The notes under the pieces: generated by a model
The model's database searches: none
Told to the model about the DNA's origin: nothing
What the model saw: the letters and a program-made list of their open reading frames with translations, nothing else
Part shown: piece after piece, positions 1-64,000 of the stretch
Numbering within the stretch: position 1 is the stretch's first letter
Layout: every line of letters starts with the position of its first letter
Origin: Acidobacteriota bacterium
GTDB lineage: Bacteria; Acidobacteriota; UBA6911
DNA length: 64,000 nt
Direction of reading: 5' to 3'
Assembly: GCA_016929335.1 (NCBI GenBank)
Contig: JAFGIY010000199.1
Coordinates: 927 to 64,926, forward strand
Made by a program: the position numbers and the translations under genes

Positions 1-288
1 CGGTAAATGTCAATGGAAACACCGGCGGGATCTACGAGAACCGGAATTGTTCCGTGCGAAACCATTTGACCGACTATGGGGTCGTCGATCGGCTCATCTA
101 CCCGGCAGGCAAGGCAGTCGTTCACCAGAATGTGGCCTGTGTATACGGCGGACGCGAACGAAGCGCGCCGCCGCACTGCCAGCGGCATGGGAAGCTCAGT
201 TATTATGACGGGTAAACCGGACTGGCGAAGGCGCAAGGCCACGCCGCTCGAAAGCTCGCCTCCGCCACGAACAATAATGAAGGACATG
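1..288 (-). CDS. Partial CDS (first 96 codons, runs off the left edge): tentatively a YqeB/EF2563-family accessory protein of selenium-dependent molybdenum hydroxylases
   Basis: My own minus-strand translation from the ATG at 288..286 gives MSFIIVRGGGELSSGVALRLRQSGLPVIITELPMPLAVRRRASFASAVYTGHILVNDC.... It stays open to position 1 and is absent from the ORF track because there is no stop in the window. The N-terminal IVRGGGxLxSGVA...E.P..VRR..F..AVY pattern recalls TIGR03309-type proteins. Confidence 0.45.
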
Positions 289-698
289 TACAACCTGCAA
301 TTTATACTGTCAAATAATGCCAAAATCATCGTATCCCCAGCCTATCTTCCCGTCAAGGCGAATAAGAGACCGAGATCAATCCCGTTGCTATTTAGTATCG
401 ATCACTCCAGCATGGCCCGCGTTTTTCTTTATTTGCACCTGGCCGCGTCGTTCCCGGGGCCGTATCTATGACTTCTTTGCGTTTTGCAAAGAAGCTTTTC
501 CGGCAAAAACAGCTGAAACCAATAGCAATAGATAAACGAGCTGAGAGCTGAATGCCGACAGCGCGCGGCCTCAATGATTCTTTGAAGATTTGGTTGCGAT
601 CACGGGCCGCGCCAGGAGCTAATTTTTGCGGTTAGGGACTGCTGATACATGGGATGCCGACGGATTTGATTCGATTCATGCTTCCAAATCAAGAGATG

Positions 699-1286
699 CT
701 ATCTTGGTTCAGACCATTTGTGGCCGCAGGAAAAGCAGCGATAGAAACATTCTTGTTTCGGTGACAATTTCCCAGACTCGCTCAGGTTGTCAACCATCTC
801 CGATTCCTCGACAATCCTCCTGGATCCGCACCTCGGACAGGGCGGTTCCGCAACATCGTCTTGCAGAATGGGCGGCAGCCCATCATCGAAGACAAGCCTT
901 TCCATGGCGGCCTTCCAATCCTCGGCAAATACCTTAAGTTGGACGGTTGGTGGGACTCCTTCGGCTGGAGGGGTATCGTCTTCGAAAATCCACGCCTTCA
1001 CCCCTTCCCCTTCAAGAATCAAACGATCGGCTTCGGCATCCAGATGACTCACATATTCGGCAACCGTCATCAGGTTCAGGCCTTCAGTCTCCTCAAAAGC
1101 GCTTCCCGGACCTACCGCGTATTTCAAATCCTTTCCTGAAGAAACGCCGCGTTCGCTCAGGATTGCTCCGACAATGTCAAAAACCTCCGGCCGCCATTGA
1201 TTTTCGTCATGCTTGAGGAGAATCGAAATCAGTTCCTCGTTGCTAAACTGCTGCATATGCTGTCGTATCTCATCCAGGTCTGCCAT
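699..1286 (-). CDS. DUF2007-like (putative signal-transducing) domain protein with a C-terminal zinc ribbon
   Basis: ORF 699..1370. The preferred start is the ATG at 1286 (MADLDEIRQ...), preceded by GGAGGG. The C-terminus has CPRCGS...CFSCGHKW (four Cys). The middle segment LMTVAEYVSHLDAEADRLILEGEGVKAWIFED resembles DUF2007. Confidence 0.6.
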   Translation of the reverse strand: MADLDEIRQHMQQFSNEELISILLKHDENQWRPEVFDIVGAILSERGVSSGKDLKYAVGPGSAFEETEGLNLMTVAEYVSHLDAEADRLILEGEGVKAWIFEDDTPPAEGVPPTVQLKVFAEDWKAAMERLVFDDGLPPILQDDVAEPPCPRCGSRRIVEESEMVDNLSESGKLSPKQECFYRCFSCGHKWSEPR

Positions 1287-1650
1287 GATGCCCTCCTGCA
1301 GCATTAGTTTGCTACCTGCCGGCCGGAAGTAACATAAAAAAATTAGAAAATTTCCGCGAAAGAAATGCACCGCAGGATTCGTGAATGATTACTGATCTGG
1401 TGCCGTTGCATTTGAAAACGAGGGTAGCCCGGCACTGTATTTGAGGGAAGCTTAAATTCCTGTTTTTCCTGCCGGATTTCGAGGTAAAATCTCCGGTTCA
1501 CCGTGTGGAATCATTTGAATCGTCAGTAGTCTGGATCGGAACCCGCATTGAATGCGGCCATCGGGCAATTAAGGCGACGAATTCGTAATAACTCAGCTAG
1601 TGATGTATGGATGGTTAAATTATCCACTGAAATTTATGAGGGAATGAGGA

Positions 1651-3252
1651 ATGGCTAAGAAGACTGCGTCCGAGAAAACAACCCTGACTGGTGCTTCCAT
1701 TAATCCATTGCCAGGCAATGTGCCCTACCGAACCGTTTCACTTTGCCCGGAGTGCGCGGCAAAGCTGGATGCCGAGGTGTTGGAAAAAGACGGCAAGATC
1801 GTCATGGAGAAGACTTGCCCAGAGCATGGTTTCTTTAAAGAGGTTCTCCTGTCGGACGCCTACTATTTCCATCGCATGATGGCATGGAACCGCGATGTCG
1901 GTTGTGGAGTTATCAATCCTGCCATCCCGGATGCCACATTATGTCCGGATCATTGCGGATTATGCAACCTGCATGTCAGTCACCCTGTGCTGGCCAATAT
2001 TGATCTTACCAATCGGTGTAACCTGTCCTGCCCGATCTGTTTCGCCAACGCGAATGTGCAGGACTACATTTACGAGCCGTCCTATGAGCAGGTTGTGCAG
2101 ATGCTCCAGACTCTTCGAGATTCCCGCCCTGTCGCCGGCCGCGTCATACAGTTCGCCGGCGGAGAACCCACATTGCATCCTGACTGGTACCGGATCCTTA
2201 CAAAGGCCGGAGAGATGGGATTTTCTCATGTGCAGTGCGCCACCAACGGTCTCAAGTTTGCCGAGGATTCTTTTGCAGAAAAGTCCAGGGAAGCCGGACT
2301 TCATACTCTTTACCTGCAATTCGATGGTGTCGATCCGGGATTGTACGAGAAAATCCGCGGCCGCAAGGATCTTCTGGATGTCAAGATGAAGGCCATTGAA
2401 AACATCCGGAAGGCCGGCCTCAAGATCGTCTACGTCCCGACCATTGTGGGAGGCCTCAACGACGATCAGGTCCCGAAGATAGTTCAGTTCGCCCTCGACA
2501 CAATCGATGTATGCTCCGGCATCAGCTTCCAGCCCGTAGCCATTACCGGACGAATCGACGACGCTGAGCGCGAAAAGATGCGCTTCACGCTGTCCGACCT
2601 GGCGAATGGCGTCAATAAGCTGGGTTATACGTCAAAGGAGGACTGGTTCCCGCTGTCATGCACGACGCCGATCACCGAGCTTATTCAAGCCTTAAGGAAC
2701 GAACCCAATGTCATGGTTTCCTGCCACCCGCTGTGCGGCATCGGGACTTATTTCTTCGTAGACAAGAACCGGAAGCCGACGCCGGTTACGCGTTTCCTCA
2801 ACATCATGGGATTGTTCGACGATATCCAGAAACAGGCGGACAAGCTCAAAAACAAAACCACCTTCAAGTCTTTATATAACAACCTCAGCAAGTTCAGCCT
2901 GTTCAGCAGCGCCAACAAGCATTTCGACGAAAGCAAGGCGCCTGAAGGTTTAACTTTGACAAAACTTGGACAGACCATCGAGGGACTGCTTGACAAAAAG
3001 GCCGGTCGCGGCACGAACGATGGCACCTATACCTATAAAACCCTCATGGTAGCCGGCATGCATTTCATGGATGGCTACAATTACGATGTGGAACGCGTCA
3101 AGCGGTGTGTTATTCACTATTCTGCGCCTGACGGACGCCTCTACCCATTCTGTGCCTACAACTCGGGTCTTGTTTTCCGCGAAAAGATCGAGAAGCAATT
3201 CTCCTGCTCGAAAGCGGAATATCGCAGGAAACAGGCAGTCAATCTGCAGTAG
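1651..3252 (+). CDS. Radical SAM protein, class D / MJ0619 (Tes, GDGT-MAS)-like
   Basis: 533 aa. It has the CNLSCPICF (CxxxCxxC) radical SAM cluster motif and GGEPTL, an N-terminal Cys knuckle (SLCPECAAKL...KTCPEHG), and further conserved Cys residues downstream. A GAGGAATGAGGA tract precedes the ATG. Confidence 0.85.
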   Translation: MAKKTASEKTTLTGASINPLPGNVPYRTVSLCPECAAKLDAEVLEKDGKIVMEKTCPEHGFFKEVLLSDAYYFHRMMAWNRDVGCGVINPAIPDATLCPDHCGLCNLHVSHPVLANIDLTNRCNLSCPICFANANVQDYIYEPSYEQVVQMLQTLRDSRPVAGRVIQFAGGEPTLHPDWYRILTKAGEMGFSHVQCATNGLKFAEDSFAEKSREAGLHTLYLQFDGVDPGLYEKIRGRKDLLDVKMKAIENIRKAGLKIVYVPTIVGGLNDDQVPKIVQFALDTIDVCSGISFQPVAITGRIDDAEREKMRFTLSDLANGVNKLGYTSKEDWFPLSCTTPITELIQALRNEPNVMVSCHPLCGIGTYFFVDKNRKPTPVTRFLNIMGLFDDIQKQADKLKNKTTFKSLYNNLSKFSLFSSANKHFDESKAPEGLTLTKLGQTIEGLLDKKAGRGTNDGTYTYKTLMVAGMHFMDGYNYDVERVKRCVIHYSAPDGRLYPFCAYNSGLVFREKIEKQFSCSKAEYRRKQAVNLQ

Positions 3253-3260
3253 ATTTTACC

Positions 3261-3311
3261 GGGGACAGTCACCAGTGTCCCCCTATTATGGGGACACTGG
3301 TTGCTGTCCCC
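3261..3311. repeat. Inverted pair of the 22-nt palindromic element GGGGACAC(T/C)GGTGACTGTCCCC; likely a bidirectional terminator
   Basis: 3261..3282 (GGGGACAGTCACCAGTGTCCCC) is the exact reverse complement of the consensus. 3290..3311 (GGGGACACTGGTTGCTGTCCCC) is a forward copy with 2 mismatches. The pair sits between the convergent genes ending at 3252 and 3373. Confidence 0.85.
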
Positions 3312-3372
3312 GTTCGTATAAGCAAGCTATCTTCAATTTTAATAAGGAATTAGCGCGGTCCGACCCCGATGT

Positions 3373-3885
3373 CTAGAGTTGGCCGCAATCGGCAACCAGG
3401 ACTTTGGCTTTCGGCGCGCCTGATTCGGTTCCGAAGCTTTCCATTTTCGTCACTACATCCATACCCTCGACGACGGATCCGAATACAACGTGTCTTCCGT
3501 CAAGCCAGGACGTTTTTACGGTGCATAAGAAGAACTGAGATCCATTGGTGTTGGGACCGGCGTTAGCCATACTGATGATCCCAGGGCCGGTATGCTTAAG
3601 CGAGAAATTCTCGTCAGCAAATTTCTCTCCGTAAATCGACTTGCCGCCGGTGCCATTGTGGCGGGTAAAATCGCCGCCCTGACACATGAAGTTGGGAATA
3701 ATCCGATGGAATGAAGAGCCTTTATAGCCGAAGCCTTTTTCGCCCGTACACAGAGCGCGAAAATTTTCCGCCGTTTTGGGAACGACGTCCGAGCGCAACT
3801 CAACAACGATGCGGCCAAGCGGTTTGTCATCGGCAGTGATATCCAGGAAACACCGTGGAAGTTTAGGACTGTCGGCTATGCTCAT
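3373..3885 (-). CDS. ppi: Peptidyl-prolyl cis-trans isomerase, cyclophilin type (CypA-like)
   Basis: ORF 3373..4008. The preferred start is the ATG at 3885 ([13 protein letters not shown]...) with GGAG upstream. Long runs match the cyclophilin A family: [86 protein letters not shown] and a terminal ADCGQL. Confidence 0.95.
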
Positions 3886-4043
3886 TATTTTTTCTCCGGA
3901 AACGAAAAAAGCGATTAAAGGCGGAGCCAACTCTCCATGAGTCAGCACAGGAGTATTGTCAAACATGCATCGGCGGTTCAGCAACTTTCCTGGGTGGGAA
4001 TACTGCATCCATCCGCTGAGGCACGTGTTGGAGTCTAACGGAA

Positions 4044-5906
4044 TCAGCGGAGCTTTTCCAGAGGCATAGTTGATTCCGGCTGTGGATTCGATTGGGCTGC
4101 CTGAGTTTCAAAAAACTCTGCCGTCGTGAATGTTGAGGATCTGCCGGTGGCGTAGTAGCCGCGCTTTGCATGTATGAAATAGTCGCTGTCTGCTTTGCCG
4201 TGGTGATCCACCAGACGGACTGTGATCGAGTGAAACGCGCCTCCTTGTGTCGAGCCGGACGGGTAGTAACCGAGCGAATACCTCATCCTCAAGCGGTTGA
4301 TAATGGATCCCAGGGCCGAATCGAGCGATGAAACCCGCCCGACACTGATGACTTCGCCGCCGGTCTCCCGCGTTACCTTATTAACCGGACCACTTCCGAG
4401 GATGAGGTTCGGGATTTGTGCGCCGAGCGCAAGAGGATCTCCTGAAATTTTCAGGCTATAGACGACCGTTTCACTATCCACTGCCGTTTTAATGGTTTCT
4501 GCTTCACTTGTACGGGGATTGGACGTCTGTTGGTTGTCGGAAACCAGGATGATTGCATGACGGCGCCCCGGAGCGTTTCGCGCAAGATAAGTGACGGAGT
4601 CGTGCAGAGCATCCGTGATATTAGTCCCTCCGCCAGTCCGAATGCGGTCGAGTGCATCGGCTATCCGCCGTCGGTCTGTTGTTAAATCCTCAGTGCGATC
4701 GACCGAATCGGCAAAAGAGAACAAACAGACCTGATCCTGCGGTTTGAGTTGATCCAAAGCCCGCGTGGCAATCCGGCGGAGCTCCGCGATATAGCTTGTC
4801 ATGCTGCCGCTCCGGTCGACAACCAATGCTACCGACAGGGGCATCTCATCCCGAGAAAAGCTTTGTATCTCCTGCTGAATGCCATCTTCATAAACTTTGA
4901 AATCATTCATCGTCAGATTGTCTATCAACCGGCCGGCCTTGTTTCTCACGACCGTGTCCACTTGCACCATCCGTACTTTTACACTTATCGTAGCAATTGC
5001 GGATTCGGGCCGGGCGGATTCCGCACCTGCATGGACAGGTTGTGCGGTGGGCAAAGGAGGAGATGGATCAACAGGCGGATTGGATATTGCCGCCTCAGGT
5101 GAGGGCTGTTCCTCCGGCGTTTCATTTAGTACTGGAGTGTTTACGGCATTATCTTCATCGGCAGCCACTGCGGCTATTCGAGCTTCAGCCTCAGGCGCAG
5201 TCAGAGGGGCGCGCTGCACTTGCAGAGATTTTGTCGGGATATCGACCGGTTCATTAAACTGAGCCTCAAACATCGTGCTGCGGGGCAGGTCGAGATCGGG
5301 GCCGCGCTTGATTGCCATCTGAGCTATCGCTACTGCCGCGCCCGCGGCGGCGCCGTACATCGCTCCCTTCGGTCCGGCAGACAAGACTCCAATAATTGCA
5401 CCCTGAGCACTGCTGCTCGCTACGGCTTTGGCATCCGAATCTTCGCCTGAATCACCTTTGAGCTTTGGATCCTCGCCGGCTTTCGGATCAACAGGATCGA
5501 ATCCCATGCGCGTGATGCTGGCCTTGATTGGAAGCGCCGTGCCATCCGGAAGTTTGACCTCGTCAAACCGCAGATGAATTTCGGCGCGTCCGAAAAGACG
5601 GCCGGCACGTTTCGACTTGATAACAGTCCCCCGGATCAGGCTCTTATCGGGAATGGCCACCTCGTCATTGACGACAACGTCCGCGGCAGCCGTGAATTCG
5701 ATCCTGTCTCCCTTGCGGGTAGTACGGGAATGAAGGGGCGTCTCGAGCTGCATAATAAATTTATGGCCGGAGGGAATCGTGATGTGCGCGGGGATGGGGA
5801 GAGAGGATGCAGCCGTTTGAGCAACGGTAATCCGGGCATTTCCAGCCTGGGCGAAGAAGACAATGCCCGCTATCAGGATCATGCCCGCGTTCGCTAGCCT
5901 TTTCAT
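4044..5906 (-). CDS. Secreted VWA-domain protein (VWFA-related acidobacterial type, TIGR03436-like)
   Basis: 620 aa with an N-terminal signal peptide ([22 protein letters not shown]). A Pro/Ala-rich linker is followed by the MIDAS motif [11 protein letters not shown]. The C-terminal RYSLGYYPS...FHSITVRL...KRGYYA signature is present. Confidence 0.85.
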
Positions 5907-6104
5907 ATCAGAATCCTCACCCGAACCGCCAGTCAGACATCTTAATCCGCTTCTTATTGGATGAAATAAAGCCTGCGAAGTTTCATTCTCATGGCGGGTT
6001 CATCTCGAAGCAATGAAATCGAACCGGCGCTTATCCGGTTTGTGCTGAGGCACTATGAACGAGGGTGAATATGGCAGACTCGGCTTATTCGATCAGATGA
6101 TCGC

Positions 6105-6677
6105 TTATGCTCTGGATACGAATTCGCCGGTCTGTGTGCTGACTCGCACCGTTTCTCCTTCTTTTATGAACAGCGGTACTCTGACCTGCAGACCGGTTTC
6201 GAGTGTCGCGGGTTTCGTCGATCCGCCGGAACCGGTGTCATTGCGTCCACCCGGCTCAGTGGAGGCTACCGAAAGTTCGACGAAGGGAGGCAACTGAACT
6301 GCAATGGGCGTGCCTTTGTATTTAAGCACCTGGAGCGAATTGCCGTCTTTGAGGTAAAGCCGGTCATTACCCAGTTGTGTTTCGGCCAGGGAGAACTGCT
6401 CATATGTTCCTTCATCCATGAAATGGCAATTCTCTCCGTCCGAATATAGGAATGACGCAGGGGCCAGAAGAACATCCGGCTCTTCGAATTTTTCACTGGT
6501 CCTGAAGGTTCTTTCCATCACAGCGTCGGTGATCAGGTTCCGGAGTTTGGTCCGCACCATGGTTGAAGCGCCGCGGGCGCTGGGCGAGGCGAAAAACACA
6601 TCGATGACCGCATACGGTTGATTATCCACTGTGATCAATGTTTTTCTTTTTAATTCATTTGCTCCTATTAGTGCCAT
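6105..6677 (-). CDS. efp: Elongation factor P family protein with an EfpL/YeiP-type extended Arg loop
   Basis: ORF 6105..6704. The preferred start is the ATG at 6677 (MALIGANELKRK...) with GAGGTG upstream. The C-terminal TEPGGRNDTGSGGSTKPATLETGLQVRVPLFIKEGE...TGEFVSRA is EF-P-like. The loop reads ASPSARGAST in place of KPGKGQA. Confidence 0.85.
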   Translation of the reverse strand: MALIGANELKRKTLITVDNQPYAVIDVFFASPSARGASTMVRTKLRNLITDAVMERTFRTSEKFEEPDVLLAPASFLYSDGENCHFMDEGTYEQFSLAETQLGNDRLYLKDGNSLQVLKYKGTPIAVQLPPFVELSVASTEPGGRNDTGSGGSTKPATLETGLQVRVPLFIKEGETVRVSTQTGEFVSRA

Positions 6678-7080
6678 TGTTGTCCACCTCAATCGATTTA
6701 TCATTGATAAAGGCCGTTCCGGTATCCCTAAAGATAGGACAATCCCGCCTGTCAGTAAACACCCGCATGAACCGTGTTCTTCAGCCCCGATAGGCGCGTA
6801 TCTTTCTCCAAAAGCATCAGTGTTTCATCAGTGTAATTCATGCTATAAAATTCTTTTGAGTTTTGGTTGTCGGCAAGGATTTATCGTCTGAATGCTCTGA
6901 GGACAAAAGGCGCGCCGATTGCATCGGAAGGTTTGGCTCTTACGATGAGCAATTGCATCGGCGAGCAGGCCCTTTTTTTGAACTCCGGCCGGGATTTCTG
7001 CCATAGAGGCAACAATCGGGCCTCTTTGGCCGGGCTTCGTATAGAGCGGAATATCTTTTGGGAAAGGATTCAGCGATCAT

Positions 7081-8175
7081 ATGGTTCCGGTATTGCATTT
7101 CCGTCAAGGTAAACCCGGGGACTCGCCGGGAGTGGAACATGATGAAATCCAAAAGCTTCCCAGTGGAAGTGTTCCGGTTTATGTCAGCTGCATAGATTAC
7201 TCTGCCGAGCAGACCCTTTTTCAGGATGTCGATGACCTGGATGACTTCCTGGTCCACCACCGTCCGGAGTGGTCCGCTGTGCGATGGATCAATATCGACG
7301 GGCTCTCGGACATGGAAGTCATTCACGCCCTTGCTGCAAAATATAACCTTCATCCTCTGGCGGTCGAAGATCTTCTTCATATCCCGGAACGGCCCAAGGT
7401 CGAATCGATTGGCGGTTATGAGAGCGAATTTCAGGCCCGCCTTTTCATCATTGCCCGCATGCTGCAAATTCATGATCATGAGCTGGAAAATGAACAGATC
7501 TCCATTTTCCTGGGTCACAAAACCGTCCTGACTTTCCAGGAAAGCCACGGAGACGTATGGGATCCAATCCGGCAGCGGATCCAGATGAAAGGCTCTCGCC
7601 TGCGTTTAAATGACGCCAGTTTTCTTGTTTACGCGCTGTTGGATGCTGTCGTCGATCACTGCTTCCCCATTCTGGAGCATTACGGAGATCTTCTGGAAGA
7701 CCTTGAAGATGATGTGCTTGCCAATCCGCAACGTATGGTCATAACGGACATTCACAGGATTAAGCGCGACCTGCTGATGCTGCGGCGAGTAGCCTGGCCT
7801 ATGCGGGAAGTCATTTCGTTTCTTCATAGAGAGCCGCATGAGTGCATGAGCGACGTCACGCGGGTTTACATGCGGGATATTTACGATCATATCGTTCAAA
7901 TCATCGACATAATCGAAACCTATCGGGAATTAGCGAATGATTTGACCGAGACCTACATGTCATCGGTATCCAATCGCATGAATGAAGTCATGAAGGTTCT
8001 TACGATAATCGGTACTATTTTCATCCCTCTTACCTTTCTGGCGGGAGTCTACGGCATGAATTTTCATTACTTTCCCGAGTTGAGCAAGTCATGGGCGTAT
8101 CCGGCTTTTTGGGCTGTTTGTGTCGTCCTCGCGGTCAGCATGCTGATTTTTTTCCGCCGCCGCGGCTGGCTATAG
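7081..8175 (+). CDS. corA: Magnesium/cobalt transporter CorA
   Basis: 364 aa with the YGMNF (GMN) motif followed by two C-terminal TM helices. The cytoplasmic domain is typical of CorA. The exact start is uncertain. Confidence 0.9.
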   Translation: MVPVLHFRQGKPGDSPGVEHDEIQKLPSGSVPVYVSCIDYSAEQTLFQDVDDLDDFLVHHRPEWSAVRWINIDGLSDMEVIHALAAKYNLHPLAVEDLLHIPERPKVESIGGYESEFQARLFIIARMLQIHDHELENEQISIFLGHKTVLTFQESHGDVWDPIRQRIQMKGSRLRLNDASFLVYALLDAVVDHCFPILEHYGDLLEDLEDDVLANPQRMVITDIHRIKRDLLMLRRVAWPMREVISFLHREPHECMSDVTRVYMRDIYDHIVQIIDIIETYRELANDLTETYMSSVSNRMNEVMKVLTIIGTIFIPLTFLAGVYGMNFHYFPELSKSWAYPAFWAVCVVLAVSMLIFFRRRGWL

Positions 8176-8509
8176 TTGCAGCAATCCATTCCATCGATAT
8201 AGGTTCTGTTGGGGCGGATGCCTTTTCGCAACTCATTTGTCCCGATAGCGCACACAGTTTTTTCAGCAGCGCCCGGGCCTCCGGCGTGGCATCAGGATTG
8301 ACCGGTTCGCAGTTGTAAGCCGCCGTTTGAGCTCGAGCGGGCGGCGGTCCGACCGGAGAAGGCACCCCTGCAATCTGCGGCGATTTGGATTGAGGCGGCG
8401 CCTGAACTGCCGATGTCGTCTGGCCAAAGAGAACCGGTGCAATGCAAAACGACACAATCAGAGCGGGGAGCAATAATGGAATACATTCCCATAAAGTCGG
8501 TAATCGCAT
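8135..8509 (-). pseudogene. Possible remnant: signal peptide plus a GH26-like N-terminal stub, or a small secreted hypothetical protein
   Basis: The 124-aa ORF starts with a signal-like MRLPTLWECIPLLLPALIVSFCIAPVLFGQ. A Pro-rich linker leads to NPDATPEARALLKKLCALSGQ, which resembles the start of GH26 mannanase-type catalytic domains. The similarity then ends, and the ORF overlaps the corA 3' end by 41 nt. Confidence 0.3.
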
Positions 8510-8704
8510 TTTGGACTCATCTCCTTATTTAGCGTCTTCAAATATAGAATTGCCCGTTTTCTATGATATTGCACCAATCAGAATGGAATGGCTCCGGGCA
8601 TCGATGAAAGCTTGGAATTGCAGGATTTAGCCGCATTCGAACCTATGTCTTCGTCCGCATCGGAGTCAGGGCAAATCGATAATGAGCACGCTTTTCCCGG
8701 AGAC

Positions 8705-10348
8705 TCAATCCGGCAGCTTCTTCAGCATTCTGTAGCGTCTGATCAGGATGCTGGTGGAACTGTCATGATCGAGCACACTCTCGTTTTCAGACTCGAGCTC
8801 CGGAATGATGCGTGCCGCAAGCGCCTTGCCCAATTCAACTCCCCACTGGTCAAACGAATCAATCCCCCAAAGAACGCCCTGTGTAAAGACGCTATGTTCG
8901 TAAAGTGCTACCAGTTTTCCCAATGCCTCTGGAGTCAAACGCTCCAGCAGGATTGTGCTGGAGGGACGATTGCCCTCAAATACTTTATGAGGCGCCAGCC
9001 ATGAGGGCGTATTGTCCGCCAGAACTTCCTCGCTGGTTTTGCCGAAAGCCATGGCCTCTGCCTGAGCAAACATATTTGCCATAAGCATGTCATGGTGGCG
9101 GCCGATTGGATTAAGCGGTTGAATGAAGCCGATGAAATCACAGGGTATAAGCTTGGTTCCCTGGTGAATCAGCTGATAAAAGGAATGCTGCCCGTTAGTA
9201 CCCGGTTCGCCCCAGTATACCGGTGCTGTTTGCCAGGCAACCTCCGTGCCGTCCATTGTAATGCGTTTGCCGTTGCTCTCCATTGTCAACTGCTGCAAAT
9301 AGGCCGGGAAGCGTTTCAAATATTGTTCATAAGGCAGGACCGCCACTGTCTGAGCGCCGAAAAAGTTGTTGTACCATAAGCCCAACAACCCCATCAGCAC
9401 CGGAAGGTTGCGATCGAAAGGTGCGGTGCGGAAATGCTCGTCCATTTGATGAAAACCGCCCAACATACTGCGGAAATGCTCCGGGCCGATGGCGATCATT
9501 GTGGACAGTCCGATTGCTGAGTCCATGGAGTATCGCCCTCCAACCCAATCCCAAAACTCAAACATATTTGCAGTGTCAATGCCGAACCCGGCCACTTCTT
9601 CAGCGTTGGTTGAGACTGCGACAAAATGGCTGGCAACCGCTTCCGGATCTTTTAAAGCTTTTAGAACCCAGTCGCGGGCGGTATGAGCGTTGGTCATTGT
9701 TTCCTGGGTTTTAAATGTTTTTGACGAAATAACAAAAAGGGTTTCTCCGGCATCGAGATCGCGGACGGTTTCGGCAAAATCCGTTCCATCTATGTTGGAG
9801 ACGAAACGGCATGTCAGATCGCGCCGGCTGTAATGCCGCAATGCCTCATATGCCATCACCGGTCCCAAATCCGAACCGCCGATGCCGATATTGATTACAG
9901 TGCGGATCGACTTGCCCGTGTGTCCTCTCCATTGCCCGTTGCGTACCCTTTTGGCGAACTCTTCCATCCTGTTGAGCACAGCATGCACCTGCGGGATAAC
10001 ATTTTGGCCGTCCACGAAAACGGCACGTTCCACAGGGGCTCGCAATGCCGTATGCAGGGCCGCTCGATTTTCCGTGACGTTGATCTTTTCGCCCCGAAAC
10101 ATGGCATCTATGCGGGTCCTCAGCCCGGCCTCCTCCGCCAATTGCAGAAGAAGCTCCAGTGTCTCACCGGTGATGAGATGCTTCGAATAGTCCAGATAGA
10201 TTCCTACGGCTTCAGCCGTCAGACGTTCTCCGCGATTCGGATCCTCAGCAAAAAGCCGCCGGAGGTGCAGTCCCCGGATTTTCGCATAATGAGTCTGGAG
10301 CGCCTGCCATGCCGGGAGTCTGGTAAGAAGAGGAATGGATGTCATCAT
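8705..10348 (-). CDS. pgi: Glucose-6-phosphate isomerase
   Basis: 547 aa with full-length similarity to PGI: [24 protein letters not shown] and [17 protein letters not shown]. Confidence 0.97.
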
Positions 10349-10541
10349 GCCTGTTTCCTTTCACGAACAGGCATTATAACCGCAAAAATATTTTGAATCA
10401 GCGAGTTCCGATCTCTGCTCCCGACAATGCCCGGGCATGAGTAAAACTGCCTATAGGAGAACACGTATTTCTTCGGATTTCCCCATCGATGCCTTTGATG
10501 CTGTAATAGCCTAAAACTCTACCGTGAGGATAGTGCAGACC

Positions 10542-12128
10542 ATGATCGAATTGGAACAAGAAAGAATCCCCGATGAAATCGATTACGAGTCAATAGACAG
10601 AGATGATGAAGACTCGGAGACAGCCGGGATGTATCCGGGATTCATGAATGCGGATTATAAAGCCGGACTCGAATCCGTTCCGGATGAAGACAAGCCGGCT
10701 GGGGAATTGGGGAAAAGCGATTCCTCGGCTGATCCCATCCTCATTTATTATAGAAACCTGAGAAGGTTTCCACTCCTGACGCGAGAACAGGAAGTGACTC
10801 TGGCAAAGAAAATCGAATCCGCAAAGCTGAATATTCTGAGGCTTCTATCTCTCACAACCATTACTACGTTGAAATTAAAGGAAATGGCGGCGGAGCTTCA
10901 GCTTCGTGGATTATCCGTTTCTGCGCCTCGACATGGTGAGGAACCAAAACCGGAAACGGAAGAAGAAACCTCTCTTGAAGAACGAACTCAGATTCGTCTC
11001 CGGCAGATACGCAGAATCATGGCGCGTCTTGAAGGTCTGGAAACCAGGTGCCGGCGAATGCAAAAAAGCCGGCAACAAAAGAAGCCTCGCAATAGCAAAA
11101 TGCCCATAAACGAGGACCGAATTCAAAAGGAACGCGAAGCGATTTTTCGTACGCTCCAGAAATTGGAATTCAGCGAAGCGCAGATCGATGAATTAACCGG
11201 CAGCGTGGCAGAAGCTTGGCATCGGATGGAAAAGGTCCATGCGGCTGTCAGAGAGTTCTCCTATAACAGGGTATCAAATGGCGGATCCTTGCGCAGTGCT
11301 CGGGCCCATCTGAAGGAACTCGAGACCACCTACAACATAAGAGTCGATGATTTGCGAAGAATTGTGACACAGATCAACTCCAGCAAGGCAGAAATGCTGG
11401 AGGCAAAGGACCAGTTCGTGCAGTCCAATTTGCGTCTTGTGTTCAGCATTGCCAAGAAGTATTCCTACCCGACTTTGGATCTTTTGGACCTGGTTCAGGA
11501 AGGGAACATCGGGCTCATGAAGGCGGTTTATAAATTCAACTACCGCCTGGGCCATAAATTCTCAACTTATGCAACATGGTGGATTCGTCAAAGCATCTCA
11601 CGGGCAATCGCGGATCAGGGCAGAACCATCAGAATTCCGGTTCACATGATAGAAGCTATGAATCGTACCCTCAAGGCTTCCAATGAGCTTTCCAAGCGGT
11701 TAGGGCGGATGCACTCCATTCCTGAATTAGCCAGAGAACTCAAGATTCCGGTTTCCAAGATCAGAGATATCCTGCTGGCTGCCCAGGAGCCGGTTTCTCT
11801 GGAGGCGGCGGTCGGAGACAACCCGGATTCATCACTGAATAGATTCGTTGAGGATAAAAACGCCGTATTGCCCGAGAAGAATGCGATGGATCGCAATCTC
11901 GAAGAGGTAACCGATTCTGCTTTGCAGGTGTTGTCGCCGCGCGAGCAGCAGATCGTGCGGATGCGCTACGGCTTGAATGATACCGGAAAGGAGTATACGC
12001 TTCAGGAAGTGGGAGAGGTCTTCCGGGTAACCAGAGAACGGATACGCCAGATAGAAGAAAAAGCGCTGCTGAAACTCCGCAGCCCTCATTCCGCCAATAA
12101 GCTGCTGGACTTTATGAGTAAGAACTGA
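10542..12128 (+). CDS. RNA polymerase sigma-70 family factor, RpoD-like paralogue (group 1/2)
   Basis: The ORF is open from the GTG at 10524; an ATG at 10542 follows GAGGA. Regions 1.2 to 4 are present: [58 protein letters not shown] and [19 protein letters not shown]. The N-terminus is acidic. Confidence 0.9.
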
Positions 12129-12261
12129 CGCAGGGAAACCGATCCGCCGAAATTTTTATTGCGCCGGCGACGTATCGGTGGCGAATTTCCTGATATGGTC
12201 GGCAACGTGATGGAATTATATATTTAGGTTTAAGTATCGTTATCCAGAAAGGAAACGATCT

Positions 12262-12600
12262 ATGTCGGACGAAGTCGTAAATAAAAGTACTGCCACGGCA
12301 TTGCTTGCAGGGGCGTTGCTGGGCGCAGGGATTGCTCTTCTGTTTGCTCCGCAGTCCGGGCGCCAGACGCGTCGCGATATCCGTCACTTTACAGAAAAAC
12401 TTGGAAATAAGGCGGATGCTGCACGGCTCGAATTGCAGCATACCATCGAAAATATGGCCGGGGATGCGGAAGAAAAGCTCCGGGAGGGTCTCACCAAAGG
12501 CATGGACTGGACGGATGGAAAGCTTGCCGATCTCCGGCGTGCTTTGGAATCCGTCAGAAAATCCGTTGCCGGTGAGATTGAGAAAATCCAGTCCTCCTGA
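12262..12600 (+). CDS. YtxH domain-containing protein
   Basis: 112 aa. An N-terminal helix ALLAGALLGAGIALLFAPQSGRQTRRDI is followed by a charged helical tail. AGGAAA precedes the ATG. Confidence 0.8.
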   Translation: MSDEVVNKSTATALLAGALLGAGIALLFAPQSGRQTRRDIRHFTEKLGNKADAARLELQHTIENMAGDAEEKLREGLTKGMDWTDGKLADLRRALESVRKSVAGEIEKIQSS

Positions 12601-12605
12601 TCTAC

Positions 12606-12625
12606 GGGGACACTGGTGACTGTCC
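12606..12625. repeat. Single, 3'-truncated copy of the GGGGACACTGGTGACTGTCCCC element
   Basis: GGGGACACTGGTGACTGTCC lies in the 35-nt gap between the convergent stops at 12600 and 12636. Confidence 0.8.
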
Positions 12626-12635
12626 TTATTTGGAA

Positions 12636-14768
12636 TCAGATTGCATATCCGGTGAGGGCGCCGTCGCGGACGGCATCGACGATCAATCCCGGTTCTTTGC
12701 AGCTGCCGATCACGTAGGTTTCTTCAACCAGTTTTGCCAGCATATCGATAGCTTCTCTATTTGGACCCCAGTCTTGAGTGGCCAGTATTTGCCTGCCTCC
12801 AACTATAAATACCCGCTTGTCGCGCAGCTGTATCTTAAGACCTGATCCGGCGATTTCGCGATAGGCGGAGTCGGTCCACACGGATACATGCTTTTGCCTG
12901 AACCACGGCCACAGGTTTTCCAGGTCATCTTGTGTCATGCCGTCGCCCAGTTCGGACGGCGGCCCATCGTGAACAAGAACGACTCTCCGGCCTCGCTTGG
13001 CAAGGAACTCAGCCAGTTCACAGCCGTGAAGCTTGCCACCTGTGATGACAATGCTTTTTGCCACGGGCATCCACAGGCGTGAGAGTTTCTGTACCTGAAC
13101 CGGCGTCAGGATGCGCAAAGCCAGCTTGAGCAGGCGATGCAATTTATCCGTCGAGATAGCTTTTCCGCCGGTTGCACCAGGCAGATCCCATTTGATATGA
13201 GCTGCGCCCGCTGCGAGTACCAGGACATCGGGCTTCTCCGCCTGAACAATGGCGGGCGTTACAGTTTTATTAAGATGAACGGCAACCTTTTCTTTTTTCA
13301 GTTGTGCTTCGAGATAACGAATATAACCGGTGATATCTTCGGTTTCGAGGTCCTTCAGGACGGCTGCCAGATTAACCAGCCCTCCCAGGCGGAAATCCTT
13401 TTCGTAGAGGATCACCGTATGACCGCGCCTGGCAGCGAGGCGCGCGGCTTCCATACCCGCCGGACCGCCTCCCACTACGAATATCTTCTTTTTGCGTTCG
13501 ACAGTACGGCATTGGTATTCGGGTAAGGTTTCCCTTCCGAGCGTGGGATTGACGCGGCATTCGAGCTTTTTATTTTTGTTGCGCATATCAAAGCAATGCA
13601 GGCAGCCATGACAGACGCGGATATCCTCCAGCCGGCCTTCCTTGACCTTGTTTGGAAGAGCCGGATCGGCAAGGAGCCGGCGGGTCATGCCGACAAAATC
13701 GAGACTTCCTTTGCGAAGGTATTCCTCTCCCAACTCCGCATCGAGGCGGCAGGCCGTCCACAGCGGTATCCGAACGCCCTTGCGCTTGACCGCCTCGACG
13801 AGCGGCACCGTGGCGCCCCTGCCCTGCCGGCTCCAGTCAAGATCGGCAGGCAGCTCAGCCGGCGGTTCGGGATAGAGGATGCGATCTGGCTGGATGAGTC
13901 CTCCCCGATGCCCATAGCGTTCAGCCCGGCAGTTGATGCCGTCGGCGATGTCTGCAATCGCTTTTGCCATCTCTGCGCCCTCTTCGATCGTGGTAGCAAG
14001 CGGATGGTTGTACTCAACGATGTTGAAAAGCGCATGCACGGCGAATGAGGGGCCGCATCGCCGTTTTGCTTCCGCAATGATGTTCCGCAGAAAGCGAGTG
14101 CGGTTCGCATAGTTCTGCGTCCCGTACTCATCGTCACGCCGGTTCCAAACGCGAGACAAGAAGGTATTCCCCTGATGACAGGTCCCGTGATTAATCTCGC
14201 AGGCGTCGAAACCGGCTTTCCATGCCCTCTCAGCCGCAGCGGCCCACAGATCAATCTGATCCTCGATCTCCTGCCTGCTCATCGCCCGGCAGGGAAGGAA
14301 GTCCGGTCCGGGCAATTCTTCCTGCGCAATCGCGGAGGCGCACTTAATATCGCGGATTTTGGGATCCCGGGGAAGAAGTCCCGTGGGATTCCAGGGACCG
14401 GCGTGCTGGAACTGAATCGAGACAGGACAACCATGCTTGTGAACGGCATCCGTTAATCGCCGGAATCCGGAGATGAATCTGTCGTCATCGAGATGAAGCT
14501 GCACTCCTTCATAGCTGCCGTCGGAACGATAGTGCACATGCTGGATCGCAAGCGGATATTCCACTCCGCACGACTCTACAACAAGGAAGCCGACGCCGCC
14601 TTTGGCCAGGCGTTCATAATAAGCGATCATGCGCGGGCCGATTGTCTGGTCCTCTTCCATGAAGGATGTGCCGTTCGCCGTTTTGATGATACGGTTGCGT
14701 GTCTGAACCGGGCCGATTCTTCCCGGTTCCATAAGCTTTTCGAAACGCCCTGCGGTACCATCCATCAC
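12636..14768 (-). CDS. Old-yellow-enzyme-type NADH:flavin oxidoreductase fused to an FAD/NAD(P)-binding domain (2,4-dienoyl-CoA reductase FadH-like)
   Basis: 710 aa. An N-terminal OYE TIM-barrel region is followed by the Cys cluster RVCHGCLHCFD, the dinucleotide motif VVGGGPAGMEAA and a second Rossmann segment. Confidence 0.9.
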   Translation of the reverse strand: MMDGTAGRFEKLMEPGRIGPVQTRNRIIKTANGTSFMEEDQTIGPRMIAYYERLAKGGVGFLVVESCGVEYPLAIQHVHYRSDGSYEGVQLHLDDDRFISGFRRLTDAVHKHGCPVSIQFQHAGPWNPTGLLPRDPKIRDIKCASAIAQEELPGPDFLPCRAMSRQEIEDQIDLWAAAAERAWKAGFDACEINHGTCHQGNTFLSRVWNRRDDEYGTQNYANRTRFLRNIIAEAKRRCGPSFAVHALFNIVEYNHPLATTIEEGAEMAKAIADIADGINCRAERYGHRGGLIQPDRILYPEPPAELPADLDWSRQGRGATVPLVEAVKRKGVRIPLWTACRLDAELGEEYLRKGSLDFVGMTRRLLADPALPNKVKEGRLEDIRVCHGCLHCFDMRNKNKKLECRVNPTLGRETLPEYQCRTVERKKKIFVVGGGPAGMEAARLAARRGHTVILYEKDFRLGGLVNLAAVLKDLETEDITGYIRYLEAQLKKEKVAVHLNKTVTPAIVQAEKPDVLVLAAGAAHIKWDLPGATGGKAISTDKLHRLLKLALRILTPVQVQKLSRLWMPVAKSIVITGGKLHGCELAEFLAKRGRRVVLVHDGPPSELGDGMTQDDLENLWPWFRQKHVSVWTDSAYREIAGSGLKIQLRDKRVFIVGGRQILATQDWGPNREAIDMLAKLVEETYVIGSCKEPGLIVDAVRDGALTGYAI

Positions 14769-14780
14769 TCAACTCCACGT

Positions 14781-15698
14781 CTATTGAAGACTTTCATCCA
14801 CAACCCGGGCTGCATCCTTCAGCAGGTCGATGGTGCTCTTCAATCTCTCCTGCTCATCAGGAGCCAGTTCCCATTCCAATATTTCCTGCATGCCGTTTCT
14901 CCCAAGGGCCGCGGGAACCGACATGCTGAAACCCCGCAGTCCATATTCGCCGTTCAATATCGCGGAGCAGGGGAAAATTTCTCCGGAATTTTGCAGAATG
15001 GCGCGCGTGATCGCCGCCATACCGACGGCTGATGTCCATCCGGCAGTCCTGCCGGTTTGCAGTTCCTCATAGTGCTTCAGTATGGTGGGCACAACGGCGC
15101 GTATCTCCATCTTTTCATTCTCGGTGAATTGCACCGGCCGTCCATCGATGCGGACAGAGCTGAACAGGAGCACCTGACTGCTGCCGTGTTCGCCAATCAC
15201 GGTAGCCTGCACCCGGCTTGCCGGGACTCCTCTGGCCCGGGCTACCAGTTCACGGAAACGGAATGAGTCGTTGATTGAGTAGCCGATGAGTTGACGGCGA
15301 TCAAATCCTCCCATGCGCCACATGGCATAGTTAAGAGGATCCACCGGATTGGTAGCTGTGATTATGACGGCGGAGGGACAATATCGCCTGATCTGAACAG
15401 CGATATCTCGAACCAATGGTATATTACGGGGAAGCAGTTCCATGCGATCGGCGATGAGTCCCTGGGGAACTCCTGCCGCATTGATGACGATGTCCGATCC
15501 GACCAGGTCTTCGTAATTCCCGTCCCTGACACGGACGTCGAGCGAAGAAACCGCAGTGCTGATATCCATCGCGTGCTGCTTCACGAAGTTCAGGCGCACG
15601 TCGATCATGACGATCTCTTCCGCCAGCCCAGACGCAGCTAAATAAAAGGCAACCGCCGATCCCACGGCTCCCCCCGCGCCGACAATGCTTACCTTCAT
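14781..15698 (-). CDS. L-lactate/malate dehydrogenase family protein
   Basis: ORF 14781..15755. The preferred start is the ATG at 15698 (MKVSIVGAGGAVGS), preceded by AGGAGGAAG. It has IGEHG, and AGVPQG places Gln where LDHs carry Q102. Confidence 0.9.
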   Translation of the reverse strand: MKVSIVGAGGAVGSAVAFYLAASGLAEEIVMIDVRLNFVKQHAMDISTAVSSLDVRVRDGNYEDLVGSDIVINAAGVPQGLIADRMELLPRNIPLVRDIAVQIRRYCPSAVIITATNPVDPLNYAMWRMGGFDRRQLIGYSINDSFRFRELVARARGVPASRVQATVIGEHGSSQVLLFSSVRIDGRPVQFTENEKMEIRAVVPTILKHYEELQTGRTAGWTSAVGMAAITRAILQNSGEIFPCSAILNGEYGLRGFSMSVPAALGRNGMQEILEWELAPDEQERLKSTIDLLKDAARVVDESLQ

Positions 15699-15766
15699 GG
15701 CTTCTTCCTCCTGCGTCCGCGCCAATTGTAAGCTAATTCCGTTTACAGGCGCCATAGCCTCGGAAT

Positions 15767-15785
15767 CATTCGTGATTATTCGTGG
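15767..15785. repeat. Half-site of the TTCGTG short-period repeat family
   Basis: CATTCGTGATTATTCGTGG lies in the divergent ldh/folC intergenic region, with two TTCGTG cores 10 nt apart. Confidence 0.6.
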
Positions 15786-16016
15786 CTTAGGCGCGGTTGA
15801 TTATAAACCGTGCTTCCGCAAACCCAGGAGGAGGTGATGGAAGTCGTCATGTCCAACAAACCATAGCCGCAACCCGGTTGTCTCGGGTTTGTGAATGGGA
15901 GTGGTTGAGTCTTCTCCTTTCGACTATAATTCCACTCTGGTATTGTGCGCCGTAGTTCAGGCGCATTGGATATAATCAATTTTTCCAGATAGAACATCAG
16001 CCTCATTATCATCTCC

Positions 16017-17327
16017 ATGAACCATAGCGAAACTCTGAAATATCTGGCTCAGAAAGGCAACGAGGTGCAGATGATGCACCTCGGTTTGCATCGCACACGC
16101 GCCATGATGCAAGCACTGGGCGATCCGCAGGATCGATACCCTTCCATTCATATAGCCGGTACGAACGGGAAGGGAAGTGTCGCTGCCATGTGCGAGTCCA
16201 TTCTGCGGCATGCCGGCCTGGTTACGGGGCTTTACACTTCTCCCCATCTGGTGCGCGTTGAAGAAAGAATCCGGGTTGCCGGCCGCCAGGTCTCAGCCCG
16301 CCGTTTTTCCAGCCTGGCAACGCGGATCCGAAAAGTCGAGGCGGCCCTGCTCGAGAATAAAACGCTTGACCGGCCGTTGACGACTTTTGAGCTCCTTACC
16401 TGCTGCGCATTCCTGAATTTTGCCGACGAAAAGATCGACATTGCCGTCTTTGAAGTAGGCCTGGGCGGGAAACTCGATGCAACAAACATTATCCATCCGG
16501 CGGTCTGCGTAATTACGGGGATTTCGCTGGACCATCAGAATTATCTGGGACGCACTCTGACCAAGATCGCCGGAGAGAAGGCAGGAATCATTAAAGAAGG
16601 CATATCCGTGATCTCCGGCTGCAGGTTGCCGGCTCCCCGTCGAGTCGTCTTCAATCAGGCGAAAAAGGTTCATGCTCCACTTCTTGAAATAAGCCGGCAT
16701 GCCGCCATTCGGAATCTCAGGGAATCACGCGGGCGCTATTCTTTCGATCTCCGCACGCCGCTCCGGCGATACCGGAACCTGCATCTCTCTCTTTCCGGTG
16801 AATATCAAACCTGGAACGCCGCGCTTGCGGTCATGGCGATCGAGGCTTTGAAATCCTTCCGCATAGATGTGGCCGATATCCGAGAAGGTTTAGCCAATAC
16901 CTATTGGTCGGGAAGACTCGACGAATATTCATCCCGCAAACGCACGCTGCTGGACGGCGCGCACAATCCGGAAGGTGCGCAGCTATTAAGGGACTTCCTC
17001 ATCGGGGGGAAGGAAAGGGAAGTGCATCTGGTTTTCGGTGTGGTGCGTGATAAAAATATCCGGGGTATTGGATCCGCAATCTTTCCCATTGCCACAAGCA
17101 TACATCTGACGCCGCTTGCCAATTCGCGTTCCGCCGATCCCGCCGAGGTAGCGGCAATGCATAAGCGATTCCTCCCCCGCATGAAAATCCATGCCGGTAT
17201 GCCGGAAGCTCTTTATTCCGCATGGAAGGAATGTTCGGCTTCCGGGCTTGTGGTGGTTACCGGATCGCTCTACCTCGTCGGTGAACTGTTGCCGCTGGTA
17301 CGGGCAAACGTCGCGACTGCAAAATAG
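16017..17327 (+). CDS. folC: Bifunctional folylpolyglutamate synthase / dihydrofolate synthase
   Basis: 436 aa with the HIAGTNGKGS P-loop and the Mur-ligase-type layout, including a DGAHNPEG motif. Confidence 0.9.
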   Translation: MNHSETLKYLAQKGNEVQMMHLGLHRTRAMMQALGDPQDRYPSIHIAGTNGKGSVAAMCESILRHAGLVTGLYTSPHLVRVEERIRVAGRQVSARRFSSLATRIRKVEAALLENKTLDRPLTTFELLTCCAFLNFADEKIDIAVFEVGLGGKLDATNIIHPAVCVITGISLDHQNYLGRTLTKIAGEKAGIIKEGISVISGCRLPAPRRVVFNQAKKVHAPLLEISRHAAIRNLRESRGRYSFDLRTPLRRYRNLHLSLSGEYQTWNAALAVMAIEALKSFRIDVADIREGLANTYWSGRLDEYSSRKRTLLDGAHNPEGAQLLRDFLIGGKEREVHLVFGVVRDKNIRGIGSAIFPIATSIHLTPLANSRSADPAEVAAMHKRFLPRMKIHAGMPEALYSAWKECSASGLVVVTGSLYLVGELLPLVRANVATAK

Positions 17328-17370
17328 AAAACGGCGGGGCGCAGAACGGCACGGTCCATTAAATCACGAT

Positions 17371-18027
17371 TTATCGCCTCGTGGATTTAGGGACCTTCTC
17401 CCAGTCTTTCAGAAAACGGGCCAAGCCGATATCGGTCAAAGGATGCTGGAGAAGCTGTTCCAGCACTTTGAACGGCATGGTAGCTACATGTGCGCCGAGC
17501 AAGGCTGCTTCCTTAACATGGATGGGATTGCGGATGCTGGCGACCAGAACCTGGGTTTGGAATTTATAATTGTCAAATATCTGGACTAGATCTCCTATCA
17601 GATCCATACCCACTTCGCTGATATCGTCGAATCTGCCGACAAATGGAGAAACGTATGTCGCCCCCAGCTTTGCTGCAACGAGGGCCTGGTTGGCGTTGAA
17701 TACGAGAGTCACATTGGTGCGCACACCGTCTTTGGAGAGCTGTTTGAGGGCCTTCATCCCTTCTTTGATCATCGGGATCTTGATGACGATATTTTGATGC
17801 AGCTTGGCCAGATCGTAAGCTTCGCGCAGAATTCCCGCCGCATCGATGCTGACGACTTCCGCACTGATCGGGCCATCCACAATCTTCGTGATCTCCAGCA
17901 GGATTTCCTTGAAATCGCGACCTTCCTTGCTGACCAGAGATGGATTAGTTGTCACTCCATCGATTAAGCCATACTCAGCCGCATTCCGGATTTCATCAAT
18001 ATTGGCTGTATCCAAGAAAAATTTCAT
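17371..18027 (-). CDS. fsa: Fructose-6-phosphate aldolase / short transaldolase
   Basis: 218 aa: [34 protein letters not shown] and SPFVGR motifs. Confidence 0.93.
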
Positions 18028-18056
18028 ACGACCTTCTCCTGTTCTTCATATATTTA

Positions 18057-18236
18057 ACCCGGATTATTCATGAAGCTTCTACTGCGGCGGCGTATCCGGG
18101 CGTGTCTACTGCGTTGCGCTCGGTCGGATTCCTTGACGTACTGTCGAGTACGCCTGCGGAATCCTCGCGTCGCGCGCCTTGTATCCACGCCCGTCTGCGC
18201 CGCCTCGCGACGAACCTTCATGAATATTCCGGGTTA
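18057..18236. repeat. Imperfect palindrome of about 180 nt (multi-stem long hairpin)
   Basis: The outer arms AACCCGGATTATTCATGAAG (18057..18076) and CTTCATGAATATTCCGGGTT (18217..18236) are complementary at 19 of 20 positions. Inner complementary pairs are CCGGGCGTG/CACGCCCG, GGATTCC/GGAATCC and CGTACT-GTCG-AGTACG, centred near 18145. Confidence 0.75.
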
Positions 18237-18244
18237 ACAAGGCG

Positions 18245-19351
18245 CTATCTTGTTTCGAATTCCGCCCGTACCATAGTGCTTTCGTTTCCGTGGGCGTCGA
18301 CTGCCTGAATGACGTATTCATACTGCCGATCGGGCTCTGCCCGGCTGTCGCGACAGTTTAAAACCGTAATCAAATTCTTTTGCAGCAGTTCGCGCGCGCC
18401 CGTTTTATTATCCTGCCGGTAAACTCTATATCCGGCCACATCAGCCGAGGACGATGGCGCCCAAAGCAGAATAATACTGTCTTCCTCTCTAACTGCGGTG
18501 AAATTTTCCGGCGGCGCCGGCGGGAAGACATCACGCGTTTCAACCTGCAGGATTCCGGAAGGAAGGCTCTCGGCATAGGGATTCCCGGCGCTTCCCACGG
18601 TTCTGATCACGTATCGATAAAGCCTGTCAAACTGGAAATCGCGGTCCTCAAATCCGGATTTTCGAACGAGGTCCGGATGAATTGGTATGGAACTGAATTC
18701 CCCGGTCCCCTCTGCTCTGTGGATTTTGTATCCCGCAATCCTGGGCGGTTTTGATCCATCCATGTTTTCGCTCGGTTCAGCCCATTTCAGCTCGATGGAG
18801 TTTTCCGTTACTTTTGCCGCAAAATTTTCAGGCGGCCCCGGAATAGCCACCGGCGCAATCAGTGCCTGGTTGCTGAAGCCCGCGGTCTGATTCTTCCTGT
18901 TTATGAAAAGCACGGCATAGCGATAGGTGCGGGAATAAAACGATAACGGGTCCGGCGGATCCGCCCTGTCCTCTATAACGAACGATTCTCCCTGCAGGTA
19001 TTTGGAAATATCGGGAAATGGGATCGACAGGATCCGCACCGCGCGTTTGGCAAACTGGTCTTCGGGCACTGGATTTGTTGAGACCGTCTGGCCGGTGTCT
19101 TCATCAAGACGGAATACCTCCACCCTTTCCAGTGTTTTTACATCGGAACCGTCTGTGTTCTGCAGAGGCAGGGCGAAAGTCAACCTGATGGAGTCGGAGA
19201 TCTGTTGAACGGCCAGGTCGGTTGCCGGCCTCGGGACGTGAACTTCCGGCGGTTGCGGTTCGCTGATTTTGGCGCAGCCCGGACCCATCATCAGGCATAT
19301 GGCAATCGCCAGAATCGTGCTCAATACTTCAGTTCCAGATTCTTTCCGCAT
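18245..19351 (-). CDS. Lipoprotein with fibronectin type III-like repeats
   Basis: 368 aa with a lipobox-like signal LMMGPGC. Two FN3-like segments are present (PGPPENFAAKV...IELKWAEP; PPAPPENFTAV...IILLWAPS...GYRVYR). Its ATG overlaps the hslU stop (TAATG). Confidence 0.7.
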   Translation of the reverse strand: MRKESGTEVLSTILAIAICLMMGPGCAKISEPQPPEVHVPRPATDLAVQQISDSIRLTFALPLQNTDGSDVKTLERVEVFRLDEDTGQTVSTNPVPEDQFAKRAVRILSIPFPDISKYLQGESFVIEDRADPPDPLSFYSRTYRYAVLFINRKNQTAGFSNQALIAPVAIPGPPENFAAKVTENSIELKWAEPSENMDGSKPPRIAGYKIHRAEGTGEFSSIPIHPDLVRKSGFEDRDFQFDRLYRYVIRTVGSAGNPYAESLPSGILQVETRDVFPPAPPENFTAVREEDSIILLWAPSSSADVAGYRVYRQDNKTGARELLQKNLITVLNCRDSRAEPDRQYEYVIQAVDAHGNESTMVRAEFETR

Positions 19352-20751
19352 TAGAGAATATACCGGCTCAAGTCTTTGTCCTGCACGATGTCCCCCAGTT
19401 TCTGGCGGACATAAGCAGCCGTAATCTTGATCTGTCTGGGTTTTCGCTGCTTTCCTTCGAATGAATAATCTTCCAGAAGCGCTTCAACTATCGTGTGCAG
19501 ACGGCGGGCTCCGATATTTTCGGTGCCTTCATTAACCAGACAGGCCAGCCTTGCAATTTCCCTGATCGAATCTTCTGTAAACCTGAGCTTCAGCCCTTCT
19601 GTTCCAAGCAGCGACATGTACTGTTTGATTAAAGCGTTTTGAGGCTCTCTCAGGATCCGGACGAAATCATTTTCGTTCAAAGGATTCAGTTCAACCCTGA
19701 TCGGGAACCGACCCTGCAACTCCGGAATGAGATCTGTAGGCTTTGCCACGTGAAACGCTCCTGCGGCAATGAAGAGTATATGATCCGTTCTTAACATTCC
19801 GTAGCGGGTATTGACGCTGGTCCCTTCCACGATGGGCAATATGTCGCGCTGCACTCCTTCACGGCTGACATCAGGGCCGTGCCCCGATTCGCGGCCGGCG
19901 ATCTTATCAATCTCGTCCAGAAAGATGATGCCGCTCTGTTCCACACGGTCGAGCGCAAGCCGGGCGACCTGCTCCATATCCACCAGTTTCTGCTCTTCCT
20001 CCTGCACGATATATTCCGCGGCTTCGGCAACAGGCATGCGGCTCTTTTTGGCTTTGCCTTCCATCATTCCTGAAAGCAGGTCGCGCATATTAAACTGGAT
20101 GTCTTCGAAGCTGGAGCCCTCAAAAATCTGGAGCGAGATGGGGCTTGTCGGATGCTCGCGCACTTCCAGTTCGACGATCCGCTGGTCGAGTTTGCCCGCG
20201 CGCAGCTGGCGGCGCAGCTTTTCGCGCATCGTTTCAATACGCGCAAGGTCTTCGCCGCTTTCCATCCGGCTTTTCTCTCCCGGGACATTTTCCACCGTAG
20301 CCAGAAGCAGGTCGAGCAGCCGTTCCTCCGCGTTCTGCTCCGCTTTCTCTTCGATTTCATTGATTTTTTCCGCGCGAATCATATCTACGGCAATGTCTGC
20401 CAGGTCGCGCACCATCGATTCGACGTCGCGTCCAACATACCCGATTTCCGTGAATTTAGTCGCCTCGATTTTCAGAAAGGGGGAATTGGCGAGCTTCGCA
20501 AGCCGCCGGGCAATCTCGGTTTTTCCGACGCCCGTCGGCCCGATCATGATTATATTCTTGGGCGCGATTTCCTGGGCCATTTCCTCGTCCAGCTTCTGCC
20601 GGCGGATTCGGTTGCGCAAAGCGATGGCCACTGCTTTTTTTGCGGCTTTCTGTCCTACGACGTACCGGTCGAGCTGTTCAACAATTTCACGCGGTGACAT
20701 TTCGTCCAGACCGGATGGTCGGTTTTTGCGGCGTTTTGAGCTTTCTTGCAT
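19351..20751 (-). CDS. hslU: ATP-dependent protease ATPase subunit HslU
   Basis: 466 aa: SPREIVEQLDRYVVGQKAAKKAVAIALRNR, Walker A GPTGVGKTEIARRLA and FLDEIDKI. An alternative start is the ATG at 20700 (MSPREIV). Confidence 0.97.
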   Translation of the reverse strand: MQESSKRRKNRPSGLDEMSPREIVEQLDRYVVGQKAAKKAVAIALRNRIRRQKLDEEMAQEIAPKNIIMIGPTGVGKTEIARRLAKLANSPFLKIEATKFTEIGYVGRDVESMVRDLADIAVDMIRAEKINEIEEKAEQNAEERLLDLLLATVENVPGEKSRMESGEDLARIETMREKLRRQLRAGKLDQRIVELEVREHPTSPISLQIFEGSSFEDIQFNMRDLLSGMMEGKAKKSRMPVAEAAEYIVQEEEQKLVDMEQVARLALDRVEQSGIIFLDEIDKIAGRESGHGPDVSREGVQRDILPIVEGTSVNTRYGMLRTDHILFIAAGAFHVAKPTDLIPELQGRFPIRVELNPLNENDFVRILREPQNALIKQYMSLLGTEGLKLRFTEDSIREIARLACLVNEGTENIGARRLHTIVEALLEDYSFEGKQRKPRQIKITAAYVRQKLGDIVQDKDLSRYIL

Positions 20752-20841
20752 GGATTCTCGCTAATTGAAATATCCGGGCGAATGCCCGGATTCAAATGTG
20801 GCGGCAGACTTCAGCCCGCCGGCGTCGGTTTTGGAGCAAGT

Positions 20842-21387
20842 TCACAGTTCTTCAACAATGATCTCGCTGTTGGTAAAAACGCATATCTCACTGGCTATCT
20901 TCAATGCTTCCCGCGCGATCTTGGCCGCCGGCAGCTTGGTGTGACGCAGGAGTGCGCGCGCAGCCGCCAAAGCAAATACTCCTCCGGAGCCGGCCGCCAG
21001 TAATCCGTCATCGGGCTCGATGACGTCGCCCGTTCCGGAAAGCAAATAAACGGATCTGCCGTCGGTTGCCAGCAGGAATGCTTCCAGATGACGCAGAGCT
21101 CGGTCTGTGCGCCATTCCTGAGCAAGTTCCACGGCAGCCCGGTTCAAGTTGCCCTGAAACTGTTCCAGTTTGGCTTCCAGCCTGGCAAATAGAGCAAAGG
21201 CGTCGGCTGTAGCACCGGCAAATCCCACCAGAACACGGTCATTATAGACGCGGCGTATCTTCCGGGCGCTTGCCTTGATAACGGTGTCTCCCAAAGTCAC
21301 CTGGCCATCGCCGGCGATAACTGTCTGGTTGCCTTTCCTGACAAGCAGGATTGTGGTTCCATGAAATACTCTGTTATTTGAATTCAT
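20842..21387 (-). CDS. hslV: ATP-dependent protease subunit HslV
   Basis: ORF 20842..21411. The preferred start is the ATG at 21387 ([19 protein letters not shown]...). The catalytic Thr context HGTT and GDGQVT are present. Confidence 0.95.
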
Positions 21388-21455
21388 AACGGGGCAGTAT
21401 AGACACCGCACAGAATGAGTGTCAAATTTGAAAAATGGAGGGAAGAACGGTTTTC

Positions 21456-22643
21456 ATGACAAAACGATTGTATTACATGGATTCCTATCTGAAAGATTTC
21501 TCGGCAACAGTGCTCGATATCAGGCAGATCGATAAAAATCCTGCGGCAATTCTCGATCAGACTGCATTTTATCCGGAGTCAGGAGGCCAGCCCTGTGATA
21601 CGGGAATGTTGCAGGAGGCCCATGTCCTGAATGTCATGGAAGACGATGTCGGAACCATCCTTCATATCCTCGATCGGGACATTGCGACCGGCTCGGCATC
21701 CGGGCAAATCAACTGGCCGCGGCGCTTCGATCATATGCAGCAGCACACCGGACAGCATGTCCTTTCCCAGGCGTTCCTTCATATTGCCGGTGCTGCAACT
21801 ATGTCGTTTCACATGGGAATGGAGTTATCCACGATCGACATCGATCTGGCACAGCCTTCCGTTTCTCAGATGGAGGAAGTTCAGCAGCTGGCGACAAATA
21901 TTGTTTTTGAGAACCGCCCTGTTCGCATCCTTACAACCGATCGGGAAAGCCTCAATGCTCTGGGCGTCCGAAAAGAGTCGCAACGCACCGGAGAAATACG
22001 CGTCATTGATATTGAGGGCTTTGACCGATCCGCCTGCGGAGGTACGCATGTCCGGCATACGGGGGAAATTGGGATCATTTTTATCAGCGGTTTCGAGCGA
22101 TATAAAGGCGGAACCCGGGTCGAGTTTGCAGCGGGCGGGAGAGCTTTGAAAATTCTTAACAAAGACCATGAGTTGCTGAAAACACTGGCGCGGCTTTATT
22201 CCGCCATTCCGGAAGATCTTCCTGCATTAACGGAAAAGCTGTTTCAGGAGCGGTCATCAAGGGACAGGGAGAATGAGCTGCTGCGGGACCACTTGCTGGA
22301 AATGGAAGCAGAAGGATTACTTCAAACCGCCGACAAAACGGAACGCGGAACGATGGTTTTCCGGACTTATAGCGAACGGAAACTCGACGCTATAAAAACC
22401 CTGGCACAAAAACTGACGGCAAATCCCGGCGTTATCGCGATCCTGGGTATGCCGGACACCTGCCAGATAGTCGTGGCACGCAGCCGCGATCTGCCGGGCA
22501 ATTGCGGCGAGGCAATCAAGAAGACGGCGTCCGAATTGGGCGGCAAGGGCGGAGGAAGGCCAGAGCTGGCACAGGCAGGCGGCTTTGCCGCAGATACGTT
22601 CGAACGCTGGATGAAAGCGCTGCGGGAATATTTCGTTTTCTAA
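21456..22643 (+). CDS. Alanyl-tRNA editing protein (AlaX-L type: AlaRS second additional domain plus a DHHA1-like C-terminus)
   Basis: The ORF is open from 21435; the ATG at 21456 follows GGAGGGAAG. It has the zinc motifs HTGQHVLS (HxxxH) and CGGTHV (CxxxH), and a C-terminal GGKGGGRPELAQAGG. Confidence 0.85.
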   Translation: MTKRLYYMDSYLKDFSATVLDIRQIDKNPAAILDQTAFYPESGGQPCDTGMLQEAHVLNVMEDDVGTILHILDRDIATGSASGQINWPRRFDHMQQHTGQHVLSQAFLHIAGAATMSFHMGMELSTIDIDLAQPSVSQMEEVQQLATNIVFENRPVRILTTDRESLNALGVRKESQRTGEIRVIDIEGFDRSACGGTHVRHTGEIGIIFISGFERYKGGTRVEFAAGGRALKILNKDHELLKTLARLYSAIPEDLPALTEKLFQERSSRDRENELLRDHLLEMEAEGLLQTADKTERGTMVFRTYSERKLDAIKTLAQKLTANPGVIAILGMPDTCQIVVARSRDLPGNCGEAIKKTASELGGKGGGRPELAQAGGFAADTFERWMKALREYFVF

Positions 22644-22677
22644 TCCAGACCGAATGCCGTCAACTCGAAGATTGCGC

Positions 22678-23247
22678 TTACCTTTCCCGCCTGCCGGCAG
22701 GGGACCGGCTTCCCAGTTTCTCCAGCCGAAGCACTCGCCAATCTTCGCTGAAATCCGGCGACCCGAGATTCAGCCTGTTTACTCTCGCCGCAAGAAACTC
22801 GAAGTCAAAGCTTGTCAGCGGGGCCAGTTTGAGATCCTCATCTCCCAACCGAATAGCAGCACCAAAAATCTGCTGAGCCTGGCCGAAGTCGCCGGTCAAA
22901 CGGACTCCAAATGAGGATCTCGGCCTGATATTCATCGAGCCTACAGACATGGGTTGCCTGATATCGCCGGTCTCTACAGTAAGGAGTTTTACCGTCGTCT
23001 TTCGATTATCCAGAGTAATGCGGATATCCCTGGCAAAAAGCCTGATCTCCCCGTCGCTCATGGAAACAAAATTCAGCAGGAGAATTCCCGGTTTCACGAC
23101 CTCAACCGTGAAGATGTAATCATGATCCACAAAAGCAAAGTAAGCGCTTTTATCGATCGGGCGGCTGTCAGACTGCGGTTTGGATTGCGGCTGCTCAGGA
23201 CTATGCCCTATGAATGCAAGCCATAAAAGCAGTGGTATTCGAATCAT
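22678..23247 (-). CDS. Hypothetical secreted protein
   Basis: 189-aa ORF with a signal-like MIRIPLLLWLAFIG. I recognise no family. It fills the gap between flanking genes cleanly. Confidence 0.55.
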   Translation of the reverse strand: MIRIPLLLWLAFIGHSPEQPQSKPQSDSRPIDKSAYFAFVDHDYIFTVEVVKPGILLLNFVSMSDGEIRLFARDIRITLDNRKTTVKLLTVETGDIRQPMSVGSMNIRPRSSFGVRLTGDFGQAQQIFGAAIRLGDEDLKLAPLTSFDFEFLAARVNRLNLGSPDFSEDWRVLRLEKLGSRSPAGRRER

Positions 23248-23354
23248 ACATCCCTTTGCTGAGGACAGAATGCTTGGAGCTATTTATCCAGTTTCTCCTG
23301 CAATGCTTCCGGCCTCTTTCTGAATTCTATCAGCTGAAAGCTGACTGCTGAATG

Positions 23355-24863
23355 CTATCTGACCTTCTGGCTTTTCGTGCTCCCTTTCTTCTTGTGCTCT
23401 TTGCGCGAGAAGGCAGCCAAACGCGCGAGTGCCTTGTCCTGCACTCCATCGACTATATCTCTCGCTGCAAGGAAATTATTGGCCAGGATCGAGAATGCCA
23501 GCATTTCATTATCGTCGGTCCGCAGATATCCGGATAAAGCGGATACATTTGCGAAGCTGCCGGTTTTCGCATGCACGTTGTTCTCTGCCTTTGTATTTTT
23601 CATGCGGGTTTCGAGTGTTCCATCAATACCCGCTATCGACAGAGCATTATAAAAATGCGAGAAGTGCTGGTGGTGATGCATATACTGCAGAACCTGTACG
23701 AGCCCGTTTGCACTGATGAGATTGAGACGCGAGAGGCCGGATGCGTCTGCATAGGAATAGCTCTCCTTGCTGATGTCCATCCGTGCCAGCGCTTCTTCCA
23801 CGACTTCCTTTCCCCTGGAAAAAGTGCCTTCACCCCGAAACTCCAGACCTAAAACGCGGGCAAGAGTTTCGGCGCCGAGGTTCAGGCTCAATTTCATTAC
23901 GGAGCTCAGAAGTTCAGAGAGCGGCGGGGAGGCATGAACCCAGAGAAGAGTCGCGGACGCCGGGCGAAAGCCACGCATCCCTCTTATCGCACAGTTTGAG
24001 ACATCGATGCCTGCGTCCATGAGAACCTGTTTCAGAGCCGACAGATAATAGCGGATGGGAGACTGAACGGCTGCAGAACGAAGCAGCACGGGCCCGGCCA
24101 GAGGTACAACGCCGCTGACGACAAAGGTCTCGCCGGTTTTGGCCCGCTCGATGTCAATTCGTGGCTTGGTCGCCTCGCTTCCGGTGGTAACCCTGGAAAC
24201 CAGATATAAATAATTCGGCAGCGGTTCCGCTTTAATTGAAGCCATGCTGCCCGTTACAGATCCGGGTGTGATTTCTATCCAAATCAGGTTTTCGTTGAAT
24301 TGCAGAGCGCTAATGGAAGCGGCATAACCTTCGGCCAGATCGTCCCATGCCCAGCCCTGTCCATGCCCTTTCCCTTCAAACGATCCACCATCGCCGATAA
24401 TGTCTCCGTCGATGGCGCGTATTCCTTGCTGTTTAAGCCTTGCGGCCCAGTCTTTGAATATATGGAATGGATCTTTCGGGTGAATTCTCGACGAACTCGA
24501 AGGATCTCCCGAACCCACAATGACCAGATTCCCCTTCAGTACTCCGTCGAGGACCGGCCCATCTGCCAGTACCTGCGTTTTAAAACGATAATCGGGCCCC
24601 AAAAGAATCAAAGAGACCGCCGCAGTGAGAATCTTATTGTTCGATGCAGGCACAAACAGTTTCTCGGGATTTTTCCTGTAAATTGCTTCCTTGCGGTCCA
24701 GGGAAATAATTTCAATCCCCAGTTGCGCATCCGCCAACCGGCCGTCAGAAAAGATTTTGTCCAGATCCGAGCGCAGGCTCTTGACAGGATCGGCAGCGGC
24801 CACCGTATTGCAGGCACATGCCACGAGAAGGAAGAAAAGAAATGCGCGCATGCAAGATTTCAT
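23355..24863 (-). CDS. dacB: D-alanyl-D-alanine carboxypeptidase/endopeptidase, PBP4 (peptidase S13)
   Basis: 502 aa with a signal peptide and PASNNKILTA (SxxK). SGS and KTG(S) motifs are also present (HAKTGSF). Confidence 0.9.
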   Translation of the reverse strand: MKSCMRAFLFFLLVACACNTVAAADPVKSLRSDLDKIFSDGRLADAQLGIEIISLDRKEAIYRKNPEKLFVPASNNKILTAAVSLILLGPDYRFKTQVLADGPVLDGVLKGNLVIVGSGDPSSSSRIHPKDPFHIFKDWAARLKQQGIRAIDGDIIGDGGSFEGKGHGQGWAWDDLAEGYAASISALQFNENLIWIEITPGSVTGSMASIKAEPLPNYLYLVSRVTTGSEATKPRIDIERAKTGETFVVSGVVPLAGPVLLRSAAVQSPIRYYLSALKQVLMDAGIDVSNCAIRGMRGFRPASATLLWVHASPPLSELLSSVMKLSLNLGAETLARVLGLEFRGEGTFSRGKEVVEEALARMDISKESYSYADASGLSRLNLISANGLVQVLQYMHHHQHFSHFYNALSIAGIDGTLETRMKNTKAENNVHAKTGSFANVSALSGYLRTDDNEMLAFSILANNFLAARDIVDGVQDKALARLAAFSRKEHKKKGSTKSQKVR

Positions 24864-24997
24864 GTCACCTCATTGTACAGGAAATCGGCCAACAATTTAG
24901 CCTTTAGTAATTGCAGTAATAGCACATGGCGTCATCAGGCTCTTGATTGGGCCGGAATTCTGGGGTATAGTCGCGCCCTGTTACGCAAATATCCTAT

Positions 24998-25882
24998 ATG
25001 AATATGACAGATAACCTTTTAGAAACAATCCGCCGTCAGATGCGGATTTCCGAAGAGCGGTTGAAAAAGCAGGGCGATGCTGCCGATCGGCGGAAATTCA
25101 ATCCCCTCAGCCCGGATAATGTAAATCCTCCGAAATCCGATAAGCCCACGATTCAGGCTGAGCCCAAATCCACCCGGGATGTCTCTTTCGGGGAATGGAG
25201 CGCCTACGGTCAAATGACGCCCGGGTTGTTGGATGAGATTGCCGATTTTATAGAGGAAAACGTCCAGAATGTTTCTGAAAAGCTCCGGGACTCTGCTGCG
25301 CCGGAATTGACGCGGCATCTTCAGGGTATGCAATCGGTCGGGGCTCTGCTCACACAATGGGCCGATTCTGCCGGGTATTTCCGGCCCGTCACGCAGGAAT
25401 GCAGTTTCGCAGAGATGATTCAGAAAGCGCTGAATGCGAGGAACGCAGAGCTGCAACGCTGCGGCATCCGGATCGATTTTGAAAATGCTGCGACGGGTAA
25501 AAACAGCTGTGGTTTTAACCAGGCTTTCTATCAAGCAATATTGCATGTGCTTCAATACTGCATCGAGCAGTTGCGAAGCGGAGGGAGCAAGCCAAGCCTG
25601 TCGGTGCGTGTACAGGATTCAGGCGATCGGATGGAGATTAATTTTTTGTATGGAACCGTTTCCAGTCTGGCGCCGGTAGGCCTTGTAGAAACGGAATCGA
25701 TTCCTTCCGGTTCGCTGCGCTTCAGCAACGTGGAGTTCCGGGCTGCGCAAACCTTAATGGAATCAATAGGCGGAACGCTTGTTTTGGAAAACGTCAGTGA
25801 AATCCAGAAAGCTGTTCGGATTCATATCAGCATTTCTGCGCTTTCTGCTGACAGAAACCTCAAAGAAAGATCCAGGATCTGA
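24998..25882 (+). CDS. Hypothetical protein with a degenerate histidine-kinase-like C-terminal half
   Basis: 294 aa. The order of segments mimics DHp plus HATPase_c (LTRHLQGMQ; FAEMIQKAL...LQRCGIRIDFE; ILHVLQYCIEQL; VRVQDSGDRMEINF; ESIGGTLVLENV). The N-box Asn and the G-box glycines are not conserved. Confidence 0.55.
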   Translation: MNMTDNLLETIRRQMRISEERLKKQGDAADRRKFNPLSPDNVNPPKSDKPTIQAEPKSTRDVSFGEWSAYGQMTPGLLDEIADFIEENVQNVSEKLRDSAAPELTRHLQGMQSVGALLTQWADSAGYFRPVTQECSFAEMIQKALNARNAELQRCGIRIDFENAATGKNSCGFNQAFYQAILHVLQYCIEQLRSGGSKPSLSVRVQDSGDRMEINFLYGTVSSLAPVGLVETESIPSGSLRFSNVEFRAAQTLMESIGGTLVLENVSEIQKAVRIHISISALSADRNLKERSRI

Positions 25883-25947
25883 TAACAACCCCGATTTGTG
25901 CTGATGCCTGCCGTTTTTAAAGCCTGCTGCTTTGCTGAGATTTAATT

Positions 25948-26583
25948 ATGAGATCTGTAAATTCAATTGTGCCGATCGTCCTGGCCGCCGGGGATTCTGC
26001 AAGGATGGGATATCCCAAAGCACTTCTTCCATTCGGGACGGAAGTTTTTTTAACGCACACCCTGACCGTTCTTCGAAATAGTGGATTGCCCCGCCCGCTG
26101 ATAATACTCGGCCGGTCCGCTGATGCCATTAAAGCGAAAATCCGCGACTGGCCGGCGGATATCCGGATCAATCCTGATCCCGACAGAGGACAGCTGTCTT
26201 CAATTCAGCTGGCATTGACGAACATCAGTCCGGAGTTCGACGGAGGCATGATATGGCCGGTGGATCAGCCGGTCATATCGGAAGATCTGGTGCGTCGCCT
26301 CACCCGGCTTTTTCTGGATTCGGAGTGTTTGATAGCCTGTCCCAAAGTCGGAGACAGGCGAGGCCATCCCGCGATTTTTCATCGCAGCCTTTTTCAGGAA
26401 TTTCTGGATGCGCCGCTGGAAGAGGGACCGAAAAAGATTTTGCTGCGGCATCAACACGAAATAGCAGTCCTGCCTACCGAAGAGTCCGGAGCCATACATG
26501 ACATCGACACGCCGGAGGACTATCAAGCCTTAATCGGCGAAAGCCTCGAATCCGTGCTCGCCAGGATGCAATCTTCAAGATAG
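25948..26583 (+). CDS. MobA-like NTP transferase (molybdenum cofactor cytidylyl/guanylyltransferase family)
   Basis: 211 aa: IVLAAGDSARMGYPKALLPF, WPVDQP and HDIDTPEDY. Confidence 0.8.
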   Translation: MRSVNSIVPIVLAAGDSARMGYPKALLPFGTEVFLTHTLTVLRNSGLPRPLIILGRSADAIKAKIRDWPADIRINPDPDRGQLSSIQLALTNISPEFDGGMIWPVDQPVISEDLVRRLTRLFLDSECLIACPKVGDRRGHPAIFHRSLFQEFLDAPLEEGPKKILLRHQHEIAVLPTEESGAIHDIDTPEDYQALIGESLESVLARMQSSR

Positions 26584-26640
26584 ACGGCTGAAACTGTGGT
26601 GGTTTCCGTGATGCACGGCCGGGATTCCGGAGTCTGAAGC

Positions 26641-28245
26641 TTAATCGTAGCGCGTTATCCGCGAGTACGGTCGCATCGAAGCAATGAAGCGCTCGGATGT
26701 ATCCCATAGGCTGGAACGCTTCAGACTTTGCATTAGCGACCACAGGCCGGTGTAAAAATACCCGCACAGGAACAGAAGCAGGAACGGTATGACGCCGTAA
26801 ATTCCGATTTCCCAGGCATAGAAGGTTGCGTAGGCAAAATAAAGGCCGAACAATATTTCCACGATGGTGAGGGGATTGATTTCGCATCGGTATTTCTTGC
26901 TCATCCACTCTCCCTTGTTTCCTTCCACCGAAAACTTTGGAGTTCGCACAAAAGGAGTTTTGAATCCAAAGGCGCCTTCCAGCACGGCCTTGGATCCCGG
27001 GATCGTCATGCCGATCCCTACGGCCATCAAGCCGGGAAGGTACATAATCCGTTTAAGCCAGTCTTTGTGAAGCGCTTTCTGGGAAGTGATATAAAAAGTG
27101 GATACGCTGCTGAAGGACAGAATGAAAAGGGGAAGATCAATAGTCAGCAACTCAAACCATCCCTGGTTGTAACGCACGATCATGGCTGGGAACAGGATCA
27201 AAGACAGAATGACCATTAAAGGATAGGTAATGTTACCCGTCAAATGGTACCAGGCTTCCAGCTTTTCGCCGGCGTCGAAGTTGCCCTTCAGCACGCGCAG
27301 GAGAACCTTTTTGCAGACCTGCATCGCACCTTTCGCCCATCGGCACTGCTGGGTTTTGAATGAATTCATTTCGACGGGAAGCTCCGCCGGAACGGCTAGA
27401 TCCGGCACGAAAACGAATTTCCATCCTTTGATCTGGGCGCGGTAACTCAAGTCCAAATCCTCGGTCAGCGTGTCATGCTCCCAACCGCCTGCTTCCTCGA
27501 TGGTTCTTTTTCGAAGAATTCCGGCTGTACCGTTGAAGTTGAAAAACCGTCCGCCGAGGAATCGCGTATAGCTTTCCAGCATGAAATGGCCATCAAGGAA
27601 AATCGCCTGCGTCCTGGTGAGGAATGAGTAATCGCGGTTCAGGTGCTCCCATCGTCCCTGGACTAATCCGACTTTCGGATCCGTAAAATAGTGAATAGAC
27701 CTCTGGAGGAAATCCGGTTCCGGCACAAAGTCGGCATCAAAGACGGCAATAAACTCGCCCTTTGCCGTTTTCAATCCATTCTCGAGAGCGCCGGCTTTGA
27801 AGCCGGTTCGGTCATCGCGATGGATGTAATGGATGTCCAGTCCCAATGCGCTCCAACGCTCTACTGCACTCCGCGCGATCCTCTGCGTCTCGTCCGTTGA
27901 GTCATCCAGAACCTGGATGTCCAGTTTGTCATGTGGATAATCAAAGGAACAGACGGCATCAATAATCCGCTCCATCACATACATTTCATTATAGGCAGGG
28001 AGTTGAACCGTAACGCGCGGCAGATCTTCGAACCTCGAGCTTGGAGCCGTAACCTTTTTGTTATGCCTATTATAAAGAAAAACCATCAGGTAGCGATGAA
28101 GGCCGTAGAAACTGAGAATGGCCAGAATCCCGAAGTAAATGCTTACGATAGTCAAGTCGAACGTATCCATCTGGTACAAACAGGATAAATTGCCAGTCCT
28201 GATGAACTTCTCGTATGAGGAGGCCGCCGGCTCAAATATCACCAT
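26641..28245 (-). CDS. Membrane-embedded processive family 2 glycosyltransferase (cellulose/hyaluronan synthase-like)
   Basis: 534 aa with an N-terminal TM segment, DDSTDET, DADF, TEDLDLS and QQCRWAKG (QxxRW), and several C-terminal TM helices. Confidence 0.9.
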   Translation of the reverse strand: MVIFEPAASSYEKFIRTGNLSCLYQMDTFDLTIVSIYFGILAILSFYGLHRYLMVFLYNRHNKKVTAPSSRFEDLPRVTVQLPAYNEMYVMERIIDAVCSFDYPHDKLDIQVLDDSTDETQRIARSAVERWSALGLDIHYIHRDDRTGFKAGALENGLKTAKGEFIAVFDADFVPEPDFLQRSIHYFTDPKVGLVQGRWEHLNRDYSFLTRTQAIFLDGHFMLESYTRFLGGRFFNFNGTAGILRKRTIEEAGGWEHDTLTEDLDLSYRAQIKGWKFVFVPDLAVPAELPVEMNSFKTQQCRWAKGAMQVCKKVLLRVLKGNFDAGEKLEAWYHLTGNITYPLMVILSLILFPAMIVRYNQGWFELLTIDLPLFILSFSSVSTFYITSQKALHKDWLKRIMYLPGLMAVGIGMTIPGSKAVLEGAFGFKTPFVRTPKFSVEGNKGEWMSKKYRCEINPLTIVEILFGLYFAYATFYAWEIGIYGVIPFLLLFLCGYFYTGLWSLMQSLKRSSLWDTSERFIASMRPYSRITRYD

Positions 28246-28363
28246 GTTCTCTCCAAAATGAAGGCTAGAGTCTAGGTAAAGAGAAGGCCGTTGTTGTCAC
28301 CAGATTGTTTTTAATTGTAATCAAATGTAATCGCGTTCCTGAGCAGGTAGGTTTCAGGGCTTG

Positions 28364-28521
28364 CCGTTTCGTGTTTCCGGTTTCCCGTTTCCCGTTGAAA
28401 AGCGCGGAGGGCAATGGCGGAGATCCTTCCTGTTCAGTTGTGTGTCTTAATATGGCGCAAACTATCAATTCAGGGTAGGATAAAACCCCAAACGGGGAAC
28501 CGGAAACGGGAAACCGGAAAC
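28364..28521. repeat. Heptamer-repeat hairpin (GTTTCCN arms)
   Basis: The left arm is ccgtttc|gtgtttc|cggtttc|ccgtttc|ccgtt (28364..28396). The right arm is aacgggg|aaccgga|aacggga|aaccgga|aac (28491..28521). 28373..28392 is perfectly complementary to 28502..28521 (20 bp). The right arm ends 17 nt before the ATG at 28539. Confidence 0.9.
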
Positions 28522-28538
28522 TCATATGGGAGGAGAGG

Positions 28539-29171
28539 ATGAAGATCCTTGAAGTAAAGGCTTTAGCGATTCCGGATATCAAGGTAGTGCGATTCGGCAG
28601 ATTCCCCGATCATCGCGGATATTTCGGCGAGCATTTTCGGAAAAGCGATTTCAACACTCACCCGCAAATGGAATTTTTGAGGGGCGTTGACTTTTTTCAA
28701 TGTAATGAAAGCTATTCAAAGAACCGGACTATTCGCGGCCTTCATTTTCAGTGGAATCCCTACATGGGAAAGCTGGTGCGAACCCTGAGCGGGCGGATGA
28801 CGGATTTGGTTCTGGACATCCGCAAAGGATCTCCGACGTTTGGAAAGATTATCGCGTACGATTTGCCCGCTGCCAAAGATGCCGATTTTGGGGAATGGAT
28901 CTGGATTCCTCCCGGCTTCGCTCATGGCAACTATTTCTGTGAAGATTCTCATATCGAATACTTCTGTTCCGGCGAATACAGCCCCGGTTGTGAAGCCGGC
29001 ATCTCCCCCCTTGCTTCCGACTTGGACTGGTCCATGTGCAATTCGAAGCTCAGAAAGGAGTTTGACTCCATTTCCAATGACAATCCGTTGATGACGGATA
29101 AGGACCGAAACGGCCATTCACTTGCTTCCTGGATTTCCAGTCCTAATTCGGATCATTTTATTTTTCGATAA
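28539..29171 (+). CDS. dTDP-4-dehydrorhamnose 3,5-epimerase-like cupin (RmlC family)
   Basis: 210 aa: FPDHRGYFGEHF, RGLHFQ and PPGFAHG. GGGAGGAGAGG precedes the ATG. Confidence 0.8.
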   Translation: MKILEVKALAIPDIKVVRFGRFPDHRGYFGEHFRKSDFNTHPQMEFLRGVDFFQCNESYSKNRTIRGLHFQWNPYMGKLVRTLSGRMTDLVLDIRKGSPTFGKIIAYDLPAAKDADFGEWIWIPPGFAHGNYFCEDSHIEYFCSGEYSPGCEAGISPLASDLDWSMCNSKLRKEFDSISNDNPLMTDKDRNGHSLASWISSPNSDHFIFR

Positions 29172-29271
29172 GGCCCATATGATCTGCCGGAAACACCGGC
29201 GTTGGAATATCCGGGGTTGCCGGCATGATGAATAATTCAACCTGCGGATTTATTTACAAAGAGGAGCCTTC

Positions 29272-30036
29272 ATGTCTCTCCCACAACCTGCTCCCGAAAC
29301 CCTTTCCATCCGAGAAGCCATAGTCCGTAAGGCCCTTGAGGCTGTCTATCAGGGCGCTCATTATCTGACCGGATGCTATGGAGCCTATCCGGAAAGCAGC
29401 GATCCGGTAGTCGGCCGAGAGCTGTATCTTATTGAGGATCCTACCCTTGAAAATCTTGGAGTTCACGCGGCCGAGATACGGCAGCCCAAGGTTTACCGCT
29501 GTGCAGGTCGCTACGAAGCGGCCGGCGGCCGCCCGCTCGATCCCGATATTAGAGCCGACCGCCAGCTGTTAAGGGACTATGAGCTCCATAACTGTGGATC
29601 GCTGCCCGGCCATTACTCCGATATCGGGGGGCTTTATCCGCGCCGCGTTCAGCATCCCACCACATACAAAGACTGGTATGTGCTTGGCGAGAATTGTCAT
29701 AACAAAATGCATTTCGATTGTATCGGTTTTGTAAATTGGGCAGTCAGCCAGGTAGTCGGCCTGCCGATTCAATTTGGCATTCGAATGTGGGCGAACAGCA
29801 ACATCGCTCCCGTGACAGTGGAGGATATACCCTTTACGGAGCTTTTGCCCGGCGATATCCTTACGCGATTGAATTCCACACCGGAGCATATTGCCATCGT
29901 TGGCCACGGTAACAGACTTATTCAGGCGGCCGGTTTTGCTCAGGGAGTGGTTGATACTCCGATTGGCGCCGATTATCAGAAGCATTCCCGAATCACGAAC
30001 CGATGGCTTTTGCGCCCTGTCATCCACAGCAGGTAA
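29272..30036 (+). CDS. Hypothetical protein, possibly an NlpC/P60-like cysteine hydrolase without a signal peptide
   Basis: 254 aa with a GAGGAG RBS. A candidate catalytic Cys sits in FDCIGFVNWAVSQV and a candidate His in GDILTRLNSTPEHIAIVGHG. This resembles the NlpC/P60 Cys...His arrangement. Confidence 0.5.
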   Translation: MSLPQPAPETLSIREAIVRKALEAVYQGAHYLTGCYGAYPESSDPVVGRELYLIEDPTLENLGVHAAEIRQPKVYRCAGRYEAAGGRPLDPDIRADRQLLRDYELHNCGSLPGHYSDIGGLYPRRVQHPTTYKDWYVLGENCHNKMHFDCIGFVNWAVSQVVGLPIQFGIRMWANSNIAPVTVEDIPFTELLPGDILTRLNSTPEHIAIVGHGNRLIQAAGFAQGVVDTPIGADYQKHSRITNRWLLRPVIHSR

Positions 30037-30084
30037 GTTCAGGAACGAGCAAGACTACTCCCGGATTTTACAGTCTGCCGGCTA

Positions 30085-31461
30085 TTGTGTAACTTTCTTC
30101 TTCATGATAAACATGAGGCCGTGGATCTTTTCTCGCAGCGCAAGATTTACACAGTCTACGACATCACATCCGTAATCAAGCGTTCCCTTGATGATCTGGG
30201 CATCGTCTGGATACAGGGGGAGATCTCCAATTTCAAGCGTCATACTTCCGGTCATTTGTATTTTTCTCTTAAGGATTCGCGCGCTCAAATAAAGGCCGCC
30301 TGTTTCAAAAACAACAACATGTATCTGAAATTTCGCCCCGAAGACGGGATGGAGGTTGTCGCTCGAGGGCGGCTGAGCGTGTATGAACCGAGGGGGGACT
30401 ATCAGATAATCGTGGAGTATATGGAGCCCGTCGGGCTGGGCTCACTCCAGCTTGCGTTCGATCAACTGAAAGAAAAGCTTCGCAAAGAGGGTTTGTTCGA
30501 TGAAGCCCGCAAGGTTCCGCTGCCTCTGCTTCCGCGGAAGGTAGGCATTGTCACTTCTCCGACAGGAGCAGCGGTGCGGGATATGCTGAGGATCCTGAAG
30601 CGGCGCAATGCGTCCCTGGACGTACTCCTATTCCCGGTTAAGGTCCAGGGGCAGGGAGCGGCTGAAGAGATCGCGCGGGGGATCCGTTATCTGAACGGCC
30701 GCCGGGATGTGGATGTTATTATCATTGGCCGGGGCGGAGGCTCGATTGAAGATCTCTGGGCGTTTAATGAGGAAATTGTCGCAAGGGCGATTTACGATTC
30801 CGAGCTCCCTCTGATTTCTGCGGTCGGACACGAGGTGGATTTTACGATCTCGGATTTTGTGGCGGATTTGAGAGCTCCGACTCCGTCTGCGGCGGCTGAA
30901 CTGGTATCCGGCGCGCGCGAAGATCTGAGGGTAAGCGTGAATTCTCTTAGAGGAAGGCTTTTTCAGTCGATCCGCATAGGACTGGACCAGCGCCGCCTCC
31001 GGCTCGAACGGCTGGCGCATAACAAGGCATTCACAGTAGCTCCGAACAAGATTCGCGACCTGGAACAGCGATTTGACGAGAGCACTCTGCGGATGACACA
31101 GGCAATGCACCGGTTTGCTCATGAGGTCCGGCATCGGGAACAGATGCTCTCGTCGCGGCTGAGATCGCTTGATCTGCGCCGGTTTATTACTCACAGAAAA
31201 GATCTGGTGGCGCGCGACTACCTGGGCCTGACGTCGGCGATCAGAGTGCTTCTCCATCGGCAGCGGTCCCGATTCGAGCTCGCAGTCGGAAAAATCGACG
31301 CGCTCAGCCCGCTGGCCATTTTAGGACGCGGCTTCGCCCTTTGCCGTGATTCCAAAGGCGCTATCGTCAAGAAGTCCTCCGATGTCGCCGTGGGAGAATT
31401 GGTTCGAGTCACACTGGCCGCAGGCGAACTGGACTGCCGCATTGAACAGATTGACGATTGA
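30085..31461 (+). CDS. xseA: Exodeoxyribonuclease VII large subunit
   Basis: 458 aa: VWIQGEISNFKRHTSGHLYFSLKD, VGIVTSPTGAA, IIIGRGGGSIEDLWAFN and a coiled-coil C-terminal region. The start (TTG at 30085) is uncertain. The last codons (..IDD stop) lie inside the heptamer repeat. Confidence 0.92.
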   Translation: MCNFLLHDKHEAVDLFSQRKIYTVYDITSVIKRSLDDLGIVWIQGEISNFKRHTSGHLYFSLKDSRAQIKAACFKNNNMYLKFRPEDGMEVVARGRLSVYEPRGDYQIIVEYMEPVGLGSLQLAFDQLKEKLRKEGLFDEARKVPLPLLPRKVGIVTSPTGAAVRDMLRILKRRNASLDVLLFPVKVQGQGAAEEIARGIRYLNGRRDVDVIIIGRGGGSIEDLWAFNEEIVARAIYDSELPLISAVGHEVDFTISDFVADLRAPTPSAAAELVSGAREDLRVSVNSLRGRLFQSIRIGLDQRRLRLERLAHNKAFTVAPNKIRDLEQRFDESTLRMTQAMHRFAHEVRHREQMLSSRLRSLDLRRFITHRKDLVARDYLGLTSAIRVLLHRQRSRFELAVGKIDALSPLAILGRGFALCRDSKGAIVKKSSDVAVGELVRVTLAAGELDCRIEQIDD

Positions 31462-31533
31462 CGATTTACGATTGACGATTTTCGAATGGCAGTGGATTCA
31501 AATCGTCAATCGTCAATCCAAAATCGTCAATTG
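31450..31533. repeat. Heptamer-repeat hairpin (ATTGACG/ATTTACG arms), copy 1
   Basis: The left arm is attgacg|attgacg|atttacg|attgacg|atttt. The right arm is aaatcgt|caatcgt|caatcca|aaatcgt|caatt. 31468..31481 is perfectly complementary to 31500..31513. The element spans the xseA stop and ends 14 nt before the xseB ATG. Confidence 0.9.
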
Positions 31534-31546
31534 CCAGGGGGGGGTT

Positions 31547-31795
31547 ATGGAACTGAAGGTGAAGGATTTTGAGTCGGCGCTCAAATCGCTCGAAGACATC
31601 GTCGCCCAGCTTGAAGCGGGCGACCTGACGCTCGATCGTGCTCTGGAGCTTTTTGAAGAAGGCATCAAGGTAAGCCGCTTCTGCAGCTCGAAGCTGGAGG
31701 AAGCGGAGCGAAAAGTTGAAGTACTCGTTAAAACGGCATCCGGAGAAATGAAGGAAATGCCCTTTTCTGAAGATGCCGAGGGGAACGAACCCTGA
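31547..31795 (+). CDS. xseB: Exodeoxyribonuclease VII small subunit
   Basis: The internal ATG of ORF 31346..31795 gives MELKVKDFESALKSLEDIVAQLEAGDLTLDRALELFEEGIKVSRFCSSKLEEAERKVEVL, typical of XseB. The upstream part of that ORF is repeat-derived. Confidence 0.9.
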   Translation: MELKVKDFESALKSLEDIVAQLEAGDLTLDRALELFEEGIKVSRFCSSKLEEAERKVEVLVKTASGEMKEMPFSEDAEGNEP

Positions 31796-31798
31796 CTT

Positions 31799-31886
31799 AA
31801 TTTACGATTGACGATTTACGATTGACGATTAAAAACACTCCGGGGCGCAAATCGTCAATTTTCAATCTTCAATCATCAATCGAAAT
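31799..31886. repeat. Heptamer-repeat hairpin (ATTGACG/ATTTACG arms), copy 2
   Basis: The left arm is aatttacg|attgacg|atttacg|attgacg|att. The right arm is aaatcgt|caatttt|caatctt|caatcat|caatcga|aat. 31821..31830 is complementary to 31850..31859. The element fills the xseB-ispA gap. Confidence 0.9.
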
Positions 31887-31888
31887 CC

Positions 31889-32773
31889 ATGGACATAAGC
31901 ACATACCTGTCGGAATCAAAGAAACTCGTAGATGAGTATTTGATGAAGCTTTTGCCGGCGGAGGGGATGGAACCTCCGACGATTCACAAAGCCATGCGCT
32001 ACTCGGTATTTGCCGGCGGGAAACGTGTGAGGCCGATCCTCGTGCTCGCTTCGGGCGAAAGCCTGAATGGAGACCGCGAGGTTCTCCTGTCGCTGGGTGC
32101 GGCCATCGAAATGATGCATACCTATTCGTTGATCCATGATGATCTGCCTGCACTGGATAACGACGATCTCCGAAGAGGCGTGCCTACCTGCCACAAAGTA
32201 TTCGGCGAAGCCATGGCCATCCTGGCCGGCGACGCACTGTTAACGCGCTGCTATGAGGTCCTGGCTGATCTCCCCAGGCTTTCCGACACTACCCGGCTCA
32301 GCATCATACGCGACATTGCCGCAGCGACAGGCACTATCAACGGAATGATCGGCGGACAGGTTGTCGATCTGGAATCGGAAGGCAAGCCTGTTAATCCTCG
32401 TATCCTGGAATACCTGCATTCCTCCAAAACGGGAGCTTTGCTGAAAGCCTGTGTCCGATGCGGCGCCCTGGCGGCAGGTGCTGATGAAAGGGCTCTGAAT
32501 GCCTTGACGGAGTTCGGCAGCAAGATCGGACTGGTTTTTCAGATTGTGGATGACATTCTTGATATTACTTCCAGCAGCGAAATTCTGGGCAAGACGGCGG
32601 GCAAGGATGAAAAGGCCAAAAAGGCGACCTATCCGGCCTTCTATGGACTGGAGGCATCCAGAAACAAAGCGAATGATCTGGTAGCTCTGGCGCTGGAGGA
32701 TATCCGGGATTTCGGTGAAGAGGCGGAAATCCTGCGCAGCCTTGCCCGATTCATTGTCAGTCGCACTGCATGA
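31889..32773 (+). CDS. ispA: Polyprenyl (farnesyl/geranylgeranyl) diphosphate synthase
   Basis: 294 aa with the first Asp-rich motif LIHDDLPALDNDDLRRG and the second FQIVDDILD. Confidence 0.93.
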   Translation: MDISTYLSESKKLVDEYLMKLLPAEGMEPPTIHKAMRYSVFAGGKRVRPILVLASGESLNGDREVLLSLGAAIEMMHTYSLIHDDLPALDNDDLRRGVPTCHKVFGEAMAILAGDALLTRCYEVLADLPRLSDTTRLSIIRDIAAATGTINGMIGGQVVDLESEGKPVNPRILEYLHSSKTGALLKACVRCGALAAGADERALNALTEFGSKIGLVFQIVDDILDITSSSEILGKTAGKDEKAKKATYPAFYGLEASRNKANDLVALALEDIRDFGEEAEILRSLARFIVSRTA

Positions 32774-32777
32774 ATGG

Positions 32778-33557
32778 ATGAAACGACGTATCGATCAATT
32801 GCTGGTGGAATGTGGATTTGCCGAGAGCCGGCACAAAGCCCAGGCTCTGCTGCTTGCGGGCCGGATTCTGGTAAATGGACAAAAGATTGAGAAGCCCGGC
32901 CAGCAGGTAGATGCAGATGCCGGTATTCGTGTCCTCGGGCAGCTTCGTTTTGTCAGCCGGGCGGGCGGCAAGCTTCAGGCGGCGTTGGATCACTTTCAAA
33001 TCCCAATTGGCGGCCGCGTGTGCGCAGACCTCGGAGCTTCTACGGGCGGTTTCACGGATTGCCTTCTTCAGAACGGCGCAGTCAGAGTGTATGCCTTTGA
33101 TGTAGGACACGGGCAACTGGACTGGAAACTGCAATCTGATCCGAGGGTTGTCGTTCGCGATAAATTCAATGTCCGTAATCTCAGTCCGGCCGATCTGCCC
33201 GCCGATATCACGTTCATCTGTATCGATCTTTCCTTTATCTCCGTCACCAAGATTCTGCTCCCGCTGAAAGCCTGTCTCCTCGAAAGAAAATATTTAACAG
33301 ACGGCCTGACGCCGGAACCCCCCGTTGATATTGTCGTCCTGGTCAAACCCCAGTTTGAAGTCGGCAAGGGCGAAGTAGGGAAGGGAGGCATTGTACGGGA
33401 TCCGGGGAAACGCCTCGAAGCGCTGAAAACGGTTGAAAATTTTTCGGGCCGGGCCGGATATCGAATCGTCGGCAATATTTCTTCGCCGATAGCCGGTGCG
33501 GAGGGAAATAGGGAGTTTTTGTTGTACCTTCAGATTATAAAGGGATTATTATCCTAG
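32778..33557 (+). CDS. tlyA: TlyA-family rRNA (cytidine-2'-O)-methyltransferase
   Basis: The preferred ATG at 32778 (MKRRIDQLLVECGFAESRHKAQALLLAGRILVNG, S4 domain) lies just after the ispA stop. The SAM motif DLGASTGGFTDCLLQNGA is present. Confidence 0.9.
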   Translation: MKRRIDQLLVECGFAESRHKAQALLLAGRILVNGQKIEKPGQQVDADAGIRVLGQLRFVSRAGGKLQAALDHFQIPIGGRVCADLGASTGGFTDCLLQNGAVRVYAFDVGHGQLDWKLQSDPRVVVRDKFNVRNLSPADLPADITFICIDLSFISVTKILLPLKACLLERKYLTDGLTPEPPVDIVVLVKPQFEVGKGEVGKGGIVRDPGKRLEALKTVENFSGRAGYRIVGNISSPIAGAEGNREFLLYLQIIKGLLS

Positions 33558-33559
33558 CC

Positions 33560-34420
33560 ATGAACTCTCCAATACGAAGCATCGGCATGATTTTCAAAAA
33601 GCAGGATGCCCGCATTCAGGGCATAGCGGGCGATATCATTCCCTGGCTGCAATCACGGGGTGTCGATGTTTTTCTTGACCGGGCGCTGGCCGATCTGTGC
33701 CGGGTTAAGGCATGCTTTGCCGTGCCTGAAGAATTCGTAAGACAAGTGGATATCGTGAGTGTTTTCGGTGGCGACGGGACGCTGCTTTATGTGGCTCGGC
33801 TCATCGGCGCAACAGGAGTCCCCATACTCGGCGTCAATCTCGGATCACTCGGCTTTCTTACGGAAGTGAAACTGGATGAGATGCATGCGGCTTTTGAAGG
33901 TTTGATTTCCGGGCAATACCGGCTGGAAGACCGCATGCTTCTGAATGTCGAGGTTGTGCGGAATGGCGAATCCATAGCGCAATACCTGGCGCTGAACGAT
34001 GCCGTTATAAACAAGGGCGCATTAGCCCGTATCATCGACCTGGAAGTCAGTGTGAACTCGCAGCAGGTGCTTTATACGCGCGCTGATGGACTGATTATCT
34101 CTTCGCCAACCGGTTCCACCGCCTATTCTCTTTCAGCCGGCGGCCCCATCTTGTATCCGACGCTGGAAGCTTTCATTATCACCCCCATATGCCCGCATGC
34201 ACTGGCTAATCGTCCGATCGTTATTCCTGACCGGGATTCCGTCGGCGTCTGTTTACGCCACGGCACGGATGTCATGCTTACGGTCGATGGTCAGGTCGGG
34301 ATGCCGCTGAAGCAGCAGGACAACCTTTTCATCCGCAGAGCTGAATCAACATTGCGGTTGGCGTTGCCCTTCGGAAGCACTTTTTTCAAACTGTTGCGCG
34401 AAAAGCTGAGATGGGGATAG
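33560..34420 (+). CDS. nadK: NAD(+) kinase
   Basis: 286 aa: GGDGTLL, NLGSLGFL and SSPTGSTAYSLSAGGPI. Confidence 0.95.
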   Translation: MNSPIRSIGMIFKKQDARIQGIAGDIIPWLQSRGVDVFLDRALADLCRVKACFAVPEEFVRQVDIVSVFGGDGTLLYVARLIGATGVPILGVNLGSLGFLTEVKLDEMHAAFEGLISGQYRLEDRMLLNVEVVRNGESIAQYLALNDAVINKGALARIIDLEVSVNSQQVLYTRADGLIISSPTGSTAYSLSAGGPILYPTLEAFIITPICPHALANRPIVIPDRDSVGVCLRHGTDVMLTVDGQVGMPLKQQDNLFIRRAESTLRLALPFGSTFFKLLREKLRWG

Positions 34421-34440
34421 GAAGGATTCGGAATTCGAAT

Positions 34441-35073
34441 CTAGAATTTCAAATCCTGAATTAAATCGATTCCGGATCGGCGGCACAGTTTTTCGAAAGC
34501 TGAAATCGGGAATCCCACGATATTGAAATAACAGCCCTCAATCCTGTCGATGAAAAGGGATGCGTAGCCTTGAATGCCGTAAGCTCCGGCTTTGTCTCTA
34601 TATTCTCCGCTTTTCAGATACCAGTCGATCTCGGCTGAAGACAGCCGGCGAAAGCGAACGCGGGTCCGGCCGAACGTGGTACGGGCGCGATTCCGCGCGC
34701 AATCCAGAAGACAGATGCCGGTAATCACCTCATGCCATCGGCCGCTGAGCCGGCGGATCATGTGCCGGGCTTCCGTCGGGATTTCAGGTTTTCCCAGGAT
34801 ATCATCTCCCAGCACGACGATTGTATCGGCGCTGAGTATCCGGCCGGACCGATGCCTTCCGGATACTTCCCGGGCCTTAAAGCGAGCCAGTCGCACAGCG
34901 TAGTTCGAAGGCGTTTCCCGTGGACGACGCGGAGGTTCGATCAGGCCGCATGGATCGATGACGAAAAGCAGTCCCAGGCCGCTCAAAATTTCGCTGCGGC
35001 GCGGGGAAGCAGAGGCCAGGATCCATTTTGGCTTCGTTCGGCTTCCCCGTATCACTTTTCCGGAATTCTTCAC
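34441..35073 (-). CDS. maf: Maf-family nucleoside triphosphate pyrophosphatase
   Basis: 210 aa: ILASASPRRSEIL, ADTIV, DKAGAYGIQG. Confidence 0.93.
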   Translation of the reverse strand: MKNSGKVIRGSRTKPKWILASASPRRSEILSGLGLLFVIDPCGLIEPPRRPRETPSNYAVRLARFKAREVSGRHRSGRILSADTIVVLGDDILGKPEIPTEARHMIRRLSGRWHEVITGICLLDCARNRARTTFGRTRVRFRRLSSAEIDWYLKSGEYRDKAGAYGIQGYASLFIDRIEGCYFNIVGFPISAFEKLCRRSGIDLIQDLKF

Positions 35074-35082
35074 GGATATTCT

Positions 35083-38000
35083 TTAAAATTGCAGCCGCAA
35101 AGCTACCTGAAGCGAACGCGGGCTGCCCTGCGTCCTGCGGATGATTCCGAAAATGGAACTGTCGATGTCGGTATTCGGCAGGCCGAAATGTGTGTTGTTG
35201 AATACATTGTAGGCCTCCGCCCGGAACTGCACGTATCTTTTTTCTCCGATATGAAATCTTTTGTGGATTACCGCGTCCATATTGAAGTATCGCGGTCCCA
35301 CGAAAGTATTCCGTCCGGAAGAAGCGGCTTCGCCGGCATCCGGGTGCGTAAACAGCAGGGCTTGATCCGGATTAAACCAGTAGATATTTCCGGAAAATTT
35401 GTAGATGGTGCCTATCGTGCGTTTGCCCTCTAAATTTGCCAGACTGGATACGTCGGCAAACAGATTTTGCCGGCCCGAATAGACGCTGAAACGCTGCCCG
35501 CTTTCCCATAACATAATGGATCCCAGATTCCATCCTCCAAAAACCCAGTCGATCCACTTCGGCGTTTCGGAATCGGGATTCCGGGTTCTTCCGTAAGGAA
35601 GTGCATAGTCAAAGACGGCGTTCCAGACATGCGTTCTGTGAAAATCGCTCGGAGCCTTGTCGATTTCCGGCTGGAAGCTGTCGGAAGGATTCACGTACGT
35701 GTTGCCGTCCGATGAGATTGTATCCAGGCTCTTGCTCCAGGTGTAATAGGTCTGGAAATGCAAATTGTTGGTTGCTTTGCGTATGCCAAGACGGAAAGAA
35801 TCAAACCATGATTCGGCGGAGTTGGATCCGTACAAAAATCCGTCGAACTGAGGAAAGTTGCGGATATAAAAATCGGAGACCCCCGCGGCAGCATAATCGC
35901 CGAAGCAATTGAGGTCCAGTTCATTGGCCGCGATGCCTGCTTCTCCGCTGTCGAAATTCGCGCCATCCAGGGCTTCAAAAGCGGCAAGAGGGTAGCCGAA
36001 AATACGGAGGAGAGTGTTGGAATCCGGAACCGGCGTGCCCTCATCCCGGTATTGCTTCAATTCCTTGTAAGCCTGCAGGAAGTCGCCCCTGGTCTTGGTT
36101 TGATTCAGATTGACGTATTGGAAGAGGTCCTTTCCGCGCGTTGCGGAATAACCCAGGTCGAACAGAAGACCCCACAGCTTTTTTTCCAGTGTTAGACTAA
36201 ATTGCTCCACGCGCGGCGTTTTCAGCTCCGGATTGAGGACGGCTATCGATGTAGAGCGCGTTGCGGCAGGCGTCAGTGAGACCGGAGATGGTTGCGCCGG
36301 CAGCGGAATGCCGTCGCTCAGCCGGAAATCGCCTCCGCCTGTGTTCGGGTACAAAGTGGCGGTCTGTATAAATCCATAGCTGTTCTTGTCTACAAAGTCT
36401 GTGATTCCGCCGTGGAGATGGCTGAAATATATGCCATAAGCGCCGCGGAGCACGGTATTTCCACTTCCCATGACGTCCCATGCAAAACCGAAACGCGGCG
36501 CGAAGTTATTCCATTTTGTGGAATACCAGCTATCACGGGCCGCGACATTAAAGTCGGAGATTTCAGACGCAGGTCCGAGATCGGCAGCTTTGTCCAGTAC
36601 GGATTGGAGTCCGTTTTTCTCTTTTGGAGAAGTCATCGTTTCGAGACGCATTCCCAGATTCAATGTCAGGTTGCGGCGTATTTTCCAGTCGTCCTGTATG
36701 AAGGCGGAAAACCGGCTGGTGCTGTAATCCCTGATTCTGGCAGTACCCGCAGGAAGCGCGGATGTCAGTGTCGAGTTGAATGTCTGGTTTACGCTTTCAA
36801 TCCTTCCGAGCAGATTATTGTAAATTCTTTCGAACCATTCGCGGTCCTCGGTTGAAATTTCAAATTGCTCCTCCGGTCCGACGGAGATATCGGGAATATT
36901 TCCGTGATCCCTTCCAAATGTTACGTTGGGATAAACCCCGTCATAATCGGTTATAGTCTGCGTGCTCTTGCGGTATGAAATGCCGAATTTCAGGGAATGT
37001 CGGTTCATGGAACGGGAAAGGTTGTCCGCGATTTCAAAGGCCGGGACCTTGTAGGAGCGCGGGAAAGACGGATCCGCCGGATTGGTCCAGGAATTTGCCA
37101 GAAGCATCGGCGTGCTCAGCCGGGCAGGCCGTTTCAGCTCGATCTTCGGCTGGATGTATCCGACTCTAAATTCATTAACCGTATATGGGCTTATTGCCCA
37201 GTCGGATCCGACTGCGACGGCCCAGCTGTTGTTCACATAAGTACCGTTAAGCTCGTTGGGATACGACATCTCTGCGCCGTTCTCTGAATCGGTTGAATCG
37301 GCATCTCCGTAGTTAAAGCGGACAAAAAGCTGATGATTCGCATTCAGGTAGTGATCGATGCGAGCGGCTGCATTCTTCTGCCGGATGTCGGCCAGGGCGT
37401 CGAAACGATAGCCGGCGATATTTAAACCGTCGCCGACGGTGAAATCGTTCGGTTCGGGAACCTTTGCGAGGGCGGCGGTTATTTGAGGGTCAATTCCCAG
37501 CCCGCGAGGATCATTGGCCGCTATATCGAAGGATTTGACTGTACTGCTGTCGCGCGTTAAGTCATCCGGTGCGTACCATCGGAACAAGCCCGCTCTTGCG
37601 GTTTCCGTCAGAACAGCGCGCTCCCGGATAAGCTGCTGATCCGTGTGGTTGCCTTCAAAATTGATAAAAAAGAGGCTGTTGCCTCCAATCGGGCCGGAAA
37701 GAGTAACTCCATAGATATTGCTGGCCAGCCCGGGTCTCGGGTAGTGGAGTGTGTTGTTAAAAAAATCATTCGCATTCAAGCGCTTGTTTCTAAAATAATC
37801 ATAAACACTTCCCGTAAACGATTTCGTGCCGGAAGGCGTTGCCAGGATAAAATGCCCTCCGCCGGCGCCGCCGAATTCGGCTTTGGCCGCCGATGTAACA
37901 ATCTGGAGAGTGCTGATTGATTCGGGATTTGGGGTAAAAAAGGAAGATTGCATCGATGGGGATACCGGATCCGTAATGGAAAGGCCATCCATCATGATGC

Positions 38001-38556
38001 TGTTCATAACCTTGCGGGTGCCGCTTACCGTAGAATCGTCTTCCATGCCGTAAGCCGTCTGAACGTTTGGCTGATAAATTCCAAGAGGAAGAGGATTGCG
38101 GTCGATGAGCGGCAGAGCCTGCATATCGCGCGGCGAAAAAGCCCCGGAATTTGTTGAATCATTGATTTTCGGAGCAGCAGCGGGCGGCACTTCCTTATCA
38201 ATAGCCGAGACTTCGAAACTGAAGTTGTCAATAAGAGTATCCGGCAAGTAGATCCTGACATGCCGGTGGACTACATCTTTGAATGCCTTGGATTTGGCCG
38301 TGACGGTATAAATCCCCGGAGGCAAAGCCAGAAATCGGTAATATCCCTCGCTGTCGCTGATGGTCTCCATTTGGCGCCCGCTCGCTTCATCGACGGCCGC
38401 AAGAATAACACCTGTCAGAGGCTCGCCGGTCGGATCCCAGACGATTCCCTCAAGCCGTGCCGATGCGGTTTGGGCTCCAAGGGGAGCTGCAAACGCGGAT
38501 AGGATTAGAATGGCAATGAAAAAACTAATAATGCTGGGAGAGGCAAATCGAGTCAC
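35083..38556 (-). CDS. TonB-dependent receptor with an N-terminal carboxypeptidase-regulatory-like domain
   Basis: 1157 aa with a signal peptide and a CarboxypepD_reg-like segment (ARLEGIVWDPTGEPLTGV...GYYRFLALPPGIYTV). A long beta-barrel region follows, with a C-terminal aromatic end (...ALRLQF). Confidence 0.9.
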   Translation of the reverse strand: MTRFASPSIISFFIAILILSAFAAPLGAQTASARLEGIVWDPTGEPLTGVILAAVDEASGRQMETISDSEGYYRFLALPPGIYTVTAKSKAFKDVVHRHVRIYLPDTLIDNFSFEVSAIDKEVPPAAAPKINDSTNSGAFSPRDMQALPLIDRNPLPLGIYQPNVQTAYGMEDDSTVSGTRKVMNSIMMDGLSITDPVSPSMQSSFFTPNPESISTLQIVTSAAKAEFGGAGGGHFILATPSGTKSFTGSVYDYFRNKRLNANDFFNNTLHYPRPGLASNIYGVTLSGPIGGNSLFFINFEGNHTDQQLIRERAVLTETARAGLFRWYAPDDLTRDSSTVKSFDIAANDPRGLGIDPQITAALAKVPEPNDFTVGDGLNIAGYRFDALADIRQKNAAARIDHYLNANHQLFVRFNYGDADSTDSENGAEMSYPNELNGTYVNNSWAVAVGSDWAISPYTVNEFRVGYIQPKIELKRPARLSTPMLLANSWTNPADPSFPRSYKVPAFEIADNLSRSMNRHSLKFGISYRKSTQTITDYDGVYPNVTFGRDHGNIPDISVGPEEQFEISTEDREWFERIYNNLLGRIESVNQTFNSTLTSALPAGTARIRDYSTSRFSAFIQDDWKIRRNLTLNLGMRLETMTSPKEKNGLQSVLDKAADLGPASEISDFNVAARDSWYSTKWNNFAPRFGFAWDVMGSGNTVLRGAYGIYFSHLHGGITDFVDKNSYGFIQTATLYPNTGGGDFRLSDGIPLPAQPSPVSLTPAATRSTSIAVLNPELKTPRVEQFSLTLEKKLWGLLFDLGYSATRGKDLFQYVNLNQTKTRGDFLQAYKELKQYRDEGTPVPDSNTLLRIFGYPLAAFEALDGANFDSGEAGIAANELDLNCFGDYAAAGVSDFYIRNFPQFDGFLYGSNSAESWFDSFRLGIRKATNNLHFQTYYTWSKSLDTISSDGNTYVNPSDSFQPEIDKAPSDFHRTHVWNAVFDYALPYGRTRNPDSETPKWIDWVFGGWNLGSIMLWESGQRFSVYSGRQNLFADVSSLANLEGKRTIGTIYKFSGNIYWFNPDQALLFTHPDAGEAASSGRNTFVGPRYFNMDAVIHKRFHIGEKRYVQFRAEAYNVFNNTHFGLPNTDIDSSIFGIIRRTQGSPRSLQVALRLQF

Positions 38557-38949
38557 CCCACACCTCCTCTTTGTGAAAAATCCGGACCTGCAACGAGCAA
38601 ACCCGCTTTCAATAGAACCTTATACGAATCCCATGTACAAATGCGCAGTCAATTTTTACATTAAGTGCGATCTTTTGTCGATAGTTGCAAAGCATTTGGG
38701 CTTGATCCTCCCAATGATGTCCCAAATAATCTTCACGAAGTTTATCCCGAAGTTGGCCGAACGTCGTATATAATGAGCGCCGATTTTGAGATGTAATGCT
38801 TAATGTCCCATTCTGGGGAAGCGAAGGAGGGCACGGCTCTGAGTTTTGCCGTGAATCCCAGCCAGTGCTCTTTCGTCAGAATGGATAATATCTGGAGCTG
38901 CGAACTTATTCTGCCGCCGCCGCGAGCGGCGCTTATTTTGGAGAGCCGT

Positions 38950-41900
38950 ATGCGTTTCCGGTCCTTTATTTTATTATTATGGCCTGTGCTTTTTCTTGTC
39001 CCCTACGCCGCAGCACAGAAACGGGTCGTAGCAACCGTTAATCCAAACGCCGCTGCGCTGAACAGTAATGCGGATATCTTTAATCCTGCAACCCGCACTC
39101 TTACTCCTGTGACCGGAATGCTTACGGGCCGCGAACAGAATGTTGCCGTCCGACTGGCGAGCGGGCGGGTGCTGATCGCCGGCGGATATAACAACCGTCA
39201 TCTGGTTTCTGCGGAGCTGTACGATCCGGAGACTGGAACTTTTGAGGAAACGGACGATATGGTTTCGGCTCGAAGCGGGGCCGCAGCTGCGCTGCTGCAG
39301 GGGGGGACGGTTCTCCTTGCCGGCGGCTATAACGGGCAACAATACCTTTCATCGGCGGAAATTTATGATCCCGCAACTGAGACTTTCGGCCCTGCCGGCG
39401 CTTCTCTGTTGACGGCGCGTCAGAATGCCACGGCCACGCGCTTGAACAACGGGACCATACTCATTGTCGGCGGCTACGACGGATCCGCATTCCTGAATTC
39501 AAGCGAGATATATAATTCTGCGGTCAGAGAGTTTTCTTATACGGATGGATTTTTAGCCGATGCCCGAGAATGGCATACGGCAACACTGCTGTCCGATGGA
39601 AGGGTTTTAATCACCGGCGGATGCAACAACGTCGAAAGCGGCAAAGTGGTATGCGATGAGTATCTCTCAAGCGCGGAAATATATGATCCGGATTCCGACG
39701 CGTTCATATCCACCGGATCCATGACCGCTCCCCGGGCCAATCATACCGCCACCTTATTGCCGAACGGAAAGGTCCTGATCGCCGGCGGATGGAACGGCAC
39801 GAATACGCTGGCCTCAGCCGAAGTTTTTGATCCGGAAACGGAAACCTTTACGTCGGTCGGGAATCTGGCGTTTGCGCGAATCAACCACACCGCCTCGCTG
39901 CTGTCTGATGGGAAAGTATTAATCGCCGGCGGAAAAGCGGATCAGCATCTCGACAGCCTGGAGCTTTTTGATCCGGCGGCCAATTCGTTCACACTTCTTC
40001 CTGCCGCCATGACCATGCCGAGATCGATGCATTCGGCCATCGCGCTTGCTGACGGACGGATCATGCTTGTCGGCGGCGAAAACTCCGAACTGCTGTATTT
40101 CGATGTGAATTCGCAAAGCATCGCCGACAACGTTTCTCCCAATATAATTGCCTCCTCCGATTCAAAAACCGCATTCGTCCCTTATACCGGGTCCGGGGTT
40201 GTTGCGGCATTTTCGACGGAAACCGGAGCCGTGATCAAAAAGATCATCACCGGGGGCAAGCCGGCGTTTATGACAGAGCTGCCCGATGGAGAGACTCTGG
40301 CCGTTGTCTCCGTTCTCGACAACCGGATCTTCACGATTGATATGAAGGATATGCTGCTGAAAAACACCTATAGTTTTAACGGCTCTTTTGGATTCGGCAG
40401 CCTCCTGACCCTCTCTCCGGACGGAGGAACAGGCTACATCTCTTCAACTTCTACCGGCAGCGTCATCAAATTCGACATGGAAACCGGGAATGAATTGGGA
40501 CGGCTGACAAACATGCAGGCGCCTGCCCAGATAACGATAACAAAGGACGGAAATACTCTGCTCATTGTAGACACAATGGCAAACAACGTTGTGATTGCCG
40601 ACGCTTCGGCGATGACGGTTAAGGCGAGAGTGTTGCCTCTGGAAGATTATTCTGCAGCAAGTTTCACAATTTTCAACAAAGCCGTGTTGAATGCGGACGA
40701 AACAATGGCCGTGATAGGGAGTCAGGATTCCAACAGCTCGTCGGACTGTGTGGTCAATGCCGCTTTTGTGTTTGACCCGGCTACCGGAGAGATCCTTGAA
40801 ACGGCGGCCATCGGCTGTATCCCGGGATACACCACATTTCTGCCCACCGGCACTTACTGGTTAATTCTCGGCCAGGGAAATATCTCCCAGATCCCATCGT
40901 GGGCGCCTGAATCTTCCTTCGTAAACAAATACACTCTAGGCACGCCGATGGGTTCCGCAAATGTCATCATTACGAAGGATGCAAAATATGCCTATTATGC
41001 TCTCAGCAGCGCGGATGTGGTGGTCCAGCAGGATATCGGCACACGAGCGATCGTCGGATCTTTCAGTGTAGGCGATGATCCTGATAAGGTGCTCGATCAG
41101 GCTTCAAGCCTTGCCGTCACTCCCGATGAAAAGACGATGATCGTCCTGAATTTTTCGAGCAATGAACTGGACCTTCTGGGCGATGCCGCGGTGTTCAGAA
41201 ATACAAAATACATCAGCCAGCAGAACCAGTTCACGGGTCTGTCCATGGTGAATGTGTCCGATACTCCGGCAACACTGACCATCACGGCCTTTTTAAACAG
41301 CGGCATCCTCGCCGCGGCCAACGATATAGTCAATCCGGTTTCCCTGGAAGTGGGGCCCAATTCCCAGGCTTCAGTTGATTTATCGAGCCTCTACGATTTT
41401 GATCCTGATGACACGAATGAAGGACGCCTCTTTATTCAATCCGATAATCCCGGAGTCACGGGATTCTCCATGACAGGGAAAGTTCGCGCCGATTTCCTGC
41501 AGTCCCGTGTGGTTGATATGTTTGCGTTTCCTCTGCAAACCGATTATCGCGAATCACTGCGCAATTGGATCATTCCCGAGATTCCTCAATCAGATGATGC
41601 CAAGATTGAACTCAACTTCTTCAATCCGAATTACAATAGCTCGCCCTATACCGTGACCCACTACGGGACCGACGGCACGGAGCTCGAGACAAAGAGGGAC
41701 CTTACCGTTAATGCCTCCGTCCGAGAAACCAAGGCGCTCTCGGACCTGCTCACGACCGCACAGGCCGGTCGGGTGCTCATCGTCGGCGGGAACGATCTCA
41801 AATCGACATGGGACAGCGCTTCCACATTCAGTGTCAGTGCCAAGACCTTTACCAGTACGACCCGCCTTCTAAACTTCGCTCGCCATGGCCATGCCGTCTC

Positions 41901-43638
41901 ACAGCTTTCCAATCAGAAAGTCCTTATCACCGGAGGGAAGCGCGGCACCGCGGTTACAAAAAGCGCCGAACTCTACTACCCGATAGAAGGCTTCTTCCGC
42001 CCGACTGCAGGTACCATGCGCACACAACGCTACCGGCATACCTCAACAAGACTAGCCGGCGGGAAGGTGTTGTTGGCGGGCGGGCAAAGTTCCCGTTCTT
42101 TCAATAAGACAGCGGAGCTGTACGATCCGAACGAAGATGCTTTTGAGCCGACGGCGGGGGATATGACTTCGGCTCGAGATGCGCATACGGCCACGCTTTT
42201 GCCCGATGGAAGGGTTCTCATCGTCGGCGGCATTGACGGCATATCGGTATCGGCAACGGCGGAACTGTACCAGCCGGAAACATCGCTGTTCACACTCACC
42301 GGAAGAATGACTGCCGGCCGCGCCTTCCATACGGCTGTTCTGCTCCCCTCCGGGAAAGTGCTTATTGCCGGCGGCTATAACGGCAGCTATCTGGACTCTG
42401 CCGAGCTTTATGATCCGGAAACAGGCCTTTTCACTTCGGCGGGTTCCATGACTGGCGCTAGAAGCAATCATACGGCCACGCTGCTTTCAAACGGTACCGT
42501 CCTGATTGCCGGAGGAAGAGACTCCGAGGGGTCCCTTAATACGGCTGAAATCTACGATCCGCTGGCCGGGACCTTCCTGCCCACCGAAGGCACAATGGTT
42601 TCAACCCGCCGCATGCATACCGCTACGCTTCTCGATGATGATACGGATGGTATCGATGACAAGGTGCTGATTACGGGTGGATTTGGAATGATTTTGGACG
42701 ATGATGAAGAGGATGACGACGATCCTGATCAGGATGGACTGGATGAGGAGCATGTCTTAAAGACGGCGGAACTGTACGATCCCGTGACGCGGCAATTTTC
42801 CCGAACTACGGGCGACCTTTCGCAGGCAGTTCAGGTCCAGGCTGCTATTCTCCTTCAGTCCAACGATCAGGGCTACCTCCGAGTCCAATCGGATCTTGGA
42901 TTGCTTTTCAGCGAGATCTATTCCATCGGCGGGGCTTCCGCATCCATCAACGGCATCGATATCGACAAGCATACCGGAGTAACCAGGATCTATTCTCCGC
43001 TTTTTGTTATTAAGCCGGACTTCGCGACCGCAGTGAATATCATTAACGCGAATCAGGACAGCGAAGCATTCATCACAATCCGCCTGCATGCAGAGGACGG
43101 AAGCCTGTTGTCCTCGCCGGTTGTCTGGCTGATCTCTCCCAACGGCCAGCTGAAAGGCGATCTGTGGGATATTTTCCATAACGATACAAGCCTGTTGAAC
43201 CGGACAGGGTGGATTGAAGTAACCAGCACAGTGGACAAGGTAGTAGGAACCGTTACTTTTACTGATCCGGATGATACCATCCGGACCAGCATCCAATTGT
43301 CCGGATTCCCAATGAGCCGTTTCCTATTTCCCCTGGTCTCTGAGGACGCAACTTATCAAACGGAGATATCGTTGCTCAATACCGGCGACCAGACCGCCTC
43401 TGTCCTTCTGGAACTCTGGGGGACAGCAGGTACGCTGGATGCATTTGCCAACGTTTCGCTCCCGCCAAACAGGCGGCTGACCGGATTTTTGGGCGACATC
43501 TTTCCCGACATTCAGCCGCATCTCACCGGCAACGTTCGCATTATTTCTGACCGGCCGTTGCATGGTTTTGCGATCCTGTCGGCCCGTGATCTCACATTTA
43601 TTACTGCCGAACCGCCGGTCCCATATCCGGGGCAATGA
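38950..43638 (+). CDS. Giant secreted multi-propeller protein: Kelch propeller, YVTN-like propeller, beta-sandwich modules, second Kelch propeller, beta-sandwich modules
   Basis: The ORF is open from 38803. The preferred ATG at 38950 (MRFRSFILLLWPVLFLVPYAAAQ, signal peptide) follows GGAGAG. There are two blocks of seven repeats with the pattern AR..HTATLL.DG.VLI.GG. The central region has YVTN-like blades (ITKDGNTLLIVD, VTPDEKTMIVLN). Confidence 0.85.
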   Translation: MRFRSFILLLWPVLFLVPYAAAQKRVVATVNPNAAALNSNADIFNPATRTLTPVTGMLTGREQNVAVRLASGRVLIAGGYNNRHLVSAELYDPETGTFEETDDMVSARSGAAAALLQGGTVLLAGGYNGQQYLSSAEIYDPATETFGPAGASLLTARQNATATRLNNGTILIVGGYDGSAFLNSSEIYNSAVREFSYTDGFLADAREWHTATLLSDGRVLITGGCNNVESGKVVCDEYLSSAEIYDPDSDAFISTGSMTAPRANHTATLLPNGKVLIAGGWNGTNTLASAEVFDPETETFTSVGNLAFARINHTASLLSDGKVLIAGGKADQHLDSLELFDPAANSFTLLPAAMTMPRSMHSAIALADGRIMLVGGENSELLYFDVNSQSIADNVSPNIIASSDSKTAFVPYTGSGVVAAFSTETGAVIKKIITGGKPAFMTELPDGETLAVVSVLDNRIFTIDMKDMLLKNTYSFNGSFGFGSLLTLSPDGGTGYISSTSTGSVIKFDMETGNELGRLTNMQAPAQITITKDGNTLLIVDTMANNVVIADASAMTVKARVLPLEDYSAASFTIFNKAVLNADETMAVIGSQDSNSSSDCVVNAAFVFDPATGEILETAAIGCIPGYTTFLPTGTYWLILGQGNISQIPSWAPESSFVNKYTLGTPMGSANVIITKDAKYAYYALSSADVVVQQDIGTRAIVGSFSVGDDPDKVLDQASSLAVTPDEKTMIVLNFSSNELDLLGDAAVFRNTKYISQQNQFTGLSMVNVSDTPATLTITAFLNSGILAAANDIVNPVSLEVGPNSQASVDLSSLYDFDPDDTNEGRLFIQSDNPGVTGFSMTGKVRADFLQSRVVDMFAFPLQTDYRESLRNWIIPEIPQSDDAKIELNFFNPNYNSSPYTVTHYGTDGTELETKRDLTVNASVRETKALSDLLTTAQAGRVLIVGGNDLKSTWDSASTFSVSAKTFTSTTRLLNFARHGHAVSQLSNQKVLITGGKRGTAVTKSAELYYPIEGFFRPTAGTMRTQRYRHTSTRLAGGKVLLAGGQSSRSFNKTAELYDPNEDAFEPTAGDMTSARDAHTATLLPDGRVLIVGGIDGISVSATAELYQPETSLFTLTGRMTAGRAFHTAVLLPSGKVLIAGGYNGSYLDSAELYDPETGLFTSAGSMTGARSNHTATLLSNGTVLIAGGRDSEGSLNTAEIYDPLAGTFLPTEGTMVSTRRMHTATLLDDDTDGIDDKVLITGGFGMILDDDEEDDDDPDQDGLDEEHVLKTAELYDPVTRQFSRTTGDLSQAVQVQAAILLQSNDQGYLRVQSDLGLLFSEIYSIGGASASINGIDIDKHTGVTRIYSPLFVIKPDFATAVNIINANQDSEAFITIRLHAEDGSLLSSPVVWLISPNGQLKGDLWDIFHNDTSLLNRTGWIEVTSTVDKVVGTVTFTDPDDTIRTSIQLSGFPMSRFLFPLVSEDATYQTEISLLNTGDQTASVLLELWGTAGTLDAFANVSLPPNRRLTGFLGDIFPDIQPHLTGNVRIISDRPLHGFAILSARDLTFITAEPPVPYPGQ

Positions 43639-43639
43639 C

Positions 43640-43945
43640 TTGGAGCCTTTATACGGAGTTCTATTTTCTCTGTTCAAAGAAAAGCCGAACTACGGGCAAT
43701 GGGTAGTGGCCTGCCTTAAAGGCGCCTGGCCAAAGCTCCTGGGCGACAGACTGGCCGCTGTCTGCAGCCCAGTCCACTTCGAAAATGCCAATCTCCGGAT
43801 CGAGGTATGCAGTCCGGAGTGGGATCAGGCCCTGATGAGCGTTCGGGAGACGTTGCTTGACAAGCTGCGGGCTGCAACTGCCAATGAGGTCAGGACGATT
43901 ACTTTCAGTCGGCAGTCGGCAGTCGGCAGTCGGCAGTATCGATAA
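43640..43945 (+). CDS. DUF721 (DciA-like) domain protein
   Basis: This is the frame of ORF 43562..43945. A probable TTG start at 43640 lies directly after the upstream stop. The product matches the DUF721 pattern: LKGAWPKLLGDRLAAVCSPVHFENANLRIEVCSPEWDQALMSVRETLLDKL. The last 12 codons are encoded by CAGTCGG repeats. Confidence 0.55.
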   Translation: MEPLYGVLFSLFKEKPNYGQWVVACLKGAWPKLLGDRLAAVCSPVHFENANLRIEVCSPEWDQALMSVRETLLDKLRAATANEVRTITFSRQSAVGSRQYR

Positions 43946-44267
43946 TTTAATATTTGCGAATTTGCGGTTGGCTCTACAACTACTTTCAGTCGGCAGTCGG
44001 CAGTCGGCAGTGGGCAGTATCGATAATTTAATATTTGCGAATTTACGGTTGGCTCTACAACTATTGCATCAGCACTACCGACTGCAGACTAACGACTGCC
44101 GACTGCTGAAATCGAGCTTTTCGGAATAAGCAAGCGCCCTGGCCGCCATCACCAAGCCACTGCCGACTGCCGACTGCCGACTACCGACTGCTGAAATCGG
44201 GCTTTTCGGAATAAGCAAGCGCCCTGGCCGCCATCGCCAGGCCACTGCCGACTGCCGACTAACGACT
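43901..44267. repeat. Compound repeat: two 81-nt direct units carrying (CAGTCGG)4, followed by two 85-nt direct units plus a partial third carrying the complementary (CCGACTG)n tracts
   Basis: Units 43901..43981 and 43982..44062 differ at 2 positions. Units 44073..44157 and 44158..44242 are near-identical, and a partial third unit starts at 44243. The heptamer tracts of the two sets are reverse complements. Confidence 0.9.
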
Positions 44268-44336
44268 ATTATTTGCAGAGAAGCGGTCCATATGGTAACT
44301 TAACGCTTTATATTCAAGGCTTGTGCGGAGGATGAA

Positions 44337-44606
44337 TTGTCACTTACGGTAGAAAAAAAGACGGAGATCGTCAATACATATAAAACACACCCGACCGATA
44401 CCGGGTCGCCTGAAGTGCAGATCGCCATTTTGAGCGAAAAGATTGCCTATCTGACAGAGCATTTTAAAACTCATGCGAAGGACCACCATTCTCGAAGAGG
44501 GCTCCTGAGAATGGTTGGCAAACGGCGCCGTCTTCTCGACTATTTGAAGGATAAGGATATCGCAAGATATCGGACTGTGATCGAGAAGCTTGGTATCAGA
44601 AAGTAG
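44337..44606 (+). CDS. rpsO: 30S ribosomal protein S15
   Basis: 89 aa: ...[49 protein letters not shown]. It starts at TTG, with GGAGG 8 nt upstream. Confidence 0.97.
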
Positions 44607-44819
44607 ATTAGTACAGGCTTTTGGGGATCCGCTCCTCTAAGGGTCTGCCCGGTGCTCGAGATTGTGAATGGGGACGAACAGAAGCGCCGGATTTTTAAGC
44701 AACAAGCATTGCCCAGATCTCGACAGGGAATTTTCCCACGCCCCAAAAAGTGAGTGCTGATGAGACGGGTGAGCATTTTAGGTTTCAGTCAATTCAACTA
44801 ATCACCGGGGGCCGGCTGG

Positions 44820-44906
44820 ATTGTGAATTATGAGTTATGAGTTAAAGGTTATTGAGTGATAATCCTTAACTCAGGACTCATAATCATAATTCCTGGTTCA
44901 TAATTC
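44820..44906. repeat. Heptamer-repeat hairpin ((A/G)TTATGA arms) in the rpsO-pnp leader
   Basis: The left arm is attgtga|attatga|gttatga|gttaaagg. The right arm is ccttaactcaggactcataatcataattcctggttcataattc. The two arms are largely complementary around a 15-nt loop. Confidence 0.85.
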
Positions 44907-44951
44907 CCGCCTTTCAGAACCCCCGGACAAATTCAACAGCAGGAGGAAAAA

Positions 44952-47177
44952 ATGGTTTATCGAGTTTCTGCCGATATCGGTGGGCTTGAGTTTTCCATAG
45001 AAATGGGAAGAATCGCAAAGCAGGCGGATGGTGCTGCTTTTGTCAGCTACGGAGATACCGTGGTGCTGGTCGCCGCTTGTGCGGCAGAGGAAGCAAAGGA
45101 AGGACAGGATTTTTTCCCTTTAACCGTGGATTATCGTGAGAATACATATGCCGCCGGAAAAATTCCGGGAGGATTTTTCAAGAGGGAAGGAAGACCGACA
45201 GAGAAGGAAATCCTGACATCCCGCCTCATTGACAGACCTCTGCGGCCCCTTTTCCCCGAAGGTTTCAATTGCGAGACACAGGTTATTGCTCTCGTGCTCT
45301 CGGCGGATAAGGAAAACGATCCCGATATTATGAGCATCACAGGGGCATCGGCGGCAACATACTGCTCGTCGATTCCGTTTTTCAATCCCGTGGGTGCGGT
45401 GCGCATCGGATTGATGGACGGGCAATTCGTAGTAAATCCGCCGATCAGCAAGCTTAAGGAAAGCAGCCTGAACCTCACCGTCGTCGCGACGGAAGAAGCC
45501 ATCGTTATGGTGGAGGCCGGTGCAAACGAAATTTCCGAAGAGCAGATGGTCGAGGCTCTGGATTTTGCCCACGGCATAATCCGCAAACTGATCGATCTTC
45601 AGAAAGACCTCTACCGACAAATTCAGCCCGTCAAACGTGAATTTAAAGCGCCGGTGCTGGATGCTGCAGAAGTTGAACAGATTGGAAGCGAATATTCGCG
45701 GAAAATTTCGGACGCCCTTCACGTAAAAGGGAAACTGGCGAGCGATGCTCAACTGGATGCCGTCCGGAACGAGATCATCAATTCCATACCCGAAGAGGAT
45801 ATGGATCGCAGAGCGCTTGCCGGCAAGATCTACCACTATTTGATGGAAAAGATTTTCCGGGATGAAATGCTTGAAGTAAAGCGCCGGCCGGATGGACGCC
45901 AGTTTAATGAAGTCCGCCCAATATCTGCCGTAGTATCGCTGTTGCCTCGTACGCATGGCTCGGCGCTGTTTACCCGGGGCGAAACTCAGGCGCTCGTTAC
46001 TGCCACTCTGGGTACAGCGGATGACGAACAAAGGATGGACACGCTTGAGGGAGAGTCTTTCAAGAGATTCATGCTCCACTATAATTTCCCTCCCTTCAGC
46101 GTCGGTGAAGTAAAACCTTTGCGCGGACCGGGCAGGCGCGAGATAGGTCATGGAGCGCTGGCCGAAAGAAGCATTCTCCCCATCATGCCTTCGGAAGAAG
46201 CTTTCCCCTATACCGTCCGAGTCGTTTCGGACATCATGGAAAGCAACGGATCTTCTTCCATGGCAACCGTATGTGGAGGCGTCCTGGCCCTGATGGATGC
46301 AGGCGTGCCGATCAAATCACCGGTAGCCGGCGTAGCCATGGGCCTGGTAAAGGAAGGTGAGAACTACGCGATTCTCACCGATATTGCCGGCGCCGAAGAC
46401 CATTACGGAGACATGGATTTCAAGGTAGCCGGCACGGAAAAAGGCATTACCGGCCTTCAGATGGATATAAAGATCGGCGGCGTCGACAAAAAGATCATGG
46501 CCGAAGCCCTGGCACAGGCAAAGGAAGGACGTCTGCATATCCTGCAGAAGATGATGGAGTGTTTGGAGGCTTCCCGCTCGGAAATTTCGCCGTTTGCTCC
46601 GCGCATCATAACGATTCAGATTCCCAAAGATAAAATCGGCGGCGTAATTGGAACCGGAGGAAAAGTCATACGGGGCATCATCGAACAGACGGGCGTTAAA
46701 ATCGATATCGAGGATGACGGCAAGGTCAACATCGCTTCGACGGATACCGATTCCGCCCAGCGCGCCATCCGCATGATCGAAGACCTGGTCATGGAAGCAG
46801 AAGTGGGAAAGACGTATCTGGGAACCGTGACCCGGCTGGTCGATTTCGGCGCGTTTGTGGAAATATTCCCCGGCACCGAAGGACTGCTTCATATTTCCGA
46901 GGTGGCGGATTTCCGCGTTCAGGATATCAACTCGGAGCTTAAAGTAGGCGATCAGATCCCGGTCAAGGTGATCAGTATCGAGCCTCCCAATAAGATCCGT
47001 TTGAGCCGCAAAGCCGTTTTGCGCGAGCAGGCAGGACTGCCGCCGCAGGAGCCTGCACCAAGACCTCCGCGGCGCGAGCATTCGGACCGGGGCCGGCCGA
47101 GCCATCGCGATAGGGATCGCGACCGCTCCCGTCCACGCGGAACGGATCGCGGCGGACCTCCGCGGCGAAATTATTAA
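44952..47177 (+). CDS. pnp: Polyribonucleotide nucleotidyltransferase (PNPase) with an Arg/Asp-rich C-terminal tail
   Basis: 741 aa with two RNase PH domains, a KH domain (IGGVIGTGGKVIRGI) and an S1 domain (GTVTRLVDFGAFVEIFPGTEGLLHISE). The tail reads PRPPRREHSDRGRPSHRDRDRDRSRPRG. Confidence 0.98.
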   Translation: MVYRVSADIGGLEFSIEMGRIAKQADGAAFVSYGDTVVLVAACAAEEAKEGQDFFPLTVDYRENTYAAGKIPGGFFKREGRPTEKEILTSRLIDRPLRPLFPEGFNCETQVIALVLSADKENDPDIMSITGASAATYCSSIPFFNPVGAVRIGLMDGQFVVNPPISKLKESSLNLTVVATEEAIVMVEAGANEISEEQMVEALDFAHGIIRKLIDLQKDLYRQIQPVKREFKAPVLDAAEVEQIGSEYSRKISDALHVKGKLASDAQLDAVRNEIINSIPEEDMDRRALAGKIYHYLMEKIFRDEMLEVKRRPDGRQFNEVRPISAVVSLLPRTHGSALFTRGETQALVTATLGTADDEQRMDTLEGESFKRFMLHYNFPPFSVGEVKPLRGPGRREIGHGALAERSILPIMPSEEAFPYTVRVVSDIMESNGSSSMATVCGGVLALMDAGVPIKSPVAGVAMGLVKEGENYAILTDIAGAEDHYGDMDFKVAGTEKGITGLQMDIKIGGVDKKIMAEALAQAKEGRLHILQKMMECLEASRSEISPFAPRIITIQIPKDKIGGVIGTGGKVIRGIIEQTGVKIDIEDDGKVNIASTDTDSAQRAIRMIEDLVMEAEVGKTYLGTVTRLVDFGAFVEIFPGTEGLLHISEVADFRVQDINSELKVGDQIPVKVISIEPPNKIRLSRKAVLREQAGLPPQEPAPRPPRREHSDRGRPSHRDRDRDRSRPRGTDRGGPPRRNY

Positions 47178-47185
47178 TTGAGTTT

Positions 47186-47221
47186 GCCGGCAGGGGCACG
47201 TTATTACATGACCCTGCCGGC
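47186..47221 (+). terminator. Stem-loop downstream of pnp (possible terminator or attenuator)
   Basis: GCCGGCAGGG (47186..47195) and CCCTGCCGGC (47212..47221) form a 10-bp perfect stem with a 16-nt loop. The stem is followed by only a weak T tract (CCGGTTTG). Confidence 0.35.
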
Positions 47222-47226
47222 CCGGT

Positions 47227-47991
47227 TTGATTATGACGCCACAACAGGTACTGGAACTTCTGGAGAATATTCGCCGGGGGAATCTGACTCCGGAACAGGG
47301 GCTTGAGCGGCTGAAGAATCTGCCATTCGAAGATCTGGGTTTCGCGCGCGTAGATCATCATCGGACATTGCGTCAGGGATTCCCGGAAGTCATTTTTGCG
47401 CCCGGCAAAAAGCCGGAGCAGATTACCGCGATTGTCAGGAGTCTGCTCCCGCAAAAGTCAAACATCCTGGTAACACGTTCGGATAGAACTGCATTCAACC
47501 GAGTCCACCGCATTACAAAGAAAGCACAATTCCACCCTGCTGCCCGGGCGATTTCGGTCGTTCAGGATACGAAAATCTACGGTGACGGCAAGATCTATGT
47601 CGTATGCGCCGGGACTTCCGATATCCCGGTCGCTGAGGAAGCGGCATTGACGGCACGGCTCATGGGAAATCAGGTGCAGACAACCTATGACGTGGGAGTC
47701 GCGGGAATTCATCGTTTGCTGAATATCAGGGAAGCCTTGACGCAGGCCAGCGTCGTGGTGGTCGTGGCGGGGATGGAGGGCGCGCTGGCCAGCGTTGTCG
47801 GCGGATTGCTGAGCGTTCCCGTCATCGCAGTTCCGACCAGCATCGGGTACGGGAGTTCATTCGGCGGGCTTTCTTCTCTGCTTGCGATGCTTAACAGCTG
47901 CGCTTCCAATGTGGTGGTCGTGAATATCGATAATGGTTTCGGGGCCGGCTACGTGGCCAGCCTTATCAACCGCAGGAAGCAGAAACCCTGA
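47227..47991 (+). CDS. larB: Nickel-pincer cofactor biosynthesis protein LarB (PurE-like carboxylase/hydrolase)
   Basis: 254 aa: [45 protein letters not shown] and GVAGIHRL. The start is either TTG at 47227 or ATG at 47233. Confidence 0.85.
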
Positions 47992-48118
47992 TCCCGGTTT
48001 CGGGCGCTTTGAACCTTTGCATCTTTGAGTCGTTCAGTGCAGAATTATCTCAGAGACTCGAAGTCTCCGGGATTCCCAAGATGCAAATGGTATATGGGAT
48101 CTGAAAAGCCGACGGCTG

Positions 48119-49906
48119 TTGCCTATGCCCCTCTACTCTGACAGTGTATTGGATGAAGTGCGGAGCGCGGTCAATATCGTCTCGCTTGTGTCCGACTATG
48201 TTGCACTCAAAAAGCGAGGCAGAAATTACGTAGCCCGATGTCCGTTCCATACGGAGAAAACGCCCTCATTCAATGTCAGTGAAGAGAAGCAAATCTTCAT
48301 GTGCTTCGGCTGCGGACAGGGTGGTGACGTGTTCCGTTTTGTCATGCAGATCGAGCATCTTTCGTTCCCTGAAGCCGTCCGCTTTATTGCCGATCGGTAC
48401 AATATCAAACTTCCCGAAATTCCCGATTCAAGCAGTTCCCCGGACACTGCCATCAAAACGGATGTTTTGCGCAAAGCGATGACTGAAGCTGTTGCCCTGT
48501 ATCATCGCTGCCTGATCGACTCTCAGGAAGGACAGTCCGCCCTGAAATATCTGCTTGACCGGGGCGTCGCGCGAGAAACCATCGCGCGACTTCAGCTGGG
48601 CTACTCGCCGGCCGGAGGCGATGCCTTGATCGAGTCGATGAAGAAACAAGGCTTCGCAATCCAGGTGCTGGAGGCATGCGGGCTCGTCAAGCGATCGGAT
48701 GACGGAGCCCGGCTCTATGACAGTTTCCGCGAGCGTATCATGTTTCCCATCACCGACATTCAGGGGAGAACGGTTGCGTTCGGCGCGCGGACGATGGGAG
48801 ACCGGCAACCGAAGTATTTGAATTCGCCGGAGACCAAGCTCTATAATAAAAGCCGTAACCTTTATGGTTTAAGCTTCTCCAAGGAAGCGATCAAGGTCCG
48901 TGACCAGGCTGTACTGGTTGAGGGATACATGGATTTTGTAATCCCTTTCCAGCATGGCGTGGAAAATGTGGTTGCTTCTCTCGGAACAAGCTTGACGCCG
49001 CAGCAGGTGGAATTACTGGGCCGCTATTCGCGCGAGGTAGTCGTAAGTTACGACCCGGATTCGGCCGGGCTTGCGGCTGCCCAAAGGTCTTTGGACCTGT
49101 TTTTGGAGGGGGATTTCCGAGTTAGGGTGCTTCGGCTTCCTGCTGGACAGGATCCGGATGTATTCGTGCGTACCGCCGGACCCGAAGCATACCAGGCCCG
49201 GGTGCGAGAGTCCGTTCCCTACCTGGAATTTGTGCTTGAAGCGGCTATTCGGAAACAGGGCGCCCTGGACGACCCTAAGAAAAAGGTTCAAGTCGTGAAC
49301 GCTGTCCTGCCCTACTTGGCCAAACTGCCCAGTGCGGTCGAACGGTCGGATTATGTATTTCAGTTTGCCCGCAGGTTGGGAATTGAAGACCAGCAGCTGC
49401 TGGCGGAGACAAAACGTGCGGCCCAGCAAAAGAGAACTCGGCTGGCCGAGGATTCCGTCTCATCGGCAGTTTCGATGAAATTTGCGGAGAAAAGGCTCCT
49501 CCAGTTGCTGTTGAACAATCCCGGATTACAGAATGAAATTCTTCCTCTCTGCACAAAACTTGATTTTGAGGGCTTGGCGTCGGGAAAAATTTTCTCCATA
49601 CTATTGGATGGTTTCGGTCACAGTCAGATCGTGACATACGAATACCTGCACCGGCAATTGGCAGGTGAAGCCGAACAGGCGTTGCTGGCTCAATTGGAAA
49701 TCGAGGAAGTGCCCGAGATTCCGTCGAAGGACACGGCGGAGAGTTCATTGAACGCTTTGAGGACAATGAGGCTGGCATCCTATAAACAGAAAATCATAAC
49801 CGGGATCGCCGAAGCGGCCGAGCGGAATGACGAGGAGACGCTGAATAAGCTGATCGAAGAGCGGGTTCTTGTGGATCGCAGATTAGTCAGCCTATCCAGG
49901 AAATAG
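48119..49906 (+). CDS. dnaG: DNA primase
   Basis: 595 aa with the zinc finger CPFHTEKTPSFNV...CFGCGQGGDVFRF and a TOPRIM region (LVEGYMDFV, VSYDPDSAG). Confidence 0.95.
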   Translation: MPMPLYSDSVLDEVRSAVNIVSLVSDYVALKKRGRNYVARCPFHTEKTPSFNVSEEKQIFMCFGCGQGGDVFRFVMQIEHLSFPEAVRFIADRYNIKLPEIPDSSSSPDTAIKTDVLRKAMTEAVALYHRCLIDSQEGQSALKYLLDRGVARETIARLQLGYSPAGGDALIESMKKQGFAIQVLEACGLVKRSDDGARLYDSFRERIMFPITDIQGRTVAFGARTMGDRQPKYLNSPETKLYNKSRNLYGLSFSKEAIKVRDQAVLVEGYMDFVIPFQHGVENVVASLGTSLTPQQVELLGRYSREVVVSYDPDSAGLAAAQRSLDLFLEGDFRVRVLRLPAGQDPDVFVRTAGPEAYQARVRESVPYLEFVLEAAIRKQGALDDPKKKVQVVNAVLPYLAKLPSAVERSDYVFQFARRLGIEDQQLLAETKRAAQQKRTRLAEDSVSSAVSMKFAEKRLLQLLLNNPGLQNEILPLCTKLDFEGLASGKIFSILLDGFGHSQIVTYEYLHRQLAGEAEQALLAQLEIEEVPEIPSKDTAESSLNALRTMRLASYKQKIITGIAEAAERNDEETLNKLIEERVLVDRRLVSLSRK

Positions 49907-49927
49907 CAGGGAAAGGAGACATCAGTC

Positions 49928-51622
49928 TTGTCTATCGAGGAAAAGTACGACGAAGTAAAAGAGCTCATCCTTATGGGTAAAGAGCGCGGTTATCTGCTTT
50001 ATGACGAGGTAAACGATCTTCTGCCCGAAGGCATATGCTCCTCTGATGAACTGGACAGCATTTTCTCCCTTTTTGGCTCTGCCGGCATCGAGGTGATCGA
50101 TACCGAGCAGAAATTTCAGGACGACGGAAAGAGGGAAGACAAGAGGGATGAAAATGCCGGAGAAGAAAGTGAGTTTGATTTCGGAGCCCTCAATCTGGAT
50201 AAGACCAACGACCCTGTCCGGTTATACCTGCGAGAAATGGGGACCGTACCGCTCCTGAGCCGCGAAGGGGAAGTGGAAATCGCGAAACGGGTTGAGCATG
50301 GGCAGAGAGTCATTCTGAAAGCATTATCCCGCTCCCCGCTCGTAGTCCAGGAAATACTCAATATCGGAGACCAGCTCAAGAAGAAGCAGATATCCATTCG
50401 GGATGTGATCAATTTCAATGAAGACGAAATCACCGACGACCGGCTGGAAGAAAAGGCGCTCGCTCTCCTGGGAGTCATCGACAGCATCCGAAAACACGAA
50501 CGCGCCGCCTATAAGATCCGTCTCAAGCTCAGCAAATGCCGGCGAGGATCGCGCTTGTATAAGAAGCACCTTTCCATGATAGCGCGATACCGCATTCCCA
50601 TTGCCTGGAAGGTGCGTGACCTGGAGCTCAACAATCTTCAGCATGAACGGCTGATCGGCGTCATCAAGCAAACCGTCGATAAAGTGGTGGCTTTCGAGCG
50701 GGAGATTCACAAGCTGAGTAAGAGCCTGGAGACTCCCCGCCGGTTGGACGATGCCAAAGGAATCAAGAAAAGAGTCAAACAGCTTGAGGTCCAGCTGCGA
50801 CAAATTGAGAGCGATGCGTTTGCTTCGGCCTCCGAATTGAAGCGAACCCTTGCAACGATCCGGTCCGGAGAACTCGAGGCGGATATCGCCAAGAAGGAAC
50901 TGGTCGAAGCGAACCTGAGATTGGTGGTATCGATCGCTAAAAAATACACCAATCGGGGTCTGCAGTTTCTGGACCTGATACAGGAAGGGAATATCGGCCT
51001 GATGAAGGCGGTTGATAAATTCGAGTACCGGCGCGGATACAAGTTTTCCACCTATGCTACATGGTGGATCCGGCAGGCCATCACACGCGCCATCGCCGAC
51101 CAGGCCCGCACGATCCGGATCCCCGTCCATATGATCGAAACCATCAACAAGTTGATCCGCACATCGCGCAGCCTGGTGCAGGAATATGGCCGTGAACCTA
51201 CCAGCGACGAGATTGCGAAGAAGATGGATTTCCCGGTGAGCAAGGTTCGCAAAATACTCAAAATCGCCCAGGAGCCCATAAGCCTTGAAACGCCTATCGG
51301 CGAGGAAGAAGACAGCCATCTGGGCGATTTCATCGAAGACCGCGGAGTGATTTCCCCCGCGGAGGCCGTTATCAACATCAACCTGAAAGAGCAGACGGAA
51401 TCGGTCCTCAAAACGCTGACTCCGCGTGAAGAACAGGTCATCAAAATGCGGTTCGGCCTTGGCGACGGCAGTGAACATACGCTTGAGGAAGTGGGCCAGC
51501 GTTTCTCCGTCACGCGCGAAAGAATCCGGCAGATCGAAGCAAAGGCTTTGCGCAAATTGCGGCATCCCTCACGCAGCAGGATGTTGATGGCTTTCCTCGA
51601 AGGCACCGCCGTTCGCGATTAG
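49928..51622 (+). CDS. rpoD: RNA polymerase primary sigma factor RpoD
   Basis: 564 aa, directly downstream of dnaG: [85 protein letters not shown] and [29 protein letters not shown]. The TTG start lies 8 nt after AAGGAG. Confidence 0.97.
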
Positions 51623-51647
51623 CAAAGAGAAAACTGCGAAGCAGACA

Positions 51648-51690
51648 AAATGCACGAAGAATTCTTTTGAGTTTTTCGTGCATTTCGTGT
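51648..51690 (+). terminator. rpoD-distal hairpin built from TTCGTG 9-mer family sequence
   Basis: AAATGCACGAA (51648..51658) and TTCGTGCATTT (51675..51685) form an 11-bp perfect stem. The right side reads TTCGTGCAT|TTCGTGTTT (period 9). Confidence 0.5.
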
Positions 51691-51727
51691 TTATAGGTAA
51701 TAGTCTGCCTGAACGGGAGGGATCACC

Positions 51728-52513
51728 GTGGCCAAGAAAAAGCTCGATAAGAAGTTCTACGAAGAAGAACTGGCGCGTTTGCAGATCGAACTGGTGAAGC
51801 TTGAAGAATGGGTCAAGCATGAAGGCTTGAAGGTAATTATCATCTTCGAAGGACGGGACGCCGCGGGCAAGGGTGGTGTGATCAAGAGAATCACAGAGAG
51901 CCTCAATCCAAGATATTGCCGCGTGGAAGCGCTCGGTACGCCAACGGAACGGGAAAAAACCCAATGGTATTTCCAGCGATATGTATCCCGGCTGCCCGCC
52001 GCCGGGGAGATGGTCCTGTTCGACCGCAGCTGGTACAACCGCGCCGGAGTCGAACGCGTCATGGGTTTTTGCACGGAAGCGGAGTATGTGGAATTTTTCC
52101 GATCCTGTCCCGAGTTCGAGCGTATGCTTATCCGGTCCGGCATCATTCTGATCAAGTACTGGTTTTCCGTGAGTGATGAAGAGCAGGAAGCGCGATTCCA
52201 GGCCAGAATGAAGGATCCGACCAAAAGGTGGAAGCTCAGCCCGATGGATCTGGCATCCAGGGCCAAGTGGGTCGATTACTCCCGTGCAAAGGATGAAATG
52301 TTCGCTCACACGGATATCAAGCAGGCTCCGTGGTATGTGGTGGACGCGGATGATAAGAGGCGGGCGCGGCTGAATTGCATCCACCACCTTCTCAGCATGA
52401 TTCCGTACAGGGATATGACTCCCTCCCGCATCAAGCTTCCTCCCCGGCAAAAAGACAACAGCTATGTCCGTCCTCCGATGACGGATCAGAATTTTGTGCC
52501 GGAGGTTTATTGA
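51728..52513 (+). CDS. ppk2: Polyphosphate kinase 2
   Basis: 261 aa: IIFEGRDAAGKGG (Walker A), FDRSWYNR and SPMD motifs. The GTG start follows GGGAGGGA. Confidence 0.93.
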   Translation: MAKKKLDKKFYEEELARLQIELVKLEEWVKHEGLKVIIIFEGRDAAGKGGVIKRITESLNPRYCRVEALGTPTEREKTQWYFQRYVSRLPAAGEMVLFDRSWYNRAGVERVMGFCTEAEYVEFFRSCPEFERMLIRSGIILIKYWFSVSDEEQEARFQARMKDPTKRWKLSPMDLASRAKWVDYSRAKDEMFAHTDIKQAPWYVVDADDKRRARLNCIHHLLSMIPYRDMTPSRIKLPPRQKDNSYVRPPMTDQNFVPEVY

Positions 52514-52519
52514 GAGCAG

Positions 52520-52572
52520 CCACGAATTTCACGAAATCAACTTCGTGAAATTCGTGGCGCCGAAATTCGTGG
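52520..52572. repeat. Perfect 16-bp hairpin of the CACGAANNN 9-mer family plus an extra third arm
   Basis: CCACGAATTTCACGAA (52520..52535), loop ATCAAC, then TTCGTGAAATTCGTGG (52542..52557). A further GAAATTCGTGG follows at 52562..52572. Confidence 0.9.
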
Positions 52573-52634
52573 CCTTGAAATTCCTCCCAAATCCAAATAT
52601 CCTGCCTTTTCACATTTCATGATTGGATGAATAG

Positions 52635-55622
52635 GTGGCTTATCGAATAGAGATAGGACTCATGCGGGGAATCCGGGATGCGCGCGGCCGCGCCATGGTT
52701 GCCAGGACCCGGCGTTTTCTTCGCCTGCCGGTCCATACATGCCAGACGCGGGACATCTACAAGGTGGATGTTTCCCTTTCACCCGGAGAATTGCGGCAGG
52801 TTCAGAAAGCCTTTGCAGATCCCGTCACATCGCGGTCCGCGCTGGGCCGGCTGCCGCCGCCCGTTTTCGACTGGATGGTTGAAGTCGGTTTCAAGCCCGG
52901 CGTGACCGACAACGTCGGGACCACGGCCAAAGCAGTTGTCCAGGATTTACTCGACCGCCCGCTGGATTCACTCGAATCCGTCTATACTTCCATCCAGTAC
53001 TTTATCCGCGGTCGGCTTTCAAGGGAGGATGCCTGGCATATAGCCGGAGATTTGCTGGCGAATCCCTTGATCCATACCATGCAAGTCTTCTCCGCGGCAG
53101 AATGGATTGTCGCGCCTGTGGACGATTCCGTCCCGGTAATCCGCGAAACCGCCAATATCCAGGTCGGATCCTATGATCTGAGCGGGCCGGATGAAGAACT
53201 CCTTCGCATCAGCAGCGAAGGAATTCTGTCGCTGAGCCTTGATGAAATGCACTCGATCCGCGATTACTTCGCTCTGCCCGCCGTGCGGCAATCGCGTACC
53301 GCACTCGGACTGCCGGAGCGGCCGACCGACGTCGAAATGGAATGCATCGCCCAGACCTGGTCGGAGCACTGCAAACACAAAATATTCGCCGGCCGCGTGC
53401 ACTACGTGGATGAATCAGGGCGCGAGGAGTGGATCGATTCTCTCTTTAAAACATACATCCGCGCAGCCACGGCGAAAATCGGGGAAGAGATCGACTGGCT
53501 GGTCTCGGTCTTCAGCGATAATGCAGGGATTATCCGGTTCAATGAACACTACAATATCGCCTATAAAGTTGAGACTCACAATTCACCGTCCGCTCTGGAT
53601 CCGTATGGAGGTGCCATCACAGGAATTGTAGGCGTAAACCGCGATCCCATGGGGACCGGCATGGGTTGCGAGATGCTGACGAATGTATGGGGCTATTGCC
53701 TGGGATCTCCCTTCCATCCCGGTGATCTGCCCGAAGGCTTGATGCACCCGAGACGCATCCGGGACGGCGTGCATCAGGGCGTTATCGATGGAGGGAACCA
53801 GAGCGGCATTCCCTATTCGCGCGGATTTGAGCGCTTTGATGAACGCTATATCGGCCAGCCCCTGGTGTACTGCGGGACGGTCGGGCGCATTCCGCGCATC
53901 CTTCAGAACCGGCCCTCCGAGCGAAAGGAAATTGTTCCCGGCGATTTTATCGTGATGTGCGGCGGCCGCATCGGCAAAGACGGAATCCATGGCGCCACTT
54001 TTTCCTCCGAAGAGCTGCGGAAGGAATCTCCCGCGCAGGCTGTTCAGATCGGCGACCCGATTACACAGCGCAAGATGTATGAATTCCTGATGGAAGCCCG
54101 TGATCTGGGCCTGTATCGCGCAATCACCGACAATGGCGCCGGCGGGCTCAGTTCGTCTGTCGGTGAGATGAGCAGGCTGAGCGGCGGAGCGGATCTCGAT
54201 CTGGCAAAGGCGCCGCTCAAGTATGAGGGATTACAGCCGTGGGAGATTTTCCTTTCCGAAGCCCAGGAACGCATGTCTCTCGCCGTCCCTCCTGAAAACC
54301 TGGAGGCTTTGCTGGCTCTTGCCGCTCGCCGCGAAGTGGAAGCCACCGCACTGGGAACCTTTACCGCCGGCGGTTCCCTCATTGTGCGCTACGGAGAACG
54401 GGTGGTCGCCTGCCTTGACCTCGATTTCCTGCATGAAGGCGGTCCGCGCCTGCAGCTGGAAGCGCGATGGGAGCCGCCGCAAATCGCCGCTCCCAAAATG
54501 CCGCGACGGGGATTGCGCAACCGGCATCTGACGGGACTTCTCCGGTCGCTGAACGTCTGCTCGAAGGAGTACAAATCGAGGCAGTATGACGGAGAAGTGA
54601 AAGGCTTGAGCGTTGTGAAGCCCTTCGTTGGCGTGAACTGCGACGTTCCCAGCGACGCAACGGTTATGATGGTGGAGCACGGATGCCGCGAAGGGATTGT
54701 CCTTGCGGAAGGCATCAATCCTTTTTATTCCGACCTGGATACGTATCACATGATGGCGAGCGCCATCGACGAGGCTGTGCGCCGCGTGATCAGCGTGGGC
54801 GGCAGGCTCGGAAAGATCGCGGGTCTGGATAATTTCTGCTGGCCCGATCCCGTGCTTTCGGAGAAGACGCCGGACGGCCTCTACAAAATGGCGCAACTTG
54901 TGCGCGCCAACAAGGCGCTCTATGATGTCACCACCGGTTTTAAAGTTCCCGCCATTTCCGGCAAAGACAGCACGAAAAATGATTCGGTGCGCGGCGGGCG
55001 GAAAATCTCGATTCCTCCAACGGTGCTGTTCTCAGCAATCGGCAGGATCGACGATGTCGGGTGCGCAATCACCATGCATTTCAAAGAGGCCGGCGATTTC
55101 ATCTACGTGGTGGGTGCGACGAACGATGAACTCGGAGGCTCCGAATTTTCCCGCATGATCGCTCGGGAACAGGGGACCCCGGCTTCTTACGGCGGTCACG
55201 TCCCTAAGGTGAATATTGAACGTGCCCTGGCCGTCTATCGCGCCATGAATGAAGCCGTGGCAGCCGGCCTGCTTCATTCATCGCATACGCCGACGCTCGG
55301 CGGATTGGCCGTTGCCTTCGCGCTCCCGGCCATCGGCGGTGAACTGGGCGCCGAAATTGACCTGTCAGTTCTGGCCTGTGATGGCGCTCTTGATGATGAT
55401 GTGAAGCTGTTTTCCGAGTCCAACAGCCGTTTTGTTGTTACCTGCGCTGCGGAAAATGAATCTGCACTCGAAGGATTATTCCGAAGCGTGCCATTCTCAC
55501 GTGTCGGCAGAGTTACGGCAGAGAAGCGGCTTCGCATCGCCGGCGCCGATGGTCGCAGACTGGTGGATTCGGATATCGATGCGCTCCGGCGCGCATTCAA
55601 GGAAACACTGCATGCCGTCTAA
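52635..55622 (+). CDS. purL: Phosphoribosylformylglycinamidine synthase, PurS-like N-terminal repeats fused to PurL
   Basis: 995 aa. The first ~170 aa form two PurS-like modules. The PurL core follows (QTWSEHCKHKIF, VETHNSPSALDPYGGA, GNQSGIP and two AIR-synthase-like halves). The GTG start is uncertain. Confidence 0.93.
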   Translation: MAYRIEIGLMRGIRDARGRAMVARTRRFLRLPVHTCQTRDIYKVDVSLSPGELRQVQKAFADPVTSRSALGRLPPPVFDWMVEVGFKPGVTDNVGTTAKAVVQDLLDRPLDSLESVYTSIQYFIRGRLSREDAWHIAGDLLANPLIHTMQVFSAAEWIVAPVDDSVPVIRETANIQVGSYDLSGPDEELLRISSEGILSLSLDEMHSIRDYFALPAVRQSRTALGLPERPTDVEMECIAQTWSEHCKHKIFAGRVHYVDESGREEWIDSLFKTYIRAATAKIGEEIDWLVSVFSDNAGIIRFNEHYNIAYKVETHNSPSALDPYGGAITGIVGVNRDPMGTGMGCEMLTNVWGYCLGSPFHPGDLPEGLMHPRRIRDGVHQGVIDGGNQSGIPYSRGFERFDERYIGQPLVYCGTVGRIPRILQNRPSERKEIVPGDFIVMCGGRIGKDGIHGATFSSEELRKESPAQAVQIGDPITQRKMYEFLMEARDLGLYRAITDNGAGGLSSSVGEMSRLSGGADLDLAKAPLKYEGLQPWEIFLSEAQERMSLAVPPENLEALLALAARREVEATALGTFTAGGSLIVRYGERVVACLDLDFLHEGGPRLQLEARWEPPQIAAPKMPRRGLRNRHLTGLLRSLNVCSKEYKSRQYDGEVKGLSVVKPFVGVNCDVPSDATVMMVEHGCREGIVLAEGINPFYSDLDTYHMMASAIDEAVRRVISVGGRLGKIAGLDNFCWPDPVLSEKTPDGLYKMAQLVRANKALYDVTTGFKVPAISGKDSTKNDSVRGGRKISIPPTVLFSAIGRIDDVGCAITMHFKEAGDFIYVVGATNDELGGSEFSRMIAREQGTPASYGGHVPKVNIERALAVYRAMNEAVAAGLLHSSHTPTLGGLAVAFALPAIGGELGAEIDLSVLACDGALDDDVKLFSESNSRFVVTCAAENESALEGLFRSVPFSRVGRVTAEKRLRIAGADGRRLVDSDIDALRRAFKETLHAV

Positions 55623-56412
55623 AATACCAGTGCTCATCATCACCGGATATGGTCTTAACTGCGAAGATGAGTCGAGGTACGCCTGGGAATTGGCAGGCGG
55701 CCGGCCGACGCTCATTCATCTCAACGACCTGATCGAGCGTCCTTCGCGCCTTCAGGACTTCGCTGCGCTGATGTTTATCGGGGGATTTGCCTACGGGGAC
55801 CACATGACCTCCGGCCACGTATTCGCTCTGCGCATTAAACACAGATTAAGCGGGGAACTGGAGAAGTTCATCAGCCGGGAGAAGCTGATTCTGGGAGCCT
55901 GCAACGGATTTCAGATCATGGTAAAGCTTGGATTGCTTCCCGGGCTGGATGGCGATTATTTCACTCAGAAGCTTTCCATCATCCAGAACGACTGCGGCAT
56001 GTTTCAGGACCGCTGGGTGCGCCTGCGCTTTGAAGCCGCTTCTCCCTGCGTCTTTACCCGCGGCCTGGATTCCATCGATCTCCCGGTCCGACACGGCGAG
56101 GGCAAAGTGTTTACCCGCGACAAAAAGTTCCTGCAGCGTATCGAGATGTCGGGATGTGTGCCGTGCCGCTACGCAAATGCTTCGACCGGAGAACCGACCC
56201 GGGAATTTCCGCATAATCCGAACGGCGCACTGAACGCCATCGCCGGTTTATGCGATCCTACCGGCCGGATTTTCGGGCTGATGCCCCATCCGGAAGCGTA
56301 CCTGTATCCGGAAAGCCATCCGCAGTGGGATGTCCAGAAGTTGCGTGGAACACTGCCGCAGCAGGGATCAGGTCTGTCTTTCTTCCAAAACGCGGTCCAT
56401 TATCTGAGTTGA
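55612..56412 (+). CDS. purQ: Phosphoribosylformylglycinamidine synthase subunit PurQ (glutaminase)
   Basis: The internal ATG of ORF 55432..56412 gives MPSKIPVLIITGYGLNCEDE.... It has GACNGFQ (nucleophile Cys) and MPHPE. It overlaps the purL stop by 11 nt. Confidence 0.93.
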   Translation: MPSKIPVLIITGYGLNCEDESRYAWELAGGRPTLIHLNDLIERPSRLQDFAALMFIGGFAYGDHMTSGHVFALRIKHRLSGELEKFISREKLILGACNGFQIMVKLGLLPGLDGDYFTQKLSIIQNDCGMFQDRWVRLRFEAASPCVFTRGLDSIDLPVRHGEGKVFTRDKKFLQRIEMSGCVPCRYANASTGEPTREFPHNPNGALNAIAGLCDPTGRIFGLMPHPEAYLYPESHPQWDVQKLRGTLPQQGSGLSFFQNAVHYLS

Positions 56413-56433
56413 CGTTTGTTCTGCAGCATTCAG

Positions 56434-56450
56434 CCACGAATTGCACGAAT
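56434..56450. repeat. CACGAANNN 9-mer family half-site (left bracket of the 56534..57454 gene)
   Basis: CCACGAATTGCACGAAT matches the reverse complement of 57460..57476 (CCACGAATTTCACGAAT) at 16 of 17 positions. Confidence 0.8.
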
Positions 56451-56533
56451 AGATCGGCAGGATCACGGCTGTCTTCCGCCGCGTCCTGTATTGTGAACGC
56501 GGATGTGGTATACAAAAAGGAGGAGGGGCCGCT

Positions 56534-57454
56534 ATGATAGAAAAATTGCGGGCATGGGCAGAACAGCGGGGCTATCGCGTCGCGTGGGGACCGGGATCGG
56601 TGGTTGAGCGCGTGCAGCAGGAGATTGCCAGGCGGAGGTCCTGCCAGGAGATTGATCCGCGTTTTTTCGAGAGTCAATTGGAATCTCTGGTTGGAAAAGA
56701 GAACAGGCGCATCGCGGGGAGCGTGGTCGTTATCGCCAAGCCGCGGCCCGCGCACAGTGTCCGCTTTAATATCGATGGCAAGGATTTCGATGCCCTGCTT
56801 CCTCCTACCTATTTCCGCTATCGGGCGACATTCGAAGACGTTCGAATGGATATCGCAGAACACGGCCTCCCCGGTGTGCAGATTGAATATCTTCAAGCGC
56901 CGCTTAAGGCGACAGCCGGCTGTCTTGGATTAGTGCAATATGGCCGGAACAATATCAGCTATGCTCCCGGCATTGGAAGCTACATGCAGCTTTGCGGATA
57001 TTGGGTGGATGTTTTGCTCCCCCCGATGGAGGAGGACATTCCTGCAGCTCCATCGCTGCTCCCGCAATGCGAGAATTGCGGCATTTGCGGCAGCGTGTGT
57101 CCGACGGAGGCAATTTCGGAGGACCGCGTGTTGATCCGGGCGGAGCGATGCCTGACCCTCATGAATGAAAATCCCGGTGATTGGCCGGATTGGGTGAATC
57201 CCGGCGCTCACAATTGCCTATTGGGTTGCCTGGAATGCCAGCGCTGCTGCCCGGCAAATCCGGATTTGCCCGTCGAATCCACAGGTCTGGTCTTTTCGGC
57301 TGCTGAAACGCGAATACTCCTTTCGGACGAATCCACTCCGGATGATCGTGCTGAAACCGGTATCCGCATGAAGCTCGCCTGGCTGGGCCAGCCTTATGTG
57401 GAATCCATCTTAGGCAGAAATCTGTTTGCCCTCACCCGGTCGAAGTATTTCTAG
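56534..57454 (+). CDS. 4Fe-4S dicluster protein of the epoxyqueuosine reductase (QueG) / reductive dehalogenase-like family
   Basis: 306 aa with a GGAGGAGG RBS. It has CENCGICGSVCPTEAI and CLECQRCCPAN, and a preceding LKATAGCLGLVQYGRNN segment like QueG. It is shorter than canonical QueG and has no HEAT-like tail. Confidence 0.65.
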   Translation: MIEKLRAWAEQRGYRVAWGPGSVVERVQQEIARRRSCQEIDPRFFESQLESLVGKENRRIAGSVVVIAKPRPAHSVRFNIDGKDFDALLPPTYFRYRATFEDVRMDIAEHGLPGVQIEYLQAPLKATAGCLGLVQYGRNNISYAPGIGSYMQLCGYWVDVLLPPMEEDIPAAPSLLPQCENCGICGSVCPTEAISEDRVLIRAERCLTLMNENPGDWPDWVNPGAHNCLLGCLECQRCCPANPDLPVESTGLVFSAAETRILLSDESTPDDRAETGIRMKLAWLGQPYVESILGRNLFALTRSKYF

Positions 57455-57459
57455 CCTGC

Positions 57460-57476
57460 ATTCGTGAAATTCGTGG
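57460..57476. repeat. CACGAANNN 9-mer family half-site (right bracket)
   Basis: ATTCGTGAAATTCGTGG starts 6 nt after the stop at 57454. It is followed by a small palindrome, TTAATTGCCGCAATTAA. Confidence 0.8.
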
Positions 57477-57552
57477 CTGGTTAATTGCCGCAATTAATCT
57501 GATGCCTGCGATCCGAACTCCTCTTGAAGATCTGCAATTCGGAAATCGAGGT

Positions 57553-60531
57553 TCAAGAAAGGTTTCTGCCTCTTCGCTGCCGAGGTTTCGCGGCCGCTTT
57601 CAGCAACTTCGAAGCGCGGCGAAGGCTCGCAGTGTCGGATCCCTCTGGAAGGTTTTTAAACATTTCCACGCCGCGTTGGGCAAGCAGAGTAATCTCATGT
57701 TTCCCGTATCGGTTCTTTGCATTCTCAATAGCGAGCGCATAGAAGCGGACCGCTTTTTCATGGTCACGGGCTGTTTCGAACAACAGAGCAAGACTTGCGG
57801 CAATTTCCCGGTGGCTTTCGACGTACTCGCTCTCAAGAGATTCGGCAACAGCCTTGCTTAAAGCTTCCCGCCGAGAAGCCGTCAATCCATCGTAGAGGCT
57901 ATTCTGGTAAAGCTCGTGAACGAAACGATAACGCAGGTTCAGCTTGCCGGAGGGCAGAGGGCGTTCCTCGACGCTTCTCACAAGCGAGTGCAGCCGCTCG
58001 AGGCTGTTCAGATGCTCTTCCACTTCCGCTGCATTCATGCCGAGAGATTGCGTTACAATCGCCGAATCGAAGTCGTTGCCTTGCACGCTCGCTGCAGCCA
58101 GAAGCCACTGATCCTCGTTACTCAGCTGTTCCAGTTTTTTCTGAATCAGGATTGGGAGCGACTCCGGCAAATCCCGTTCGATGTCTGCAAGCTTTCCATT
58201 CAGTGTCCAGCAGCCATCCCGGCGCATGATGGTGCCTCGATCCCGCAGATATCGCAGGAGCTCCACAGTGAAAAGCGGGTTGCCTCCAGTCCTCGTGTGA
58301 GCGACATCCGCAAAAGCATTTGGAAATCGATGATCGGAAAACTCTCCGGACAGGTATTGCACGATGTCGTCGCGCGAGAGGAATCCGAGCGCCAGATCCT
58401 GAGCGATGCCGCGGCGGGTCCATTCCAACATCAATGTGCCAAACGGATGACTGATAAAGGCAAGGGCCGATGGCCGATAGGTTGTGATTATCAGGCATCG
58501 CATCCTGCCGAGTCGCCCGGCAGCATGAGCCAGAAGATCCGCGGTGGAGGAATCTACCCAGTGCATGTCATCCAAGAACAGGATGATGGGATTGCTCCGG
58601 GAGACTTCATTCAGAAAGGCAATAAACTCGCGCTTCAGCTGCTGCCGTGACGCGGTTTTGACAGGCGTCGATTCTGCGTCGGCCGTTTTCAGCGGCGTGA
58701 TGAGTGCATGCCAGATGGGCGCAACGCGCCGCAATATCTCTGTCAGCGATCCCGTTTGATCGCCGCGAAGCAGACCGCGCAGCGCCTCAAAAACCGCGTA
58801 ATACGGCTCAGCCTGTGTCAGCCGCTCCGAACATCGGCCTCGCCCGATCCTGCACCTTTCTCCGTCATCGGCCAGTCTGGACAGGAACTCCTCGACGAGC
58901 GTAGTCTTGCCAAGCCCCGGTTCTCCCCCGATCGCCAGCAGCAGCCCGCGACCGCCGGTGACTTTGTCCCATACCGAACGCAACGCAGCGTGCTCGCGTT
59001 CGCGCCCCACTGTCGGCGGCGACTGCTGATCCAGCGGTTCCGTCGAGAACAGCTGGAATAGTTCCGCTTCCATTTCGACTGCGGGGCCTCCGGCAGCAGA
59101 TATTTTGGTCACCTTCTCAATGACATGAGTGAATCGTGCATCGGAACGCAGGCTCGCCAGAAGCCCGTCATGCAGCGAGAGGAACGGGATGTTCATGATT
59201 CCATAATCTATGGCGCGTTCCAGCCACGGGAATGCAGCGTCATGTTCTCCAAGCAAGGCATAACCCTCTGCCATCATCAACGAGTATATTTCATTCCATC
59301 GCGCGGCCTCTTCCAGTTGCGGAGTCAGGACCGCGAGAGCCTGTGCCTTCTCGCCATGTAATGCATTCTGGAAAAAGGACGCCAGCGCCGCGATGATATG
59401 ACCGGAGAGGCCGAGCTTTACCCGATCGGCAAGCCGGATTGCTTCGCCATAATTCCCGCTGAGCGCATGCAGCCATACGGCGAAAATCATGGATGGCGAA
59501 TTCGTGATCTCCATCTCCTGCTGGCATTCTTTCAGTGCCTCGGCTGCCGCCCGAAAATCCCCTTGAAATATGTGGAAGAATCCACGCGCTCCCCGAACTT
59601 CAGGGGTAAGTGGGTCGAGCTCCGCAGCCTTCTCGAGGAACTGGAGAGCGCTGTCCGGATCGGAACCGCCGGCTGCCAGAAGATACCCGAGAATGACGGC
59701 GGCACCCGCATGATTCGGATCGAGTTCAAGCGCTTTGCGTGCGCGCTTAATGGCGTTTCGCGGCTTGCCCCTCTGCATAAAAATGCAGGCCTGCAGATAC
59801 TGCGCAGCCGCTGAGTCGACATTGATGGAAAACGATTTTGTAGCACACCATTGTGCCCGTTGAAGAAGAACAGCGTAGGTGTCCGGCGCGGCACTCAACG
59901 CACGGATCGACTGCGTATAGGCCAGGCCTTTGCTTGTGCACAGCCCGTCATTGTCGCCGATAATTGCGAGACCGCTGTTCAGCAGATCCAGAACCTGGGT
60001 TAGAGAATCCCGGTCCGGCGTTCGGGAGAAGAGAGATTGTGCTTTGAGATAGCACTCATAGGCCTGCACATCGTCGAACGGCGCTGCTCCAAGTCTGCGG
60101 TCTTCTTCGGGACTAAGCGTCAGATTCAAAGCCTGAACTACTGAACGCGCGATCTTTTCCTGAAGGTCGAATATATCGGGTATTTCTCCGTCGAACTGCT
60201 CTGCCCGGAGTGGATTCCCGTCCTCTGTGTTGATGAGCTGCGCCGCTATGCGCAGGCTGGTGTCGCCTCTGAGCACGCTGCCCTGAACCACATAGCGGAC
60301 GCCGAGCTCGCGGCCGATTGTCTGGATGTTCTTCTGCGTTCCCTTCATTCTCCTGGTTGAGCCGCGGGAAATGACGCGAAGAGTCTGGAGCTTGGAGAGG
60401 TTGGAGGCAATTTCCTCCGCTACTCCATCACAGAAATATTCCTGCTCCGGATTACCGCTTATGTTGGTAAAGGGCAGGACGGCAATCGAAGGCATTCGCT
60501 GATGATTGGAGACTTTCCCGTATTCCGTCAC
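57553..60531 (-). CDS. STAND-like AAA_16 ATPase with an N-terminal TolB_N-like/TPR module and a C-terminal helical domain
   Basis: 992 aa. The N-terminus IAVLPFTNISGNPEQEYFCDGVAEEIASNLSKLQTLRVISRGS is followed by TPR-like helices. Walker A is GGEPGLGKTTL and Walker B is ILFLDDMHWVD. A winged-helix/helical C-terminus follows. I see no signal peptide or TM segment. Confidence 0.8.
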   Translation of the reverse strand: MTEYGKVSNHQRMPSIAVLPFTNISGNPEQEYFCDGVAEEIASNLSKLQTLRVISRGSTRRMKGTQKNIQTIGRELGVRYVVQGSVLRGDTSLRIAAQLINTEDGNPLRAEQFDGEIPDIFDLQEKIARSVVQALNLTLSPEEDRRLGAAPFDDVQAYECYLKAQSLFSRTPDRDSLTQVLDLLNSGLAIIGDNDGLCTSKGLAYTQSIRALSAAPDTYAVLLQRAQWCATKSFSINVDSAAAQYLQACIFMQRGKPRNAIKRARKALELDPNHAGAAVILGYLLAAGGSDPDSALQFLEKAAELDPLTPEVRGARGFFHIFQGDFRAAAEALKECQQEMEITNSPSMIFAVWLHALSGNYGEAIRLADRVKLGLSGHIIAALASFFQNALHGEKAQALAVLTPQLEEAARWNEIYSLMMAEGYALLGEHDAAFPWLERAIDYGIMNIPFLSLHDGLLASLRSDARFTHVIEKVTKISAAGGPAVEMEAELFQLFSTEPLDQQSPPTVGREREHAALRSVWDKVTGGRGLLLAIGGEPGLGKTTLVEEFLSRLADDGERCRIGRGRCSERLTQAEPYYAVFEALRGLLRGDQTGSLTEILRRVAPIWHALITPLKTADAESTPVKTASRQQLKREFIAFLNEVSRSNPIILFLDDMHWVDSSTADLLAHAAGRLGRMRCLIITTYRPSALAFISHPFGTLMLEWTRRGIAQDLALGFLSRDDIVQYLSGEFSDHRFPNAFADVAHTRTGGNPLFTVELLRYLRDRGTIMRRDGCWTLNGKLADIERDLPESLPILIQKKLEQLSNEDQWLLAAASVQGNDFDSAIVTQSLGMNAAEVEEHLNSLERLHSLVRSVEERPLPSGKLNLRYRFVHELYQNSLYDGLTASRREALSKAVAESLESEYVESHREIAASLALLFETARDHEKAVRFYALAIENAKNRYGKHEITLLAQRGVEMFKNLPEGSDTASLRRASKLLKAAAKPRQRRGRNLS

Positions 60532-60794
60532 AGCGCTCTTCCTCCTGTGCCAAAATGAAAAACAGCAAATACAAGCGGAAAGGAATGAAGCGAAAGGTGA
60601 GATGAACCCCTAATATTCTGCCGGTGTATCCTCCCGCCGTTTCTGATACTCCCCCAGTATTCCTCTAATCGATAGCATCTCTATCGCCTGCCGAAGGAGA
60701 TGACCCTGCCATCGGATTCTAGTACTTGAGCGCAGGCATATTATAGCGTTCCCGATAATTTAAGCCCATCTTCGTTTTTGGATCCTGCATCCGT

Positions 60795-61103
60795 TTATTT
60801 CAGTCCCTTCACATGCTCGGCAACGGCTTTTGCCTCATTGGCATTGATATTGACAACAGGCGTTTCGTGAACCGTTTTCCCGCTTTCGCCTTTAGTGATA
60901 AAAGCCACGAGTTTTTCGACGCTCATTGCGGTTCCTTTAACGGCAGGAATCTTCAGATCGGGGTATCCCTGTCCCCTGTCACCATGGCAGGAACCACATC
61001 TCGTTTTAAATATTTCGGCGCCGTCGAGTGCATTTTGAGCCCACAAGCATATGGGAAGCGCTATTAACACAACTGAAATAGCAATCATGCATGCATTCTT
61101 CAT
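60795..61103 (-). CDS. Class I c-type cytochrome (small, secreted)
   Basis: 102 aa with a signal peptide, the haem motif CGSCHG and a distal Met region (KGTAMS). AGGAGGTG precedes the ATG. Confidence 0.8.
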   Translation of the reverse strand: MKNACMIAISVVLIALPICLWAQNALDGAEIFKTRCGSCHGDRGQGYPDLKIPAVKGTAMSVEKLVAFITKGESGKTVHETPVVNINANEAKAVAEHVKGLK

Positions 61104-61113
61104 TTTTCACCTC

Positions 61114-61143
61114 CTATGGGGACACCGGTGACTGTCCCCATAG
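61114..61143. repeat. GGGGACACCGGTGACTGTCCCC element with an extended stem
   Basis: CTATGGGGACA-CCGGTGAC-TGTCCCCATAG has an 11-bp stem. It fills the 40-nt gap between the stop at 61144 and the cytochrome c start at 61103. Confidence 0.85.
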
Positions 61144-61722
61144 TTAGAAGGCATTCTCGGTTCTTCGTATGATATCGTTCTGGCAATCCCTGCTCAGTTC
61201 TACGAAATAGGCTGAATATCCTGCAATGCGAACGACGAGGTCTCGGTAGGAATCCGGGTCCTTCTGTGCGGCCCGCATGGTTTCCGAACTGATGATATTG
61301 TATTGAACCTCCATACCCCCTGAATTCAGGTATGCCCGGGTCATATCGCGCAGCTTGGCGATGCCATCCTCCCGGCTCAGGGCGGAGGGGTGAATTCTGA
61401 TGTTGAGCGCAAGACCGTCCATGAATTTGCTGTGGTCGTAGCATAGGGCTGACGCGAAAACGGCTGTGGGGCCGTTGCGGTCCCTTCCCTGTGCAGGTGA
61501 AGTTGCATCCGCCATAGGTTCGCCCGTCTTCCGGCCGTCAGGAGTTGCCCATGTATGATAGCCCTGAAATACATGGTCGGATGCGCTGTAGAGGCCGGCT
61601 TTGAAGTGGTTAGTCCTGGTGCTGCAGCACTCCTTGCATATTTCGTAGTAGGTATCGCAAACCCACCTGAATTCGTACATAAACTGCCGTCCTTCCGGGG
61701 CTAATGTACTATTTCTCTGCAA
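61144..61722 (-). pseudogene. C-terminal fragment of a glycyl radical enzyme (PFL/CutC-like). Either a truncated remnant or a stand-alone glycyl-radical domain.
   Basis: 192 aa: ATPDGRKTGEPMADATSPAQGRDRNGPTAV...MEVQYNIIS...AQKDPDSYRDLVVRIAGYSAYFVELSRDCQNDIIRRTE. This covers only the last quarter of a ~800-aa GRE. The next upstream gene ends 50 nt away, so no N-terminal part is present. Confidence 0.65.
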
Positions 61723-61772
61723 ATCAAGTAAAACATTATTAACGGACGCAGCGAACCGGCGCCGAAAAGGAT

Positions 61773-62921
61773 TTACTGGTACTGGATGTAGATGGGGCTC
61801 GGATTCAGGCGGAGCACTTGCTGGGGCGTAAGGAGCGGATCTCCCTGCTTCGTGTCGTTGTGATAAAAGAGCTTAAAGCCTGTATGCTGGACTGGCTCTT
61901 TTACGATGTAATCCCTGTAAGTATCTCTTTTCAGCCATGGCGCTCCCCATCCGTCCATGTTCATGACAAACTCCACCTCGGGATTGAGACGTATTTGCTT
62001 TGAATTGGTAACCATCATTCTGGTGAAGCGGTGTACGATGAGGACCTTCGGCGGAAGATTGTACTTCTTAACGATCTGCTGGAGGTACGTGGATGCATAG
62101 TTGATTTCGGAAGCGTCGCACGTGCCGATTTTGCTTCCAGGCGTTTTCCCGCTCCTATTAAGGTTGAATTCCGGGTCTATAGCGAGATGAACATCGGCAT
62201 TCTGCAGAATCCACTCGAAGCGGGGAAGAAGGTCGCGGATATCGTCATGTCCCGTCTGAATGTCGATGAACAGAATGGCATTAGCCTCTTTAGCCCAGCC
62301 ATACACTTCATTGACGATTTTATCGGGCATTACCATCCGGTATTTCCCCGCCTTCCCGGGTTCTTGCTGAGCGACAACTGCAATGAGATGGAGAGCCGGC
62401 TGGACGGGGTGAGTGGGATCTGCCTTCTCCCAGCGGTCGGCCTCGTTTTTTAGGCGACGGAGCATCTCTTCCTTCGGGTATTGCCCCAGCACTCCCATGC
62501 GCTTCGAAAGCGGATTGCCGTAATAGGCCACGATCCTTTTGTTAGCAAGGATTGAACCGGGCAGAGGCTGAGGATACTCTACCGGCCATCCATATCTTTT
62601 CGCAAACTCCGGATCCTCACCGGTAAGATATTTTGTCTTGCGGGGAATAGCCGCAGCTTTCAGCTGGTCTCCGGTGCGGAGGATTATTGTCGCAGGCGGT
62701 GGAGTGTGCGGTCGGGCAATCGGCGATGAGGCAGCCGTTATCTGCTTGCTCTGCGCCTTTTTGCTGTCGCTTTTGCCGGTGTCCGCCTTGTCTTCGCGTC
62801 CCGTGAACAGAACAATCAGCAATAGGAAGACAGGCAGTAATATATTTGCGGGACGCGATAGAAAAGCCCGACGCTTCAAATGCGAATTTGTGATTTCAGA
62901 TGCGGCCATTTCAGTTGCCAA
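61773..62921 (-). CDS. Hypothetical membrane-anchored or secreted protein
   Basis: 382 aa with an N-terminal TM/signal segment (ILLPVFLLLIVLFTG) and a Lys/Ser/Pro-rich linker. The ~280-aa globular domain is one I cannot place. Confidence 0.6.
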   Translation of the reverse strand: MATEMAASEITNSHLKRRAFLSRPANILLPVFLLLIVLFTGREDKADTGKSDSKKAQSKQITAASSPIARPHTPPPATIILRTGDQLKAAAIPRKTKYLTGEDPEFAKRYGWPVEYPQPLPGSILANKRIVAYYGNPLSKRMGVLGQYPKEEMLRRLKNEADRWEKADPTHPVQPALHLIAVVAQQEPGKAGKYRMVMPDKIVNEVYGWAKEANAILFIDIQTGHDDIRDLLPRFEWILQNADVHLAIDPEFNLNRSGKTPGSKIGTCDASEINYASTYLQQIVKKYNLPPKVLIVHRFTRMMVTNSKQIRLNPEVEFVMNMDGWGAPWLKRDTYRDYIVKEPVQHTGFKLFYHNDTKQGDPLLTPQQVLRLNPSPIYIQYQ

Positions 62922-63193
62922 AGCCTTGCTTTAAAGCCGGATACGTATTCGGCCCATCCGGCTATGACGATTGTGCTGTTGTTCACAAAACCGGTGATGG
63001 ACGGCGGCCGGATAAGTCGATCAAGCCTGTGCTTGTTTGACGATAAAGCGTTTGCACAGGCTTGTCTGATTATCGACGCATTCTGAGAGGGCAATTAACA
63101 AAAGGGATGGATGATTTGCAGTCGGTGGGCCATGTAGCGCAAATCCATATGGTTTCTTGACAATCAAATACATTTACCAGAATGTAAATACAC

Positions 63194-63280
63194 ATGATTC
63201 GATTTGAATGGAATGAATCTAAGAATTGGAGCAACAGGAAAAACATTGCATCGATATCTCAGCCCGCCGTGCAACTCGGT
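63194..63280 (+). pseudogene. BrnT (DUF497) toxin N-terminal stub
   Basis: MIRFEWNESKNWSNRK resembles the conserved BrnT start (..FEWDExKxxxNxxKHG..). Similarity stops after about 17 residues, and the frame runs straight into brnA. Confidence 0.4.
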
Positions 63281-63295
63281 ATGAAAGGAAGTTAT

Positions 63296-63562
63296 ATGCC
63301 CAGGCTATCGGCTGAAAAATGGAAAAAACTGGAGATACTCGCCGCTCGCCCGAACCGGGAAATCAATCTTTCAGATATCCCGGAAATCCGGGAAATACCA
63401 TCGGACCATGTCATCGGCAAGTTCTATCGGCCCAAAAAGGAGACGGTTACCATACGTCTCGACGCCGATGTCCTTGCCTGGCTGAAATCTACCGGCAGCG
63501 GCTATCAGACACGAATCAACAATTTCCTCCGCCTGCTGATGCAACGGAATCGCACACGATAA
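63296..63562 (+). CDS. brnA: BrnA-family antitoxin
   Basis: This is the same frame as ORF 63194..63562. The ATG at 63296 follows AAGGAAG. The product has INLSDIPEI...GKFYRPKKETVTIRLDADVLAWLKSTGSGYQTRINNFLR, matching the BrnA pattern. Confidence 0.8.
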   Translation: MPRLSAEKWKKLEILAARPNREINLSDIPEIREIPSDHVIGKFYRPKKETVTIRLDADVLAWLKSTGSGYQTRINNFLRLLMQRNRTR

Positions 63563-63584
63563 CGTAACGATGGAGGCGTAACTA

Positions 63585-64000
63585 ATGCTTTTGTGGATCA
63601 AATTCTTTGGCACCCTAATCATTGTGAATTTGGTCCTATGCTTGCCTTCTGTCCTTGCTACACAAAATGAAACCAACTCACCGGCAGCGGTTCCGACTAA
63701 TCTCGAAGAATGCTTTGCCGCCCTTAAGAAGGAATTAACGGCAGAGCAAATTTCAGCTATGAAGGCGAAAACTGAATCGGACATGATCGAATACCATTTC
63801 AGTCTCGGTATGTGGATGCGGAATCAGTGGGGATTATGGGGAAATGGTCCTCTGGCCAAGTATTTCGAAAAAATGGGACTTCACCATCCAGATGATATGT
63901 CGGGTGTGATCCTTACAACGTTTTGGCGGCATCTGAATCAAAAGCCGTTGAATGTATCTGCTGAGGTCGCTCACTATCAAGCGCACTGGTTCAAGGAAGC
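63585..64000 (+). CDS. Partial CDS (runs off the right edge): secreted hypothetical protein, possibly DUF6794-like
   Basis: My own translation from the ATG at 63585 gives MLLWIKFFGTLIIVNLVLCLPSVLATQNETNSPAAVPTNLEECFAALKKELTAEQISAMKAKTESDMIEYHFSLGMWMRNQWGLWGNGPLAKYFEKMGLHHPDDMSGVILTTFWRHL.... It is open to the window end and is not in the ORF track. Confidence 0.55.
   Translation, partial: MLLWIKFFGTLIIVNLVLCLPSVLATQNETNSPAAVPTNLEECFAALKKELTAEQISAMKAKTESDMIEYHFSLGMWMRNQWGLWGNGPLAKYFEKMGLHHPDDMSGVILTTFWRHLNQKPLNVSAEVAHYQAHWFKE

Follow-up and report, generated by a model that had tools for sequence, protein, structure and literature searches.

Tail-coupling radical SAM enzymes in archaea and bacteria

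In archaea, two membrane-lipid tails are joined to give a single membrane-spanning molecule by tetraether synthase (Tes), also named GDGT-MAS. The enzyme of Methanocaldococcus jannaschii is MJ0619 (7TOL, 7TOM), and the archaeal homologues MA_1486 and Maeo_0574 have also been expressed. MJ0619 has four domains and carries a Cys3His iron, a Cys3His N-terminal [4Fe-4S] cluster, a radical SAM CX3CX2C motif and a Cys3Met C-terminal [4Fe-4S] cluster, and the archaeal active site binds E. coli diacyl phospholipids (PMC9433317). As for bacteria, Zeng et al. 2022 listed 456 Tes homologues. The initial annotation of the locus described here cautioned that bacterial homologues are proposed and not proven, in agreement with the literature up to 2025-2026, which holds no assay of a bacterial Tes homologue (PMC11868695; June 2026 preprint).

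Among the bacterial proteins, the Tes of 'Candidatus Solibacter usitatus' Ellin6076, which makes brGDGTs, was compared by description; it likewise has about 40% identity to archaeal Tes and the same proposed role, the coupling of iso-branched tails. S. usitatus is reported to have two Tes homologues together with PlsAR homologues, and likewise the genome studied here encodes a further Tes-like paralogue besides a gene of the PlsA/Ger type. The two differ in that S. usitatus is a cultured brGDGT producer, whereas our Tes comes from an uncultured lineage.

Two further families should be kept apart from Tes. Mss of Thermotoga maritima and Thermoanaerobacter ethanolicus is also a radical SAM enzyme that has been proposed or shown to join fatty-acid tails into diabolic and iso-diabolic acids, and it is the partner of Ger in the proposed brGDGT pathway, but published reports set it apart as a different family. 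For instance, Sahonero-Canavesi et al. 2022 found Tes homologues to be absent from the hosts of Mss, and mss to be absent from Acidobacteria. Work in E. coli has demonstrated the function of Mss, while bacterial Tes is a candidate by its sequence. TrsS (NF045646), for its part, is a sister family of Tes, with which it has in common the zinc ribbon, the N-terminal cluster motif and the radical SAM core.

An intact tes gene in an uncultured acidobacterium

We analysed a stretch of 64,000 nucleotides (the window) from contig JAFGIY010000199.1 of an Acidobacteriota bacterium, in which one open reading frame was annotated as a radical SAM protein. Its features are as follows, in window coordinates.

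1638..1642, + strand: GAGGG, likely ribosome-binding site, 8 nt 5' of the ATG (sequence reading)
1651..3252, + strand: tes coding sequence, 533 aa plus stop, ATG start (open reading frame list and translation)
1681..1725, + strand: bacteria-specific N-terminal extension, residues 11-25, T11-x2-G14-x2-I17-x-P19 ... P25 (alignment; pLDDT ~91)
1726..1848, + strand: rubredoxin-like zinc-ribbon domain, residues 26-66 (PF23545 Zn_ribbon_HMPTM, 4.3e-17)
1942..1974, + strand: N-terminal auxiliary [4Fe-4S] motif C98-X3-C102-X2-C105-X2-H108, aligning with MJ0619 C73, C77, C80 and H83
2005..2493, + strand: radical SAM core, residues 119-281 (PF04055 Radical_SAM, 1.4e-25)
2017..2040, + strand: CX3CX2C motif C123/C127/C130, within the radical SAM core
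2734..3153, + strand: C-terminal auxiliary-cluster and lipid-pocket domain with C362, Met470, C486, Tyr490 and C501, aligning with MJ0619 C338, Met439, C455, Tyr459 and C470

The 533-residue frame and the motifs first noticed in it are all present in the translation (CPEC at residues 32-35, CPEHG at 56-60 and CNLSCPICF at 123-131). Because of the two Pfam matches and a dN/dS of 0.03-0.07 against 13 relatives of 82-91% identity, a chance reading frame is ruled out for 1651..3252. The gene is intact and native, with a GC content (52.4%) close to that of the genome (52.3%), and purifying selection on it is strong. Its relatives at 82-91% identity are all Acidobacteriota MAGs, as one would expect from the acidobacterial origin first suggested for this DNA. 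Samples that yielded relatives of the lineage came from a sulfidic spring, peat, groundwater and an anaerobic reactor.

The gene stands alone in the window, and the Ger-like gene of the same genome sits on another contig. A consensus scan around tes revealed no convincing sigma-70 promoter or terminator, with nothing above the shuffled expectation. None of the seven genes flanking tes recurs beside it in the relatives of 82-91% identity, and clustering of the flanking open reading frames of 19 tes loci uncovered local synteny within sub-clades only, none of it lipid-related. Since the flanking genes are neither conserved nor lipid-related, we rejected an operon for this tes clade.

Family assignment

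The NCBIfam equivalog model of Tes (NF045702), for which membership is defined as a whole-protein score above 450 bits over the full model, gave 553.3 bits and matched positions 2-484 of its 486, and in a whole-genome profile scan tes was the sole locus above this cut-off. Among solved structures, the top match was MJ0619 GDGT-MAS (7TOL; E 1e-123, residues 19-528, 39% identity), an end-to-end match that bears out the MJ0619-type layout named in the initial annotation. In addition, an NCBI protein at least 90% identical to ours already carries the name Tes. In a phylogenetic tree, the protein falls within a well-supported acidobacterial clade, and the archaeal Tes sequences form a well-supported clade of their own (SH-aLRT 99) that excludes bacterial Tes.

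We also considered whether another radical SAM subfamily would provide a better match, which would have spoken against the first reading, and found none: Tes alone scored above its cut-off, while TrsS, MoaA, NirJ, PqqE and the SPASM maturases all remained far under theirs. The TrsS model, with a membership threshold of 490 bits and members that often have Sec in a GU motif, reached 315.1 bits. Apart from TrsS, the competing models match only the radical SAM core; for instance, the SPASM/twitch maturases (PqqE, NirJ, SkfB and others) scored 36-67 bits against cut-offs of 265-725, over residues ~109-311 only. By sequence, the 533-residue protein is a bacterial Tes-family radical SAM enzyme, and the gene is an ordinary further member of the catalogued bacterial Tes homologues.

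These scores also bear on the idea of a non-lipid substrate, in which the protein would be a pterin methyltransferase, as in the old annotation of MJ0619, or a maturase of cofactors or peptides resembling TrsS or the SPASM enzymes. The JGI name for members of the cluster is still '7,8-dihydro-6-hydroxymethylpterin dimethyltransferase', and TrsS, a sister family with a different role, occurs in the same genome. Nevertheless, the structure and assays of MJ0619 overturned the pterin annotation (PMC9433317), the true TrsS of the genome is a separate gene (contig C25, 457 aa, with an in-frame TGA) that scores 561.2 bits when the TGA is read as Sec, and the SPASM and other families are confined to the core, whereas the predicted model has the full four-domain Tes fold. 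We thus regard a non-lipid substrate as very improbable.

Metal sites and predicted fold

The resemblance to MJ0619 extends to the metal sites. The initial annotation expected three 4Fe-4S clusters plus a mononuclear Cys4 site. The ligands for the 4Fe-4S clusters are present, but the mononuclear site is Cys3His, as in MJ0619: C32-X2-C35-X20-C56-X2-H59 has the spacing of MJ0619 C9X2C12X20C33X2H36, and its four residues are invariant in 63 sequences. C98, C102, C105 and H108 of the N-terminal cluster are all invariant in alignment A1. The long C-terminal region was said to contain extra conserved Cys residues, and C362, C486 and C501 are indeed conserved; these cysteines and Met470 are invariant in the 63 sequences, and the tyrosine is found in 60 of them. 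Altogether, the alignment covers all four metal sites and has metal ligands conserved at 14 of 14 positions, plus Tyr490, so the auxiliary-cluster cysteines, whose absence would have undermined the assignment, are all there.

Outside the metal sites, our protein keeps Tyr459 of MJ0619, its loop arginine R275 (R301 here) and three of the four listed 5'-dAH contacts, F106, R210 and Q268 (F131, R236 and Q294 here). Other residues have been replaced: S271 by Ala (A297; Ala in 27 of the 63 homologues), H337 by Leu, C438 by Gly and C456 by Val. Furthermore, MJ0619 lacks the N-terminal extension of about 15 residues (T-x2-G-x2-I-x-P) found in bacterial Tes. Among 26 bacterial sequences, its threonine and P25 occur in all, the glycine and isoleucine in 25 each and P19 in 23; in archaeal Tes (n=13), the T11, G14 and I17 columns are gapped in every sequence and the P19 column in 11, while column 25 is occupied, but by residues other than proline.

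An AlphaFold2 model of the protein (pLDDT 89.3, pTM 0.90) superposes on 7TOL in Foldseek with TM-scores of 0.86/0.93 and an rmsd of 2.6 Å over 507 columns, and the next fold match, MoaA, is limited to the core (TM 0.34). The protein is thus predicted to adopt the four-domain fold of 7TOL.

Probable lipid substrate and ether-lipid genes

No gene of the PcrB/GGGPS family was found in the genome, which is scored as 100% complete, and the native substrate is therefore probably a bacterial lipid and not archaeol. An alternative would be that Tes acts on archaeal-type isoprenoid diethers, its own or taken up from archaea, to yield isoprenoid GDGT. It is true that, by score, the equivalog model of the archaeal enzyme accepts the protein and that MJ0619 shows no specificity in its headgroup pocket (PMC9433317). 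However, unlike the archaeal host of MJ0619, the host here is a bacterium without GGGPS, so that home-made archaeol is impossible as a substrate. Moreover, no bacterium is known as a GDGT maker (PMC8941075), and the position of bacterial Tes outside the archaeal clade, with an N-terminal motif of its own, also argues against this route. We rejected it as the main reading, and we consider its likelihood to be close to negligible.

The genome has one Ger/PlsA-like ether-lipid gene, composed of two BcrAD_BadFG (activase) domains and DUF2229, an architecture kept in all alkyl-ether producers (PMC13159169). It is on contig C74, where a partner of 552 aa lies upstream of it. At 25% identity to the type that is linked to tes elsewhere, it is a divergent paralogue. 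In 301 Acidobacteriota genomes, DUF2229 was present in 29 of 44 Tes-positive and 36 of 257 Tes-negative genomes (odds ratio 11.9, Fisher p 3e-12, with kinship ignored); within one family (f28), 13 of 14 genomes have Tes but not DUF2229. In other Tes clades, from three phyla, tes directly adjoins a Ger-like gene: Vicinamibacterales-like Acidobacteriota, Phycisphaerales and one Chlamydiota MAG. The tes-linked Ger type is split, with a two-activase plus DUF2229 protein accompanied by a partner of ~430-550 aa. For this partner, Pfam and NCBIfam gave no match above threshold and the PDB no relative, the one trace being a weak match to a DUF2229 fragment (E about 1e-3).

Other candidates for ether-lipid synthesis in the genome were discarded. 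An ElbD-type pathway was rejected, as there are short generic NAD_binding_4 matches and no multidomain ElbD-like open reading frame. Seven HGD-D family matches, in open frames of 387-468 aa of which six form three adjacent pairs, look like ordinary components of 2-hydroxyacyl-CoA dehydratase or benzoyl-CoA reductase and were not retained as PlsA. The genome also contains one haem-copper oxidase family gene, and a strictly anaerobic lifestyle therefore cannot be claimed.

A long-form paralogue

A second Tes-like protein, longer than Tes, is encoded on contig C253. With 298 bits it falls short of the Tes cut-off. It has retained the rubredoxin and radical SAM sites, the site of the C-terminal cluster, and the methionine and tyrosine, but has lost the N-terminal cluster ligands. 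Related long forms, at 48-70% identity, are found in 18 further genomes. The long form has an lpxD-like gene beside it, but this arrangement is present in only 1 of 18 genomes, and we therefore judged the lpxD-like gene a chance neighbour and rejected it as a link to lipids. Among the 301 Acidobacteriota genomes, at least 136 have only sub-cut-off Tes-like matches (~320-345 bits), many of these genomes being closed and without DUF2229, so that genes of the long-form type are far more widespread than true Tes.

The long-form paralogue could be the real membrane-spanning lipid synthase, with the Tes of the window serving a different or accessory lipid role. Its retained sites, its conservation and its distribution would be in line with this; in particular, the iso-diabolic acid found almost universally in cultured Acidobacteria fits the long form better than true Tes, a stringent match to which occurs in 3 of 14 iso-diabolic-acid-producing Acidobacteria and is missing from most (PMC13159169). 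Nevertheless, the score below the cut-off and the loss of the N-terminal cluster ligands weigh on the other side, the long form is a sequence-based candidate on the same footing as Tes, and the two enzymes might each couple the tails of a different substrate. We consider it unlikely that the long form takes the place of Tes in this way.

Proposed function of Tes

The function that we favour for Tes is the tail-to-tail C-C coupling of lipids into membrane-spanning products of the iso-diabolic-acid or brGDGT type, and we believe it to be the probable one. Its chemistry, its substrate and its product are what we infer from the comparison with known systems, and the same holds for the link to brGDGTs and iso-diabolic acid. 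On the model of MJ0619, the radical SAM cluster (C123/C127/C130) would cleave SAM to a 5'-deoxyadenosyl radical, which would strip a membrane-lipid tail, lying in a hydrophobic tunnel, of a hydrogen at its terminal carbon. The resulting substrate radical may then be stored at the C-terminal [4Fe-4S] cluster, bound to one of its sulfurs (ligands C362/C486/C501 and the labile Met470), until a second tail is activated by a second SAM, whereupon the two sp3 carbons would be linked; electrons would be relayed by the rubredoxin-like iron together with the N-terminal cluster. The substrate would be a bacterial glycerolipid, probably iso-branched and possibly ether-linked through the Ger/PlsA-like enzyme of the genome, and the product a lipid that spans the membrane, either of the iso-diabolic-acid or of the branched-GDGT type.

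Several observations count against this function: tes has no conserved lipid neighbour, the Ger-like gene of the genome is divergent and unlinked, family f28 largely has Tes without DUF2229, and few of the iso-diabolic-acid producers have Tes. In a variant of this reading, the chemistry is the same and the product is not a tetraether, being instead chiefly an intramolecular macrocyclic lipid, an iso-diabolic-acid tetraester with ester-bound tails, or another long-chain lipid. MJ0619 and expressed Tes homologues yield macrocyclic archaeol besides GDGT, and MA_1114 gave traces of macrocycle only (PMC8941075; PMC9433317), which, along with the state of the Ger-like gene and the lack of an ElbD-like gene in the genome, would suit such a product. 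On the other hand, Tes and Ger-like genes co-occur, and adjoin one another in other lineages, and S. usitatus, with a comparable Tes, makes true brGDGTs; no sequence feature separates intermolecular from intramolecular coupling. On balance, a product other than a tetraether seems to us a minor possibility, and we retain the coupling of tails into membrane-spanning lipids as the preferred function.

Implications for branched GDGTs

Few proxies for palaeotemperature and pH on land are used as much as branched GDGTs, and to our knowledge, no enzyme has been proven to join their two alkyl chains. Anoxic lake waters that are almost without Acidobacteria have been reported to contain high concentrations of brGDGTs. 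Bacterial Tes is the leading candidate for chain joining in Acidobacteria, and the gene described here is a further intact candidate, belonging to a lineage of anoxic habitats. Given that better-placed candidates exist in the cultured S. usitatus, this gene alone does not advance the brGDGT question. Nevertheless, some side results may guide the choice of constructs, namely the pairing of tes with a split Ger in three phyla, the long form without one iron-sulfur cluster and the bacterial N-terminal motif.

A broader and more speculative scheme, which we put forward tentatively and hold to be somewhat doubtful as a whole, is that uncultured Acidobacteriota, probably of low-oxygen habitats, might use true Tes and a split Ger/PlsA-type reductase to make ether-linked, membrane-spanning lipids of the brGDGT type, with an operon of tes, Ger and its partner as the core cassette, while the long form would produce the ester-bound iso-diabolic acid of aerobic Acidobacteria. 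If this were true, these lineages of Acidobacteriota would be unrecognised anaerobic sources of branched GDGTs.

Assignment of the window gene to the Tes family

The initial annotation had proposed that the gene, tes, encodes a Tes/GDGT-MAS-like radical SAM enzyme with a rubredoxin-like knuckle, a radical SAM motif and a long C-terminal region with further cysteines. In the translation, CPEC occupies residues 32-35, CPEHG 56-60 and CNLSCPICF 123-131, and the long C-terminal half carries the additional cysteines; with the ORF, the motifs and matching Pfam domains all found, that description was accurate. The MJ0619 paper and a 2026 review supplied the ligand positions, which were transferred through a 63-sequence alignment.

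Features of tes and its product (+ strand)
1651-3252: tes coding sequence, 533 aa, ATG start (ORF finder)
8 nt upstream of the ATG: GAGGG motif (read from the sequence)
Residues 26-66: MJ0619-type zinc ribbon (Pfam PF23545, 4.3e-17)
Residues 119-281: Radical_SAM domain (Pfam, 1.4e-25)
C32, C35, C56, H59: rubredoxin-like iron site, CX2CX20CX2H spacing as in MJ0619 (alignment)
C98, C102, C105, H108: [4Fe-4S]N site (alignment with MJ0619)
C123, C127, C130: radical SAM cluster (alignment with MJ0619)
C362, C486, C501 and labile Met470: [4Fe-4S]C site (alignment with MJ0619)

The protein scored 553.3 bits against the NCBIfam Tes equivalog NF045702 (cut-off 450), covering model positions 2-484 of 486, whereas it reached 315 bits for the sister family TrsS (cut-off 490), and MoaA, NirJ, PqqE and SPASM maturases matched the radical SAM core alone at 36-72 bits. 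Its best PDB sequence match was the archaeal GDGT-MAS MJ0619 (7TOL/7TOM; E 1.1e-123, residues 19-528), followed by SkfB (9e-13). Thus, with NF045702 above its cut-off, MJ0619 on top and TrsS and the others below their cut-offs, the protein belongs to the Tes/GDGT-MAS subfamily and to no other radical SAM subfamily.

All the auxiliary-cluster ligands are present, so that neither a best match in another subfamily nor a missing cluster ligand speaks against the Tes reading. The ligands of a mononuclear iron site are likewise present, as Cys3His rather than the expected Cys4. The conserved Tyr of the family is Tyr490, and the counterparts of the MJ0619 contacts to 5′-dAH (F131, R236 and Q294) are retained together with the loop arginine R301, whereas Ser271 of MJ0619 is replaced by Ala. 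A 39-sequence alignment yielded an AlphaFold2 model (mean pLDDT 89.3, pTM 0.90) whose top Foldseek matches in the PDB were 7TOL and 7TOM (E 7.5e-54; TM 0.86 by query and 0.93 by target; rmsd 2.6 A across 507 columns at 39% identity), the next-best fold being MoaA, in the core region only (TM 0.34). Family score, metal ligands and predicted fold thus uphold both the original observation and its interpretation, and the window gene is an intact Tes family member in an uncultured Acidobacterium. A genome-wide search found three related loci, of which only this one exceeds the Tes cut-off.

Origin and neighborhood

Relatives at 82-91% identity are without exception Acidobacteriota MAGs (from UBA6911, Zodletone spring, SPRUCE peat, groundwater and anaerobic reactor samples). 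Identity is around 50% in Vicinamibacterales and other Acidobacteriota, 42-50% in Deltaproteobacteria, Planctomycetota and Elusimicrobiota, and 36-42% in archaea. The maximum-likelihood tree places the protein within a 20-member acidobacterial clade (SH-aLRT 100) and archaeal Tes, including MJ0619, in a single clade (SH-aLRT 99), with the bacterial backbone lacking resolution. Against 13 close relatives, dN/dS is 0.03-0.07, values that are approximate because dS is near saturation, and GC content is 52.4% in tes and 52.3% genome-wide; the gene is native to this genome and maintained.

An N-terminal extension, T11-x2-G14-x2-I17-x-P19...P25 (1681-1725 in the window), is common to the 26 bacterial Tes sequences, which come from six phyla, with motif positions kept in 23-26 of the 26; none of the 13 archaeal sequences has a residue in the T11, G14 and I17 columns. 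AlphaFold2 predicts the extension, with high confidence, to form packed strands.

In the window, tes is a stand-alone gene with the following immediate neighbors:

699-1370, - strand: 223-aa ORF, no Pfam family, upstream of and divergent from tes, with a C-terminal zinc-ribbon-like pair (CPRC...CFSC)
3373-4008, - strand: cyclophilin-type PPIase, just downstream (Pfam PF00160, 1.3e-48)

Further downstream lie genes for a VWA protein, EF-P and CorA, and, probably, glucose-6-phosphate isomerase and an RpoD-type sigma factor, as judged from their sequences. Even among the closest relatives, none of these neighbors is found next to tes again, and across 19 loci of the clade no lipid gene recurred there.

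Paralogues in the genome

The other two related loci lie on separate contigs:

C253:22963-24912, - strand: long-form Tes-like paralogue, 649 aa, 298 bits, under the Tes and TrsS cut-offs (L003:1315-3264)
C25:25766-27139, + strand: TrsS radical SAM selenoprotein gene with one in-frame TGA (PSGUEASHC; L002:1480-2853)

With the TGA read as selenocysteine, the C25 copy scores 561 bits for TrsS (cut-off 490), and on that reading it is a bona fide TrsS. An AMP-binding (CoA-ligase-like) gene follows it.

Only sub-cut-off Tes-like matches, of about 320-345 bits, occur in at least 136 of 301 Acidobacteriota genomes, and the long form is the common Tes-like protein of Acidobacteria. The C253 copy and 18 others (48-70% identical to it) all lack the [4Fe-4S]N ligands, with Cys77 to His and Cys80 to Ser invariant, and all 19 keep the remaining three metal sites, the Met and the Tyr. 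The long form may represent a separate subfamily, not described so far, that competes with true Tes as a candidate for making iso-diabolic acid. Sahonero-Canavesi et al. (PMC13159169) reported stringent Tes matches in 3 of 14 iso-diabolic-acid-producing Acidobacteria, with no mss among them. An lpxD-like gene beside the long form was considered as a lipid link and rejected as a chance neighbor, as it adjoins in 1 of 18 genomes. In one acidobacterial genus, a true Tes and a long form lie about 6 kb apart or less (G147:C18:54170-63411 and G239:C14:18441-25464).

Association of Tes with ether-lipid genes

Of 301 evenly sampled Acidobacteriota genomes, 44 carried Tes above the cut-off and 65 carried DUF2229, the domain that, with two BcrAD_BadFG domains, makes up the Ger/PlsA-like BBD protein. 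Both were present in 29, DUF2229 alone in 36, Tes alone in 15 (13 from a single family, f28) and neither in 221 (odds ratio 11.9, Fisher p 3e-12, without correction for phylogeny). Each of the 14 Tes-bearing families had at least one genome with both. The BBD core is conserved in every alkyl-ether-producing bacterium according to Sahonero-Canavesi et al. (PMC13159169), and a 2026 preprint names it "ger architecture 2".

Two genera of the family to which the window belongs carry, immediately after tes, a BBD gene (proteins of about 1030-1120 aa when tes-linked) and then a 432-485-aa partner ORF. L032, L034 and L036 (Acidobacteriota and Vicinamibacterales) have the trio as well, as do two Phycisphaerales MAGs and one Chlamydiota MAG, while the 3.4-kb contig of L033 stops within the BBD gene that follows tes.

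L030:7935-14087: tes with adjoining BBD cassette; also in L032, L033, L034, L036, L052, L053 and L037

The partner matches no family over threshold, only a weak DUF2229 fragment, which fits a split-off version of the Ger C-terminal part. We found no description of this physical linkage in the literature that reports Tes-Ger co-occurrence. Tes matches, elsewhere about 1600 nt, span 2144 nt in the Chlamydiota MAG (L037:8001-10144) and 1754 nt in an Acidobacteriota MAG (L074:4610-6363), which suggests an insertion or frameshift; NCBIfam holds an intein-containing Tes model (NF045703).

The window's genome, scored 100% complete with 6.3% contamination, yielded no PcrB/GGGPS gene and no ElbD-like gene. 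It does hold a BBD system on another contig:

C74:24005-29439 (L090:4006-9440), range including the upstream ORF: 1119-aa BBD protein (two BcrAD_BadFG and DUF2229), the genome's sole DUF2229 gene
C74, directly upstream: 552-aa ORF without a family, 19% identical to the tes-linked partner (E 1e-13)

The two may form a split, divergent Ger/PlsA system. However, this BBD gene is just 25% identical to the tes-linked type, and the cassette tes genes only 52-53% identical to the window's. Thus, the association supports a lipid role for bacterial Tes generally, and for the window gene by extension only.

Function and significance

Zeng et al. (2022; PMC8941075) listed 456 bacterial Tes homologues, some of them from Acidobacteria and Proteobacteria, and suggested that they act in brGDGT synthesis. 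S. usitatus, whose Tes homologue is 40% identical to MA_1486, contains brGDGTs according to Chen et al. and Halamka et al., and papers of 2025 (PMC11868695) and 2026 still describe bacterial Tes as lacking experimental validation. The exact window protein is in NCBI nr; within its 90% cluster, one entry already bears the name "tetraether lipid synthase Tes", and others an obsolete pterin methyltransferase name from JGI.

The window gene is thus a further member of an already catalogued family. Its function is probably to join the tails of two bacterial lipids by radical chemistry, giving a membrane-spanning lipid, and the product may be a brGDGT, a macrocycle or an iso-diabolic lipid in ester linkage.

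Follow-up and report, generated by a model that had tools for sequence, protein, structure and literature searches.

Five gaps between genes in a 64,000-nucleotide stretch of DNA (the window), from an organism whose best PNPase matches are Acidobacteriota metagenome-assembled genomes (~80% identity), carry hairpins of one common layout: tandem heptamers, a spacer and inverted heptamers. At least four different repeat units coexist within 17 kb. What kind of element keeps its layout while the unit changes, and do the hairpins serve the genes that they separate?

Inverted heptamer arms in five gaps

Arrays in the window were delimited by Tandem Repeats Finder, and a separate lag scan was compared with block shuffles. 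Across the whole window, the scan gave 11 tandem arrays of period 7 (0.05 expected from the shuffles) and zero arrays for periods 3–6 and 8–13. The excess at lag 7, for which the first-pass annotation suggested a check, is present. All 11 arrays are confined to positions 28366–44844 and pair up as five elements with inverted arms (E1–E5), which are the same five loci for which tandem heptamers and inverted arms had been proposed:

28364..28396, E1 left arm, GTTTCNN x4.7; a GT2 glycosyltransferase gene (- strand) and rfbC (+ strand) diverge from this gap
28397..28489, E1 spacer, ~93 nt, with its own internal pairing
28490..28521, E1 right arm, AAACSGG x4.6, ending 17 nt 5' of the rfbC ATG (28539)
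31449..31481, E2 left arm, ATTGACG/ATTTACG x4.6, including the final xseA codons and the TGA stop (31459–31461)
31500..31533, E2 right arm, CGTCAAT-type units, ending ~14 nt 5' of the xseB ATG (31547)
31799..31830, E3 left arm, ATTTACG/ATTGACG x4.4, beginning 4 nt past the xseB stop
31850..31886, E3 right arm, decayed CGTCAAT-type units, ending ~3 nt 5' of the ispA ATG (31889)
43900..44063, E4 left half, an 81-nt unit present twice, with CAGTCGG x4.6 at the head of each copy
44073..44268, E4 right half, an 85-nt unit present 2.3 times, with a complementary ACTGCCG array at the head of each copy
44811..44907, + strand, E5 hairpin, in the rpsO–pnp gap, 45 nt 5' of the pnp ATG, kept in L001–L003

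Arrays cluster at 3–5 units. Tandem Repeats Finder places the E2 arrays at 31449–31480 and 31501–31531 and the E3 arrays at 31800–31830 and 31850–31881, and ends the last E4 array at 44260. The CAGTCGG arrays of E4 lie at 43906–43937 and 43987–44018 and its ACTGCCG arrays at 44074–44106, 44159–44191 and 44244–44268; in the predicted fold, L2:R1 is nested inside L1:R2 and R3 is left unpaired. Periodicity is weakest in E5, in which a unique apical stem separates the left arm (GAATTAT GAGTTAT GAGTTAA, with a tandem array of 3.0 copies at 44824–44844) from the right arm.

The terminal inverted arms reach stem lengths of at least 20 bp. The perfect 20-bp stems originally claimed prove conservative, as perfect complementarity extends to 24–26 nt in E4. 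Predicted RNA folds of E1–E5 are far more stable than those of shuffled sequences (z = -2.9 to -8.8), and only 0–1 per 100–200 shuffles are as stable. For E3 and E4 the antisense RNA gives the better fold, whereas E2 favours neither strand.

The repeats abut start and stop codons, as had been pointed out, with arm edges 4–17 nt away from the rfbC, xseB and ispA start codons, and they twice supply the end of a gene. The C terminus of the xseA product (...CRIEQIDD, then the stop) is encoded within the E2 left arm, and the gene for DciA (Pfam PF05258) reads through the E4 left arm, taking its C terminus (...FSRQSAVGSRQYR*) from the first array. For annotators, such elements rewrite gene ends (xseA and dciA) and break assemblies.

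Rapid turnover at orthologous sites

Close relatives L375, L378 and L382, in which xseB DNA is 78–88% identical, have hairpins in the gaps GT2|rfbC, xseA|xseB and xseB|ispA; L375 spans only the two xse gaps, with the xseA|xseB gap cut by the contig start. Apart from the E1 unit, which L382 shares, these hairpins are made of different units, and their loops are unalignable. The orthologous gaps bear out the earlier claim of a constant layout with a changing unit. Only 43–63% of the orthologous elements can be aligned, whereas the adjacent non-coding DNA is 75–80% identical.

At the E1 site, GTTTCCC gives way to AGTTCCC in L378, and the spacer measures 16 nt in L378 and ~24 nt in L382. The units of E2 and E3 change together, from ATTKACG/CGTMAAT to AATKACG/CGTMATT, a switch that is compensated throughout, in all units of the four arms. 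Because both arms and neighbouring elements change units together, the layout outlasts the sequence. Within L382, E2 and E3 are 86% identical, loop included, compared with ~60% for orthologous elements between genomes. Heptamer repeats (STRRs) have long been known in cyanobacteria, and we know of no description of concerted unit switching at orthologous sites for them.

A check for unoccupied sites, suggested in the first-pass annotation, found them in more distant relatives: L385 has no heptamer hairpin at the E1 site, and the E3 site is empty in both L385 and L002. Conversely, L378 has an additional hairpin at a place that has none in the window. Array length varies among samples at one locus, and some contigs end inside an element. 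The layout outlives the sequence, with fast turnover, changes in copy number, and gain and loss of sites between relatives. Variant units are not mirrored between arms beyond chance (32, compared with 29.8 expected; 153 of 1,000 shuffles reach 32), so strict templating of one arm on the other is unsupported.

A conserved hairpin upstream of pnp

E5 differs from E1–E4 in being conserved with covariation, and seems to be under purifying selection. Its sequence and structure are kept in four genomes, whereas its flanks are not conserved. Most pairs of the central stem are identical in all four of these genomes (the window and L001–L003), and 4 of 30 pairs have compensatory changes. The sense strand folds better than the antisense strand (-40.1 versus -32.2 kcal/mol), and a long stem is conserved on the sense strand between rpsO and pnp, as in a regulatory pnp leader hairpin.

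In E. coli, a hairpin in the rpsO–pnp leader is cut by RNase III and used for PNPase autoregulation. E5 lies in the same gap and likewise places a conserved long stem upstream of pnp, but it has no sequence relationship to the E. coli leader and is partly built of heptamer units. E5 has no match in Rfam, and the window contains no rRNA. It may have been fixed by selection as the 5'-leader hairpin of pnp, in the position of the E. coli autoregulatory hairpin.

The first-pass annotation had attributed the shared layout to a generating process or to selection for structure, rather than to a single mobile sequence. The rejection of one fixed mobile sequence stands, whereas the data do not decide between the other two; both seem to act, with turnover in E1–E4 and purifying selection in E5.

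Period-7 arrays across Acidobacteriota

Period 7 is also the dominant non-coding period in a survey set of 1.37 Mb, comprising 80 loci from 80 Acidobacteriota genomes. These loci contain 71 period-7 arrays, compared with 3–14 arrays for periods 4, 5, 8, 10 and 11, and 28 of the 71 have an inverted partner, compared with 0–2 for the other periods that are not multiples of three. With the window included, 53 of 82 arrays are intergenic or overlap gene ends, and intergenic DNA makes up ~10%. The period-7 inverted-arm architecture is not a local oddity; it is common in Acidobacteriota. A search of the accessible literature found no paper pairing Acidobacteria with heptanucleotide repeats, in agreement with the earlier statement that no acidobacterial description was known.

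Units do change from locus to locus, but they are not arbitrary. There are 14 pairs of loci that share a unit, where 2.3 are expected; the vocabulary recurs, and ATTKACG forms a widespread family. Other units include a single TGACCAA array in L017 and a single TAACTGA x4.7 array in L022. Divergent and convergent gaps contain hairpins about as often as the abundance of such gaps would predict, and this lack of preference is the pattern expected of a neutral or selfish element.

Arms shared with four-helix-bundle genes

The first reading of the window had correctly suggested that similar heptamer arms flank four-helix-bundle genes, and a search for arm pairs that enclose such a gene found them in metagenomes and on plasmids. 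In metagenomes, ATTKACG arms with the polarity seen in the window enclose four-helix-bundle genes of the PF05635/TIGR02436 family (L091, L103, L139, L181, L114, L128, L201–205 and L206–215). The polarity is strongly biased, with ATTKACG first in 53 elements and reversed in 8, and the spacer between arms is bimodal (8–116 nt versus 383–532 nt). Short tandem arrays, most of them heptameric and most of them inverted, lie beside ten annotated four-helix-bundle genes borne on plasmids (from Nostoc, Planktothrix, Gloeocapsa, Chlorohelix, Anabaena, Treponema, Bernardetia and Pseudanabaena). In Nostoc, Planktothrix, Gloeocapsa, Chlorohelix and Treponema, the arrays, mainly heptamers, enclose the gene as the ATTKACG arms do. 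Among the ten, each gene has a unit of its own, with the exception of TTTTAGA, which is common to Gloeocapsa and Chlorohelix. Protein identity does not predict the unit: proteins that are 75% identical have RGTCGGA and AATTCGC, whereas proteins that are 41% identical have the same unit. The family is very large, with at least 7,995 matches to one query among 8,000 candidates scored.

No PF05635 gene was found in the window, the 80 acidobacterial loci or the close relatives, and the units CAGTCGG, GTTTCCS and TTATGAG were not found beside a four-helix-bundle gene. For this organism, the putative link rests on shared arms and concerns only E2 and E3. The elements look like relatives, lacking the gene, of the repeat arms found beside small four-helix-bundle genes in many bacteria.

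Relation to known repeats

To our knowledge, neither the STRRs nor the four-helix-bundle '23S rRNA intervening-sequence protein' family has an established function. The comparison with STRRs made at the outset is apt: heptamer repeats are documented in cyanobacteria, where heptamer hairpins lie between the co-transcribed hupS and hupL, and their proposed role is in the stability of the transcript or in translational coupling (PMC2670836). As in the window, STRRs are tandem 7-nt units of several types per genome, intergenic and hairpin-forming between co-transcribed genes, and inverted heptamer arrays flank four-helix-bundle genes in Nostoc punctiforme. The window differs in that its host belongs to the Acidobacteriota rather than to the heterocystous cyanobacteria and its units depart from the classical STRR consensus.

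The 23S intervening sequences of Coxiella, Leptospira and Xanthomonas have terminal inverted repeats (a ~28-bp stem), variable-number tandem heptamers in the arm region, and the same S23p/four-helix-bundle gene family that ATTKACG arms enclose in metagenomes. In the Coxiella intervening sequence, a 28-bp terminal stem accompanies a four-helix-bundle open reading frame and tandem GACAGAT heptamers that vary in number between strains, and RNase III cleaves within the stem in vitro (PMC4990558). The window elements, by contrast, lack an open reading frame and lie between protein-coding genes rather than in 23S helix 25 or 45.

Paired sites in Geobacter metallireducens (Aklujkar et al. 2009, PMC2700814) are also close in form, with 3–5 tandem repeats of 7–9 nt in opposite-strand pairs at variable distance, in several classes per genome, and in intergenic gaps that include some within operons (proB–proA). 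Unlike the elements here, some of these classes have 8- or 9-nt units, and they were described by sequence, without comparative or RNA-level analysis, and read as DNA sites for an IHF/HU-like protein. The TAACTGA repeats of Beggiatoaceae, cyanobacteria and Bacteroidetes (MacGregor 2015, PMC4679880) are tandem heptamers between genes, often stopping just a few nucleotides short of a start codon, and one unit spans distant phyla; however, they are nearly always direct (1 inverted set of 170) and have a single dominant unit. REP/BIME elements and MITEs share the habit of many-copy short intergenic palindromes, often within operons, but each of those families has a fixed sequence, whereas here the arms are internally periodic, and the elements have neither a conserved interior nor target-site duplications.

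Alternative explanations

The hairpins could be a neutral by-product of mutation, a possible but unlikely origin in our judgement, in which slippage would favour 7-nt units, template switching at quasi-palindromes would build and erode inverted arrays without function, and four-helix-bundle genes would be passengers or coincidental. A survey summarised in PMC4679880 reported that, in most of its prokaryotic genomes, heptanucleotides outnumber all other long simple repeats, and a neutral process would suit the rapid gain, loss and remodelling among close relatives, the absence of gap-type preference, the length polymorphism among samples, the decayed arms of E3 and the wobble pairs that favour the antisense strand in E3 and E4. 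It does not readily yield an E5 whose sequence and structure persist while the flanks do not, a non-random unit vocabulary, a strong polarity bias, an association with one gene family that recurs across phyla or the joint switch of E2 and E3. We regard as quite improbable the reading of the arrays as iteron-like rows of DNA or RNA binding sites for an oligomeric protein (an IHF/HU-like global regulator or a pentameric four-helix-bundle protein), with the inverted pair joining two assemblies. Arrays of 3–5 units, a vocabulary common to different loci and genomes, and the Geobacter metallireducens proposal of paired sites for a global regulator or IHF/HU (PMC2700814) fit such rows, as does the link to a family with solved members that are homopentameric rings, according to PMC4990558, which cites Lin 2006. 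Yet a single genome has four or more units side by side in 17 kb, unit and protein identity are uncoupled in the four-helix-bundle family, and 1.4 Mb of acidobacterial DNA holds dozens of arrays with zero four-helix-bundle genes seen.

That the elements are ordinary MITEs, or decayed copies of one, with arms recognised by a transposase as terminal inverted repeats, is largely refuted and very unlikely, even though inverted terminal arms, presence/absence differences among relatives, contigs that break within an element and bimodal sizes reminiscent of autonomous and miniature copies resemble such a family. Target-site duplications are absent at 29 ATTKACG elements (3.14 nt versus 3.27 nt expected) and none is visible at E1–E5; 24 short ATTKACG hairpins have no interior sequence in common. 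In addition, orthologous loops cannot be aligned, the unit changes in place at orthologous sites, and the sole gene ever enclosed encodes a 120-amino-acid helical-bundle protein, not a transposase. Intrinsic terminators or attenuators between genes are an equally remote prospect. Stable GC-containing stems do lie just past the stop codons at E2, E3 and E4, but none of the five is followed by a T-run, sites from a terminator scan miss all five and show no overall excess (19 versus 18.3 expected), E1 lies in a divergent promoter region, and elements occur inside the tight operons cdsA–dxr and lpxI–gnd in other genomes.

A proposed class of palindromic elements

On balance, we favour the view that all five hairpins belong, as members without a gene, to a widely distributed class of intergenic palindromes of the STRR/IVS type that evolves fast and is homogenised in concert, with a probable role in RNase III processing or transcript stability. 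Such a class would consist of two inverted arrays, each of 3–5 copies of a short unit, usually 7 nt, that elsewhere bracket a small four-helix-bundle gene (PF05635, TIGR02436, '23S rRNA intervening-sequence protein'). Because the same arms bracket these genes, the class would also take in the STRR hairpins and the repeat-armed 23S intervening sequences. At the DNA level, we infer that arrays change by slippage and by gene conversion or replacement among arrays of the same family, rather than by transposition of a fixed sequence. As for the RNA, the Coxiella intervening sequence suggests by analogy that the elements would be co-transcribed with the flanking genes and form stems of 20–35 bp. These stems may be substrates for RNase III, uncoupling or stabilising the cistrons on either side, and could mask the region just 5' of the next start codon. 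By the same analogy, their role in operon transcripts is probably that of sites for RNase III or for stability, with one of them fixed as the pnp leader.

A bolder version, which we consider speculative and rather doubtful, would unite heptamer hairpins, STRRs, repeat-armed 23S intervening sequences and stand-alone PF05635 genes in one self-renewing class of elements that spans phyla. Their arms, both within an element and in its neighbours, would be actively rewritten from a template, perhaps by an Avd-like pentameric four-helix-bundle protein together with a polymerase or reverse transcriptase, units would be replaced within a palindromic layout that endures, and hosts would occasionally domesticate a copy, such as the pnp leader.

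The window adds three things to what was known of these repeats: Acidobacteriota commonly have this architecture too; close relatives provide a natural series in which a hairpin is held at one site while every arm unit is swapped; and short hairpins share arms with four-helix-bundle gene cassettes. If all of these belong to one class, the questions become whether operon expression is shaped by RNase III processing at the stems, and what homogenises the arrays.

Heptamer hairpins in the window

Five intergenic hairpin elements (E1–E5) have arms composed of tandem 7-nt arrays, which are seen, both on direct reading and by Tandem Repeats Finder, at every coordinate given by the first-pass annotation.

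Heptamer hairpin elements of the window (K, M, S, Y, N and R in units are degenerate bases)
E1: arms 28364–28396 and 28490–28521; unit GTTTCNN; GT2–rfbC gap
E2: arms 31449–31481 and 31500–31533; unit ATTKACG; xseA–xseB gap
E3: arms 31799–31830 and 31850–31886; unit ATTKACG; xseB–ispA gap
E4: two left and three right arrays, carried on duplicated 81-nt and 85-nt units, 43900–44268; unit CAGTCGG; dciA–rpsO gap
E5: within 44811–44907; unit TTATGAG; rpsO–pnp gap

Pfam assigns the surrounding genes to a GT2 glycosyltransferase, rfbC, NlpC/P60, xseA, xseB, ispA, a 1611-aa Kelch protein, DciA, rpsO and pnp. A lag scan of the window recovered 11 period-7 arrays versus 0.05 in block shuffles and, across periods 3 to 13, zero arrays at any other period. 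An inverted-repeat finder pairs the arms, with perfect complementarity of up to 26 nt, and the predicted folds are far stabler than those of shuffled sequence. Both xseA and dciA terminate within an array. The heptamer feature is real and statistically unambiguous. Rfam at gathering thresholds detected zero families across the whole window. As a strand test for RNA-level selection, we compared sense and antisense stability and G–U pairs; the outcome was mixed (E1 and E5 favour the sense strand, E3 and E4 the antisense strand and E2 neither).

The window also contains two non-heptameric inverted repeats (3260–3312 and 18054–18237), one of them a 26-nt palindrome interrupted by a 1-nt spacer; in the other, 132 nt separate arms of 26 nt. 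Eight consecutive G residues (31537–31544) lie just upstream of the xseB start codon, beside the right arm of E2, where relatives have six G. The Kelch-repeat gene (38803–43638) is overlapped at its end by 77 nt of the listed dciA open reading frame (ORF; 43562–43945), and the true dciA start is therefore probably further downstream.

Abundance in Acidobacteriota

We sampled 80 Acidobacteriota loci (1.37 Mb) by a PNPase-anchored genome scan, the nearest being approximately 80% identical; a genome scan using DciA gave zero relatives, and exact-protein look-ups of the xseA and pnp products of the window returned no record. The sample holds 71 period-7 arrays versus 3–14 each for periods 4, 5, 8, 10 and 11 (periods 6, 9 and 12 are coding repeats). 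An inverted partner occurs within 400 nt of 28 of the 71, compared with 0–2 arrays for other periods that are not multiples of three. With the window included, 53 of 82 arrays are intergenic or overlap gene ends, the intergenic share of the sequence being about 10%. Periodic palindromic architecture is abundant in this phylum. The arms enclose no genes in the acidobacterial sample, except for xseB between E2 and E3, and no preference for operon-internal gaps or any other gap type was detectable with these crude gene calls.

Units are varied yet recurrent, with 14 unit-sharing pairs among 51 independent loci (expected, 2.3; maximum in 500 draws, 11). ATTGACG is also present in L003 and L043, and CAGTGGT in L001, L003 and L046. 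A metagenome contig (L124) bears a CAGTCGG-like array (7800–7830; GTCGGCA GCCGGCA GCAGGCA GTCGGCA), and the E4 unit therefore recurs elsewhere; the same contig has an ATTKACG hairpin (11981–12061). Locus L017 carries a TGACCAA array (12188–12212), the complement of a classical unit of the cyanobacterial heptamer repeats (STRRs). A direct TAACTGA array of 4.7 copies occurs in L022 (11511–11543); Beggiatoaceae, cyanobacteria and Bacteroidetes are reported to share this heptamer (PMC4679880).

Turnover at orthologous sites

Loci syntenic with E1–E3 were collected through xseB relatives.

Elements at orthologous sites (percentages, xseB DNA identity to the window)
Window (reference): E1 GTTTCCC; E2 ATTKACG; E3 ATTKACG
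L375 (88%): E1 not covered; E2 CGTMATT, right arm alone covered, as the contig begins within the site; E3 AATGACG
L378 (78%): E1 AGTTCCC; E2 AATKACG; E3 AATKACG
L382 (81.5%): E1 GTTTCCS; E2 AATKACG; E3 AATKACG
L385 (79%): E1 no hairpin; E2 stump; E3 empty
L002 (71%): E1 not covered; E2 empty; E3 empty

The suggestion that the layout is kept while the unit changes holds in L375, L378 and L382, which have hairpins of different units in the same gaps, and sites occupied in the window are empty or vestigial in L385 and L002. The switch from ATTKACG to AATKACG involves a compensating CAAT to CATT change in each unit of all four arms. Between genomes the elements are only 43–63% alignable, versus 75–80% identity in adjacent non-coding flanks, whereas within L382 E2 and E3 are 86% identical, loop included. 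At the sequence level, the sites turn over with their layout retained, a pattern indicative of concerted evolution or of replacement on repeated occasions. Unit changes may be driven by slippage together with conversion or replacement among arrays of the same family.

In L378, an extra GATTCGA hairpin (6870–6992) separates the NAD kinase and maf genes; at the corresponding position the window has only a 20-nt gap (34421–34440). Five metagenome contigs (L375–L377, L380 and L381) begin, in their first 20–90 nt, inside the xseA–xseB element; heptamer repeats therefore break short-read assemblies. The NlpC/P60-family gene of the window (29272–30036), between rfbC and xseA, looks like a lineage-specific insertion, because xseA directly follows rfbC in L378, L382 and L385.

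ATTKACG arms flank four-helix-bundle genes

A metagenome scan for three tandem ATTKACG units gave more than 120 contigs among the matches listed. In these matches, 53 partnered arrays have the order ATTKACG...CGTMAAT and 8 the reverse, and spacers are bimodal (8–116 nt and 383–532 nt). The long-spacer class encloses an ORF of 117–133 amino acids that matches PF05635 (E of about 1e-15 to 1e-17) and TIGR02436 (E of about 3e-22), the four-helix-bundle '23S rRNA intervening-sequence (IVS) protein'. Further examples occur in L114 and L128, and ATTKACG arrays also flank the genes of protein matches P0058, part of an lpxI...gnd operon, and P0083, located between cdsA and dxr; there the arrays adjoin start codons just as in the window. 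Outside the window, its ATTKACG unit thus borders four-helix-bundle genes with the polarity seen in E2 and E3.

The association extends to other units. A second subfamily is flanked by arrays of 9-nt TTGGTYNRA; at one locus (L353, L354 and L356, about 1570–1740) the array downstream of the gene differs in length between samples, and repeat number therefore varies within populations. Ten plasmid genes annotated as 'four helix bundle protein' are flanked by short tandem arrays, mostly heptamers, mostly inverted and nearly all of different units (hosts: Nostoc punctiforme (two plasmids), N. flagelliforme, Planktothrix, Gloeocapsa, Chlorohelix, Anabaena, Treponema, Bernardetia and Pseudanabaena). 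These annotated genes bear out the statement in the first-pass annotation that similar heptamer arms surround four-helix-bundle genes. The idea that each subfamily recognizes its own unit was rejected, as proteins 75% identical differ in unit and proteins 41% identical share one.

Some repeat-armed four-helix-bundle genes lie inside plasmid defence operons (L371, L367, L368 and L369): between cas2 and cas1 in Anabaena cylindrica, between DISARM drmD and BREX pglX in Planktothrix, and between DUF1156 and a Swt1-type HEPN gene in Gloeocapsa and Chlorohelix.

Neither the window nor the 80-locus sample contains a four-helix-bundle gene, and the profile had zero matches in IMG/VR. Pattern scans of IMG/VR found 17 CAGTCGG, 32 GTTTCCS and 88 ATTKACG stretches, mostly unpaired arrays and none near such a gene; the scans therefore did not tie the other units of the window to it. 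We infer that the elements of the window belong to the four-helix-bundle-flanking class but lack the gene.

Origin and possible roles

An ordinary MITE in decay was rejected because target-site duplications were not found and the interior is not conserved. Terminators were rejected, as the stems are not followed by T-runs. Promoters were also rejected: E1–E4 have no promoter-like match, such matches are no more frequent in the region than in shuffles, and the only match inside any element is weak (9-of-12; E5, 44856–44884). Strict arm-on-arm templating predicted mirrored variant units in the two arms, and mirroring was not above chance.

The main rival is that the elements are a purely neutral mutational product. 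Although this would account for the turnover, it leaves unexplained the shared unit vocabulary, the polarity bias, the association with four-helix-bundle genes and the conservation of E5. The E5 hairpin is kept in L001–L003, with a mostly invariant central stem and an apical stem that differs in sequence among relatives while retaining pairing; of 30 pairs in the hairpin, 4 have compensatory changes, and the flanking spacer is hardly alignable. E5 is conserved in these genomes and is a candidate element serving pnp regulation. The rpsO–pnp gap of other acidobacterial lineages (L032, L046 and L054) holds different heptamer hairpins, and L017 has two period-7 arrays immediately upstream of pnp.

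The feature belongs to a known, poorly understood kind, the STRR-like and IVS-like heptamer palindromes. In cyanobacteria, STRR hairpins are described for the hupS–hupL gap and for the region upstream of hoxW, with proposed roles in transcript stability or translational coupling (PMC2670836), and Geobacter metallireducens has paired tandem 7–9-nt repeat sites of unknown function (PMC2700814). The Coxiella 23S IVS combines a 28-bp terminal stem, variable-number tandem GACAGAT heptamers and a four-helix-bundle ORF, and RNase III cuts in its stem in vitro (PMC4990558); this was the only paper in our literature search to contain 'heptameric repeat' together with intervening-sequence terms. The search found no paper pairing four-helix-bundle proteins or TIGR02436 with heptanucleotide repeats, and none pairing Acidobacteria with them; as far as we found, such palindromes have not previously been noted for Acidobacteriota. 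Transcribed stems may be RNase III or stability sites. The main value of these loci is comparative: the relatives, taken as a series, show units switching in concert, and the data connect the short hairpins with cassettes that carry four-helix-bundle genes.
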